From NCBI RefSeq assembly GCF_004010195.1, contig NC_057739.1, positions 5,879,227-5,943,226 of the forward strand: a DNA stretch of 64,000 nt, written 5' to 3'. Below are positions 1 to 64,000 of this stretch, piece after piece (within the stretch, counting starts at the first letter, position 1; each line of letters opens with the position of its first letter). The notes beneath the pieces are model-generated. The model had not been told where the DNA came from. It did not search any database and worked only from the letters and a program-made list of their open reading frames with translations. A program made the position numbers and the translations under genes. The stretch is from Chiloscyllium plagiosum. Lineage: Eukaryota.

Positions 1-307
1 GCACTGTCCCCATGACTTGTCCTACCTGCCCATCTTCCTTCCCACCTATCCACTCCACCCTCCTCTCTGACCTATCACCTTCATCCCCACCCCCATTCAC
101 CTATTGTACTCTATGCTACTTTCTCCCCACCCACCCTCCTCTCATTTATCTCTCCACCTTGCAGGTACTCTGCCTCTATTCCTGATGAAGGGATTTTGCC
201 CAAAACATTGATTTTCCTGCTCCTTGGATGCTGCCTGAACTGCTGTGCTTTTCCAGCACCACTCTAATCTAGAATCTGGTTTCCAGCATCTGCAGCCCTT
301 GTTTTTA
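1..307 (+). mobile_element. Penelope-like element 3' / pseudo-LTR fragment with decayed hammerhead motif
   Basis: C-rich tract followed by CTGATGAAGGGATTTTGCCCAAAACATT (182-209) and the tail gatgctgcctga..gcttttccagcaccactct..ccagcatctgcag. The same tail follows the GIY-YIG remnant at 47145-47850. Confidence 0.75.
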
Positions 308-494
308 CCTAACACTATGGGCAATTTAGTATGACCAATTCACCTGACCTTCACATCTTTTAGATTGTGGGAGGAAACCCACACAAACACAGAGAGAATG
401 TGCAAACTCCACACAGACTGGAGTGGCTGGAATTGAACCCGGGTCCCTGGTGCTGTGAGGCAGCAATGCTAACCACTGAGCCACCGTGCCGCCC
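308..494 (-). mobile_element. HE1/V-SINE (tRNA-derived shark SINE), internally deleted
   Basis: Reverse complement begins GGGCGGCACGGTGGCTCAGTGGTTAGCATTGCTGCCTCACAGCACCAGGGACCCGGGTTCAATTCC (Pol III A and B boxes), followed by V-domain TGTGTGGAGTTTGCACATTCTC. Confidence 0.85.
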
Positions 495-502
495 TTTCAA
501 GT

Positions 503-758
503 AGATTAGATTTTAGATTACATTACAGCTTGGAAACAGGCCCTTCGGCCCAACAAGTCCACACCGACCCGCAGAAGCGCAACCCACCCATGCCCCTACA
601 TTTACCCCTTACCTAACACTACGGGCAATTTAGCGTGGCCAATTCACCTGAAGTGGACATCTTTGGACTGTGGGAGGAAACCGGAGCACCCGGAGGAAAC
701 CCACGCAGACACGGGGAGAACGTGCAAACTCCACACAGTCAGTCGCCTGAGGCGGGAA
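503..758 (-). mobile_element. HE1/V-SINE, 5'-truncated, with CR1-like tail
   Basis: V-domain plus GGGCCGAAGGGCCTGTTTCC tail and (TCTAA)n end on the minus strand. Confidence 0.85.
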
Positions 759-1419
759 GTACCGTTCACTTCTTTCAATTTGTACTTCGTACTTGCTGCT
801 TATATACTCTCTGGATGACCTGTCGTCAGAACTGGGCAAAGTTATTTGTTAGAGAGGTACTAAACAAGTGATAGGGCAGTGTTAGGAGAAAGCGCAGAAA
901 GGGATGTCTGTGATTGGGTGGGAAACTGGTGAGAATAAACTGCAAAATACTATATGGTGCAAGTTCAAAGGAAGTGGGAGTTGTATGGGGAAAGAACCAA
1001 AAGTTGTGTCTAGAAGAGGGGTGACTCACTGCAATCTAAAAGCAAAAAGTAGCACAAAATGCAAAGGAACATAATGGAGGTTACAGTCTGAAATTGTCAA
1101 ATGCAAAATGAGTCTAGAACAGACCTGGGCACTTTACCGCCCGCGGGCCATATCCGGCCCTTTGGTCGTTCCTGTCGGCCCGCACGAGGTCAATCTTAAA
1201 TTAGAACATAAATGAAAAAGTATTTACGCCACGCACGCAATACAACTGTGTTGCTTTTGTTTTGAAAAGGATCCTTTTTTTTATTTATGTATGGACATAC
1301 ATGCATGTGTATGTGCATGAACAGCTAAAAGTGATGCTTGCTGGCTAGCCCTCAAAATGGTACTTTTGCATTGTATTATACATCAGGAAGTGTTGTGTAA
1401 GTCAGTATTAAAAATTATT

Positions 1420-1476
1420 GAGAGAAAGTGAGGGCTGCAGATGCTGGAGATCAGAGCTGAAAATGTGTTGCTGGAA
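1420..1476 (-). mobile_element. Penelope-derived short element inserted in the hAT transposase, running into an assembly gap
   Basis: gagaaagtgagggctgcagatgctggagatcagagctgaaaatgtgttgctggaa matches the ends of the copies at 4204, 17312-17531 and 18042. Confidence 0.8.
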
Positions 1477-2015
1477 NNNNNNNNNNNNNNNNNNNNNNNN
1501 NNNNNNNNNNNNNNNNNNNNNNNNNNNNNNNNNNNNNNNNNNNNNNNNNNNNNNNNNNNNNNNNNNNNNNNNNNNNNNNNNNNNNNNNNNNNNNNNNNNN
1601 NNNNNNNNNNNNNNNNNNNNNNNNNNNNNNNNNNNNNNNNNNNNNNNNNNNNNNNNNNNNNNNNNNNNNNNNNNNNNNNNNNNNNNNNNNNNNNNNNNNN
1701 NNNNNNNNNNNNNNNNNNNNNNNNNNNNNNNNNNNNNNNNNNNNNNNNNNNNNNNNNNNNNNNNNNNNNNNNNNNNNNNNNNNNNNNNNNNNNNNNNNNN
1801 NNNNNNNNNNNNNNNNNNNNNNNNNNNNNNNNNNNNNNNNNNNNNNNNNNNNNNNNNNNNNNNNNNNNNNNNNNNNNNNNNNNNNNNNNNNNNNNNNNNN
1901 NNNNNNNNNNNNNNNNNNNNNNNNNNNNNNNNNNNNNNNNNNNNNNNNNNNNNNNNNNNNNNNNNNNNNNNNNNNNNNNNNNNNNNNNNNNNNNNNNNNN
2001 NNNNNNNNNNNNNNN
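1477..2015. other. assembly gap (N run)
   Basis: Run of N. Confidence 1.
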
Positions 2016-3317
2016 AATAGTTAACTTCATCAGGGCAAGAGCTTTGAATCACAGGCAGTTTGTTGCACTTTTGGAGGAAAATGAGACTGAACATTGTGAC
2101 ATAGGCTACCACACAGCTGTCAGGTGGCTCAGCCTGGGCAACATGCTGAAAGGTGTATGGGACCTGACAGTAGAGATTCAAGATTTGTGTGTGAAGAAAG
2201 GGAATGGTATTCCACAACTTTCAGATGCAGACTGGATTACAGACCTTGGTTTTGCTGTTGATGTGACTGCACTTATGAATGAACCAAATGTGAAACTGCA
2301 GTGCAAGGGCCTTTTTGTGCCTGAAATATACAACTTGGTGAAGGCTTTTATGAGAAAGTTGCAGCTTCTCTCAAGCCAACATTCTCACCCACTTGCCAAC
2401 ACTGAAGGAAGCCACACCTTCAGCTGATCACCTCCACAGGTACTCATCTATGTTAGAAGCAGTGCATAGTGAATTTTCAAGACCATTTCAAGACTTTAAA
2501 ACGGTTGAGAATGAAATGCACATGATTTTTCCCCATTTACATGCAATGTGGGGAATGCACCTAGTGATGTTTAGTTTGAACTCATTGACCTGCAATCTGA
2601 CACACTTCTGGCGAGTACTTTAGGTCATTCTCACTGTTTCATTTTTACTCTTCCCTCAAAGAGGACCACTTTCCACACATGTGGAGGCATGCTCAGAAGA
2701 TTCTAGTCCTCTTTGGATCTACCTATATATGCGAACAGACATTCTCAGTGATGAAGTTCAACAAATCCAAATACAGATCCTCTATCACTGACGATCACCT
2801 CTCAGCTGTCCTTCGCATATCCACCTCAGACATTCAACCAGATTTCAATGCACTTGTTCAAGCCCAAAACGGACTGGATTTTTCTCACTAAACAAGTAAA
2901 ATGAACTGAAAAACATCAAAAGCACTTACTGCTTTTTGTATAAAGTTGTTTGTTTGTAATACTGAACAATAATGAAACAACTTTTCATTATTGGGTTGTG
3001 AGGTTAACACGTTAAAAATAAAATGAAATACTGAAATTATTGTTTTTACAGTTTATTTCTTCTATATTTGACCTACTCCACAAGTTCATATCTTTATTGT
3101 AACAGAATATCCTTATTCTTTTGATTATAACTTTCAGTGCAAAACTATATAATTTAGTACTTTTTACAATGGGTGAAAACTGAGCAGAATTATGTTCAAT
3201 TTATTGTCGTTTCGGCCTTCCAACACAACTCAGGTTTCTCATGTGGCCCCATGGAAGAATTAATTGCCCACCCCTGGTCTAGAGTGTTGTGAAATAGCCA
3301 GTTGAAAGATATGTAGC

Positions 3318-3570
3318 TGACCAGATATCCTAATCTAATCTAGTCCCATTTGCCAGCACTTGGCCCATACCCCTCTTAAACCCTTCCTATTCAAATACCT
3401 ATCCAGATGCCTTTTAAATATTGTAATTGTACCAGCCTCCACCACTTTCTCTGGCAGCTCACCACCCTCTGTATGAAAAAGTTACCCTTTATGTCCCTTT
3501 CAAATTTTTCCCCTCACCCTAAATCTATGCCCTCCAGTTCTGAACTCTCCACCCCAGGGAAAAGACCTTT
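3318..3570 (-). mobile_element. CR1/HER1 LINE 3' end fragment
   Basis: Reverse of the CR1 ORF2 C-terminus and 3'UTR seen in the other copies (ctaatctagtcccatttgccagcacttggccc...). Confidence 0.75.
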
Positions 3571-4203
3571 GGTATTTACTAATATTTCTAGCATGTTCAC
3601 TTTTAGTTTCTAGCAGCTGCAGTATTTTGCTTTTGTTTCTTTGCAGTAAAGAAACAGGCGCTAATGTTCGATTGCAACATGCTCCCACACTCCCCTTACC
3701 GTCATCCTCTCGAGATATCATACTAATCCTTTCCCAAGTATTTATCGAGCTAATTCTGAATTACAGGACAATAGGATTGTCAGTCCATCGTGCCGGTGTT
3801 ATGTTTTTGGATGTGCTATCGAATTAGACCTCTGCACTTTCCCACAGTCCTGCAAAGATTCCCCTTCATGTATTTATTCAATTCCCTTTTGAAAGTTATT
3901 TTTGAATCTGCTTCAAACACACTAAGGCAGTAAAATCCAAATGCATGCTTTAAAATATATTCATGGGATGCACCTGCAGGCCACCATTTACTGCCCATCT
4001 CAAACTGCCTATAAGAAAGTGGTGATCAGTTGCTATCTTGGACCACTGCAGTCTGTGTGGCTGTGGCTGTGTACTGTTGGGGGAGGGGGGGAGGTGGTGT
4101 TGGGTCTTTGTTTTAATTCAGTGACGGCAAAAAGAAAGTTAGTGTTTCAGGTCAGAAAGATGTCTGACCTGAAGCAGAACTTGCAGGTGGTGTTCCCATT
4201 TGT

Positions 4204-4356
4204 GGAGAAAGTGAGGTCTGCAGATGCTGGAGATCAGAGATGGAAATGTGTTGCTGGAAAAGCGCAGCAGGTCAGGCAGCATCTAGGGAACAGGAGAATC
4301 GACGTTTCGGGCATTAGCCCTTCTTCCGCGCTTTTCCAGCAACACATTTCCATCTC
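4204..4356 (-). mobile_element. Palindromic Penelope-derived short element with 14-bp TSD
   Basis: Flanked by GTGTTCCCATTTGT at 4190-4203 and 4357-4370. Long arm plus a short inverted arm. Inserted in an older L2/CR1-like fragment (~4140-4590, minus). Confidence 0.85.
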
Positions 4357-4980
4357 GTGTTCCCATTTGTCCCTGCAGTCCTTGTTCCTTTAGGTGGTGG
4401 AAGCCACAGGCTTGGAAGTTGTACTAAAGTGGCGAGTTGCTGCAGTGTATCTTGTACACATAGACGCCACTGTGCTGCAGTGATGGAGGAAGCAAGGATT
4501 TAGAATGGTGGATGGGATACCAAGCAAGCAGATTGAGTAATCCTTGACAATATCGAGCTTCTGGAGTATTACTGGAGCCACACGCATCTTTGCTATTCAT
4601 TTCAATAATCTAAGCACATTATGACCACTCTCTGGGTGAAGCAGTTTCTCAGAATTCGATTTATTAGCAACAATCACATGTTTGGACTGGTTTACAGAGA
4701 TGTAGCCAAGATGCACTTACACTCAGTGCTTCTAATGGAGGTAAACACTCTGATCACAATTTGATTGAGAAGGCTCAATTATGTAAAAAAATGTCAGTTT
4801 GCTTTTGATGCTGAAACTAGCAGATTATGACAATAAAATATCTTGGCTCAGACTGCTCAAGTGAAAGAATTAACAGCATCAGATTTCATAGTGATTTTAT
4901 CCCTATATCTCAATATCAAATATAGCAATCACTTTTAACTTCAGAGATATGGGAGATGGAAGTAATTAAACTGTGAGATT

Positions 4981-5313
4981 TTAGAATCATAGAATCCCTA
5001 CAGTGTAGAAACAGGCCATTCAGCCCAACAAGTCCACATCGACCCTCAGAGAAGTAACCCACCCAGACACATTCCCCCAACCCTACCACTCTACATGTAC
5101 CCCTGACTAATGCACCTAACCTACACATCCCTGAACACTATGGACAATTTGTCATGGTCAATTTACCTAACCTTCCCATCTTTGATTTATAGGAGGAAAC
5201 CAGAGCACCCGGAGGAAACCCACACAGACACAGGGAGATGGTGCAAACTCCACACAGTCTCTGGAGGCTGGAATTGAACACTGGTCCCTGGTGCTGTGGG
5301 ACAGCAGTGCTAA
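4981..5313 (-). mobile_element. HE1/V-SINE
   Basis: B-box-like head, V-domain and CR1-derived tail on the minus strand. Confidence 0.8.
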
Positions 5314-5629
5314 CTTGATGTGTAACCTGAGCTCAAAGAACCAGAAATACAGCTTTGAATACTGCAAGTCACTTTGTACGCCTCCTCTTTCCATACAATT
5401 CAGCAGCTGAGACACCCAAGATGCTGCTACTGGCAATAGGAGGTGGGGATAGGGAGAAAATGGGGAAGCACACTCTATTGGCCCAAAGCCAGCAAAATAG
5501 GGATCAGTGTAACCCTTTTGGAGGTGATTTATGCTGCATCAACAAAACACACCAATGCTGTTGATTCACATTGTGTTACTAGTCAATTCTCAATTGTGAT
5601 ATGAAAACACTGGTTAAATGTGGATTCAG

Positions 5630-8000
5630 AAGATGAGAAATACAAATCAGGAGCAAGAGTAGGCCATTCAGCCCCTTCAAGCCTGCTCTAGTATTCAATA
5701 AGATCATGACTCACTTGATCATTCCCAACATCCACATTCTCACCAACCCAGATGACCTTTCACCCACTTGCTTATCAAAAATCTATCCACTTCTATCTTA
5801 AAATTACACTGCGCTTTCACTCTTTTCAGGAAAAGAGCTCCGAAACCGCAGGACAAATTTGCCTACTCTGTTTTAAATAGAACATAGAGCAGTGCAGCAC
5901 AGTACAGGCCCTTCGGCCCACGATGTCATGCCGGGCATTTATCTTAATCTAAGATCAACCTAACCTACATATTTCATGTGCTCGTCCAGCACTCACTTAA
6001 ATGTCCCTAATGTCTCTGACTCTACTACCAACGCTAGCAGTGCATTCCACGCACCCACCACGCTCTGTGTAAAGAGTCTACCTCTGAGATCTCCCCGATA
6101 TCTTCCTCCAATCACCTTAAAATTATGATCCCTCCTGACAGCCATTTCTGCCCTGGGGAAAAGTCTCTGGCTATCTACTCTAACTATACCTTTCATTACC
6201 ATGTAGACCACTATCAAGTCACCTCTCTCCCTTCTCTCCTGTGTTAAAAGCCCTAGCTCACTCAACCTCTCTTCATATGACCAGCCCTCCAATCCATGCA
6301 GCATTCTGGTAAATCTCCTCTGCGCCCTCTCTTAAGTATCTACATCCTTCCTATAATGAAGCAATCAGAACTTAGCACAATATTCCAACTGTGGTCTAAA
6401 CAGGGCTTTACAGAGCTGCAGTAAAACCTCACAACTCTTAACTCAAAGCTCCTGTTAATGAAAGCCAAAACACCATATGCCTCTTAACAACCCTATCAAT
6501 TTGGATGGCAACCTTGAGGCATCTATGTACATGGACCCCAAGATCCCGCTTTTCCTCCACATTGCCAGGAATTCTGTCTTTATCCAGTCTTTACCCCTGC
6601 ATTCAGCATTCAAATTTGACCTTCCACAATGAATCACTTTGCATTTATCCAGGTTGAACTCCATCTGCCACTTCTCAGCTCAGCTTTGCATCCTGTCAAT
6701 GTCTTCTTATAGCTTGCAACAGCCCTTGACACTACAACACTACCGACCTTTGTATCATCAGCAAACTTACTAACCCACCCTTCCCACTTCTTTATCCAAG
6801 CCATTAAGAAAAACTACAAAGAGCAGTGACCCAAGAACAGTTCCCTGCGGACACCACTGGTCACTGACCTGCAGGTGGAATACTTTCCGTCCATTGCCAC
6901 TCGCTGTCCTCTTTTGGCCAGCCAATTCTGTATCTAGCCGGCCAAATTTCCCTGTTTCCCATACTTCCTAACTTTCTGAATGAACCTAGAGTGGGGAACC
7001 TTATCAAATGCCTTACTGAAATCCATTTACACCACATCCACTGCTTGACATTCGTCAACTTGTCTTGTCACATCCTCAAAGAACTGAATAAGGCTGGTGA
7101 GACATGACCTGCCCCTTACAAAGCCATGCTGACTATCTTGAATCAAACAGTCATAAATCCTATCTCTCAGAATCCTTTCCAGTCCCTTGCTTACCACAGA
7201 TTTAAGACTGACTGGTCTGTAATTCCCAGGGATTTCCCTATTCTCTTTCCTGAATAAAGGAACAACAATCACCTCCTTCCAATCATCTGGTATTAGTGAC
7301 ACTAGTTCTAGATTTTCCTACAAGACAAACAACTTTTCTAAATCCCCCTGTCAAGACCCTTCAGGGGTTTATGTTTCAATCAAGTGACCTCAGACTTCTA
7401 AATTCCAGCAGATATAGACATAGCTTGTCCAGTGTTTCCTTATACGACAGTCCCCTATTGCAGGCGTTAGTCAAATAAATCTTCTCTGAACTGCTTCCAA
7501 CACATTTACCTTTCTTCCTTCAGTAAGCTGACTAGTACTGTGTACAATCCTTCAGATACAATCTAGCTGTTGCCTTGTATAATTTCCCTACTTGCTGTAA
7601 CTGCATAGTAAACCTTTGTGATTCATTAGAACACCCAGATCTCTCTGCACCTTAGAACCCTGCAATCTCTCACCATTTAGACAATGCTTTTTGTCATCCA
7701 TTCTGCCAAAATCAAATTTTTCCATATCATAATTACATTTGTACATCTTTGCCTGCTCAATTAACCTATCCATATATTTTCTGTAACTTTCTTCTGTCCT
7801 CTTCACAACTTACTTTCCTACTTATCTTTGTGTCATTAATAAATCTGACAATGTATTGCAACCCTCAGGACATTTATACAAACTGTAAACAGTTGAGGAC
7901 CCAGCACCGATCCCTGTGGCACACATATCTTGCCAACCTAAAATAGACCCATTTACTCCCACTCTCTGCTCCTGTTAGCTATCCATCTTCTATCTTCTAT
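5630..8000 (-). mobile_element. Nested CR1 LINE remnants: a younger RT-bearing copy (~5878-7296) inside an older copy
   Basis: Minus-strand ORF fragments PDDWKEVIVVPLFRK..PGNYRPVSL..QHGFVRGRSCLTSL and RGDLIVVYMVMKG, typical of CR1 ORF2. Confidence 0.85.
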
Positions 8001-8550
8001 TACTGTGTCCAGTTTTGGTCCCCACACCTCAGGAAGGACATACTTGCACTGGAGCGTGTCCAGCGGAGATTCACACGGATGATCCCTGGAATACTAGGTC
8101 TAACATATGAGGAACGGATGAGGATCCTGCGATTGTATTCATTGGAGTTTAGAAGATTAAGGGGAGATCTAATAGAAACTTACAAGATAATACATGGCTT
8201 GGAGAGGGTGGACGCTAGGAAATTGTTTCCGATAGGCGAGGAGAATAGGATCCGTGGACACAGCCTTAGAATTAGAGGGGGTAAATTCAGAACAGAAATG
8301 CAGAGACATTTCTTCAGCCAGAGACTGGTGGGCCTGTGGAATTCATTGCCGCAGAGTACAGTGGAGGTTGGGACGCTAAATGCCTTCAAGGCAGAGATTG
8401 ATAAATTCTTGATGTCACAAGGAATTAAGGGCTGCAGGGAGAATGCGGTTAAGTGGAGTTGAAATGCCCATCAGCCATGATTGAATGGCGGAGTGGACTC
8501 GATGGGCCGAATGGCCTTACTTCCGCTCCTATGTCTTATGGTCTTATCTA
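8000..8550 (+). mobile_element. CR1 LINE 3' portion
   Basis: ORF 8079-8462 (YEERMRILRLYSLEFRRLRGDLIETYKI..WNSLP) and 3' tail gggccgaatggccttacttccgctcctatgtcttatggtcttat. Confidence 0.9.
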
Positions 8551-8989
8551 TGCTACTCACTACACTGTCACCTTTTATTTCCTGCACCTTGGTTTTTGTT
8601 TGAAGGAGCAGTGATCCAAGTGAACAGGAACAAGGGCTACAATGCAATGTATCCAGATCACCGAGGAGGTTCTTAACATTCCACATGGAAGTTTTTTTAT
8701 AACTAAACTCAGAGGTGTAGGGATCCTGGATAAACCTTGGGTATGGATGAAAGGTAATAACTATTGAGGAATTACTTCAAGATGGGGACAATACAAAGTG
8801 GAATATTACAGGATTGAGTGCTGGGATCAAGTGTTTTTAATTTATAATGATTTGGATCTAGAGATCCAATGCAAATTGGTCAACTTTGCAGATGATACTA
8901 AGTAGCATAGTTGGTTCAGGAAAGTAAAATCATTTGGCCAAAAACTGCTAATGGGCAGACTGATAACAAGTGACTTTAAAATAATATAA

Positions 8990-9302
8990 TCATGAGGGGT
9001 AAATAGATAAAGTCTTTTCCCTGGGGTGGGGGAGTCCAGAACTAAAACTAGGGGAAAGATATAAAAGGGATCTAAGGGGCAACGTTTTCACACAGAGGGT
9101 GGTGTGTGTATGGAATGAGCTGCCAGAGGAAGTGGTGGTGGCTGGTACAATTGCAACATTTAAAAGACATTTGGATGGGTATATGAATAGGAAGGGATTA
9201 GAGGGATATGGGCAAGGTGCTAGGTTAGGTTGGGATACCTGGTTGACATGGGCAGGTTAGACCGAAGGGTCTGTTTCCGTGCTGAACATCTCCATGACTC
9301 TA
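8990..9302 (+). mobile_element. CR1/HER1 3' fragment
   Basis: FTQRVV..WNELPEEVV-type sequence and gaagggtctgtttccgtgctg tail. Confidence 0.8.
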
Positions 9303-9849
9303 CGACATCAGAAGTATAAAAATTGTTTCAACTTTTACAGATCACAGGTTAGGACTCAGATAGTAGTGTACAATTCTGGGCACCATGTATCAGGAAAGAT
9401 GAAAGCTAACAATTACCTGAATGGCAGTGGAGACTACAGGATTCAGTAGGTAACATGATTCAGTGTTTACCCATTGTTAAAAAGTCGGTCATTTTGTATG
9501 TGCTTCAATCATCTGTTGTACAGTCTAACAGGGCCGTGCAGCTTGATCTCAGACCTGAATGGCTTTCAGTGTAGCCAAGAATGAATTATCTGATTTTGTT
9601 GGAACCTCTTGGTTCTTCTGGTTTACCTTTTGTCTGTAGCCGCCTGTAATTTTTGTATTTGAAGGAAGCAATGCCACAACGTTATTATTTCTTGTCCATT
9701 TTGTCTCAGTCACTCATTACATGCCAAATGTAGCAAGACTATAGGAAGACGTGATCAGCAAAGAAGATCGTTATTTTCATCACTTAATCAATCAATATCT
9801 GGAGACCGAGGACAGTTTTACAATTGACTTATTTGAGTGATCTGGGGAA

Positions 9850-10185
9850 AGATGTGCTTCAATTCACCAAAGATCCTCAGACAGCACCTTCCAAACCAGC
9901 GACCACTTCCATCTAGAAGGACAAGGACAGCAGGTACTTGGGAACACCACCACCACCTGCAAGTTCCCCTCCAAGCCACTCACCACCCTGACTTGAAAAT
10001 ATACCACTGTTCCTTCACAGTCATTGGGTCAAAATCCTGAAATTCTCTCCCTATTGGCATTGTGGATCAACCCACAGCAAGTGGACTGGAGCGGTTCAAG
10101 AAGGCAGCTCACCACCACCTTTTCAAGGGCAAATAGGGATGGGCTATCAATGCTGGCCAGCCAGCGAATCCACAAATGAATTTAA
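9850..10185 (+). mobile_element. L2/CR1-clade LINE 3' end
   Basis: LRQHLPNQRPLPSRRTRTAG coding remnant and tail ..caccaccaccttttcaagggcaaatagggatgggc. A similar copy lies at ~23540-23840. Confidence 0.7.
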
Positions 10186-10408
10186 AATAATTAAAAGAGC
10201 AAAGCAAACTCTGAAGAATACAGAGAAGTTGAGTATCTTTACATTATAAGCATCCCATTATCCAAATTTTAACCTTCCTAGTTTGTATGAAGATTACATA
10301 GAAATTTAACTGCGATATTCAAAATTATGGAAGGTTTTCAAAATAAATAAAGAAAAACACTGTTTCCAATGACAAGGGTCAAAAGTTATAAGACACAAAT
10401 ATTAGATA

Positions 10409-10723
10409 CAGATAGAAGATCCTTTGAACATCCAAAAACCGAAAAGCTCCAAAATCTGAAGGTTTTTTGTGAAGTTTTTTTCTCACTAACAAGGTTGTTT
10501 GGCGTGCAAACAGTTAACCCAAGTCGACACCCACTCGATGTGTGTCACTCAAATGCAACATGGGGGGGGTGTGGCCAAGCATATTCTTACTTAGAAGTCT
10601 GCTCCTCCAGTAAGATTTTTAAAAACTTCACCATTAAACTGTCACTTATTCTGAAAATTGAAAAATTCCGAATTCCGAAAAACAGCTGGTCCCGAGCATT
10701 TCGGATAAAGGATCTTCTACCTG
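10409..10723. mobile_element. Tc1/mariner (Tigger4/MER46-like) MITE
   Basis: TIRs CAGATAGAAGATCCTTT and AAAGGATCTTCTACCTG, TA duplication at 10407-10408 and 10724-10725. Inserted into a decayed CR1. Confidence 0.8.
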
Positions 10724-10849
10724 TAATTGGCAAAAACAATCCAGCAGCACAATGTGCAGAATATTTTTAATACAAGGTATGGACCTGAAATGAAAGACAC
10801 GAAAGGGCAGTGGAAGGATTTGCAACAGTAACTTTCAAAAAGGAATTAG

Positions 10850-11845
10850 ATAACATATGAATCAGGAGGACTAGGCCACTCAGCACCTTCCGCCTGCTGC
10901 ACCATTCACCAAGGCCATCTACTTACTCCACTTTCCTGCCAAATGCTGATAACCTTTCATCCCCTTCCTTATCAAGGTCCTGTCAACCTCCGCTTAAAAA
11001 TATTCAAGTATGCTGCCCCCACCACCTTTTGACTGAGGGAATTCCAAACAGATTCGACCTTTTGAGAGAAAGGTTTGTCTGACGGGTAACTCCTGACTTT
11101 TAAACAGTAACTCCTAGTTCCAGAGGTGAAAGCATATTTTCAAAGGCCCCTCTGGATCTTGTAGACTTCAGTCAAGTTTCTTTTGAACTTGAGCAGATAC
11201 AAGCCCGGCATCGCCAACCTTTCCTCATAACATACCCATTCCATTCTTAATCCTGTCAACTACGTTTAACGCATATTCATTTTTCCTTAAGGTGACCAAT
11301 ACTGTGCACAGTACACTCCAGATGCAATCTTACCTGTGTCCTTTGTAACTGAAGCAAAATCTCCATATTTTATTCTTAATTCCACTCATAACAAACATTA
11401 TTATACCTTTCCCAATTACTTCCTTTACAACCTTTAGTGATGAATGCATCAGGACACCCAAATCTGTCTAAAGCTCAGAACTCTGCAATCTATTATATTT
11501 GTTTTATCCTTCCTGTCAAAAAAAGAGACAATTTTGCATTTTGCCATACTATTTCATTGACCGAATCAATGCCCCCTTACTTGACCTACCTAATTATTTT
11601 TGTAGCATCTCTACCTTTTCTTCACAACAAACTTTCCTTCCTGCCTTTGCAACATTTGCAAATTTAGTAACCATACTGTCCATCCCTTCATCCAAGTCAT
11701 TGATATAAATTATAAACAGTTGAGGTCTCAGTACCGGTCCCTGCGACACACCACTGATTACATCTCACCAACCTGAATAAAGGTCCATTTATACTTATTT
11801 TCTGTTTCCTGCTAGCCAGCCAATCTTCCATCCATGCTCATATGC
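10850..11845 (-). mobile_element. Old decayed CR1 LINE
   Basis: Degenerate reverse CR1 3'UTR and RT-region sequence (cccttcatccaagtcattgatataaat..ggtccctgcgacacaccactg). Confidence 0.65.
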
Positions 11846-11926
11846 TATCACATGTGCTAGATGGAGTTGGATATTTTATTATCCACTATTGCTCACAGGT
11901 AGAACTTGTACCTCTGTATATCTCAC

Positions 11927-12057
11927 CTGCCACTGCTCGGCCTCCTGCATCTGTTGTCGGAACACGCCATCAGCTCCGTCGCTCTCGGTTATATTCCTAT
12001 CACTCTCCAGCACCGGGAGCAGGTACTGAGAGGGAGGCATATACTCGATTCCAAGCT
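11927..12057 (-). CDS. LRSAM1: LRSAM1 coding exon 9: (E)LGIEYMPPSQYLLPVLESDRN..EAEQWQ
   Basis: AG/GT boundaries, 131 nt, phase-compatible with exon 8. Matches the human ESGLEYYPPSQYLLPILE..EWQ segment. Confidence 0.93.
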
Positions 12058-12329
12058 CTGGAATGGAAACAGAAATCCCAGGCTGATCCTGCTGTGCCCA
12101 GAGGAAGGTCCACACTATGAATATTATAAACCTGCTCCTTTTCACTAATATCTCCAGATAGCCAGTAAATAGTACCCTAATGATTTCATTGTGTAGAATC
12201 ATTCCATTTTCAACTCCTTGAATACACAGATACATATGGGGGGGCAGGACAGGAGGGTGTTCAAGTCCACTTTATTATCACCCTGGCATTCAGCATTCCT
12301 ATAGGTTAAGATTGGAGGAATGATCTTAA

Positions 12330-12560
12330 AAAGGAACTCACATTTATAGAGCACCTTTAACAACCTCAATGTTTCATAGCCCTTCCCAGCCAAACCTTGC
12401 TGCCAGAAATATAACATCCCAGAAACAGGAATATGAAGAAGATCAGATTATCATGATTGTTTTCTTAAAGAGATGTTGGTTCAGGAATAACCATTGACCA
12501 GGTCACCAGGGAGAAAACCATTACCTTTCTTTGAAATTTTACCTCATCCAAGTAAAGGGA
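12330..12560 (-). mobile_element. Deu-domain SINE (SacSINE1/AmnSINE1-like) relic
   Basis: catttatagagcaccttt..gatgttggttcaggaataaccattgaccaggtcaccagggag resembles the reverse Deu-SINE consensus. Confidence 0.6.
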
Positions 12561-13348
12561 AAAAGCCCGAATCTAGCCCAGGTGGCAGAGGGAGATGTGA
12601 CTATGGAACCTGGTCTATTTGAGCAAGGGCATTACTGGGTGGTGCGTTTACCCAGTGATACAAGAAATCCTTCATTTATCTGTGCAGACTTGATTGCATT
12701 TTAACCTTGCTGACAGACTGGATCAAATTGCTGTCATTATTTTAACAGGACAAATACCTATTGTCAAAAGACCCACTGTCCACACTTGAAGTGATGATAA
12801 GGAGCCTTGTAAGCATTCTTAATTCCTCTCACAACAAACATTAATATACCTTTCCCAATTACTTCCTGTACCTGAACACTAACCTTTAGTGATGAATGCA
12901 TCAGGACACTTAAGATTCACAGAAAGACAGAATTCACAGAAACATACTTGCAACAAAAAATAACTTGCAAGACTGTGGGTGTCAACAAACAGCAGATGGC
13001 TGCAGTATGACAATACAGGACAATATGGGCCTCTGATCACAGCTGTTTATATTTAAGCCTTTATCTCAGTAATGGGTAGGCTCCAGTGTGAAGACGATAA
13101 TGAGCGCGCAACTTGGTCATTCTCAAATTGCTTTCACTCTCTTTCTGTCAGTTGTTTTCAGCAACCACCCTATCAAGTCACCCAGCGATGCCTCATCCAA
13201 TTCCCCAATTAGAAATACTTCACATTCATTTCCTGTCAGTGAGTGAGTGTGCATGTATAGCTCAGCTTTACCCAACAAGTACCGAAGCTTCTTATGTGCC
13301 GGGCGTGCGATACATGTGGCAAGATTGATAATCTCCCGAAAATCTTAC

Positions 13349-13439
13349 CTTTGCACAGAAACTGTTTGATGGCTTCTGTCCCATTGCTGCACACACTGGC
13401 TGGAGGATAGGTCATAGCTTCTGCATCGAGGCTAAGGGA
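13349..13439 (-). CDS. LRSAM1: LRSAM1 coding exon 8: SLSLDAEAMTYPPASVCSNGTEAIKQFLCK
   Basis: AG/GTAAGA boundaries, 91 nt. Homologous to human [30 protein letters not shown]. Confidence 0.95.
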
Positions 13440-15617
13440 CTGTTGGAGAGGTTGGAGTGAGGGATTGAGGGAGGAGAAGGGACAAGGCCAGCAGGAGGCA
13501 ATGTTCCAGAGACATAGCGAGAGAGAGAAAACAAAAACAGAAAGCTCAGAAAACAGATTCAGTAGGTCATAAAACCTAGAGTGTGGAAATAGCACACCCA
13601 ACTCCATATCTTTTCAGCAAATCTTATCATGGTGTAAGATGATAATCGATATGTGAAAATGGGTTTTTGGTGGAATTGTGCCCTACTCCATTTTTGAAAC
13701 GTATTTGGATTGAATTTTGGAGTCTGTTGGACACTACTGCAGTCAGCTCAGTTGGTAGATGACTTGTACATAGTTTAGAATAATGTCAATAGTGCAGATT
13801 CACATTGGTTTGTACACTTTGGGACCCATTTCCTTACCTGGTCTGGCCCACATGTGACCCCAGGCCCATAGAAATGTGGTTGACTTTCAACTCTCCCCTG
13901 AAATGGCCTAGCAAACCATTCAATGTATCAACCACTACAAACTCTCAAAATAATTCAAACCAGATGGACAATCTGGCATCGACCAAAGCACCGGAAAAGA
14001 CATTGACAGAAACAGCCCAGATGACCCTGCTAAGTCATCCTTACTAACATTTGAGGGCTAGTGCCAAAATTGGGAGAGGTGTCTCACAGACTAATCAAAC
14101 AACAACCTTACATTATCTGTAAGGCATGATTCCATGCTTACGACTAGGTCCCAGACGCCACCATCCTCTGGAAACGTTCTGTCCCACCGGCAGGACAGAC
14201 CCAAGAGAGGTGGCAACACTGTGGTATACAGTTGGGAGGGGGTTGCCCTGGGAATCCTCAATGTTGACTCCCGATCTCGTGAAGTTTCATGGCTTCAGGT
14301 TAAACAAGAGCAAGGAATGCTCCTGCTAATTATCACGTACTGTTCTCCCTCAGCTGATGAATCAGTACTCCTCCATGTTGAACAGCACTTGAAGGAAGCA
14401 CTGCAGATGGCAAGAGCACAGAATGTACTCTGGGTGAGGAATTTCAATATCCACCACCCAAAGTAGCTTGGCAGCAGTACAACTGATCAAGCTGGTCAGG
14501 TCCTAATGACATAATTGCTAGACTGGATCCGCAGCAGGTGGTGAGAGAAGCAAGATGGAAAAACATACTTGATCTCATAATTACCAATCTGCCAGATTCA
14601 GATACATCTATCTATGACAGTATCGACAAGAGAGACCACTGCACAGTCCTTGTGGAGACAAAGTCACACCCTTGCATTGACATTCCATCATGTTGTGTGC
14701 CACAATCACTGTGGTAAATGGAACAGACTTTGATCAGATCTAGCAACTCAAGACTGGGCATCCAAGAAGCACTGTGGACCATCAACAGCAGCATTGTACT
14801 CCAGCATAATCTGTAACCTCATGACCAGGCATATCTTCCATTCAACCATTACCATCAAGCCATGTGATCAACCATGGTTCAATGGAGAGTTCAGGAGGGC
14901 ATGCTAGGAGCAGCATCAGGCATATCTCAAAATGAGATGTCAACTTGGTGAAACTACCAAATAAGACTTTTTGAATGCTAAACAGCATAAATAGCAAGTG
15001 ATAGACTGAGCTAAGCAATCCAACAACCTACAGATCAGATCTAAGCTCTGCAGTCCAGTCACCTCCAATCATGAAAGATGGTGGACAACTAAACAACTCA
15101 GTGGAAGAAGAGACTCCACAAATGTTGGTAACTTCAATGATGGAAGAGCCCAGCACATCAATGCAAAAAGGTATTGCTATACATATCTCAGCCATCTTCA
15201 GCCAGAGGTGCCAAATTGATGATCCATCTCTGCCTCCTTGAATGGTTCCCAGCATTACATTTATCAGTCTTCAGCCAATTTGATTCACTCTACATCATAT
15301 TAAGAAATGATTGGAGGCACTGGATATTGCAAAGGCTATGTAGAACGTTATACTGAACACAAAAAGCAGGACAAATTCAACCCAGGCAATTACTGTCCCA
15401 TCAGTCTACTAGTGTCATTAACAGTGCCATCAAGCAGCACCTGCTCAGTGATGCCCAATTTGGGTTCCGTGAGGGCCTCTGAGCCCCTGACCTGATCACA
15501 GCCTTGGTTCAAACATGGATAAAGAGCTTAATTCCACAGATGAGGTGAGAGTAAGGGCCCTTGAGATTAAGGCTGCATTTGACCAAATGCGGAACCAAAC
15601 AGCACCATCAAAACTGG

Positions 15618-17002
15618 GGCCAGACGTGATATACTCAAGGTTACTACAGGAAGTGAGGGAAGAGATTGCTGCGCATTTGGCAATGATCTTAGTATCCTCA
15701 CTGTACACTGTAGTAGTACCAGATGATTGGAGGGTGGCACATGTTATTCTCTTGTTCAAGAAAGGGAATAGGGAGAAGCCTGGGAATTACAGACCAGTCA
15801 GTTTTATGTCGGTGGTGGGCAAATTATTGGAGAAGATTCTCAGAGATAGTATTTATGATTATTTGAAAATCATAATTTAATTGGAGATAATCAGCATGGT
15901 TTTGAGGGGGACAAATCCTACCCTACAGGCCTTAATGAATTTTTTGAGGATGTGACAAAACACATTGATGAAGGTAGAGCAGTGGATGCAGTGTACGTGG
16001 ATTTTAGCAAGGCGTTTTATAAGATTTCCCATGGTAGGCTCATTCAGAAAGTAGGGAGGCTTGGGATACAGGGAAATCTGGCTGTCTGGATACAGAATTG
16101 GATGGCCCATAGAAGACAGAGGGTAGTAGCAGATGGAAAGTATTCAGCCTGGAGCTTGGTAACCAGTGGTGTTTCACGGGGTTCTGTTCTGGGACCTTTG
16201 CTCTTTGTGGAGAAGTGGCAGATGGAGTTCAACATGGAAAAGTGTGTAGTGATTCATTTTGGAAGGTCGAATTTGAATACAGGGTTAAAGGCAGGATTCT
16301 TGGCAGTGTGGAAGAACAGAGGGATCTTGGGATCCACGTCCATAGATTCCTCATAGTTGCCACCCAAGTTGATAGGGTTGTTAAGAAGGTGTATTGTATG
16401 TTGGCTTTCAATAGCAGGGGATTGAGTTTAAGAGCTGTGAGGTTATTCTGCAGCTCTATAGAGCCCTGGCTGGACTACACTGGGAATATCAGTTCTAGTC
16501 ACCTCATTATAGGACGGATGTGGAAGCTTTAGGGAGGGTGCAGAGGAAATTTACCAGATGCTGTCTGGACTGGAGGGCATGTCTTAGGAAGAAAGGTTGA
16601 GGGAACTAGGGCTTTTCTCATTAGAGTGAAGAAAGATGAGAGGTGACTTGTTAGAGGTGTACAAGATGATGAGAGGCATAGATAGAGTGGATAGCCAGAG
16701 ACTTTTTCCCAGGGCAGAAATGGCTATCACAAGGGGGCATAATTTTAAGGTGATGGGAGGAAGGTTTAGGGGAGATGTCAACGGTAGATTTTTTACACAG
16801 AGAATGGTGGGTGCATGAAATGCACTGCCAGCAGTGGTAGTCAAGTCAGATACGTTAGGGACATTTAAGCGACACTTCGATAGACACATGGATGGTTGTA
16901 AACTGAAGGGTATGTAGGTTAGTTTTATCTTAGAGTAGGATAAAAGATTGGTGCAACATAGAGGGCTGAATGGCTTGTACTGTGCTTTTTGTTCTATGTG
17001 TT
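15618..17002 (+). mobile_element. CR1/HER1 LINE, 5'-truncated, nested in the older LINE
   Basis: RT fragments PDDWRVAHVILLFKKG, DAVYVDFSKAF and RGDLLEVYKMM. TSD AAAACTGG at 15610-15617 and 17003-17010. Confidence 0.9.
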
Positions 17003-17311
17003 AAAACTGGACTCAATGGAATTCGGAGGTAAACTCTCTTCTCGCTGGAGTCATACTTGGCACATAGGAAGATGTTGGCACATGTTGGAGGTCAGTCATC
17101 TCAGCTCTAGGACATCTCTGTAGGACTTTCTCAGGATAGTGTCCTAGGTCCAACCATCTTCAGCTGCTTCTTCAATGACCATCCCTCCATAAGGTCAGAA
17201 GTGGGGATGTTTGCCAATGATTGATCAATGTTCAGCACCGTTTGCAATTCCTCAGAAACTGAAGCAGCTAGTGTTCAAACGCAACAAGATCTGGACAAGA
17301 TTCAGGCTTGT

Positions 17312-17531
17312 GCTGAAAATGTGTTGCTGGAAAAGCGCAGCAGGTCAGGTAGCATCCAAGGAACAGGAGAATCGACGTTTCGGGCATAAGCCCTTCTTCA
17401 GGAAGGGCTTCGGGCTTATGCCCGAAACGTCGATTCTCCTGTTCCTTGGATGCTGCCTGACCTGCTGCGCTTTTCCAGCAACACATTTTCAGCTCTGATC
17501 TCCAGCATCTGCAGTCCTCACTTTCTCCTCG
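17312..17531. mobile_element. Palindromic Penelope-derived short element with long TSD and hammerhead motif
   Basis: ~80-bp near-perfect inverted arms. AAGATTCAGGCTTGTGCTGA duplicated at 17297-17316 and 17532-17551. Minus strand carries CTGAAGA-A-GGGC-TTAT-GCCC-GAAACGTC (17401-17374). Confidence 0.88.
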
Positions 17532-18041
17532 AAGATTCAGGCTTGTGCTGACAAGTGGCAACTAACAGTCACACCACGCAAATGCCAGGCTATAAATATC
17601 AACATCAAGAGACAATCTAATCTCTACCCATTCAATGGTGTAACCATCACTGAATCCCCCACTACCAACATCCTGGGCGGGTTACCATTTACCAGAAACT
17701 CAACTGGACTCACCATTCTCTGATTCTATGAATTAGACATAAACACAATATTTGCAAGAGTAAGTCAGAGACTAGGAATGCTGCAGCAAGTAACTCCTTT
17801 TCTGAGTTCCCAAAGCCTGCCCACAATCTACAAGGCACAGGTGAGGAGTGTGATAGAATCCTCTCCACTTGCCTGGATGGGTGCAGCTCCAACAACATGC
17901 AAGAAGCTTGACACCATCCGGGATAAAGCAGCCCATTTAATTGGGACCACATCCACAAAACATCCACTCCCTCTCCCACTTACACACTGCTACTGAGTGT
18001 ATGATCTACTACATAAAAATCCTTACAGAATATCTTCCAAG

Positions 18042-18195
18042 AGGAGAAAGTGAGGACTGCAGATGCTGGGGATCAGAGCTTAAAAATGTGTTGCTGGAAA
18101 AGCGCAGCAGGTCAGGCAGCATCAAAGGAGAAGGAAAATTGACGTTTCGGGCATAAGCCCTTCTTCAGGAATGAGGAGGGTGTGCCAAGCAGGCT
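18042..18195 (-). mobile_element. Penelope pseudo-LTR fragment with intact hammerhead core
   Basis: Minus strand CATTC-CTGAAGA-A-GGGC-TTAT-GCCC-GAAACGTC (18173-18141), followed by the family tail. Confidence 0.82.
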
Positions 18196-18409
18196 TTTAC
18201 TTTATCTTAGCTCAATATTAAATTGGTAGATCAACCAGAGTGACAATAACTAAACAACTCATGTCATGTGCTTGGCCTTCAGGCTTCACAACTGTACCTC
18301 AGGTATCATTGCAATGCTTACGTTCTTTTAGATAAAACCCCTCTGTCTTTACGTACTCTTCAGAAATTTCTGAATGGATCAAAGGATGAAGGGCAGATCA
18401 CAGAAATAC

Positions 18410-18531
18410 CTCGAGTGTCCTGATATGAGCCAGGTCTTGTGGGAGAATCTGAATCCGATTTTGACTGATGTCCAATGTTCGTAGACTCCTCAGTCCACTC
18501 AGAGATTCTGGCACTTTCCGGATCCGGTTCC
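18410..18531 (-). CDS. LRSAM1: LRSAM1 coding exon 7 (LRR): GNRIRKVPESLSGLRSLRTLDISQNRIQILPQDLAHIRTLE
   Basis: AG/GT boundaries, 122 nt, LRR consensus, phase-compatible. Confidence 0.95.
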
Positions 18532-19769
18532 CTGATGTAGACAGATGGGGGGGTGGGGTGGAGGTGGTGAAGACGAAGAGAGATATTTAAACCTCATATG
18601 AGACTGAAGGTGAAAAGGGTTATCTTACCTTCCTCACCTTACAAAAACACCACACAGATGGTCTCTTCAACCTCTCCCCTTAATCCCCTGTCAACTGTTG
18701 TTTAGCCCTGACTCCCAGCTGTGAGGTATCTTAAATGCACAACATGAATGTTAAGAGCTGTATTGGTGGAGCTGCTAGTTTTTAGCTTATCTGGCTGATC
18801 AGACTGTCAAACATTGTATGGCACTTGCCAGGGAGCTTGCTCGGTGTTTTGCCCTCAACCAATATCAAAGCAGAGTGTGTACACTCACTGAGGATAACTA
18901 CATTTCCCTGCACAATAACCATTACTACTGCACTGCAAATTAATCTAGTGGAATTGCATGGTGATAATTTTAAAATGTCAGAAATAGATGGACTAGATGG
19001 TGTCGGACTTGAACAGAGAGATTGAATCTAATTCAGTTTTCAGCAGACCAGAAGTTAAAGACATGACCAGCCTCTGGACCTGGAGTGGGGGTGCCGGAGC
19101 TATCAATTCTGAAATCACACGATAAATCCTAAAGACTCTGGCTGCTGACGTGCCACTGATAGTAGATCAGCGCTCGGTCAGGAATCCTGACCAGCTTAGT
19201 TCAGAACTTCTCTGTTGCAATGCCAGCAAACGTACAAGTGCAATACGTGCTCATGATGACAGGCAGGAGTTGCACCACCTATTGTGCCTGCTATGGAAGA
19301 GTATGTGGCTGGGAACCAGTGCTGAGCCAGAAATATAATTGAAACAGACCAAACACAAAAACACGAAAGCAGCAATTACCATTCTTGGTGGCTTTCCCTT
19401 CGCTGAGCTTGTCCCCACCAATAGGAACCATGCACAAATACAACCCAGTTAGTCTCGCAACTGAAGACACTTTATAATCACAAGGTCACACAAATCTCCT
19501 CAACAAGGAGGTATACACTACATTCAGGCTCGAGTGCTGCTCCTTATATCGAGCTTCATAAAATTTCTCCCAATTCCAAAGCTCATGGCTGCATCTACCA
19601 GGAGGGGAGGATCGGAGAGGCACAGACCCTGATCGAGACCAACCATTTGACGACATCATGCAATGGTGATTCCAGCCTCAGGTACTGCAGTCAGGAGTGT
19701 GGACAGGTCACAGTTTTCAAATTGACTAACCCACCCAGAGGAATGCACCTTCAACACAGGCTCTGTTAC

Positions 19770-19854
19770 CTTTTAGGTTTAATGTTTGAAGTTGCGCCAA
19801 GGTTGCAAGAGAGTTTGGGAGAGATTTCAAAAGATTTTGTTCCACATTGAGCAC
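19770..19854 (-). CDS. LRSAM1: LRSAM1 coding exon 6 (LRR): VLNVEQNLLKSLPNSLATLAQLQTLNLK
   Basis: tttcag/gtaaca boundaries, 85 nt. Confidence 0.95.
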
Positions 19855-21228
19855 CTGAAATAAAACAAAACCGAAAAATCAATCTATAATGGGCCAAAAG
19901 GAGCAACAATTCCACAGGTAATAGAACACGGCAAATAATATCACATGAGGGACCGGTTGGGGGAATAGATTGTTTGAGGATCAACAGGAATCCTTTACAT
20001 CGTCCCAAATCACAAAAGGAAAACTCCCTTCTCAGCATTTATTCTGAGCACCAAGATGTGTAGCTGCCCCCTATTCAGGCCAGCATTTCACTGCAGTGCT
20101 GAGTGACTGTGGTATTGTTGGACGTGCCAGTTTTTAGCCTATCTGGTTGATTAGACTGTCAAAGCTCGCATGGTACTTGCCAGGGAGCTTCACCCTCAAC
20201 TGAGATCAAAGCACAGTGCGATAATTTACTGGAGCTTGCTACATCTAACTACACAACAACCATTACTGCTGCACTGCAAAATAATCTACTTGTAGTGGCA
20301 GTGGGTGCATGTGTCCGTACCTGTATCTCTGTTTCTGGCACTGGTGCAGTTGGTCTGTGTCATGGGGTACAGGCAGACATAGTTTAGATCCCGATTGGTT
20401 ATCCAGTGACTTCCATTAGTAAGTGGTCCATGTCCGGAAAGATGGGGACATGTACTGGTAGTGATACTTCCAGTCCAGGAGCTTGTGAATAACTCTCAGC
20501 CTCTACTCACGACATCAAGAGTGGTCATTTAACAGAGGCACCAAAAAACTCAGTGTCCAGAGTAACAAGTCAACTACTTCCACATAATGGGAGAAAAATG
20601 TGTTTCTCGGGTTGGGAAGAGCTTTTGGAATGCACTGACAACTGGAACTTCAGTTGCCTGGGCTTTAGAATTACTTTTCGATATCTCTGCTATTGTATCT
20701 CTCTGACCAAAATTTTACATTTTAAAGTGGAAAAGCACTCCAAAGTTACCTGTCCCAGGGCTCAGAGTTGATTTTTGCTTGATTACACTCCAGAGATATT
20801 TTCCGAAGACGTTATATAAATGCAAGTTGCTGAGTCAATCTTCACCATGTTACTGTGGTGCAAACAGCAGTTAGTGACCTTGCTGATCCAGTATCTGTAA
20901 CAATCAATATTATCTCACTCCAGATTCTGGAGCAGAATACAGTCAGCATTGATAATCCCAAATGAAGAGATTTCATCATGTCTGATTGGGGAACCTGGCG
21001 TAGCAACTAGAGAAGGGGAGGAAGGACAGGTGGGAACCAAACTGGGAGGCCAACACAGCAGGCAGTCACACAAGGACCGGCAAAAACGGGAAATGAAAAT
21101 ATCCAATTTGGACGAGGGCCTGGCATTGTGCTCCCATTAAAGGAAGCCCTTAATACAAACTGGCACCTGCACAATGGTTCCTACTGACTTAAAGGATGCT
21201 CACTTCTAGCAGAACTCCAGTGTTTTAC

Positions 21229-21297
21229 CTGAAGGGATAACAGCTGACCCATATCCTCGGGGAGCGAGCTGAGGTCATTGTCATGGAGATCCAGAAT
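21229..21297 (-). CDS. LRSAM1: LRSAM1 coding exon 5 (LRR): ILDLHDNDLSSLPEDMGQLLSLQ
   Basis: AG/GT boundaries, 69 nt. Human counterpart [23 protein letters not shown]. Confidence 0.95.
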
Positions 21298-21697
21298 CTA
21301 GTAACATGCAAGAAACAAGCAATGATCATCTCCACAAACACCAATCGTTTGTCTTCAACACAACACAGCACAGTCCCAATCTGGTGCATGAACCATTAAC
21401 CCAACACTCCTTCATTCTTCTGGCACTTAAAGTTGCTCCACTTGGGAAAACAACCGTCTTTAACAAATAGCAAAATAAAAAGAAATGCCGCCTGGTAGAA
21501 AGTGCAATTCATTTCAGCGTATCCCAAGGGGCTGAGGGTAGGTGCCAGAGGGTGGGGCCTGAGCACTGCTCAGCAAATTTAAAATAAAATCAATTTGTTT
21601 CAGAGAAAGGTCTTCCCGATACAGCTTCCACTATCAATCACTTAAAGATTCGCAGCAGTACGGTGTTTATTTCAAAGCATCTGGCCCAAGGGCGGCC

Positions 21698-22292
21698 ATA
21701 CAGTCATACAGCACAGAAACAGATCGTTCGGTCCCACCAGTCCACCCTGACCACAATCCCAAACTAAACTAGTCCCATCTGCCTCCACTTGGCCCATATC
21801 CCTCCAAACATTTCTTATTCATTTACTTAGTCAAATGATTTTAAACGTTGTAACTTTACCCGCATCCACCACTTCTTCTGGCAATTCATTCCATGTGAAC
21901 CACTCTGTAAAAAAAAAAGTTGCCTCTCTTCTTTTTAAAATCTTTCTCCTGTCACCTTAAAAATATGCCCGCTGGTCTTGAAATCCCCCATCCTAGGGAA
22001 AAGATATCTGCCATTTACCTTATCTATACCCCTTATGATCTTATAAATCTCTAAGGTCACCCCTCGATCTCCAACGCTCCAGTGAGAAAAGTCCCAGGCT
22101 ATCTAACCTCTTCTTATACCTCAGACCTTCCATTCCCAGCAACATCTTGGTAAGTCTTTTCTACAACCTCTCCAATTTAATAATATCCTTCTTATAACAA
22201 AGTGACCAGATCTGCACACAATACCCCAGAACATGCCTCACCAATGTCCTGTATAAACTTCACATAATGCCCTAACTCCTATACTCAAAGGT
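21698..22292 (-). mobile_element. CR1/HER1 3' fragment
   Basis: Reverse of the CR1 ORF2 C-terminus and tail. Confidence 0.8.
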
Positions 22293-22591
22293 CAGTCCAC
22301 ATTGGCATCTAGGCAGCATAATCACTACCCATTGAAAGTTCACATTCAAGTATCTTATGTGTCAAGACTTCCTTTGGGTCTTAATAGACAGGAGAAAGCA
22401 AGGTGAAAGATGATGATGTGTAGGTAGGGGGAAGGAAAATTGGGGAGAGGCTGCAGTGTATACACATACCCACTGAACGAGAAGCAGATAATATTCTAGA
22501 CTCAGATCTCCAGAGAATTGCAGCTCTTGACAAGTACATTAGGCGTAACATAAACCTGGGGCAGTCAAGCGCCAAGCTGACTTGCACTTAC

Positions 22592-22669
22592 CTTCAGCAT
22601 TGACAAATCCTGGATGTTACATGACTTTGGCAGCAATGTTGACAAGTGATTGGTGTGAACAATTAAAAC
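22592..22669 (-). CDS. LRSAM1: LRSAM1 coding exon 4: VLIVHTNHLSTLLPKSCNIQDLSMLK
   Basis: ttccag/gtaagt boundaries, 78 nt. Near-identical to human VLIVHTNHLTSLLPKSC. Confidence 0.96.
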
Positions 22670-23291
22670 CTGGAAAACAAACAGAGCAGAGTGATGGAGA
22701 TCTTCCAGATACACTCTGTCCTTGCTCCAGACACACTGAGCAATCCACAAAAATCAGAGTTCTGCTGAGGTGAAATGGAAATCAAAGCACTGAAACGTTA
22801 ACAGCTCATACAAGATCACAGGCTCTATGGAGAGAAGGTAATGATGATCGCAGGCAGCACTAAAACTGCTTATTCACTAATTGACAGACACTGGGGATCA
22901 TCACCATACAAATAAACACTAATGCTGCGCATTCGAAAATCATCATCAAGTGACAGGGGTTGGATGTAAAATGGAAGGGGATAAGTGATAGATCTTTGGG
23001 AATTCCAGAGGCAATGGAGTGGGAGCAGGCAGGGAAGCCATTATTGATGATTCCCCAAATATAATTAGATGGATAAGATGAAACCAGGTGAATGCAGTCC
23101 CACCCAGAGAGACAAGCAGGTGCTTACAGAATACGAGAAGCTGTTGCTGAACGTGATGCCAACATCCATTGTTTCAGCAAGTAGACCAGCAAGGCAGGCA
23201 CACAGATACAGGAAGGGACTGAGGGCATAGGCAGGCACCCAGGAAGGGTGAGACAGATCAAACCCAGAGACTAGACAGATTAAACTCTTAC

Positions 23292-23336
23292 CTTCTTCTG
23301 TAAGACTCTGCACATGGAGAACACACTGACTGGAAT
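23292..23336 (-). CDS. LRSAM1: LRSAM1 coding exon 3: IPVSVFSMCRVLQKK
   Basis: ttccag/gtaaga boundaries, 45 nt. Human counterpart IPFGAFATCKVLQKK. Confidence 0.92.
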
Positions 23337-24515
23337 CTGGAATGACAGGATTGGGAATAACTAAAAGTGCAGCACAATCCAACTCAAATTACTGTCAAGA
23401 TTCTGTCATGTTGACGAGGTCCCATAACTCCTGGCACAATGGCTGATAATCTTAGGAAACCAGCTGGATTGAGTTCATAAAACGGCGTCACTGCCCTGTG
23501 GCTGAAAATTTGTCACAAAGCCCACTTCTGGTCGTTGCTGGGCTGTTCCATCTTCCAAACCCATTATCTTTACCAGCTAGAAGGACAAGGGAAGCAGATA
23601 GATGGGAACACCACCTGCAAGTTCCTCTCCAAGCCGCCCACCATCTGGACTTGGAAATGTATTGCCATTCTTTCAGGATCACTTGGTCAAAGTCCTGGAA
23701 TTCACTCCCTAAGGTCATTGTGGGTCAAACTACACCATACGGACTGCAACGGTTCAAGACGGCAGCTCACCACCACCTCCAGGTGTAATTAGGGATGGGC
23801 AAGAAACACTGGGCGAGTCAATAATACCAGGAATGAATTTTATAAAAGGCATGTTTTGATAGAGGGTATGATCAGGTTTGACTAATGTCCAACAGTTTGT
23901 GATGGTATGTGACTCAAGAGGGATCTGTTCTGCTCCATTTCTCTTGGAGTGTGTTAGGGCTGCCTGCAACTGAAGAGACACAAAATAGCCAACAGCTAGT
24001 TCCCACTAGCCTTGCAGAAAATGGCTGACAGTAATTATAACCTTGGGAAAAAAACATTTGTTAAAGGTAGCTTCCACAAGAAGGGCAACAGCCAGTCTGT
24101 ATAAACAAGGTTACTGAGCTCAGATAGAACATGCAGCTGTAAAACGATAAGAACATTTCACAGTAATTAGTTTTTTTCAACTATTCATACTATTAAGAGT
24201 AGGCTCTAGTTAAATATTCTTCAGATAATCAGAGATAGATTATAGTATTTATAGATACACATATAAACAAACTCCAAAAATCACTAAAAACATTAGAAGA
24301 AAATTTTCAAATACAAATGTGGAAGATAGTAAAGCTGCCTCATCTTATCATTAAAGAAGTGCCTTGCACACACATTTAGAAACAAATTGCTCACAACTTA
24401 TTAGCTAAAGAATGCTAACCATAGGGATAGACATAAAACTTCACACATAACTTACTTCTAGTAGAACCAATATTATGAATTTTATAGCAGTTAGTAAGAA
24501 CTTGCTTTGTAATTG

Positions 24516-25016
24516 TTGTAATTATGGCAGTGGGAAATGTAAAACGAATGACAGAATTCGAGCAGTGCTTAGAGATAAGCAAGTTTATAACCAGTAACTT
24601 TGGAATGTGAAGTAACGGGATGCATTCTAAGATCCCAAGGCCTGGTGATCACAAGACCTGGTAAACATGATGTGATCATGAGGAACCTAGGGCTGTCCAC
24701 AGGAGTGTCCATCATTGATTAGGTGTTTCACAGGATTGGATGTCTAGATTAAAGGGGAAGGCACAGTGACCACATTATATGCGATTATTGGATCATGAAA
24801 TGTATAAAAATACTGTATATCACTGGGAAAATGAGAGTGTCATTGACCTCTCTTCTGATCCGAGACAAAGATTAAGGGAGTAATTGAGCCCTCACGTCGA
24901 GGCTATATCCAGAGTGGTCTTTGTCCTCTCATTGCAATTGCTTGAACAAACTGCCACATGCCTGAATCCTGCCACCTCTTGAATCTTTGTCCCCAGTTGG
25001 GGAGTTTGCTCCTACA
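24516..25016 (+). mobile_element. Probable solo LTR
   Basis: TGTA..TACA termini, TATA-like TGTATAAAAA at ~24801 and U5-like end. No TSD seen and the left edge is uncertain. Confidence 0.35.
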
Positions 25017-25359
25017 GAGAGGATTGTAAGCCTGTTACAAAGGTGTCTACTCATGGAAAGCAGAGTAAGTATCTTTGTTTCTTGTAATTTAATCAAAAGA
25101 AGCAGGAGTGGGTGGAGTCAGGCTCACACAGACCCAGAGTTTTAGTTTTGCTTTCTGTTGGTGAAGTTGGGGTTTGTGAAGTTGAAGCTGCCAAACACAG
25201 CTCTCTTTCTCTCTGCTATTAGATTCCTGCTCCTGGACTGAAGAAGAGAACATGTGAGGAAATCTGTTTTGCTGAACTTGCCTTTGCCAATTTATGGGAT
25301 GCTGCTATGTTGGAACAGTTGAAGAGCAGTTGTTATGTAATTTATTATTTTGTTAATTA

Positions 25360-27355
25360 ACATCTTAAAGAATGTCCATACAACAGAGGAGGAAGTGCTG
25401 GGTATCTTAAAACGCAGAAAGGTGGATATGATCAGGATCTGATCAGGTGCACCCGAGAACTCCATGGGAAGCTAGGGAAGTGACTGCTGGGCCCCCATTT
25501 GACTCATCAATAGTCACAGATGAGGTGCTGGAAGACTGGAGGTTGGCTAATGTGGTGCCACTATTTAAGAAAGGTGGTAAGGAAAAGCCAGAGAACTATA
25601 GACCGGTGAGTCTGACATCAATGGGGAGGTGCCAGTTGTTGGAAGGAATCATGGTGGACAGGATTTAGATGCATTTGGAAAGACAAGGACTGATTAGAGA
25701 TAGTCAACATGGCTTTGTGCATGGGAAATCATGTCTCACTAACTTGATTGAGTTCTTTGAAGAAGTAACAAATAGGATTGATGAGGGCAGAGTGATGGAC
25801 GCGCTCTATATGGACTTCAGTAAGGCGTTCAGCAAGGGTACTCATGATAGACTGGTTAGCAAGTTTATCTCACATGGAATACAGGGAGAACTAGCCGTTT
25901 GGATACAGAACTGGCTCGAAGGTAGAAGACAGAGGATGGTGGTGGAAGGTTGCTTTTCTGATTGGAGGCCTGTGACCAGCAGTGTGCCACAAGGATTGGT
26001 GCTGGGATCACTGACTTTCGTCATTTATATAAATGATTTGGATGTGAACATAGGAAGTATAGTTACTAAGTTTGCAGATAACATCAAAACTGCAGGTGTA
26101 GTGGATGGTGAAGAAAGTTACCTCACAGATCACTCCTGTTGTGCTCAGATGTGCGAATGGGCTGAGGTGTGGCAGATAGGGTTTAATTTAGATAAATGTG
26201 AGGTGCTGCATTTTGGAAACGCAAATCAGGGTAACACTTATACACTTAACGGTAAGGCCCTGGGGAAACTTGCTGAACAAAAAGAGCTTGGTGTGTAGGT
26301 TCAAAGTTCCTTGAAAGTGGAGTTGCATGTAGATAGGATAGCGAAGAAGGCTTTTACTATGCTTTCCTTTATTGGTCAAAGCATTGAGTATAAGAGTTGG
26401 GAGGTCATGTTGTAGCTGTACAGAACATTCCTCACTTTTGCCTAGTTGATTTTAACCTTACTGTGAATCCTCTTGCAAGGATGCCTACTTTGAAGAAGTT
26501 CTCCTCCTCTCTCCACAAGAATCTCAGTGAGTCTCTCACTGCAACCCCCAGGTCATCTCCTCTGCCCTGAAGCTCTTACTCTTTGCTACCTTCTCCCACC
26601 CTCCTCTCTGACCTATCACTTTCATCCCCACCCCCATCCACCTATTGTACTCTTTCCTACCTTCTCCCCAGCACCCCCTTCCCATTTATCTCTCTACCCT
26701 GGAGGCTCACTGCCTTCATTCCTGATGAAGGGCTTTTTCCCAAAACGTAGATTTTCCTGCTCCTCGGATGCTGCCTGACCAGCTGTGCTTTTCCAGCACC
26801 ATCCAAGGTACAGGACATTGGTTAGGCCACTTTTGGAATATGGCGTGCAATTCTGGTCTCCTTTCTGTCAGAATGATGTTGTGAAACTTGAAATGGTTCA
26901 GAAAAGATTTACAAGGATGTTACCATGGTTGGAGGATTTCACCTATAGGCAGAGCTGAATAAGCTAGGGCTATCTTCCCTGTAGTGTTGGAGACAGAGGG
27001 GTGACCTCATAGAGGTTTATAAATCATGAAGGGCATGGATAGGGTAAATGGACCGGGTCTTTTCCCTGGGGGTTGGGGAGGTGGGGGTGGGGGGTAGCGG
27101 AGGACGTCCAGAACTGGAGGGTATAGGGGGAAAGATTTAAAAAGCATCTAAGGAGCATTTTTTCACGCAGAGGGCAGTGGGGGTATGGAATGAACTGTCA
27201 GAGGAAGTGATGGAGGCTGGTACAATTACAACATCTAAAGGGAATCTGGATGGGTATATGAATAGGAAGGGTTTAGAGGGATATGGACCAAGCACTGGAC
27301 CAGTTGGACTAAAGGGTCTGTTTCCATGCTGTACATCTCTAATCTAATGACTCTA
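25360..27355 (+). mobile_element. CR1/HER1 LINE RT region (pseudogene)
   Basis: ORFs 25447-25668 and 25669-26298: DWRLANVVPLFKKG, QHGFVHGKSCLTNL, DFSKAF, VPQG, FADN. Confidence 0.92.
26430..26807 (+). mobile_element. Penelope fragment inserted in CR1, with decayed hammerhead motif
   Basis: Flanked by GTACAG(A/G)ACATT duplication. CTGATGAAGGGCTTTTTCCCAAAACGTAG at 26722-26750. Confidence 0.78.
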
Positions 27356-27982
27356 CTTTGATAGAGTCAATGTGCCAATTCTTTCTTTGTTTGCATTTTA
27401 ACTGTGGTGCAAGGATAAAGTGTGTTTTAGGCTTAAAAGCCTAGTAGTTTGATTAGTCAAGTCACATCTGGGATATAGCATTTTACACTCAGCTACAAGA
27501 TAAAAGTTAGGGTCCAGAAGGGTCTGCTTCCAAGTTGTATGATTCCATGTTCTGAGAGAGTCTGTAACAAATTGAACAGCCTATCAAAACCCTATTTGCA
27601 CCCAGACAAAGGGCCCTTTAGAAAGTAGTGTCTGTGCATTGAACTGCATTCTATCATGAGAGCAATATTGGAATGGGGTGGTGGTGGAGATGGAGGAAAA
27701 AGAAGCCCTTAGGTTCATTGAGCTTCTGTTATGTCAATGTCAGATGCTCCATTAGCCTAATTTTTAAATTAGATGCTGTGTTTTCATGAACCATAACAAT
27801 TATCTAGCAAATGCACTAAAATGTTCTTAGGTCTTGCAAGACATTGCATAGACAGGTATTTTCTCTAAAGAATTTTAGTGACCAATCAACATCCATAACT
27901 CACTCCCACCAACAGGATAGGTTCTACTCTCTGACTACTGGAATAGATATCACCAAAGACTGCCTGTCTGGCCACAACTTAC

Positions 27983-28039
27983 CCCATACAGCTCGCATTT
28001 TGAGATGTCCAGAATATCATCTGCACCTGCCTCTCGGGC
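27983..28039 (-). CDS. LRSAM1: LRSAM1 coding exon 2: AREAGADDILDISKCELYG
   Basis: gtacag/gtaagt boundaries, 57 nt. Human counterpart AKEAGADDILDISKCELSE. Confidence 0.96.
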
Positions 28040-28369
28040 CTGTACAAAAGGGAAAGAGAGCATTGTAATTTGAACCTAATCAAAATGTGGAACTCACAGT
28101 TACACACTTAAAACAAAAAGAGACAACAAGCCAGAGAATGAGATTCTCTCAAACCTTCGTAAGCTGTATCTGCAATAACTTTCACACACCTTTGTGAGAA
28201 AATGAGAACGGGGCAGTGGTAGATGTGGTGGATTTGGATTTCCACAAGGCAATGATATGGTGCCACGTAAAAGGCTATTGCACAGTTCAGGAGCTCGTGG
28301 CACTGGAGGTACTGCATTATCAGATTGAGGATTGGCTAACACAAGACAAAAGAACAGTCAAGAATAATA

Positions 28370-28522
28370 AAACAAAGAACTGCAGATGCTGAAGATCTGC
28401 AACAAAAGAAAACAGATATTGCTGCAGAAGGGTCACTAGACTCGAAATGTTAACTCAGTCCCTCTCTCCAAAGATGCTGTCGATGTGCTGAGTTTCTCTA
28501 GCAATTGCTGTTTTTGCTTCAG
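28370..28522 (+). mobile_element. Penelope-derived inverted short element, family B
   Basis: CTGCAGA-A-GGGTC-ACTA-GACTC-GAAATGTT-AACT at 28422-28455, with inverted flanks. Confidence 0.65.
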
Positions 28523-28756
28523 GTAATGACACTTTTTCAGATTGGAAAGATACAATAAATGGAGTTCCACAACGTTCAGTCCTATGACTGTCATTATTTT
28601 CAATCTATATTAATGACTTGAAAGGGGGGCATAGTGCAATGTACCTAAATTTAATAATGACAGAAATAGGTGGGAGGGCACTTTATGATAAGGACATAAA
28701 GAATCTGCAAATGGCCATAGATACAACGAGTCAAAGACTTGACAAATGAAATTTAA

Positions 28757-31700
28757 AACACAGAACAGTACAGCACTGTTACAGGACCTTCGGCCCTTGA
28801 TATTGTGCTGACCTTTTATCCTACTCTAAGATCAGACTAACTAACATACCCTTCATTTTACTATCATCCATGTGCCTATCCAAGAGTCACTTATATGTCC
28901 CTGATGTATCTGACTCTACTACCACTGCTGGCAGTGCATTCCACACACCCACCATTCTGTGTGTAAAAATCTACCTCTAACATCTCCCCTCAACCTTCCT
29001 CCAATCACCTTAAAATTATGCCCCCTCATGATACACATTCCTGACATGGGAAAAAAAAAGTCTTTGGTTATCCACTCTATCTATGCCTCTCATCATCTTG
29101 AACACCTTTATCAAGACACCTCTCAAGCCTCTTCGCTCCAATGAGAAAAGCCCTAGCTCCCTCAATCTTTCTTCTTAAGACATGCCCTCCAGTCCAGGCA
29201 TCCTGTTAAATTTCCTCTGCACCCTCCCTAAAGCTTCCACATCTTTCCTATTACAAGGCAATCAGAACTGAACACAATATTCCAAGTGTGGTCTAATCAT
29301 GGCTCTATAGACCTGCAGCATAACCTCATGGCTCCTAAATGCAATCCCCCTGTTAATGAAACTCAACACAACATACGCCTTCTTAACAATCCTATCAACT
29401 TGGGTGGCAACTTTGACGGATCTATGGACGTGGACACCGAGATCCCTCTGTACCTCCACAATGCCAAGAATCTTGCCTTTAACCCTGTATTCTACATTCA
29501 AATTCAACCTTCCAAAGTGAATGATTTCACACTTGTCCAGGTTGAACTATATCTGTCATTTATCAGCCCAGTTCTGCATCCTGTCAATTCCCGTTGGAAT
29601 CAACTCCACCAACCTTCATGTCATCAGCAAACTTACTAACCCAACAGCACACAATCACAAAGTGCAGAGGTGTCAGAACTGATCCCTGCAAAACACCACT
29701 GGTCACCATGCTTAATGCTGAATACTGTCCAATTACCACCACCCTGTTTCTAATATGGGCCAGTCAATTCTGTATCCAAGTAACCAGATTTCCCTGCATC
29801 CCATGCCTCCTTACTTGCTGAATGAGCGTACCATGGGGAACCTTATCAAATGCTTTGCTAAAATCCATGTACACCACATACACTGCTCTACGTTCATCTA
29901 TGTGTATTGTTACATCCTCAAAGAATTCAGTAAAGTTTGTGAGGCATGACCAGCCCTCACAAAGTTTGATTATCTGTTATCAAACGATGGTTTTCCAAGT
30001 AATCATAAATCCGGTCTCTCAGAATCCTCTCCAATACTTTGCCCACCACTGACGTAAGACTGACTGGTCTGTAGTTCCCAGAATTATTCCTAATCCCATT
30101 CTAGAACAAGGGAATATAATTTGCCAGCCTCCTACCATCTGGGCACTACTCCAGTGGACAGTGAGGATGCAAAAATTATCGCCAATGGCACAGCAATCTC
30201 TTCCCTTGGTTCCTGTAACAACCTAGGCTATATTTTTTGTTTAAGAATTGACCGACAGGTTTAGACAGTACATTTGGATCGGCTCAGGCTTGAAGGGCCG
30301 AAGGGGCTGTTCCTGGGCTGTAAATTTTCTTTGTTCTTTGTATATCCTGTTTGGCACAGGGGATTTATCTACCTTACGTTTTTCAAACATTTCAGCACAT
30401 CCTCCTTCTTAATATCAATCTGTTCGAGCACATCAGTTTGTTTCACACTGTCCTTAGAAACGTCAAGGTCCCACTCACTAGTGAATTTTGAAGCAAAGTA
30501 TTCATTAAAGACCTCCCCTACCTCCTCTGACTACAGGTGTAAGTTTCTTCCATTATCCCTGTCTGGCCCTAACCTCACTCTGGCCATCCTCTTACTCCTC
30601 ACATAAGCATGGAATGCCTAAGGGTTTTCCTTAATCCTTCCTGCTGAAGCTTTTTCATGCCCCCTTCTAGCTCTCCAAAGTTCATTCTTCAGTTCCTTCC
30701 TTGTGACCCTCCAAAACCCTGTCTGATCCTTGCCTCCTCAACCTTAAGTAAGCTTCCTTTTTCCTCGACTAGATGTTCCACATCCCTTGTCACCCAAGGT
30801 TCTTTCAACATACCATCCCTTCCTTGTCTCAGTGGGACAAACCTGTCCAGCCCTTTCAGCACGTGCTCCTGAAACAACCTCCACATTTCTGGTGTCCCCT
30901 GAGAACATCTGTTCCCACCCCAGTTCCTGCTGAATAGCATTTTAATTTCCTTCCCCCCCCAACCGCGACCAATTAAATACTTTCCCATACCTTCTGCTCC
31001 TAACCCTCCCATATAGAGAAGGTCAGGGAGTTGTGACCACTATCACCAAAATGCTCTCCCATTGAGAGGTCTGACACCTGGCCTGGTTCATTGCCATGCA
31101 CCAAATCCAATATGGCCTCTCCTCTAGTCGGCCTATCTACATATTGAGTCAGGAACCCTTCCTGGACACACCTGACAAAATCTGCTCCATCCAAATGACT
31201 TAAACTAAAAAGGTTCCGATTAATATTAGGGAAGCTCAAGTCAACCATGACAACAACCCTGCTACATCTGCACCTTTCCAAAATCTGTCTCCCAATCTGC
31301 TCATTGGTGTCTCTTTTGCTCTTTTGGGGGGAGGCTGTAGAAAACTCCCAATAAAGTGACTGCTCCTTTCCTGACTCCTCCCATACTGACTTAGTAGATA
31401 AAACCTCCTCGACAGCCTCCCTTTCCGTAGCTGTGATACTATCCCTGATTAGCAATACCATTCCTCCACCTCTTTTACCTCCCCTCCCCCATTCCTTTTG
31501 AAACATCTAAACCCTGGAACATCCAACTATATTTTCTGCCCCTGTGATATCCAAGTCTCCATAATGGCTACAACATCATAGTTCCAAGTACTGATCCATG
31601 CTCCAAGTTCATCACCCTTAACCCTGATACTTCTTGCATTAAAACTGACACACTTCAACCTATCGCACTGACTGCACCTTTGCCCTATCAAATGACTATC

Positions 31701-32166
31701 CCTTGTCACAGAACTCTGTGCACACTGTACTTGGCAATTCACTGCCTACTCCATCATCTGATCCGTAGCTCCAGTTCCCATCCCCTTGCCAATCTGGTTT
31801 TAACCCTCCAGAAGAACTCTAGCAAATCTCCCGCCCAAGAATATTAGTGTCCCTCCAGTTCAGGTGCAACCCGTCTCTCTTGTACACTTCCCACATTCCC
31901 CAAAAGGTATCCCAATGATCCCCATATCTGAAGCCCTCCCTCCTACACCAGCCCTGCAGCCACGTGATGATCTGCACTCGCTCTCTATTCCTAGCCTCAC
32001 TACCTTGGCACCGGCAGCAATCCTGAGATTACTACTCTGCTCATCCTGCCTTCTAGGTTCCAACCTAACTCCCTATATTATTTTTTCAGGTCCTCCTTCC
32101 TTTCCCTACCTATGTCATTGATACTGATGGGTACCACGACTTTTGGGTGCTCTCCCTCCCCCTTAA
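28757..32166 (-). mobile_element. Long CR1 LINE (ORF1 esterase remnant, endonuclease, RT, 3' tail) nested in an older plus-strand CR1 (~28130-28755 and 32166-32610)
   Basis: VVVPISINDIGR (GTND-type esterase motif, ~32110-32140), FNARSI..YDVVAIMETW, RPTRGEAILDLV, RT and RPHLEYCVQF remnants. AATTTAA at both junctions. Confidence 0.88.
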
Positions 32167-32809
32167 GAATTTAATGTAAAAAAGTGTGAGGTCATACGCT
32201 TTGGTAGGAAAAATCATAATCAAGACTATTATCTAAAAAGAGAAAGAGCCCAAAGCACAGAAGGATCAATGTGTTCTTGTTCATGATACACAATGTTAGC
32301 ACACAGGTGCAGCAAGCAATTAAGAAGGAAAATGGAATATTGTTTTTTCTTCTAAAGGATTTGAGTTTAAGAATAGGATAGGACATCGGTGGGGCTGTAC
32401 CTGGAGTAAATTTAGGTTCCATATTTAAAACAGGATTTGCTGGTGTAGGAAGCAGTTAAAAAGAAATTCATTCCACAGATTCCTGGGATGAAGGAGTTTT
32501 CAAAAATGGTTAAATGGTTTTTGGGGAAAATCAATCACGATCTTATCAAATGGTGGGACAAGTTTGAGGGGCCAAATGGCTGACTGCTGCTCCTATTTCT
32601 CATTCTCCTGAGTCTTAACCTGTGCCTCTTAGTTCTGGACATTCCTATAAGAAATATCCACCCTGTCAAGTCCCCAGGATGCATGTGTTTTACATTGAGA
32701 AGCACAGAATGACTAAACAAAAAGATTCAAAGATTAAACATGTCAAATTATTTAAGGGGATGATAGAAAAATGCAACAGGGGGGAGGGAAAGCATCGGCA
32801 TGATAATAG

Positions 32810-32982
32810 TCATGGTTTGGAGGTGCCAATGTTGGACTGGGGTGTGCAAAATTAAAAATCACACAACACCAGGTTTTAGTTCAACAGGTTTTAATTGGAA
32901 GCACCTAATGAAGGAGCGGCGCTCCAAAAGCTAGTGCTTCTAATTAAACTTGTTGGACTATAACCTGATGTTGCGATTTTTT
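32810..32982 (+). mobile_element. Palindromic short element, family C, with 12-bp TSD and decayed hammerhead motif
   Basis: TSD GCATGATAATAG at 32798-32809 and 32983-32994. CAC-CTAATGA-A-GGAGC-GGC-GCTCC-AAAAGCTA-GTG at 32902-32936. Confidence 0.8.
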
Positions 32983-35448
32983 GCATGATAATAGGGTATT
33001 AAGAGGTTTGTGTGTGGTAGAAACATCAGCATTGATTCAGTAGGCCCAAGTGGCCGGTTTTTGTGCTACTAGACTGTTATAAACCAGAGCAGCTACTTTA
33101 GCTGGAGCAGGTCAGTGGTTATAAACAGATTACACCACACTATGCTTTAGCAGTTACACAGCAACAGAATTACACCTCCATCCCCCACCCCACAACTATC
33201 TCCTCAGTGATGCAGACATTTCTAGGTCATAAAAAGAACCACTCAAATGCCTGAAGACTATTACAGAACCATTGGTGATAGGCACAGAAACATTTTCTCA
33301 TGCCTGTCAAGTCCCAAACATTGCATAAAACTGCATGGATCATATAGCCAATAAACAGGTTGTTCAGCCCATAGAGCTGCTAGTTGTTTCTTCCTAGTCA
33401 CTTTTCTCTTGTATACATGTCTAATTTCCTTTTGAAAGCATCCAAGTGATATACCTCAACCACTTCCTATAGGAAGTATAAATGCAAAGGAACAAATTGC
33501 TCATTTACTCATTAGGTTTATTAACGATTTTGTATTTACAGATCCGAGTTTTGAATCCTCCCAGAAGGTGAAACCTCTTCTCCACACCTACCCTGCAATT
33601 GCTATAACAGTTTAAGGAGCTCAACAGGCCACTCTTATGAAATAGCCAAACAATTCAATCTTTCCAAATTGCTGGGGTCCAAAGACTCTAGCAATCAAAC
33701 AGGCTGGGATCTTCTTATGGTGGACAGGCAGAGTGTCAGAACTGAAGCCACTCAGTCAACCACCTCTTTATTTATAACAGAGTACAAGGCTCACTCCACT
33801 CTTGTAATCACAGTATTGTTTTAGAATAGCTTAATCCTTCAAGATATTCATAGTTCCAGGCATTCTTTCATTATCTTCAATGGGGCAGGGTGTTGAAGCT
33901 GAGAGGAAAATGCCTGGCTCTCTTCTGACTGGCTGATAATAGTGGCATCAAAACTATTGGCAAGTTGCCAGTTACAGTCGAGCTATGGATAAATGAGAAA
34001 GAAAAAGAGCTCTTCAAACCCACACACCCCATATTCCGTCACCCACAGGCGATTAAATATTTAATCCACATTGGGGGGAGAGGGGGTCGTGTGTGAGAGA
34101 TGGGGCTGAAGGGTGAAATGGTATAGAATCACCCAATTTCTCTGGCTACCAATTTCTCTGGATCGAGAACAAGAGGACACAGGTGCAAAGTCATTGGTTA
34201 AAGAAATAACAACATTTCTTTATTGATGTTGACTCATTTGGAGTGAACATGTTGACTCATTTAGATTGATGAAAACAGATTTAGCTGAAGCACTGAATAG
34301 AGAATTCTGCAGCTTAATTGTCTAATTACGGAGAGAAGGTAACACTGGGTGATGGTGGTCATTTGGAGAACCAGCACAGATACAATAGGCTCATCTTACA
34401 CTGCAACACTTCTGTGATTATGATTTAATATGGGGTAAAAGAATATAATTCTGCTCAATAGAGTGAGAAGTGTTAGGTTAAGCACATTCATTTCCATAAC
34501 ACAGCACTGTGAGGGGTGACATTGTAAACTTTTCACTGTACTTCTGTACTTGAGTACACATGACAATAAGCCTAATTTTAATTCTAAACTTGATCTGAAC
34601 TGTGTTGCTACCTGGGCAGTATATTGCCCCACCTCCCTCTGCATATACAAACATAAAAGCCATCCAAAGTCTGCAGTCCATCTCTTTACCCACATCCCAG
34701 TTTTTCTAATTTTATCTACCTCCGTGCCACAGAGAATCCAGGTTCTCGACCTTTTTGCTGATCTCTAATCTCTTCCACACACCCCTGCTCTGTCCTTTCG
34801 TGCACCGTTCACTCCTCAAACACAGTTTCTTTGTCACAAGCTACTCCTTCGATCACTCAGCCTCTGCAACTTGCTCAGCATCACTGTCAACTCAACCATC
34901 TTCCTTCAAATCTCCCCCCGCATCTGTATCCGTCTTGGTTTGAGCTGAAAATGGCTGAGGCGAAAACCAGGGATCATGGGGTCTCCACTGCACTCAGCAG
35001 CTCTTTCCCTTGTCACCAAATGGGTCCAGCGACTTGGCTGTTACCATCTCCACTCACAGACAAAGGGGTTTCAAATGTGGGAGAAACAACTTGTCGATTA
35101 TTGTCATCAACTTTAGGAGACGAGAATAAAGTCAGTTTCATTTCAGGGAAAAATACAAACACCCCATCGGATCGAAGAGCCGACATGGATTTAAATCATT
35201 CGGATGTGAAATGTTGACTGTGGGGAAAGAGACAGAGCCACAGATCAGACAGAGCCCTGTTCTTCGCCCCGCAGTCTCTCTCTCTCTCTCTGTCTCCTTG
35301 CTACCCCCATCATTACGATTCCACCATCATCTCCAACTCCCAGCCTGACTCTTCCCAGTCATCCCCATCTCCCTCTGCTCTCCAGCGGACCCCACACCCT
35401 CTCCCCTGGCCCCCCCATCTCCCACCCCCGACCTCACCCAGGCCTCAC

Positions 35449-35520
35449 CAGGCATATCTGATATTCCAGTCGTTTCCGCGCCTCTTCGCTCTGCTTCTTC
35501 TTCCGAGTGAAGAGCATCAT
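35449..35520 (-). CDS. LRSAM1: LRSAM1 (E3 ubiquitin ligase) first coding exon: [24 protein letters not shown]
   Basis: 72 nt, donor GTGAGG. Human N-terminus [24 protein letters not shown]. The nine exons sum to 750 nt in frame, and the gene continues toward or beyond the window start. Confidence 0.96.
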
Positions 35521-36134
35521 CTCGGGCCTAGCGAAGTTCCAAATTCCCCGCGGCCGGACAACAGCGGAGGCGACGAGGCAGCACCCCGGGGGCGGAGAAG
35601 CAGCAAGACAACGGCCCAGTCTCGAGGCGGGGCTCCTTTCCAGTGTCCCCGGGCCGGTCTGCAGCCAGAAAGCTCCCGCTAGATCCTCGTCCCAAACAGC
35701 GAGCGACAGCTCTCCAACTTCCACCTCCTATCACTCCTCCAGAGCTAACGAGTGTGCCGAGTGAGGCAAGAGGCACCGCCGATACCAACGGCATCAAACA
35801 GAAAACAAGGGGTGTCACTAACCGCGCACCTCCCAAAAAATCAACAAGTGTCGCAAGACGACAGCCCGGGGAACGGCAACATCAAGTTACAACACTGTGC
35901 AAACGTTCACTATGATTTTTCACTTGATTATTTACTGGATGTTTGAAACGTAGTTGACATTCGGATTTTCAAGTTGTGATTGTTTTGGTTTTACGAGCAA
36001 AACATTTGCGCAAGCGCAGTGCATCGGAAGTAGGCATGCACTGGTTACTGCCATATTTCTGAGCATGCTCAGTCAGGGTTAGCGCATGTGTATTTCTGGA
36101 TTTGTGCAAGGCTTGATAGCAGCAAGTAACAATG

Positions 36135-36298
36135 TGGAGGAGACGATGTAGAACTAGGGTGGACAAAGTTAAAACTACACAACACCAGGTTATAGTTCAA
36201 CAGTTTGTTTGGAAGCATGAATAGCGCTCCGAATACTAATGCTTTCAAATAAACCTGTTGGTCAACAACCTGCTATTGTGTGACTTTTAAACTCTGTC
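36135..36298. mobile_element. Older family C palindromic element within the bidirectional promoter
   Basis: acaaagttaaaactacacaacaccaggttatagttcaacag..aaacctgttggtcaacaacctgctattgtgtgacttttaaactctgt, homologous to 32810-32982. Confidence 0.75.
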
Positions 36299-36364
36299 GT
36301 CACTGGCCACATTCAAAATGGCGCTCTCCCCGTGCCCTTGGAAACCTCGCGAGAGTTTACTGGG

Positions 36365-36402
36365 TATATAAAGCTGCGAGAGTCAGCGCTGTTTCTCTTC
36401 AG
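36365..36402 (+). promoter_or_regulatory. RPL12: RPL12 core promoter: TATA box and polypyrimidine TCT/5'TOP initiator
   Basis: TATATAAA at 36365-36372 and TTTCTCTTC at 36392-36400, about 30 nt downstream, as expected for ribosomal protein genes. Confidence 0.8.
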
Positions 36403-36497
36403 CTGCTCCTGTCGGTGACGGTGTAACTTTTTCTCGGTCGTCCCGAACCCGGGTTCATCCGACACCGAAACCGCGCGCCAGTGCACTACCCGCGAGG

Positions 36498-36534
36498 ATG
36501 CCTCCCAAATTCGATCCCAACGAAGTTAAAATCG
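36498..36534 (+). CDS. RPL12: RPL12 (uL11) coding exon 1: MPPKFDPNEVKI
   Basis: 37 nt, donor GTGTGT. Conserved RPL12 N-terminus. Confidence 0.98.
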
Positions 36535-37140
36535 GTGTGTACGTAATGGATGGGGGAGGCTGCAGGGCCTGGGGTTAGGGGCGGGGGAGGCCATGCGCTT
36601 AGGCCCGGGCACGTGTCCCGTGTGTCAGCGCGGATTCTGGGCCACTGGCTGCACTCCCGGGTAAGTGTGTCTCCGTTCACGGAATGGCAGCAGTTTGAGG
36701 TGTTCCTACTGGTGCTGTTCTGTTCTCAGCTTCAGCTAAGTTTCCTCATTACACTTTTACGATCTGAGATCTTGAATACTCTCTGGGCACACTGTACTAC
36801 CCTTTTATTGTACTTGTAGTTGATGTTTCCTTTTGTTTCCTTTTCAAATTAACAAAAACGCTCGATAAATCCGAGCGTCTGGGTTATTTTGTTTGCGATT
36901 GCTGCTGCACAAAGGCTTGCTGCAGGCTGATTGTCAAACACTTCTGAGTTCTCATGTTTTGTTTCTTTGGATTTGTAAATGGAGGGATGCAGTAAATAGC
37001 ACTAATCCATGGGTGGGATAAAGCAACAATTTTCATTGTAAGAATGTTGCCTTTAGTCTCCTATTCATGTTGTGCAGTGTCCAATTTTGGGCATAGTTCA
37101 GGATTAAGATCAGGTTCTTCACTCGGGCATGTATCTGTGT

Positions 37141-37344
37141 AGTGTGTGGTGCTGGAAAAGTACAGCAGGTCATGCAGCATCCGAGGAGCAGGAAAATCGA
37201 CGTTTTGGGCCGGAGCCCCTGATGAAGGCTTTATGCCCAAAACATCGATTCTCCTGCTCCTCGGATGCTGTCTAACCTGCTGTGCTTTTCCGGGAACACA
37301 CACTCCACTCTGATCTCCAGTATCTGCAGACCTCGCTGTCTCCT
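37141..37344. mobile_element. Palindromic Penelope-derived element in RPL12 intron 1
   Basis: Inverted arms meeting at ~37210-37218. CTGATGAAGGCTTTATGCCCAAAACATC at 37219-37246. Confidence 0.8.
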
Positions 37345-37777
37345 ACGAATCTACGGTATTCTCTTAAAAGCTGTGCATGTATGGCCATGAAGTTGAGATG
37401 AGACTAGGATTGGAAAATTGAATTGAGGGGTTTAGTACAGCTGCAATCTTGTTAATAGTGGAGCAAACTTGAGGGGCTTTGTCGTGTGTACATGTTCTTG
37501 TAGGTCCTGAAATACTTTTGCTAATTCCATCATTCAAGAAAACATAAGGGTCTGTTTCTATGGTGTGACTCTTGACAGTAGTGCTCAATTTTTTTCACTA
37601 CCACACATGTATTGTCTAAGGGCAGCTGATGACTGATATTGCTTTTTCCTTAAACTCAAGATTACTTTTTAAACAATGATGTTTAACTGCAATGAATTTA
37701 ATGTGAACAGACCTGCAAGTTGCTTCTGCTTGGAGTATTTGATTGTCAGGATTTTTTCAGTTGCTGAACTGTTGTAA

Positions 37778-37990
<213 letters not shown>

Positions 37991-38011
37991 TAGTAACCTT
38001 TTTACTTTTAA

Positions 38012-38140
<129 letters not shown>

Positions 38141-39144
38141 TGAAGGGGCATCATTTTTACAGCTGTAAATTTTGTTTAAACCCTATCAGAACAGTGTGTT
38201 CTCAAGAACTAGAGCTATGTATAGCAAAGTAACGTGACTATTGCAAGGTTCAGTTAATGTATCTGAGGTGTTCCAGATACAGCTTTGTTTAGGTCTTGCC
38301 TATTAAGCCGGCCTCCTTGCTTGTGCGTCCTAGGTCAGTTGCCTTTTCCTGCTAAGACATCTGTGTTGCAATATAATATAGCTGGCTTTGGTTATCAATG
38401 TATTTGTGAAATCCTAGGCAATCTAGTCATTATATATTGCAAGAAATGCAACATGTCTTGCATGATGTTTCCCGGGGGTGGTTTATGTTGGGTGTTCCTG
38501 AAGAGACTACAAATCTAATGTAGTATTTGGTTTAGGTTAAAAGACAGGAATCAGTGTGCAGTTTTAAGATGATGCAAACTCTTGAAAGTAACTGGTGATT
38601 TATTTTGAATTTTACATGTGAATACATCAGTCAATCATAAATTGTTATAGTCGATTGGAGCTATTAACCCATAATGTTCTAATATGTATAGAGCAGGTTT
38701 TGGGCTTTGTCATGCAAGTAACCTGGGAAAATGAATTGAGAGCTTGATTTTATTATTCTGATTGAACTCTTGGGTGTTGAGTAAGCCAGACATTGTATGT
38801 GGCTTGAGGTAGTGGAAGCGGTGTAGTACCTGATTATATTTGTTGCAGCTGTCAAGCTGGAAGTTGTGCTTACCAAGCATTTGTTTAGCTTTAACTGTTG
38901 CTTGCACTGGTCAGAATAGTTTTGTTGTGGGTGGAATATATTTAAATCTCCATTTGGATATGGGGCCAATGATCATTCTGAACTACTCTGCAATGTCCAT
39001 TGGACATGGGGGATGTAGCTGAGTAAATAGAGCAAGTGACAGTAGAGTGAAGTGTTGAAGCTAAGAATGTAAAAAGTCTTCCAGTCCTGTTCCAAACTAT
39101 GTTATCATCCAGCACTGACAGCTGTTGTTCTCACTCCTTTTTAG

Positions 39145-39246
<102 letters not shown>

Positions 39247-39356
39247 TGAGAGGGTATGGTGCTTCAGTTTGACCCTTCTGTGCAATGTTGCTTATGATAA
39301 AAAGTTAATTATGCAAGAAGAATGCTTTCTACTTGTCCCTTAAATTCTGTATGCTA

Positions 39357-39510
39357 GAAAACTGCACATCACAGCCTGCCAGGCTCCCATGGGAATTGCT
39401 GGCATTTGATGTAGGTTTGCTTGCTGAGCTGGAAGGTTCATTTCCAGACACATTGGTACCCTCCTAGGTAACATCCTCAGTGGGCCTTGGGCGAAGCATT
39501 TGACTGACTT
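39357..39510 (+). ncRNA. Candidate diverged or degenerate H/ACA snoRNA (SNORA65-like) in RPL12 intron 4
   Basis: Hairpin ACATCA..TGCCAG..CTGGCA..TGATGT (39366-39412). RPL12 hosts SNORA65 in other vertebrates. Canonical H and ACA boxes are not evident. Confidence 0.25.
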
Positions 39511-39687
39511 TTGACTTGTTTCTCTCTCCCTCACTGAACTGCAGAAGTTGTAAATCCCTGCAGTTGAAATCTGAAACTAAATTCGGTCTGCTGTTCTTTG
39601 AGCACTGAATTTTCCTGGCATTGGTTCACTTGGTCTGCTCTTAGGCAGAGGATTCTGTATTGACTAGAGCTGATTTTTGTCTTCCAG

Positions 39688-39774
39688 TCAAACACAGTGG
39701 CAGCATCACCTTCGATGAAGTGGTTGCTATTGCCCGGCAAATGAGGCACCGTTCTCTGGCCAGGGAACTTGCAG
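39688..39774 (+). CDS. RPL12: RPL12 exon 5: (I)[28 protein letters not shown]
   Basis: AG/GTGGGT boundaries, 87 nt. Confidence 0.98.
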
Positions 39775-40309
39775 GTGGGTGCGGACTGTAATGGGTAGTC
39801 TTGTGTATTTTATGTACTTTGGTGTCAAACTTGATTACATCTTTCGGCTAAAGGGTTGACATTTAATGATGTGTTTAAAGGGCTTCCAACTCAACCACCC
39901 AGGATTAACATGGCAGCTGGTGCTTTTGGGCACTTGCTCCTTATTCCACTCCAACCAGTGTTGGTCAGTTTGAGATTTCAGTGTAGAGTGGTGGGGGAAA
40001 TGGGAAGGCTACACTGTTGAAAAATGTGACTGGCACGCATCCTTTGGTGGATGAGCATTGCACTGAATCAGACCTTAAGCCAGTTGGTAAGGCCTTGGTG
40101 CCTCACTTTTTTTATTTACAATAGGATCTGGAAGAAATGTGTGCACATCCATTTTATGAATTCAGGTTTTAATGTGACAGATCTTTCACATTTGATCTGA
40201 AAAACGGTCAAACCTTCAGGGAACAAGTCATGGGTTTAACTTTTTTTGCACATGTAAATACAGCATTTGATAAATTAATGAAAAGACTAAATCTTGCTTG
40301 GAAATGCAG

Positions 40310-40422
40310 GAACTGTGAAGGAGATTCTGGGAACTGCTCAGTCCATTGGTTGCAACATTGATGGCAAACACCCTCACAGTGTGATTGAGGATATCAACCA
40401 GGGCAAGATTGAGGTTCCCTCA
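40310..40422 (+). CDS. RPL12: RPL12 exon 6: (G)[37 protein letters not shown]
   Basis: AG/GTAAGT boundaries, 113 nt. Confidence 0.98.
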
Positions 40423-40508
40423 GTAAGTTTGTTTTTAGATTGCATTGGACTAATTTGATTTCTAACTTGTTTGACCAAATCACTTACTTTCTCTCTTCCT
40501 TCCAACAG

Positions 40509-40514
40509 GAATAA
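40509..40514 (+). CDS. RPL12: RPL12 exon 7: E-stop
   Basis: Polypyrimidine tract then caacag|GAATAA. Total CDS is 498 nt, i.e. 165 aa plus stop. Confidence 0.93.
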   Translation, partial: E

Positions 40515-40535
40515 AATGGAGGTGCCGAGTTTCCA

Positions 40536-40541
40536 AATAAA
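40536..40541 (+). terminator. RPL12: RPL12 polyadenylation signal AATAAA
   Basis: 21 nt after the stop codon, followed by GT/T-rich downstream sequence. Confidence 0.85.
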
Positions 40542-41583
40542 GCATTTTTAAAAAAAATTTGGTGTTTGAATCTTTATAATTTCAAACTTTAGCTGAAATT
40601 CTCAAATCAATTGATCATTGGAGGTCCAGGTTTCCAAAAGAATCTGATTATGCTGTTTGTACTCACTCCATCCAGTTTAGGATATTTGATGGCTTTAACC
40701 ACAATCTTCTCATGCAAGTGTGATTTGGTGGTCTGTCTTCCTCATGTACAATAATTTTGTGCTTGTGTGAAGTGTTGGCAATTGGAGTTCAGCATGCAGT
40801 AAAGCCAGGAACAGAATTTTGCTGTACAGCTTGTTAGGTCTACATTGGCTATTTTGTTCAATGCAATCTAGTAGATTTTGGTAGTGGAAATCAAACTGTT
40901 CTAGCTGCTGCTATGGCCCCAGTACATAGCTACAATCTGACACCATCTGTAGAGAGAGCTAGTAAAGTTGCACCTCTATTAATACTTTCAATGGCTTTCA
41001 TTCTTTTGCTAGTCAGTCCTTTCATCTTGCTCCTCCATCCTTTAGTGTCATTCTTTACAGCACTTGAAAGCCCTGCAGTCAGGAATCTGATGTGCTGGTT
41101 GGAGTCTACATAAACATCTATCCTCTAACTTTTGATTCCCTTGCCAGACTAGTACTTTAGTCTCTGCCTTCCTACCTTCATCTGGCTTTAAAAAACGACC
41201 TGACTAGCTACCACCTCTTAAGATATATATATCTACTACCCAGTTTAGACAAATCACTTTTGATCTGACCACTACTCTCCTCAGCTATTGTAATACCTTT
41301 TTATCTTCACTGTCACTGGCTCATTCCAGTTTGCTGGTATGGCATCTCAACACATTAATAATGCAAGAGTGAAATCTTTTGAATAAATTATTCAGTTTCA
41401 ATTTTACAAAAACAAGGGTTAACAAAGTAGAAAAGCTTTGTTTTGCAAACTATACAAAAACAAACAGCAGTGTACAGTTCCAGCTCTGCCTTCCTGTACT
41501 CCCAATGTAACAATGCCCTGGAATGGCCATGGAAATGGATCTTTGTAATAGTGGCCAATCTTCAAACACCACATTTACAGATA

Positions 41584-41768
41584 TTAGTTTTCTACATCAT
41601 CTTCCTCGTTTTCAATCTCCTTTTGATCATCATCTACCATTTTCACCTCTTCGCTGTCTTCCTCATTCTCATCTTCCTTGCTCTTGTCTTGTTCATCATT
41701 CTCTGGCTTTTTATCTTTTTTCTTCTGTTCTGAAGCTTCCTTTTTACCTTTCTGCTCTCGCTTGTAAA
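41584..41768 (-). CDS. POLE3: POLE3 last coding exon (acidic tail): (V)YKREQKGKKEASEQKKKDKK..EEDDVEN*
   Basis: ttttccccag acceptor, 185 nt ending in TAA. Human counterpart YRREQKGKKEASEQKKKDK..EEEVDN. Confidence 0.96.
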
Positions 41769-42524
41769 CTGGGGAAAAGAGGCAAAATCAGTAAAAGATG
41801 AAATCTTAAATTTTGGAAACTGTTTAAAGTCCCTAGATGGAAAATAGATCAATTTGACATCTGAATGCTGAAAAATCAACTTACAAAGGCAGAAAACAAC
41901 TTGGAGTGATTGAAGCACTGGATATCAAAAGCAAATTTTAGAAATTATGAAAGACAAAAATGGAAACAATATACATCATATTCCTATGATAAACAAGAAA
42001 CCACTTATTTACCCCACACTAAGTCTGGTGTCATTAATTGTAGGTACACAAGAAATTAAATCTGAGCTGCCTTTCACATTTCAACATCTCCAATAAATCT
42101 ATGGCACCACAAAAATGAGTTATCATATTGGCAAAGAGAAGTATGCTTTTAGCTGACATACAGACTGGATGTTGTTTCTGATTTATCTGAAGTACTTGTC
42201 TAAGGATATGGCTTTTAACTCAAGAGATTATTGTTCCACTGATGCATAAAACTGGTAGGGAGCACTAAATTAGGGGACATTAATACAAGATAATCAAGTA
42301 TGAATCCGAGTACAGAATTCCAGGAAAACATAAAAAGTTAGAATGTGAACACGTTAATTGCCATTTGCTGAAGAGCACCTCCGACATATCACATTTGGCA
42401 ATTGTAAGTATTTATTTATTTTACACCCAAAAGATCTATTTGACAATGCCCACTAATTGTTGACTCCCAATCAATAGAAGCTGTTTCTCTCTGTTAACCC
42501 TATCTGCTTAAGAATGTTCAATCA

Positions 42525-44740
42525 AATAGAGTTACAGGTGTGCAGCACAGAAACAGACCATTCGGTCAAATTCTTCCATGCTGACCAGATCTCCCAACCT
42601 AATCAGTTCCACTTGCCAGTACCTGGCCTGTATCCCTCCAAACGCTTCCTATTCATATACGCATCCAGATGCCTCCACCGCTTCCTCTGGCAATGTCCTA
42701 TACAGCTGCAGCATGCGGTCCCAAATCCTGTACTCAATGCTCTGACCAATAAAGGCAAGCATACCAAACACCACCTTCACTATCTTTTCTACCTGTGACT
42801 CCACTTTCAAGGAGCTATGAACCGTACTCCAAGGTCTCTTTGTTCAGCAACACTCGCTAGGACCTTAACATTAAGTGTATAAGTCCTGCTAAGATTTGCT
42901 TTCCCAAAATGCAGCACCTCGCATTTATCCCAATTCCATCTGCCATGCCACAGCCCATTCACCCATCTGATCAAGTTCCTGTCATAATTTGAAGTAACCT
43001 TCGCTGTCCACTATTCCAATTTTGATGCCATCTGCAAAATTACTAACTATACCTCTTATATGATTTGGACGTGAGCATAAGTGACAAAAAGTAGTGGACC
43101 CAACACTGAACCTTATGGCATACCACTGGTCACAGGCCTCCAGTCTGAAAAACAACCCTCCACCACCACCCTCTGTCTTCTACCTTTGAGCCAGTTCTGT
43201 ATTCAAATGGCTAGTTCTCCCTGTATTCCATGAGATCTAACCTTGCTTATCAGTCTTCCACGGGGAACCTGATGAACAGCTTACTGAAGTCCATGTAGAT
43301 CATGTCTACTGCTCTGCCCTCAATCCTCTTTGTTATTTCTTCAAAAAACTCAATTAAGTGGCTAATGTACCACTTTTTAAGAAAGGTGGGAGAGAGAAAG
43401 CAGGAAATTATAGACCAGTTAGTCTGACTTAAGTGGTGGGAAAGATGCTGGAGTATATTCTAAAGGATGAAATTACAACACATCTAGATAGTAGTAACAG
43501 GATAGGTCAGAGTCAGCATAGATTTATGAAGGGGAAATCATGCTTGACTAATCTGGAATTTTTTGAGGATGTAACTCTGAAGATGGACGAGGGAGATCCA
43601 GTAGATGTAGTTTACCTGGACGTTCAGAAAGCTTTTGATAAAGTCCCACATAGGAGGTTAGTTAGCAAAATTAGGGCGCATGGTATTGGGGACAAAGTAC
43701 TAACTTGGATTGAAAGTTGGTTGGCTGACAGGAAACAAAGAGTAGTGATAAATGGCTCCATTTCGGAATGGCAGGCATTGGCCAGTAGGGTACCGCAGGG
43801 ATCAGTGTTGGGACCGCAGCTTTTTACAATATATATTAATGATAAAGAAGATGGTATTAGTAATAACATTAGCAAATTTGCTGATGATACTAAGCTGGGT
43901 GGCAGGGTGAAATGTGAGGAGGATGTTAGGAGATTACAGGGTGACCTGGACAAGTTAGGTGAGTGGTCAGATGCATGGCAGATGCAGTTTAATGTGGATA
44001 AATGTATGCTTATCCACTTTGGTGGCAAGAACAGAAAGGNNNNNNNNNNNNNNNNNNNNNNNNNNNNNNNNNNNNNNNNNNNNNNNNNNNNNNNNNNNNN
44101 NNNNNNNNNNNNNNNNNNNNNNNNNNNNNNNNNNNNNNNNNNNNNNNNNNNNNNNNNNNNNNNNNNNNNNNNNNNNNNNNNNNNNNNNNNNNNNNNNNNN
44201 NNNNNNNNNNNNNNNNNNNNNNNNNNNNNNNNNNATAAGATTATTAAAGGATTGGACATTCTGGAGGCAGGAAACATGTTTCCGCTGATGGGTGAGTACC
44301 GAACCTGAGGACACAGCTTAAAAATACGGGGTAGGCCATTTAGGACAGAGATGAGGAGAAACTTGTTCACCCAGAGAGTGGTGGCTGTGTGGAATGCTCT
44401 GCCCCAGAGGGCAGTGGAGGCCCAGTCTCTGGATTCATTTAAGAAAGAGTTGGATAGAGCTCTCAAGGATAGTGGAATCAAGGGTTATGGAGAGAAGGCA
44501 GGAACAGGATACTGATTAAGGATGATCAGCCATGATCATATTGAATGTTAGTGCAGGCTCGAAGGGCAGAATGGCCTACTCCTGCACCTATTGTCTAAGT
44601 TAGTCAGACATGATTTCTCACACACAAAGCCATGTTGATGATCTCTAATCAGTCCTTGCCTTTCCAAATACATGTACATCCTGTCCCTCAGGATTCCTTC
44701 CAACAACTTGCCCACCACCGACATCAGGCTCAGCAGTCTC
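42525..44740 (-). mobile_element. Minus-strand CR1 (42525-43358 and 44600-44740) interrupted by a younger plus-strand CR1
   Basis: Reverse RT and tail sequence on both sides. TAAGT at both junctions. Confidence 0.8.
43360..44597 (+). mobile_element. Young CR1 LINE RT region, spanning the gap at 44040-44234
   Basis: ORF 43433-44308: DVVYLDVQKAFDKVPHRRL, VPQGSVLGPQLF, KFADDTKL. 3' tail gggcagaatggcctactcctgcacctattgtct. Confidence 0.93.
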
Positions 44741-44939
44741 TTTCTTAACTTTCTAAATCCCAGGAAGTACAAGCCTACTTTGTGCTATCTTTGCATTTAA
44801 CTCTTGAGCATCCAATTATAGTTCTAATAAACCTAAGCTGCACTGTATCAGTGACGGTGATACCCTGAAGATATGCACAGTGTGGTCTCACCAGAGCTTT
44901 GTGCGTTGATTGTCACTTTTTGTATACTAGCCTTTGTAC

Positions 44940-46545
44940 ATGGAACCATTCAAGGAGAACGGAAATAGGAATGTTGTTGTGGAAAAGAATAGTTTAATTA
45001 ACAGGTACTGGTTTCTGCAGCTGTAAGTGGGAGTCTCAAAGGGTGTGTTGCCTGTCCAGTAGCAGCGTCAAAAACATTGCCTTGATGGAAGAAGTAAGAG
45101 AGGGATCTAGTTGTTGTCACCAACATTGGCAGGACCAGATAGGAGGTTTTGCAGAAAGACTCAACAGTTAGGAGCTAAATTAAAAAGCTGAACCTCCAAG
45201 ATAATCACTTTTAGATTACTACCTTGAGCCACAGACAAACTTGCATTGGGAAAATAAAGAAGTTGACTGTGACTTAAAAGATTGGTGTGGGCAGAATGGC
45301 TTTCAGTTCATTGGTAACTGGCATCAATATGAGATAGAAGGGAACTGTTCCCCAGGGATGGACTTCACTTTAACCATATTGGGATCATGTTATTCGATAT
45401 TCTGGCACATCGAATAACATGGGCTATAAAGTAGGCTTCAAATTAATGGGGTGGTGGAAGAGGTAACATTGTAGGCGAGAGGATATGGCAGTATTATAGG
45501 TTTGCAACAACACCTAGAATGGGACAGAGAATACAAACGTAGAAAATCAGCAGTTAAATAAGGTTAAAGGGTAGAATGGCAGCATTTAATGAGTCATTAC
45601 TTGAACGCACATAGCATTCAGAACAAAGTAGATGAATTTGCACAAATACTGATTAACAGGCATAATCCTATTGCTAATGCAGAGTCATGATTACAAAAAT
45701 TGCAAAGTTGGGAACTTAATATATGATTTTTTTGAGCTAACAGGCAAGAAGAAAAGGGAGATGAGGGTGCCACTGGCATTAGTGATACAGGATGGAATAA
45801 ATGCATTAGCAAGAGACAATCCTGAACCCAGAAATGTTGAATCAAGGTGCATGCAGAGAAAAGAAAAATGGGAAAGCCAACACTAACAGTAGCTATGCAG
45901 TGGGAGAGAATAAATCAGAAAATAATGAGGGCTTGTAACAAAGGCAATTATAATGGGTGACTTTAATTTTCACGTAGATTGGGATAGTCAGATTGGCAGA
46001 GGAACCAATAAGGAAGAATTCAGAATTTATTTGGGAGTTTCCTGAAACAATGTGAGGTGGATCCAACCAGAGATCAGGCTATTTTGGATTTGTGTAATAA
46101 GGCAAAGCTTAATAAATTATAGAGTAAAAAGTTCCCGTAGGAAACAGTGGCCATAATATAGTAGAATTTAACATTCAGTTTGTGGGGGGTACCCTGGGGT
46201 CAGAAACAACTGTGCTAAAGCTTAAATATAAGCAATTACAAGAGAATGAAGAAAGTTGTCCGGTGTGAATTGAGAGAGGAATTTAGCAAACAAATTCCAT
46301 TAAAGAAACTTGGTTAAGAGAAGGGCAGGACTGGCAGCTCAATGTTCCAGACGTGATAGAGATGACATAAATGAGGTGGGGGAAGTTGCACCTGATTAAG
46401 TAGAATATCACAGCTGCACTAAGAGAGGACATCTTGGATGGCTCATCCAGTGAGGCCATATGGGTAGAACTCAGGAATAAGAAAGGTTCAGTCTCTATGA
46501 CAGGGTTCCTCAATATTGATTGGATCCCCTTACTGCCTGTGGATT
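44940..46545 (+). mobile_element. Old CR1 ORF1/endonuclease remnants
   Basis: Degenerate esterase (gatggacttcactttaac) and APE-type segments (atgggtgactttaattt, ccaaccagagatcaggctattttggatt). Confidence 0.6.
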
Positions 46546-46547
46546 TT

Positions 46548-46699
46548 ATTAGATTAGATAACTTACAGTGTGGAAACAGGCCCTTCAGCCCAACAAGTCC
46601 ACACTGACCCACCGAAGCGCAACCCACCCATACCCCTACATTTACCCCTTCACCTAACACTACGGGCAATTTAGCATGGCCAATTCACCTGACCTGCAC
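46548..46699 (-). mobile_element. HE1/V-SINE 3' part running into the gap at 46700-47144
   Basis: Near-identical to the tail at 503-660. Confidence 0.85.
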
Positions 46700-47144
46700 N
46701 NNNNNNNNNNNNNNNNNNNNNNNNNNNNNNNNNNNNNNNNNNNNNNNNNNNNNNNNNNNNNNNNNNNNNNNNNNNNNNNNNNNNNNNNNNNNNNNNNNNN
46801 NNNNNNNNNNNNNNNNNNNNNNNNNNNNNNNNNNNNNNNNNNNNNNNNNNNNNNNNNNNNNNNNNNNNNNNNNNNNNNNNNNNNNNNNNNNNNNNNNNNN
46901 NNNNNNNNNNNNNNNNNNNNNNNNNNNNNNNNNNNNNNNNNNNNNNNNNNNNNNNNNNNNNNNNNNNNNNNNNNNNNNNNNNNNNNNNNNNNNNNNNNNN
47001 NNNNNNNNNNNNNNNNNNNNNNNNNNNNNNNNNNNNNNNNNNNNNNNNNNNNNNNNNNNNNNNNNNNNNNNNNNNNNNNNNNNNNNNNNNNNNNNNNNNN
47101 NNNNNNNNNNNNNNNNNNNNNNNNNNNNNNNNNNNNNNNNNNNN

Positions 47145-47850
47145 GCCACTACCTGGTTAGGTCCACGCCCCCTAACAACCCACCCTCCCCTGCCACCGCA
47201 GGAATTGCAAAACCTGCGCCCACATCTCCCCCCTCACCTCCGTCCAAGGCCCCAAAGGAGCCTTCCACATCCAAAGTTTCACCTGCACTACCACATTTAT
47301 TTTATCAGTTGCTCCCGATGCGGTCTTCTCTTCTCGCAGTGCTTCAGAGAATATCTCCAGGACATCCGCACCAATCAACCCCATCGCCCTGTGGCCAAAC
47401 ATTTCAACACCCCCTCCCACTCTGCCGAGGACATACAGGTCCTGGGCCTCCTCCATCACCACGCGACACCTGGAGGAAGAATGCCTCATCTTCCACCTTG
47501 GGACCCTTCAACCCCAGGGCATCATTGTGGACTCCACCAAGTTCTCTCATTTCTCCTCCCCCCACCTTACCTCAGTTCCAACCTTCTAGCTCAGCACCAT
47601 CCTCATTACCTGTCCCAACTGTCAATCTTCATTTCCACCTATCCGCTTTACTCTCCTTTCTGACATGACCATTACCTCCACCTCCATCCACCTATTGCTA
47701 ACTTCTCCCCAGACCGACCCCCTCCCATTTATCTCTCCACCCCTGAGGCTCCCAGCCTCATTTCTGATGAAGGGCTTTTGCCCGAAACGTCGATTTGCTG
47801 CTCCTCAGATCTGCCTGACCCGCTGTGCTTTTCCAGCACCACTCTAATCT
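47145..47850 (+). mobile_element. Penelope-like element: GIY-YIG endonuclease remnant plus pseudo-LTR with hammerhead
   Basis: Frameshifted PCHRRNCKTC, IYFISCSRCGLL and FREYLQDIRTNQPHRPVAKHFNTPSHS. CTGATGA-A-GGGC-TTTT-GCCC-GAAACGTC at 47764-47791. Confidence 0.88.
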
Positions 47851-47904
47851 TTACTCTGTGAAGAGAAAGCAGAGTTAGCATTTCAGGTCCAGTTATCTTT
47901 GCTT

Positions 47905-48682
47905 TCTCTCGACAGGTCTTTACAAATCCACATTGTATTTTGGAAATGCAAATCAGAGCAGGACTTCTACAGTTAAATGTTGGGGTCTCGTTACTGAACA
48001 AAGAGACCTTGGAATGCATAGTAGAGTCACAGGCAGATAAGATAGTCAAGAAAACGTTTGATATGCTTTATTGATCAGACCACTGAATATAGGAATTGGG
48101 AGGTCATGTTGTGGCTGTACAGGGGATTTGTTAGGTCACTTTTGGAATATAGTGCACAGTTCTGGTCTCCTTTCTGTCAGAAAGATGCTGTGAAACCTGA
48201 AAGGTTTCAACAAAGATTTACAAGGATGTTGCCTGGGTTGGAGGATTTGAGCTAGAGGGAAGAGGCCGAATAGGCTGGGGCTGTTTTCCCTGGAGCATCA
48301 AAGGCTGAGGGGTGACCTCATAAAGGCTTATAAAATCATGAGGAGCATGGATAGGATAAATAGACAAAGTCTTTTCCCTGGAGTGTGGGAGTCCAGAACT
48401 AGAGGATATAAGTTTAGGGTGAGAGAGGAAAGATATAAAAGAGACGTAAAGGGCAACTTTGTCACGCAGACGGTGGTGTGTATATGGAATGAGCTGCCAG
48501 AGGAAGTTGTGGAGGCTGGTACAACTGCAACATTTAAAAGGTATCTGGATGGGTAAATGAAAATGAAGGGTTTAGAGGGATATGGGCCAAGTGCTGCCAA
48601 ATGGGACTAGATCCGCTGGGATTTCTGTCGGCATGGACTAGTTGTCGGAGGGTCTGTTTCTGTGCTGTACACCTCAATGACT
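47905..48682 (+). mobile_element. CR1/HER1 3' portion
   Basis: ORFs 48058-48255 and 48338-48556 (LEYSAQFWSP, WNELPEEVVEAG). Confidence 0.85.
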
Positions 48683-48990
48683 ATTTAAAATACTTAACCC
48701 CACCAGGATTTATGGGGAATTGAAAGGATGAATTTGACCACTACCCCCTGTATTTGAAACCATACTTCGGCTATACAGTACCTTTTTACTTGTCCTGTTT
48801 ACTACTTTTCATTTCACGTTAAAATATTTGTCTTAAACCCTTAAAAAAATGTCAGTTTTGGCATTAATAAACTAAACAATACTTTTGAATTACTATTGAC
48901 ACCTGGTCCCTAGTTAGGTGTGTAATATGGTGACATCCCCAAATGTATGTTAATTAAATGTCAATGCAACTAGTACCAGAGATTCCTCAC

Positions 48991-49109
48991 CTTCCAATGC
49001 ATCTTTCAGTGGGGTTATAAAGCGATCAAACTCCATCTCTTCCATTGCTGCAAGCACATCAGAGGCACTCAGTGTTTTCCTCTTGCTCTTCATTGCAAAG
49101 TTATTTGCG
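48991..49109 (-). CDS. POLE3: POLE3 coding exon 3: (C)[39 protein letters not shown]
   Basis: ttcctag/gtgagg boundaries, 119 nt. Histone-fold helices. Confidence 0.97.
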
Positions 49110-51875
49110 CTAGGAATATACAAACTTTAATGCACCTCTTTATATTTACACTTGGTACAGCTCTTATTGCATTATCCCATAGATGTAGATCAATTTCTAA
49201 GATCGTTATGGTACTCTTGCAACATTAGACAGACCTTAGAACCAACATAATGCTCCAAGTATAAGTACTGGGCAGACAGAAACCACTTTATTCAACTTTC
49301 ACTAAAACCCTTATACTCAGGCACTTGAATGCATCCATGCTTTAGCTATCCAAAAAATGAATTAATGGTTTCTCTTTCCTCCTCTAAACATCTCCAGGAC
49401 AATGTTTTTTCATTCACTGAATCTGAGCATCATTAATAAAGCTTGCATTGATTGCCCATCACTGACTGCTCTTGAGGAAGTGTTAGTGAGCTGCCTTCTT
49501 GCATACAATTCAATATTTTATCTGCCCTCTGAAATAGCCTTACAAGAGTCAATTACATCATTGTGGGTATGGAGTCTCACATATACCAGGATGGCAGACT
49601 TCCTTCCCAAATAAAGGGCATTTGTGAACCAAACGGGTTTCATGATAATCTAACAGTTTTGCAGTTGTTACTACTGGGACTGGCTCATTACTCCAAATAC
49701 GTTTAACTGAATTTAAATTCCCCAGCTGCTATAGTTTAGAACTCAAATTTCTGGACTGATGAGTTGAAATAAAATTGTATCTCAATGCAGGAATATAATT
49801 TTTAAAAAGCCACTGTCCCTTTAGACTTTACCTCAAAATCTCTGCTGCTGACTCCATGACTTCTACCTAGCTAATACCGCATGCCAAATCAGAACATTTG
49901 CAAGTTTGGCCTCCGATTTGAGCAGAGATGAATTTTAAACACCATATCTAATCCAGTATCAAGATTGATTATTTTTACTCCCATAACACTTCCCATCTCC
50001 AACCCAAATCAGCTTCTCTTATGATTGACATGAATTTGACATCCAGACCCTTGTGCTGGCCTCATGTTCCATTAATGAAACCATCCACAATTTTGTTGCA
50101 AGTATTCTCTTGTACAAAGAACTTTTGCAAGTCCATAACTTGTTTATGTACCATTACATATTTATACATAAGCACACATTTCCATTTCCCTTCCTGAACA
50201 GTGCATTCTCAGACCCTGACATTTTGTGCCACGTATCTTGGTCTGGTAATTATGAATATATTTCATTGAGTTTGAATGACAAGATGGGGTTGAGAGAGTA
50301 AAGACATTGAAAGGTTAATTATGGAGGAAAGAGCTTTGAGTTATCGATAAGCTAAGCCTGGGATAATATATACTTTTGACTGAGGACAGCAATGCACACT
50401 TAGTGTGACAGAGTCAAAAGGGGCAGTAGTTGGGAACAGAATAAGAATGAATATCGTGGATATGGACCATTGAATGAATTTGAAGTAACATTGCCCGCTT
50501 GCCTGTCCCCATGACCCCAATCCTAAAACGTTTTTGATGAATGAGAAACAAAATATTACACATTTGGTAAATCTGTATCAAAGACAGCAAACACTCAAAT
50601 CACTGATAGCAGGTCAGACACCAAATGATCAAAAGACTCGTCAGTTAAGGTTTTGGGTGTCAAATCATTTTCTGAAACTAAAACGATATAGATTAACTGT
50701 ATCCAAGAAACAGAAAAGGGGAAGAGTAAAGAAAAGCATCCACCATCACAATGACTAGGCATATCGGAAACATAATTGAATGCCTTGTAAAGTACTCAGA
50801 TGCAGATCAGAAGACAATATGTGCAGGAAGTGAAATGATGTAGAAACATTTTGGCCCAGATTTTCGGATGGCCTGATAATCGTAGACAGGAGCTAAACAT
50901 AGGGACCCTGCAGAATCCCCATAGTAGTAGCTGCCAAAGGAATTGTCCGAGAAATTAAGATTCCAGTGGGCAATTTCCCCTCTGCTTGTAACCATCCAAA
51001 AGTATCCATTTAATTTCAGAGAATTCAGAGGGTTCTGCTGCAGTTAATAGTTACTGAGGAAATATTGAACTGTTGAATACCTAGTCTAATTCCAGTGTAA
51101 CTATTCAACTGACCCGTCTTACTTCACACTCTCCCAGACCATGACCTAACAGCCCCCTCTATCACTGTGAATTGACACAATCTCCAACATCACACCAACC
51201 CCAGATCCTGCCGTCAGGACCTCTATGCCTAGGATCCAACAGATACCACTGTCTCCACACCCCTCCTCTACTGACAGATCTTATCTCACCCCTACCTCAC
51301 CAGACCAAGTTAAACAGATTTTCAATAGATAGAGTCATATGATGTACACAGGAATGTAGAAGTTAGACCATAACTGGATCAGCCATGATCTTATTGAATA
51401 GCAAAACAGGCTCTATTAGCTTATTCCTGCTTCTAAGTTATATGTTTGCTTAACTTTCCCTGGCGACCAAGACTTCGGAACTATCTGTCTCTCTATCTCT
51501 GCTTCTTAATCAAAAGGGCAAGAAAGGTTTTGAGTTAGCTCTGCTGCTTCATAGTTTGACAAGATTTTTTATTACTCATTTATCAATATATTGGTTTATA
51601 AATTCTAAAGTCAAGAAAATTATGTTCATAGTTATAGCAAACTTCCAATACCCGGAAATTTGCTCACTAATATCCTCCAAGTCAGAAAACTTGAAATGCA
51701 ACCCCCTGCGTGAAAAGGTTGGATAAGCCTGCACTCCATCAATGTGAGTTCTTTTATTAATATCTTCCATCACACAGAGTCCCAAATTTCAAAGTCATTG
51801 TAAGAAAACCAATGATTTCATTACAATTACGGAAAATTGGCCACAGCACTTTAATGCTCACATAGAATTTCTTAC

Positions 51876-51961
51876 CATGAAGTTGCATAAAGAACAAAGA
51901 CACTTGCTGCTCGGGATATTGCACTGCGTGCTTCCTTTGAAACATTCACTCCATCTGGAAG
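51876..51961 (-). CDS. POLE3: POLE3 coding exon 2: LPDGVNVSKEARSAISRAASVFVLYATS
   Basis: ctcttag/gtaaga boundaries, 86 nt. Confidence 0.97.
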
Positions 51962-52265
51962 CTAAGAGAATAAATGCATTCATCCAATTGTACGCTCTCA
52001 AGTATAGAGACAAACTAGCTTTTGGGTATTAGTAAATTACAAACAGAACATTATTTATTATATAGCCAACATGCTTTAAGGAAGTTACTACTTTTTAATT
52101 GGGGTGTTAACAAAGAAGAGTGTGTTCCAGAACTTGAACATCCTCTGATAACCAATTTCAAACTGAATGTGACAGCAATGCGAAGTGCACCCCTTTATTA
52201 GTTATTCAAGTAACCTCGCCAGGTAATCAAAACTGCATTTATTCAAATTATCCTTACTAATAGAA

Positions 52266-52395
52266 ACAGTTCTGGAGAAGGGTCGCTGGACTCAAAACGT
52301 TAACTCTGCTTTCTCTCTACAGAAGCTTCCAGACCTGCTGATTTTCTTCATTAAATTTGTTTTTGTTTCAGATTTTTAGCGTCTATTCGTTGTTT
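52266..52395 (+). mobile_element. Penelope-derived element, family B, with hammerhead-like fold
   Basis: AGTT-CTGGAGA-A-GGGTC-GCTG-GACTC-AAAACGTT-AACT at 52268-52305. Confidence 0.7.
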
Positions 52396-52618
52396 TAACT
52401 TCACTTACCCAACTTCTTACTTTAAAAAGCAAAATTCTGTCAAGAAAAGCACTAGCTACCAGTGAATAACTAAGCAGTGAGAATTTCTTTTTATTAGAAT
52501 TTCTCTTCCATTTATTGTCAGGTATTAGTTGCATGAGGTAAAAAAATACAGTTCACAATCTAGTAGAATTAAGTGCGCAAAATTTGCGATTACAGATGCC
52601 TATCTAATTCATACTCAC

Positions 52619-52684
52619 CGCTTCTTTAATAATCCTAGTAATGACTGCATTTGGTAGATTCAAGTCTTCTGGTCGCTCAGCCAT
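52619..52684 (-). CDS. POLE3: POLE3 (CHRAC17, DNA polymerase epsilon subunit 3) first coding exon: MAERPEDLNLPNAVITRIIKEA
   Basis: Identical to the human N-terminus. Donor GTGAGT, and an acceptor 9 nt upstream of the ATG implies a non-coding exon 1. Total CDS is 456 nt, i.e. 151 aa plus stop. Confidence 0.98.
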
Positions 52685-53344
52685 CTTTCTCACCTAAACT
52701 ACAAATACAGAAACAACTCAGTTAGAAATGTCAAAGTCCAGGGCAGCTGAGACATTCCTTTCAACTCAAAAGTACCATAAAACCATGAGCCAAGATATAA
52801 TACCTTGCACAAACATTTCAGGAATATGGAAACTTTTAGATGAAAGCAATACATTCTTAATTGTTTGGGCATTTTGGTGATTTATTGACATCCCCACTTG
52901 GCCCGATGATCCCAAGTATAAGTTCACTACATATCACCGAGGATACATCTAATAGAGGACACTCCAGACTGGGACAAATCTACAGCATGAATAAGCCACG
53001 CTGGAAAGGATCTGCAGTGGGGATATTATACTGGGATAAATTTGCCATGGGTGTACTCTGAACTGTATCCAAATGGTTAGTTCTCCTCGTATTCCACGAG
53101 ATCTAACCTTGCTAAACAGTCTCCCATGGGGAACCTTGTCGAATGCCTTCACTGAAATCCATATAGATCACCTCCACCACTCTGCCCTCATCAATCCTTG
53201 GGATAATTGTGACACATGATCCAAAAGTCAAATGCCAAAGAGAGAATCAATTTTCACTGTCTGCTTCCAACAAATGTTATACTGCATACACAATCAGGCT
53301 TCTACATTTGTCTGGACCTTTACTGCAGTATTCTTGGCATTCTG

Positions 53345-53600
53345 AAGATTGTCTTAATGAAACATTAAACTGAGGATCCACCTCCCTGTGCATGCAAACA
53401 CAGCAAGATCCCTGGCACTAATAAAGGAGGAGCGCAGAACCCTCAATAAACATCACTAAAAAATGATTAACTGTTCCTATTGGTTTTTGTGGAACCCAGT
53501 TAGGCCCAAATTCAAATTAGCTGCTGGCCTGTACATACTTCAAAAGTAATTGATGGATTGAGAAATACTTTGAGATATCCCAAGGAAATGAAAGGACAAC
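53345..53600 (+). mobile_element. Deu-domain SINE relic
   Basis: atgaaacattaaactgagg..aagatccctggcacta..tacttcaaaagtaattgatgg..tttgagatatcc, Deu-SINE body and tail. Confidence 0.6.
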
Positions 53601-53959
53601 AAAATATAAACACTGCTCAATCTACTTAAGCTTATACACCCCACTTGCATGTCTTGTCATCCACTATCCAAGTTAATGATCAATATTAATTTTGATTCTA
53701 GCTCAGCCACTAACTATGAAAGTGAATTCCATGTCCTCACAATCGAGTGTTAAAGATGCTTCTTCTGATCTAATACTTGTACAGCCTGATGCCCAGGACC
53801 CCCTGAATCTCCACCGTCCGTGAAAGTCTCAACAGTAGTCACAATGTGTGCTGTCCAACATTGAATAAAGAATTTTACCTGACCTAATAACATTTAAAGT
53901 TGGATCCTCATTAACTGTTGTGATGATTTTACATTGAAAGGCTGGGTCTAACAAAAAAA

Positions 53960-54300
53960 GACAGGCATTTGTTTAACATCCTATACAACATCCAAACATT
54001 CCAAAATGCTTTTCAAAGAAGTGAAGCCGTTCTGTAATGCAGAAACAGAAGCTAATTTCTGCACAGCAAGCTTCCACAAACACAAATGGGATAGATAACC
54101 AGAGATGTTGGTTCAGGGATAAAATTAGAGCAGAACAATAAGGAGAGACCTCATCCCAATTCTACTGAAAAATTGTGGCATTGAACATTTCAAATGAAAG
54201 ATGCTGTTATTCACAATTCGGCCTCGGAAAGTGTTTAACATTTATCTGGGCTACTAAACAATTGTTCAACAGTCTCAGCGGTGCAGTCCTCCCTCAGCGC
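53960..54300 (-). mobile_element. Deu-domain SINE relic (parent of the adjacent minisatellite)
   Basis: gctaatttctgcacagcaagcttccacaaaca..gatgttggttcagggataaa..ggcctcgg..tttaaca is the reverse Deu-SINE consensus. Confidence 0.7.
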
Positions 54301-55146
54301 TGATCCTCCAATGGCGCAGCACCTCTCAGCACTGACCCGACAGCACAGCGCCTCCACCCCCTCCTCCAGCACTGACCCTCGGACAGCGTGGTGCTCCCTC
54401 GGCGCTGCCACTCTGACAGCGCGGCGCTCCCTCAGCACCGACCCTGACAGCGCAGCGCTCCCTCAGCACCGACCCTCCGACAGCGCGGTGCTCCCTCACC
54501 ACAGACCCTCCGATAGTGCGGCGCTCCCTCAGCACCGACCCTCCGACTGCACGGCGCTCCCTCACCACCGACCCTCCGACAGAGCGGCGCTACCTCACCA
54601 CCGACCCTCCGACAGTGCCCACTCCCTCAGCATTGATCGTCCGACAGAGCCCACTCCCTCAGCACTGACCCTCCAACAGTGCGGCGCTCCCTCAGCACTG
54701 ACTCTCCGAGGTTCCCACTCCCTCAGTGCTGACCCTCCGAAAACGCGGCGCTCCCTCAGCACTGACCCTCCGACAACGCGGTGCTCCCTCACCACAGACC
54801 CTCCGATAGTGCGGCGCTCCCTCAGCACTGACCCTCCGATAGTGCGGCGCTCCCTCAGCACCGACCCTCCGACTGCACGGCGCTCCCTCAGCACTGACCC
54901 TCCGACAGTGCGGCGCTCCCTCACCACCGACCCTCCGACAGAGCGGCGCTCCCTCACCACCGACCCTCCGACAGTGCCCACTCCCTCAGCATTGATCGTC
55001 CGACAGAGCCCACTCCCTCAGCACTGACCCTCCAACAGTGCGGCGCTCCCTCAGCACTGACTCTCCGAGGTTCCCACTCCCTCAGTGCTGACCCTCCGAC
55101 CGTGCGGCGCTCCCTCAGCACTGACCCTCCGACCGTGCGGCGCTCA
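54275..55146. repeat. 33-bp GC-rich minisatellite (~26 units, consensus CCCTCCGACAGTGCGGCGCTCCCTCAGCACTGA) with higher-order duplication
   Basis: Read directly. Block 54581-54740 recurs at 54940-55099 (359-bp period). Confidence 0.95.
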
Positions 55147-55149
55147 CCC

Positions 55150-55540
55150 TCCCTCAGATTGCCGGCTGCCCAGGTGATTCCCGGTTTTTTTTATCCGCCT
55201 CTCCCACGATCTAGCCCCGGGCGCTGACTGAAGTGAAGTGTCCACAAGCCGCCGGCGGCGCGGCACTGAAGCAGCTCATTAGAATAACGGCTGCCCCCCA
55301 CTCTCCCCTCCTCGCGCGCACTCACCAACCAGCATGTCCGTCCACGGCATCCGGGAACCTTTCACCTCTTACCTCCGCCGGATCGTCTGATTGGACGGTT
55401 GCTATGACATGTGATCGTTACATGAACACGTATCATCTGCTCGCGCTTGGCGGTGGGTTCCAGAGTGAGGCGCCATCTGAAGGCACTGGAGAAAATCCAC
55501 GAGTGCTGCTCTTCAAGATCATCCCGGTCCGGGAGTAAGA
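55150..55540. promoter_or_regulatory. POLE3: CpG island, probable POLE3 promoter and non-coding exon 1
   Basis: CpG-dense. ATTGG (CCAAT box) at ~55390, X-box-like GTTGCTATGACA at ~55398, CGCCATCT at ~55471. Candidate minus-strand donors at ~55146, ~55325 and ~55372. Confidence 0.7.
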
Positions 55541-55768
55541 AAAATGGTTCAAAAACCGTGTTCTTTCCCAACTTAACACCCCAACATTCACTTAAAACTA
55601 ACACTGCCCGGTCGGACTTATTCATATTGTCATGACCACGGGGCAAGAACCCAAAGTTCTGTTAATGTTTTTAACTAATAATTCCAAAGTTGGTTCTTAA
55701 AAAAAGTGTTACTGCCGTAAATAGCTGCAGATGTAAATCACTTGGCTATCTGGAGAGAGAGAGAGAAA

Positions 55769-55950
55769 GCGTCACGGTGGCTCAGTGGTTAGCACTGCTG
55801 CTTTGCAGCACCGAGGACCCAGGTTCATTTCCAGCCTCCACAGACTGTGGAGTTTGCACATTCTCCCCGTGATTGCGGGTTTCTCTACGGGGGGTCGGTG
55901 TGGCCCTCTTGGGCCGAAGGGCCTATTTCCACACGGTAGTGTATCTAATC
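55769..55950 (+). mobile_element. HE1/V-SINE, internally deleted
   Basis: GGTGGCTCAGTGGTTAGCACTGCTG head and GGGCCGAAGGGCC tail. Confidence 0.85.
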
Positions 55951-56247
55951 AAAGCCATGGAAGTTCACACTTAAAGGTGGAAAGGGAACCTCAATGAACA
56001 ATCTTGAACAGGCATGTTAAAAAGACTTAAGTACGCATTTGTTCTAAGCTGCATTTGAATGTTGGTGCTTTGAAGGACATAATCATTGTCTAGTCACCCC
56101 TGCATTGCAGGTAAAGGGAGCCTTGTAATCTAAGTGCTAATAACCAGCAGTTGGGTAACCAGAGAAAAGGTAGTAATTCATTCATGATAAAAAGAATCAG
56201 AACTACATGATGTCAATCAACATGCAAATGTAAGACTCGAAAACTTG

Positions 56248-56494
56248 GGGTAGCTCATTGATTAGTACTGCTGCCTCGCAGCACCAGGGTCCCAGGTTCG
56301 ATTTCAGCCTCAGGCGACTGTCTGTGTTGGTTTCCTCCCACAGTCCAAGGATGTGCAGGTCAGGTGAATTGGCCATACTAAATTGCCCATAGTGTTAGGT
56401 GCATTAGTCAGAGGGAAATGAGTCTGGGTGGGTTACTCTTCAGCGGGTCGGTGTGGACTTGTTGGGCCGAAGGGCCTGTTTCCACACTAATCTA
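56248..56494 (+). mobile_element. HE1/V-SINE
   Basis: B box GGTTCGATTTC, body and CR1-like tail. Confidence 0.85.
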
Positions 56495-56590
56495 AAAAAA
56501 ACTGTTCAACTACCAATATCAATGTCACCAATAAACTCCACTGTCACAACCATCAACTTTTTGGGAACAATTCAGAAGCTGATCTGTATA

Positions 56591-56945
56591 CAGCAAACAT
56601 TTAATTAACCGACACCTATGGGACCAGGAGTATGCTGGTTAATCAAATATTCCAGTTGATCAAGATGTCCACCTAATCAATGTAAAAACACACTAAGTAA
56701 TAAAAATGTAATGTTGGGTGTGTACACATCACTATTACACTGTATTTGCAACACTTAAAAAATAATGCAACTTTGCCTTAAATAAAACTTACTCGCAGAG
56801 AGTCTTCACTTGCACCATCATCTGAGTACTCAGACATCCTGGGGATCGCAATAGTACAATTAACATCAGGAATTTAGGTATATAATTTTTGCCATTTTAT
56901 CAAGTATGCCGGTTTGTAAGATGCTAGTTAAAACGAAATTTGCTT
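56591..56945. mobile_element. Old Tc1/mariner-type MITE
   Basis: TA-flanked degenerate TIRs CAGCAAACATTTAATTAACC and AGTTAAAACGAAATTTGCTT. Confidence 0.35.
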
Positions 56946-58059
56946 TATCTGCTTTCTAAAATTGTTATGTTTTAGATTGCACTTTGTTTCTAATCTGTAT
57001 GCTGCGTTACTAATTATTCTTATAGAATCAGAGATGTACAGCATAGAACCAGACCCTTCTGTCCAACTCGTCCATGCTGACAGATACTCTAAATTAATCT
57101 ACTCCCATTTACCAGCACTTGGCCCATATCCCTCTAAACCTTTTCTGTTCATGTAATCATCCAGATGCTTTTTAGATGTTGTAATTATACCAGCCTCCAC
57201 CACTGTATTGTAATTATTAAATGCATTATTTGTTTGCACATTTAAATTTATTCCTTTAAAAACATAAGTTCATTTGAGTCTGGGAGAAAGGCATCCACAA
57301 GAGAAAGGATTTGCTTTTGAATTAAACTTGTTGTGGTCAACATGGGTTGCATGAATAGGAAAAAGCAGTTCATTTTCCCTCCCTCCTTCCACTTCACCAA
57401 GGGGCTTAACAACTTGGACAAACTGTCTGGAACCATAACAAACTGGGGAATCTTGCCCAGGGTCCAAGCATCATAATACATCTAACACCAGACTCCTGCA
57501 ACAACTTTCCTATTTGGAAGTAGGTTCTTGGGGTAGAAAATTTGTCAGATTCTCTAATTTACAATGAAATAAATGTCAGAAATAAAATATAAATTGTCAT
57601 TGTGATGGAATCTTTTATTTCCAAATGAGAGGAATGTAGTGTTTAAACTTCTCCCTTGAAAGATGCAATTTCTGACATCAAAACTTGGAAATGTATTCAA
57701 AACTGAAAGGCAGAGTTTTAATTATTCTTATGTGTGATATCTTATGATTATGGGTAGATCTGGTGACATGATTTCCCAAGAAATGCACATTTTGTTGATT
57801 TCCCCAATTTCTGGTAGTTTAGAATCTACAAAGAACTTGTCTGTTGCAGTACTTTAATCTGAAGAGGAAGGGAGTTTTGTTCAAATTTACTGAAAACATC
57901 TTGTCATTTTTAAACTGATTTTATTTATCTTAAAATGTTCAAATTTCTGTTCCTCTGCACAGCAAACAATTTTTCTGGATTTTTGTTTTAAGATTGCCAA
58001 TAGCAAGAAAGGGACTTTGCCCTGTCTTACCAGTTACATATTACCAGTTACGTGGAAGC

Positions 58060-58388
58060 TATAGAATAGAATCCCCACAGAGTGGAAACAGGCCATTCCG
58101 CCCAACAAGTCAACACTGACCCTCCAAGAGTAGTCCACCCAAACCCATTCCCCCTATCCTGTTACTCTACATTTATCCCTGAACAATGCACCTAAACTAC
58201 ACATTGCTGAACATTATGGGCAATATAGCATGGTGAATTCACCGAACCTGCACATCTTTGGAATGTGGAAGGAAACCCAAGCAGACACAGGGAGAACATG
58301 CAAATTCCACACACACAGTCACCTGAGGGTGGAATCAAAACTGGGTCCCTAGCACTGTGAAGCAGCAGTGCTAACCACTGAGCCACCC
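58060..58388 (-). mobile_element. HE1/V-SINE, near full length
   Basis: Reverse head GGTGGCTCAGTGGTTAGCACTGCTG, V-domain and tail. Confidence 0.85.
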
Positions 58389-58722
58389 CTGATGGCCTAG
58401 TGGTATTATCGCTGGGCCATTAATCCAGAGACCAAGATAATGTTCTGAGGATCTGGGTTCAAATCCTGCATATGATGGAATTTGAATTCAATAAATATGT
58501 GGAATTAAAAATATAATGGTGATCATGAATCCATTGTCGATTGTTGGGAACAAACTCAACTGGTTCACTGATGTCCTCTAGGAAAGGAAACTGCCTGGTC
58601 TGACCTACATGTGACGTGGCTACATGGTTGACTCATAACAGCCCTCTGAGCAATTAGGGATGGGTAATAAATGCTGCCTAGCCAACAACGCCCTCATGCT
58701 GTGAATGAATAATGAAAAAAAA
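58389..58722 (+). mobile_element. tRNA-derived SINE with L2-type tail
   Basis: TGGCCTAGTGG A box, GGTTCAAATCC B box, tail gcaattagggatgggtaataaatgctg shared with the L2-like LINE ends at ~10130 and ~23790. Confidence 0.7.
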
Positions 58723-59819
58723 ATTACCAATGTTCCCTACTACAAACTGCATACATTGACCGGCATCTCCAAAACCTGATATTTAATACCTCTACTGGCC
58801 ACCCTTCCACAAAGGCTTGGTTCTTCCACACTCTGTAAAGATGCGCTCATCCAAATCATTGTTGCCTGTACATTAATGCACCAAAGTCTCTGCTAGTGCT
58901 ATTTAGTACAGTTTACATAAGATGAAGTTGGAATTTCTGCAGAAACATCAATGAATATTGAGCCAGGATGAACATTAACTATGACAGTGACAAGTGCTTG
59001 AGATAACTGCTAAGTCCACTGCATTGCTGTTCAAAGCCATCACATTAAGTACCAGTAAGTAAACTTAAAATAATATCCATGTTTATTTGTATTCCAATAT
59101 TTTTACAAACAAAAGTAATTGTGTTACAGAGAACTGTGAAATTATCATAACAGGGAAGCAAACACATTGAAATCATGTGTTCTGGGAAAGGCAATCTCTG
59201 TCTTGTCTCTTGGCAGTGATCTTAGTGTCACAGTGATCATTGACCTCTTAGTTGACCTTGACATATCTTAGCAAGCTGTTTGATTGTACCAAAAAGTAGT
59301 TCAAAAATTGGGTCATAGCCTCCTTCTCAACAGTAACTGGGATAAGCAATTAATGCCAGTGATGCACACATCCTGAGAATTCACTTCAAAATAATTTTTA
59401 AAAATATAAAATGTAAAAATGTGACATGGTTGCACATAGCTTTTTCTGCTAAGCAGCTGAGATGCTGAGAAATCTGCAGTGAGAAACAGACTGAAGGTAG
59501 ATCAATAAAGACAGATTATCACAAGATAATGTGCAGACAATATAACATCAAAGCAATGAAGAATCAGTAGAGACTGAGGAATAAAAAAGAGGAACCACAA
59601 AGAGAAAACATAAATATAAATGTAATATTAGAGGATATTTGTTCTCACAATGATAACACAGCAATATAGGCACAGAAAATATTTAATCCCATAAGGAAAA
59701 GCAGTCATGCAAGCAAGGGGGAAACTAATTTGTAGACAGAACCTCTGATCATGATACAGACGTTACTACTATTTGAAGTATTTTTCTGGTCCAGGAGGGA
59801 TGCTTTTCTGGAGTTGGAA

Positions 59820-59881
59820 TCAAGGCACATGGCTGTGACTACTTTCAATATCTGGGTGAAATGTTTCTGACTTATGAAAAC
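59820..59881 (-). CDS. Possible terminal exon of the repeat-protein gene: (G)FHKSETFHPDIESSHSHVP*
   Basis: ccaattcag acceptor, phase 1, compatible with a weak donor at 60106. AATAAA on the minus strand at 59082-59087. Confidence 0.35.
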
Positions 59882-60092
59882 CTGAATTGGACAATGGATA
59901 GCAAGAATATTTCATTCTTCAGTGTTAATGTGGTCCACCTTGACCAACATAACAAATGTAAGTTTACACCATTCCAAATCATGACTATCACCAGCATCAC
60001 AAAAGTCTTCATGTTTGATATCATTAAAAGAGACAGCAAAAAAGTGAGAGAAGAAACAATTTTAACTGATAATTTTCCACGCATCATTGGTG

Positions 60093-61690
60093 CTAAATCT
60101 CTGCACCTCTTAGATCCATCTCTGCAACATGTGAGGATATGCCTTCACTGGGAGCTGCAGAATCTTGTTCAACTCTTGTGGTTATGTCAGTGCTGTTCTG
60201 ACGGTCTTCAGACCTTTTGGAATTTTGGTGATCTAGGTTCAGAACATTATTTTCACTGGCAATACTGAGATCTTCCTTTCCATTTCTTCCAGTAACTTGA
60301 CTGATTTCATCACCAGACTGTATCTGTTCGGCAGTCAGAGATCCCATTTCTGTGATAGTACTGGGAATACCCTGGTAACTTCCTTCAGCAACTGAAAGAC
60401 TGCTGTTCAATAGTTTCTGTCCCACTACTGATGACCCCATTTCTGTGATAGTACTAGGAGTACCCTGGTAACTTCCTTCAACAAACGAAAGACTGTTTTC
60501 AGACAGTAGCTGTCCCACTATTGGTGGCCCCATTTCAGTGGTAGGACTGGGAGTACCCTGGTAACTTCCTTCAGCAACTGAATGGCTGTTTTCAAATAGT
60601 ATTTGTCCCACTGTTGGTGACCCCATTTCAGTGGCAGTACTGGGAGTATTCTGATAACTTCTTTCAGTAATTGAAAGACTGCTTTCCAATAGTTTCAGTC
60701 CCATTATTGATGATCCCATTTCAGGTGTTCTGGGAATACCTTGGTAACTTCCTTCAGCAACTGAAAGACTGCTTTCAAATAGTTTCAGTCCCATTATTGA
60801 TAACCCCATTTCAGGTGTTCTGGGAATACCCTGGTAACTTCCTTCAGCAAATAAAAGACTGTTTTCAGATAGTATCTGTCCCATTGTTGGTGATCCCATT
60901 TCAGTGGTAGTACTGGGAGTACCTTGGTAACTTCCTTCAGCAACTAAATGGCTAGTATCAGATGGTATCTGTTCAATTGTTGGCAACCTCATATCTGTGG
61001 TAGTACTGGGAGTACCTTGGTAACTTCCCTCAGCAACTAAATGGCTGGTACCAGATGGTATCTGTTCAACTGCTGGTGACCCCATTTCAGTGGTAGTACT
61101 GGGAGTATCTTGGTAACACCCTTCAGCAACTGAACAGCTGGTATCAGATAGTATCTGTCCCACTGTTGGCGACCCCATTTCTGTGATAGTACTGGGAGTA
61201 CCCTGGGAACTTTCTTCAGCAACTAAATGGCTGGTATCAGATAGTATCTGTCCCACTGTTGGTGACCCCATTTCACTGGTAGTACTGGGAGTATTCTGGT
61301 AACGTCCTTCAGCAACTGAACGGCTGGTATCAGATAGTATCTGCCCCACTGTTGGTGATCCCATTTCACTGGTAGTACTGGGAGTATTCTGGTAACGTCC
61401 TTCAGCAACTGAACGGCTGGTATCAGATAGTATCTGTCCCACTGTTGGTGACCCCATATCAGTGGTAGTACTGGGGAAATCCTGGGAGTTCCTCTCAGCA
61501 ACTGAAAGGCTGGTTTCAGAGGGTTTGTTTTCTACAGTCGGAGACTCCATATCAGTGGTCATACTGGAGACAACCTGGTGATTCCTCTCAGCAACTGTGG
61601 AGCCTTTTTGTTCCACAATCGGAGACCCCATTTCAGTGGTGCTACACAGAGGTTGCTCATCAATCTGCTTTGCAATTTGCACTTCATCTC
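60093..61690 (-). CDS. Large exon of an unidentified gene encoding ~14.5 copies of a 31-aa S/T/P-rich repeat
   Basis: Acceptor ttttctctttactgtcacccag ending at 61691. Open for >530 codons. 93-nt period with only in-frame indels. Confidence 0.8.
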
Positions 61691-62899
61691 CTGGGTGACA
61701 GTAAAGAGAAAACAGGTGAAGGATTACTCTGCAACTTGCTCAGGGAATCCAATCATAGGTTGTTCTATTACATATTACTAACTTAGACATTAAACTGTCT
61801 TTTAGGAGCTCAAATATCTGAGAGTTCCCTCATATAACATTAGATTCATGCAGCACAGAGGAGGCCATTTAGCATGTTGTACCTGTGCTGGCACTTTGAA
61901 AGAGCTAACCAATTAATCCAACACCCCTAGACAACTTCTTAGCCTTGTCAATTTTTTTTCCTCTTCAAGTATTTCTCCAACTGTTTGGAAAATTATTACT
62001 GATTTTATTACCACCATCTGGCCAAATTTCCTTTGATTATCTTCTGTGAAACACTTTGAGATAGTTTGCCATGTTAAAGGTCTATTTGTCACATTAAATT
62101 GCTGCACTGTGACGCACTCATTTCCTACAAAGTACTATGTAATGTTGAATTAAGGCCCGTTGGGATTCCAAGACCATTAGAAACTAGAGTGGAATTGTGT
62201 ACAGAACAGCTGGCAAACAGGACTTTCATCTCATCAGTCGGCTACAGGCACATCTGGGACTCGGGTGCAAAGTACTACTTTTCCTGGTATAATAGCTCCT
62301 TTTTAGCCTGCATGTCAAAGACATTCTAGGTTACAATGTGCAACACCTTGCTTGATATGTGAAACCTTCAGGATTTTCCCATTTCTCCGATCCAGTCCCT
62401 GCTGTTATGATCTAGTTGTGTTTTAGAGATATTAGTGATGCTTCAAAATCTGCAGTGAAATCCGAATCTGTTGCTTTTAAGTTAAACCGTTGGTTGTTTG
62501 GTGTTCCCACCACAGACTGTGCTGTGGGAGGAGATTTCTAGGGCTGACTGACAATCATGTTGCCAGCCTCATCAACATTGTTCTAAAGACCCTGGGAATT
62601 ACTGGCTGATCTCTTGAATGCTACTGCAAGGGACCCAGTGGAAAAATAACTATGGTGTTAAAAAAAGATTTCTGTCCCTTTGCACTGATAGTTGTAAAAA
62701 TGCTAGAGATTGGGGATTAGTGGAAAGGACAGTTGACTGGATTTGGTACTTGGAGTTTGGGCAAAATATGAGGGAATCAATACACTCACCTGTATTTGAG
62801 AATCTTACTTGCATCAAAATCTACAAAACCATTGTCTAACTTGCATATTTTCTGCTTTTATTTCATAATTTGAGTATTTGAGGCATTTTGAAAGTCAGT

Positions 62900-63188
62900 C
62901 AGATAGAGTCACAGTCACAGAGATGGAAACAGACTTTTTGGTCCAACTCATCCATGCAGACCAGATATCCTAACCCAAACTAGTGCCATCTGCCAGCACT
63001 TGGCCCATATCCCTCTAAACCCTTCCTAGTCATATACCCATCCAGATGCCTTTTAAATGTTGCAATTGTACCAGCCTCCACCACTTCCTCTGGCACCTTA
63101 TTCCTCACCCACACCACCCTCTGTGTGAAAAAGTTGCCCCTTAGGTCCGTTTTATATCTTTCCTCTCTCACCCTAAACCAATGCCCTG
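62900..63188 (-). mobile_element. CR1/HER1 3' fragment
   Basis: ORF 62980-63171 (FFTQRVV..PEEVVEAG). Confidence 0.85.
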
Positions 63189-63339
63189 TTTTATGTTTTG
63201 GCTAAAACGCAAACCAGTTCCTCCTAGGTTCACGTTGCTAGAATACATGCTGATGGTGGGGGTCACAGCATCACCTACACAACCTTTTGGAATGTAACAT
63301 TTGCTCTTTTACTATAAGTTTAGTGATGTTGTCACTGAC

Positions 63340-63448
63340 CTGGCTTTGTTAGTTTACTGCTTGGGAATTTTCTCTCTACGTCAGTCTCCGCTGTAATCTG
63401 GTTATCCACAGCAGTTGATAAACTGCCCTGCATTTCGATAATCATTTC
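63340..63448 (-). CDS. Upstream exon of the repeat-protein gene: EMIIEMQGSLSTAVDNQITAETDVERKFPSSKLTKP
   Basis: ctctttcttgctacag acceptor, GTCAGT donor, 109 nt ending in phase 1, which joins in frame to 61690. Confidence 0.55.
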
Positions 63449-63689
63449 CTGTAGCAAGAAAGAGCAGTCAGGCAGTGAGAGCTAGGGATGCAGTCAGTCA
63501 GGGTCCAGTGTTCTATTTGATGTGCAGATTTGAATAGAAGATAGCTGGCAATGTGGCTAAGATATATGTAGGCAGGAACAGATATTCAATATATCACTCA
63601 CAGCTTTATATTCTCTTAACTCATTTTCTCTTCTCAATTCACACCCTTATCTTTCCAACTGGGGCCCACATTGTCCTTGGCAACTCTAC

Positions 63690-64000
63690 TTAGAAACATC
63701 AAAGATAGGAGCAGGAGGAGGCCATTCTGTCTTCGAGCCTGCTCCACCATTCATGGCCGATCATCCAACTCAATAGCATAATCCCGTTTTCTCCCCATAA
63801 CCTTTCACCCCATTCACCCCAAGTGCTATATCTAGCTACCTCTTGAATAAATTCAATATTTTGATATCAACGACTTTCTTTGGTAATAAATTCCACAGGC
63901 TCAACACTCTTTGGGTGAAGAAACGTCTTATCATCCATCTCAAAAGATCAAGCCCAAATCCTCAGAATATGACCACTGGTTCTGGACACACCCGGCATCA
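63690..64000 (-). mobile_element. CR1 3' end
   Basis: Reverse CR1 tail (aggagcaggaggaggccattc..gcctgctccaccattca). Confidence 0.75.

Follow-up and report, generated by a model that had tools for sequence, protein, structure and literature searches.

Dispersed short repeats in a 64-kb window of Chiloscyllium plagiosum are probably truncated 3′ modules of Penelope-like elements with minimal type I hammerhead motifs

The short repeats dispersed over a 64-kb stretch of the Chiloscyllium plagiosum genome (hereafter, the window) are, with a probability of about 0.88, pLTR 3′ modules of Penelope-like elements (PLEs) with a minimal type I hammerhead, which likely derive from at least three endonuclease-bearing PLE families and were copied from RNA, truncated, often folded back and decayed. 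All 11 sites named in a first-pass annotation of the window contain the repeats described there, and 13 insertion sites were recorded in total, i.e., about one per 5 kb. The annotation had reported Penelope-type minimal type I hammerhead motifs at high density, and their layout, their match to the published consensus and the 13 sites bear this out. Its sites 4301, 17374 and 18141 are real copies as well, only the numbers mark H17 of minus-strand copies, the C3 positions of which are 4328, 17401 and 18168. The features of the window are as follows.

1..306 (+): PLE 3′ end of family A (subtype A1) with 3′ UTR, decayed hammerhead (C3 182) and tail; continues past the window start
1422..1476 (−): family A tail interrupted by an N run; absent from the earlier list
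4204..4356 (−): fold-back stub of family A, the core of which (C3 4328) is clipped at U4; target site of 13–14 bp duplicated (4190 and 4357)
17312..17530 (−): fold-back stub of family A in which the intact core 17401(−) is buried in a hairpin; target site of ~20 bp duplicated (17297 and 17532)
18040..18176 (−): stub of family A, core intact (C3 18168) but no stem I owing to G1.1>A
26596..26805 (+): family A (A1) 3′ UTR and decayed hammerhead (C3 26722)
37143..37343 (+): old family A fold-back stub, decayed core (C3 37219)
47182..47547 (+): broken end of a PLE ORF, the CX4CxxC linker and GIY-YIG endonuclease of which are split over two frames, with 8 residues lost around YIG
47548..47858 (+): 3′ UTR and pLTR of the same element; its minimal hammerhead (C3 47764) is intact and predicted to cut after 47791
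28365..28527 (+): fold-back stub of family B in which the junction clips the 5′ core box
~47855..47916 (−): fold-back stub of family B, short and decayed, adjoining the 47764 family A copy; absent from the earlier list
52264..52389 (+): family B stub with 4-bp stem I, 5-bp helix II and core changes A6>G and G12>A (C3 52272)
32810..32983 (+): fold-back stub of family C with two core changes; target site of 12 bp duplicated (32798 and 32983)
36133..36309 (+): fold-back relic of family C, old, within the promoter shared by LRSAM1 and RPL12
11918..35520 (−): LRSAM1 (host gene), of which nine coding exons were mapped, covering residues 1–253 of 725
36499..40500 (+): host gene RPL12 (uL11), end approximate

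A strict descriptor (CTGANGA-N-helix II of at least 4 bp-GAAA-palindrome-H) was scored against dinucleotide shuffles. It detected three sites with zero mismatches in 64 kb and none in 60 shuffles, four sites with up to one mismatch (shuffle mean, 0.07; maximum, 1), and eight sites with up to two mismatches (shuffle mean, 1.7; maximum, 4; 25 shuffles). Two candidates of a looser scan, 22762(+) with one mismatch and 30692(−), were rejected, as neither matched any family profile. Model R1, which is partly circular for family A, missed 37219, 28422, 32905 and 36225. The Rfam search, performed up to an E-value of 5, returned no hammerhead family (clan CL00010) at any named site; the single hammerhead row, HH9 at 23955–24035, scores 19.4 bits where the cut-off is 52 and is no better than chance, and the miRNA rows at 17350–17455 merely reflect the fold-back hairpin.

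The consensus of metazoan PLE minimal hammerheads, as given in PMC4209133, reads CUGANGAH-G..C-GAAAN-palindrome-NUH. In all of the 10 parsed copies, the CUGANGA box is followed by an extra A and then by G10.1-C11.1, and the tetramer at 15.2–16.2 is a palindromic ACGT or AGCT in seven of them, the other three having the CpG-type variants ACAT or ATGT (no helix III). Thus, the extra A, which had been put forward as a caveat, is actually a published hallmark of these ribozymes (PMC4209133). The other caveat, a weak stem I in family A, is accurate in that helix I consists of 2 bp followed by U.U, at the short end of the published range, but 2-bp helix I, as well as AGCU tetramers, are present in Fig. 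S3 of PMC4209133. According to the same source, a motif of the Acropora Neptune element has the GGGC helix start and ACGU, as does family A. Base 47763 is C in 590 of 606 RNA reads, which would give C-G and U-A pairs in helix I. In family B, helix I is 4 bp long in one copy. The CAC stem I of family C, cited previously as evidence, could equally be the terminus of the inverted arm and is therefore not independent.

The statement that the core is kept holds for three of the 11 named sites, all among the seven of family A (17401(−), 18168(−) and 47764(+)), but for no copy of families B and C; the core is decayed in the remaining eight. Copies 182 and 37219 combine G12>A with ACAT, in 26722, G12>A is accompanied by a mismatch in helix II, and 4328 has lost U4 at the fold-back junction. 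In family B, the box of 52272 is CTGGAGA, together with G12>A, whereas 28422 reads CTGCAGA, with the first letters coming from the inverted arm and the tetramer being ATGT; in family C, 32905 reads CTAATGA and has G12>A. None of the four named B and C copies has an intact core, each having at least two changes, and conservation of the core in these families would be an extrapolation from damaged copies. G12>A, found in five of 10 aligned copies, fits the proposed CpG-type decay, and the CpG observed/expected ratio of the window is 0.29. In the segment 18135–18175, suggested as a substrate for cleavage assays, G1.1>A breaks stem I.

Covariation of the helices was pronounced among related motifs on other contigs, while in this genome it amounts to about four independent double changes among only three families (pairs 10.3, 10.4, 15.2 and 1.1). 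In 86 distinct related motifs, the unfixed stem I positions are Watson–Crick in 75, 67 and 44 cases (shuffle means, 33, 30 and 23), and in 30 hand-picked loci, 53 cells changed on both sides versus 16.9 expected (0/500), with both sets consisting of contigs of other organisms chosen with the family A pattern, the relatedness of which inflates the figures.

The 47764 hammerhead follows, at a distance of 220 nt, a broken GIY-YIG endonuclease. The linker of the latter has the Neptune-type form CX4CxxC, and its sequence, CHRRNCKTC, agrees with the CX2-5CxxC definition in PMC8557442. The relic is a C-terminal GIY-YIG domain with internal cysteines, observed upstream of the hammerhead in family A only; no RT is seen in the window, the sequence upstream of 47145 being N. 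A full phmmer search matched 47182–47547 to GIY-YIG proteins (the two top rows being unrelated repeat proteins), while neither Pfam on the single frames nor a word-based protein search, run on one of them, yielded anything. The relic matches whale-shark protein P0039, which has an RT followed by a linker and GIY-YIG (E-value, 1e-13), and the C-terminus of P0040, a zebra-shark relative, is LMKGLRPKRQ, which resembles, as read by eye, the LMKGFCPKRR encodable by the 47764 motif. The position of this motif behind the relic indicates that family A represents the end of a protein-coding PLE. The clade assignment, based on the linker, is putatively Neptune-type, with Nematis also possible. Among 122 metagenome loci with family-A-type motifs, a same-strand endonuclease match not more than 250 nt upstream, or with an overlapped end, was present in 30, where 36 loci had any endonuclease match and only 56 had 600 nt upstream. 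RNA read depth at the 47764 motif is approximately tenfold above that of the ORF (up to ~86, then 372–880), as expected if stubs dominate.

Families A and B have a common 3′ tail, and the A profile matches 52268–52342 (E-value, 4e-6). The tail is the only link of family B to A, and family C is linked by layout and insertion form only. In the window, no ORF was found joined to family B or C, and the patterns of both gave 0 matches against viral contigs.

Apart from the 47764 copy, most copies are stubs truncated at the 5′ end. Fold-backs occur at seven of 13 sites, and target duplications at three of the 10 sites tested, the search finding none at the other seven. In the stub at 17312..17530, the 82-nt arms are 99% complementary. 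Both arms of the 4301 stub have two letters absent from the three other young copies, and hence derive from one template. The arms of 37219 have loop II different at three of four bases, and a two-template origin was considered on this ground, but it is unproven, given that 12 of 70 aligned bases differ overall and a tail variant is common to both. In the family C stub at 32810..32983, the inverted arm begins at position 1.1 (the predicted cut site), and the tail is found on the inverted arm only.

PLE RNA would be copied, with copying stopping close to the hammerhead, and the 5′-truncated stub would often fold back on itself and later decay. According to PMC11167929, a PLE protein nicks DNA and initiates reverse transcription inside its own RNA, giving a one-sided tail, while self-priming has been proposed in PMC3846280 as a source of the inverted arm. 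Cleavage by minimal hammerheads is described as weak and as dependent on dimer formation or on help from protein (PMC4209133, PMC11167929). Since the direct arms pass through the cut site, most copies were probably made from RNA uncut at that hammerhead. Selection on the fold would have acted in the source elements, which would explain the compensated helix differences between families, while the dispersed copies would be passengers, mostly unable to cut.

As proposed previously, many copies reside in host introns: six of 11 sites are between mapped exons (17374, 18141, 26722, 28422 and 32902 in LRSAM1, 37219 in RPL12 intron 1). Copies 182 and 4301 are probably intronic too, since LRSAM1 residues 254–725 lie beyond position 1; the search for host exons gave none for 47764 and 52268. 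Copy 26722 is antisense to LRSAM1, whereas 17401(−) and 18168(−) are sense, both intact, 767 nt apart and within one intron (exons 18544–18410 and 13442–13350). This arrangement would favor active ribozymes cutting host pre-mRNA, for instance the two sense cores as a dimer, yet we consider such activity very improbable. In the folded pre-mRNA, the 17401 core lies within a −167 kcal/mol hairpin with a helix II probability of 0.0, and the antisense arm is made first; a crossed stem I between the two cores forms no stable duplex (+0.6 kcal/mol), 18168 being without G1.1. The cis dimer in this intron was discarded on the basis of these folds, and both intact intronic cores are predicted to be inert. 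Moreover, 1835 RNA reads from a poly(A) single-cell library, a weak test, showed no pile-up of read starts or ends, including at the cut site, and the anole PLE hammerhead is reported to require protein, with no reads ending at its cut site (PMC11167929).

A reading of the short units as genuine non-autonomous mobile families (SINE-like or similar to monomeric retrozymes), each with an RNA of its own that would start directly upstream of the hammerhead and be mobilised in trans by PLE protein, is unlikely, although not implausible. In many copies (17401, 37219, 32905, 4328 and 28422), the start is indeed at most a few bases away from the core, the RNA depth has a step at 47745–47769 with 220 reads of mixed flanks before 47760, and non-LTR retrozymes have been reported as PLE derivatives (10.64898/2026.07.22.740005). 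However, the fold-back junctions are different in each of the seven cases, three family A copies (182, 26722 and 47764) continue into the UTR or ORF, retrozymes are defined by tandem units whereas the copies here are solo or inverted, and none of the seven tandem-repeat rows of the window contains a head-to-tail hammerhead array. An inverted pLTR, a tail on one side only and duplication of the target are also what PMC3846280 and PMC8557442 describe for ordinary PLE insertions, which argues against separate non-autonomous families. The several non-autonomous derivatives postulated by the first-pass annotation therefore find no support, as family A runs upstream into an endonuclease ORF and the turn or break points vary between copies. 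Chance resemblance of a repeat to a hammerhead deserves hardly any credence: the missing Rfam match, folding z-scores that are weak in two of four 45–49-mers (−1.2 and +1.1), and the best fold of 47756–47800, in which the core is paired with the cleavage-site strand, would be in line with it, but the descriptor enrichment, the covariation, the match to the published consensus and the position behind the endonuclease all speak against it.

In both family C copies, the fold-back turns at most one base away from where the cut is predicted, and these junctions might be regarded as a record of in vivo ribozyme cleavage during PLE transposition, the inverted arm being the 3′ cleavage product and the finished insert having stem I extended from 3 to ~50 bp, with the whole hammerhead core as the end loop. 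We find this improbable, because the 3-bp stem I offers microhomology for turning at the cut site, only two of seven fold-backs here and one of 14 in other contigs turn there, and both local family C cores are damaged. If it were true, intact family C members elsewhere would be pre-folded hammerheads across shark introns and promoters, and the junctions a fossil trace of cleavage. The in vivo role of PLE hammerheads is still open (PMC8557442, PMC11167929). A shark genome with several families at the density observed provides a rich sample of the points, in relation to the ribozyme, at which reverse transcription halts or turns. The copies of the window are mostly dead.

The metazoan PLE minimal hammerheads of PMC4209133 share with the shark motifs CUGANGA with an extra base, G10.1-C11.1, GAAA, palindromic 15.2–16.2, H17 and a short helix I, the 2-bp helix I of family A resembling those of Culex, Oikopleura and some Drosophila. 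Also alike are the several divergent families per genome, the prevalence of solo or truncated copies and the opposite-strand pairs. Thousands of copies are reported there for coelacanth and Xenopus, but no cartilaginous fish is included in Table S1 or Fig. S3; the density of 13 in 64 kb exceeds what would follow from the genome counts of that study, which covered intact motifs only. A literature search for Penelope hammerheads of sharks or elasmobranchs found no report, with most subscription papers, Repbase and Dfam outside its scope; supplements of the cited studies may list shark elements. The non-LTR retrozymes (10.64898/2026.07.22.740005) are similar in type I hammerhead, PLE origin and one chondrichthyan host, but are arranged in head-to-tail arrays. 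PLE insertion units in PMC3846280 have inverted arms with a palindromic junction, 8–10 bp duplications and proposed self-priming, while the units here consist of the pLTR alone and have 12–20 bp duplications. Poseidon of Anolis (PMC11167929) likewise has a pLTR hammerhead and a tail, but belongs to another clade, without the linker, and its protein-assisted cleavage was assayed and found dispensable for insertion in vitro, whereas the shark motifs are known from sequence. The likeness to Neptune-clade PLEs (PMC8557442) comes via the linker. Hammerheads of this kind have already been described in many animals; what is new here is the host lineage, a shark, and not the mechanism.

Repeats with the minimal hammerhead motif had been reported by the first-pass annotation at 11 sites in the window, and they are present at all 11. 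Family profiles, built from the copies, add a family A tail (1422–1476) and a family B stub, i.e., a short 5'-truncated copy (about 47855–47916), giving 13 insertion sites. The motif is far above chance, because a minimal-hammerhead descriptor matched perfectly at three sites in the window versus none in 60 shuffles, and with up to two mismatches at eight sites versus 1.7 on average over 25 shuffles. The Rfam models did not detect it at the named sites. The further claim that the core is kept across the families could not be upheld: it is intact only at 17401 (−), 18168 (−) and 47764 (+), and core conservation is shown for family A only. The family B cores read CTGGAGA in one copy and CTGCAGA in the other, that of the family C copy at 32905 reads CTAATGA, and G12 is changed to A in five of the ten parsed copies. 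Of the three intact cores, the one at 18168 no longer has G1.1, and the one at 17401 lies enclosed in an 82-bp hairpin. Stem I of family C gives no independent evidence, because its 5' strand doubles as the end of an inverted arm.

Fold-backs, copies with an adjacent inverted arm, were found at seven of the 13 sites (4301, 17374, 28422, 32902, 36225, 37219 and 47891), with junctions that differ from site to site except in the two family C copies. Clear target duplications of 12–20 bp flank three of the ten sites tested, and at 32902 the tail is found on one arm only. Two letters common to both arms of 4301 occur in none of three other young copies, suggesting that a single template was copied. 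In 5' truncation, inverted copy and one-sided tail, the window copies match the insertion unit of Penelope-like elements (PLEs), as described in PMC8557442 and PMC3846280. At its 3' end, the long family A copy has the adjoining family B stub (47855–47916) in place of a tail. In the fold-back 37143–37343, loop II of the hammerhead differs between the arms (TCCG versus TTAT), reflecting either old age or two template RNAs. In both family C fold-backs (32810–32983 and 36133–36309), the turn lies no more than one base from the predicted cut site, and the insert 32810–32983 folds into a single long hairpin whose end loop is the hammerhead core; the bolder reading, that these junctions record cleavage and lock stem I, is improbable.

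The segment 47182–47547, which immediately precedes the intact motif at 47764, codes in two frames for a GIY-YIG endonuclease, with a short deletion around YIG, and for a CX4CxxC linker. Pfam gave no match to the single frames of this relic, but phmmer retrieved 19 proteins; of the 17 that were scanned, 11 carry GIY-YIG, and when aligned to the relic these match both of its frames. An E-value of 1e-13 was obtained for the alignment of the relic with whale-shark protein P0039, a single ORF that combines reverse transcriptase, linker and GIY-YIG. Family A is thus read as the 3' terminus of a protein-coding PLE. According to PMC8557442, a linker of this type characterises Neptune and Nematis, while Penelope/Poseidon are without it. 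The earlier description of the repeats as non-autonomous derivatives is unsupported, as the 47764 copy follows an endonuclease ORF relic and the insertion form is the known PLE unit. Family B has a tail in common with family A (profile match). For family C, the link to PLEs consists solely of the layout of the motif and the form of insertion; published PLE motifs from shrimp and turtle (PMC4209133) are similar to it in stem I and tetramer. Two database proteins, P0040 (zebra shark) and P0017, run beyond the endonuclease stop into the pseudo-LTR (pLTR), with C-terminal letters that fit the hammerhead translation; these extensions are likely gene-calling artefacts.

Of 12,955,460 RNA records, 1835 mapped to 47145–47870; their depth reached about 86 in the ORF, was 2–15 in the UTR and stood at 372–880 at the motif. 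A similarly directed step is seen in contigs from two DNA runs; therefore, stubs starting near the motif dominate. On the 47764 copy, read ends did not pile up, although a fragmented poly(A) library makes this a weak test.

The window is vertebrate DNA with a CpG observed/expected ratio of 0.29 and abundant CR1-type LINE relics. Two host genes were mapped:

35520 downward, minus strand: LRSAM1, nine coding exons (residues 1–253 of 725)
36499 to near 40.5 kb, plus strand: RPL12, head to head with LRSAM1

The LRSAM1 exon 11918–12064 matches Chiloscyllium plagiosum LRSAM1 at 94%, with lower identity to that of other sharks, so the host resembles a bamboo shark. The interval 35520–36499 separates the starts of the two genes, and the old family C relic 36133–36309 lies in the promoter that they share, about 90–260 nt ahead of a pyrimidine-rich stretch near 36395 that is likely the RPL12 start. 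A snoRNA is carried in RPL12 introns of other vertebrates; none was found here (36499–40500) by Rfam up to an E-value of 5. Elsewhere, a 548-codon open frame (60093–61739, minus strand), largely about 13.6 copies of a 93-nt repeat of 31 residues each, has no Pfam match and is probably a large exon of some minus-strand gene. A GC-rich tandem array (54367–55145) holds about 24 copies of a 33-nt unit with a higher-order period of 359 nt, and a hAT transposase relic with the C-terminal dimerisation domain (2029–2888, plus strand; Pfam E-value, 9e-7) adjoins an N run and a family A tail.

Six of the 11 named sites lie within mapped introns, and two more are probably intronic. The intact cores 17401 (−) and 18168 (−) are sense to LRSAM1 and 767 nt apart. 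A cis dimer of the two was considered and rejected, the crossed stem I being unstable on folding 18200–17290; in this fold, helix II of 17401 has a probability of 0.0 and lies inside a −167 kcal/mol hairpin. The intronic copies are read as inert.

Comparison of the three families yields about four double changes that count as independent (pairs 10.3, 10.4, 15.2 and 1.1); they fit selection on the fold, yet they are few. As an outside test, metagenome contigs were scanned with a family-A-type core pattern, yielding 122 loci, 30 of them with a same-strand endonuclease match just upstream. In 86 distinct motifs, Watson-Crick pairing of stem I, counted at positions left free by the pattern, was observed in 71, 75, 67 and 44 cases versus shuffle means of 58, 33, 30 and 23, and dropped to chance at positions 5–6. 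Thirty of these motifs, hand-picked because their loop II is short, had 53 double-changed cells versus 16.9 (0/500), a figure inflated by relatedness. A model built from these 30, partly circular for family A, placed its eight top-ranked matches at seven named sites (E-values, 8e-9 to 0.04) and missed 37219, 28422, 32905 and 36225.

We propose that source elements would be transcribed through the pLTR, and that the PLE protein would nick DNA, with reverse transcription beginning near the tail; the latter steps are demonstrated for the anole element (PMC11167929). Close to the hammerhead, reverse transcription may often halt or turn, whereupon the nascent strand would prime its own copying into the mirror arm. 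As the direct arms extend across the cut site, most templates had not been cleaved at that point. The motif would be preserved by selection in source elements, where slow cleavage, by dimers or with help from protein, is probable; in the anole system, the hammerhead is dispensable for insertion in vitro (PMC11167929). Inserted copies would then decay, the CpG sites C11.1-G12 and ACGT first.

PMC4209133 (Cervera and De la Pena) gives as hallmarks of PLE minimal hammerheads an extra base between 9 and 10.1, G10.1-C11.1 and a palindrome, and describes several covarying families per genome, with mostly solo and truncated copies, and thousands of such motifs in coelacanth and frog. Its Fig. S3 includes a 2-bp helix I and both ACGU and AGCU tetramers. 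Two features previously regarded as caveats, the extra A after the CUGANGA box and the weak stem I of family A, are therefore known ones: the former is a hallmark and no defect, and the latter has a published counterpart. Cartilaginous fish are absent from that figure, and no paper on shark PLE hammerheads was found in the literature searched, of limited coverage. A 2026 preprint (10.64898/2026.07.22.740005) describes retrozymes from one chondrichthyan and derives them from PLEs. The motif is real, its class is known and its host lineage is new; the Acropora Neptune motif in Fig. S3 of PMC4209133 is close to family A.
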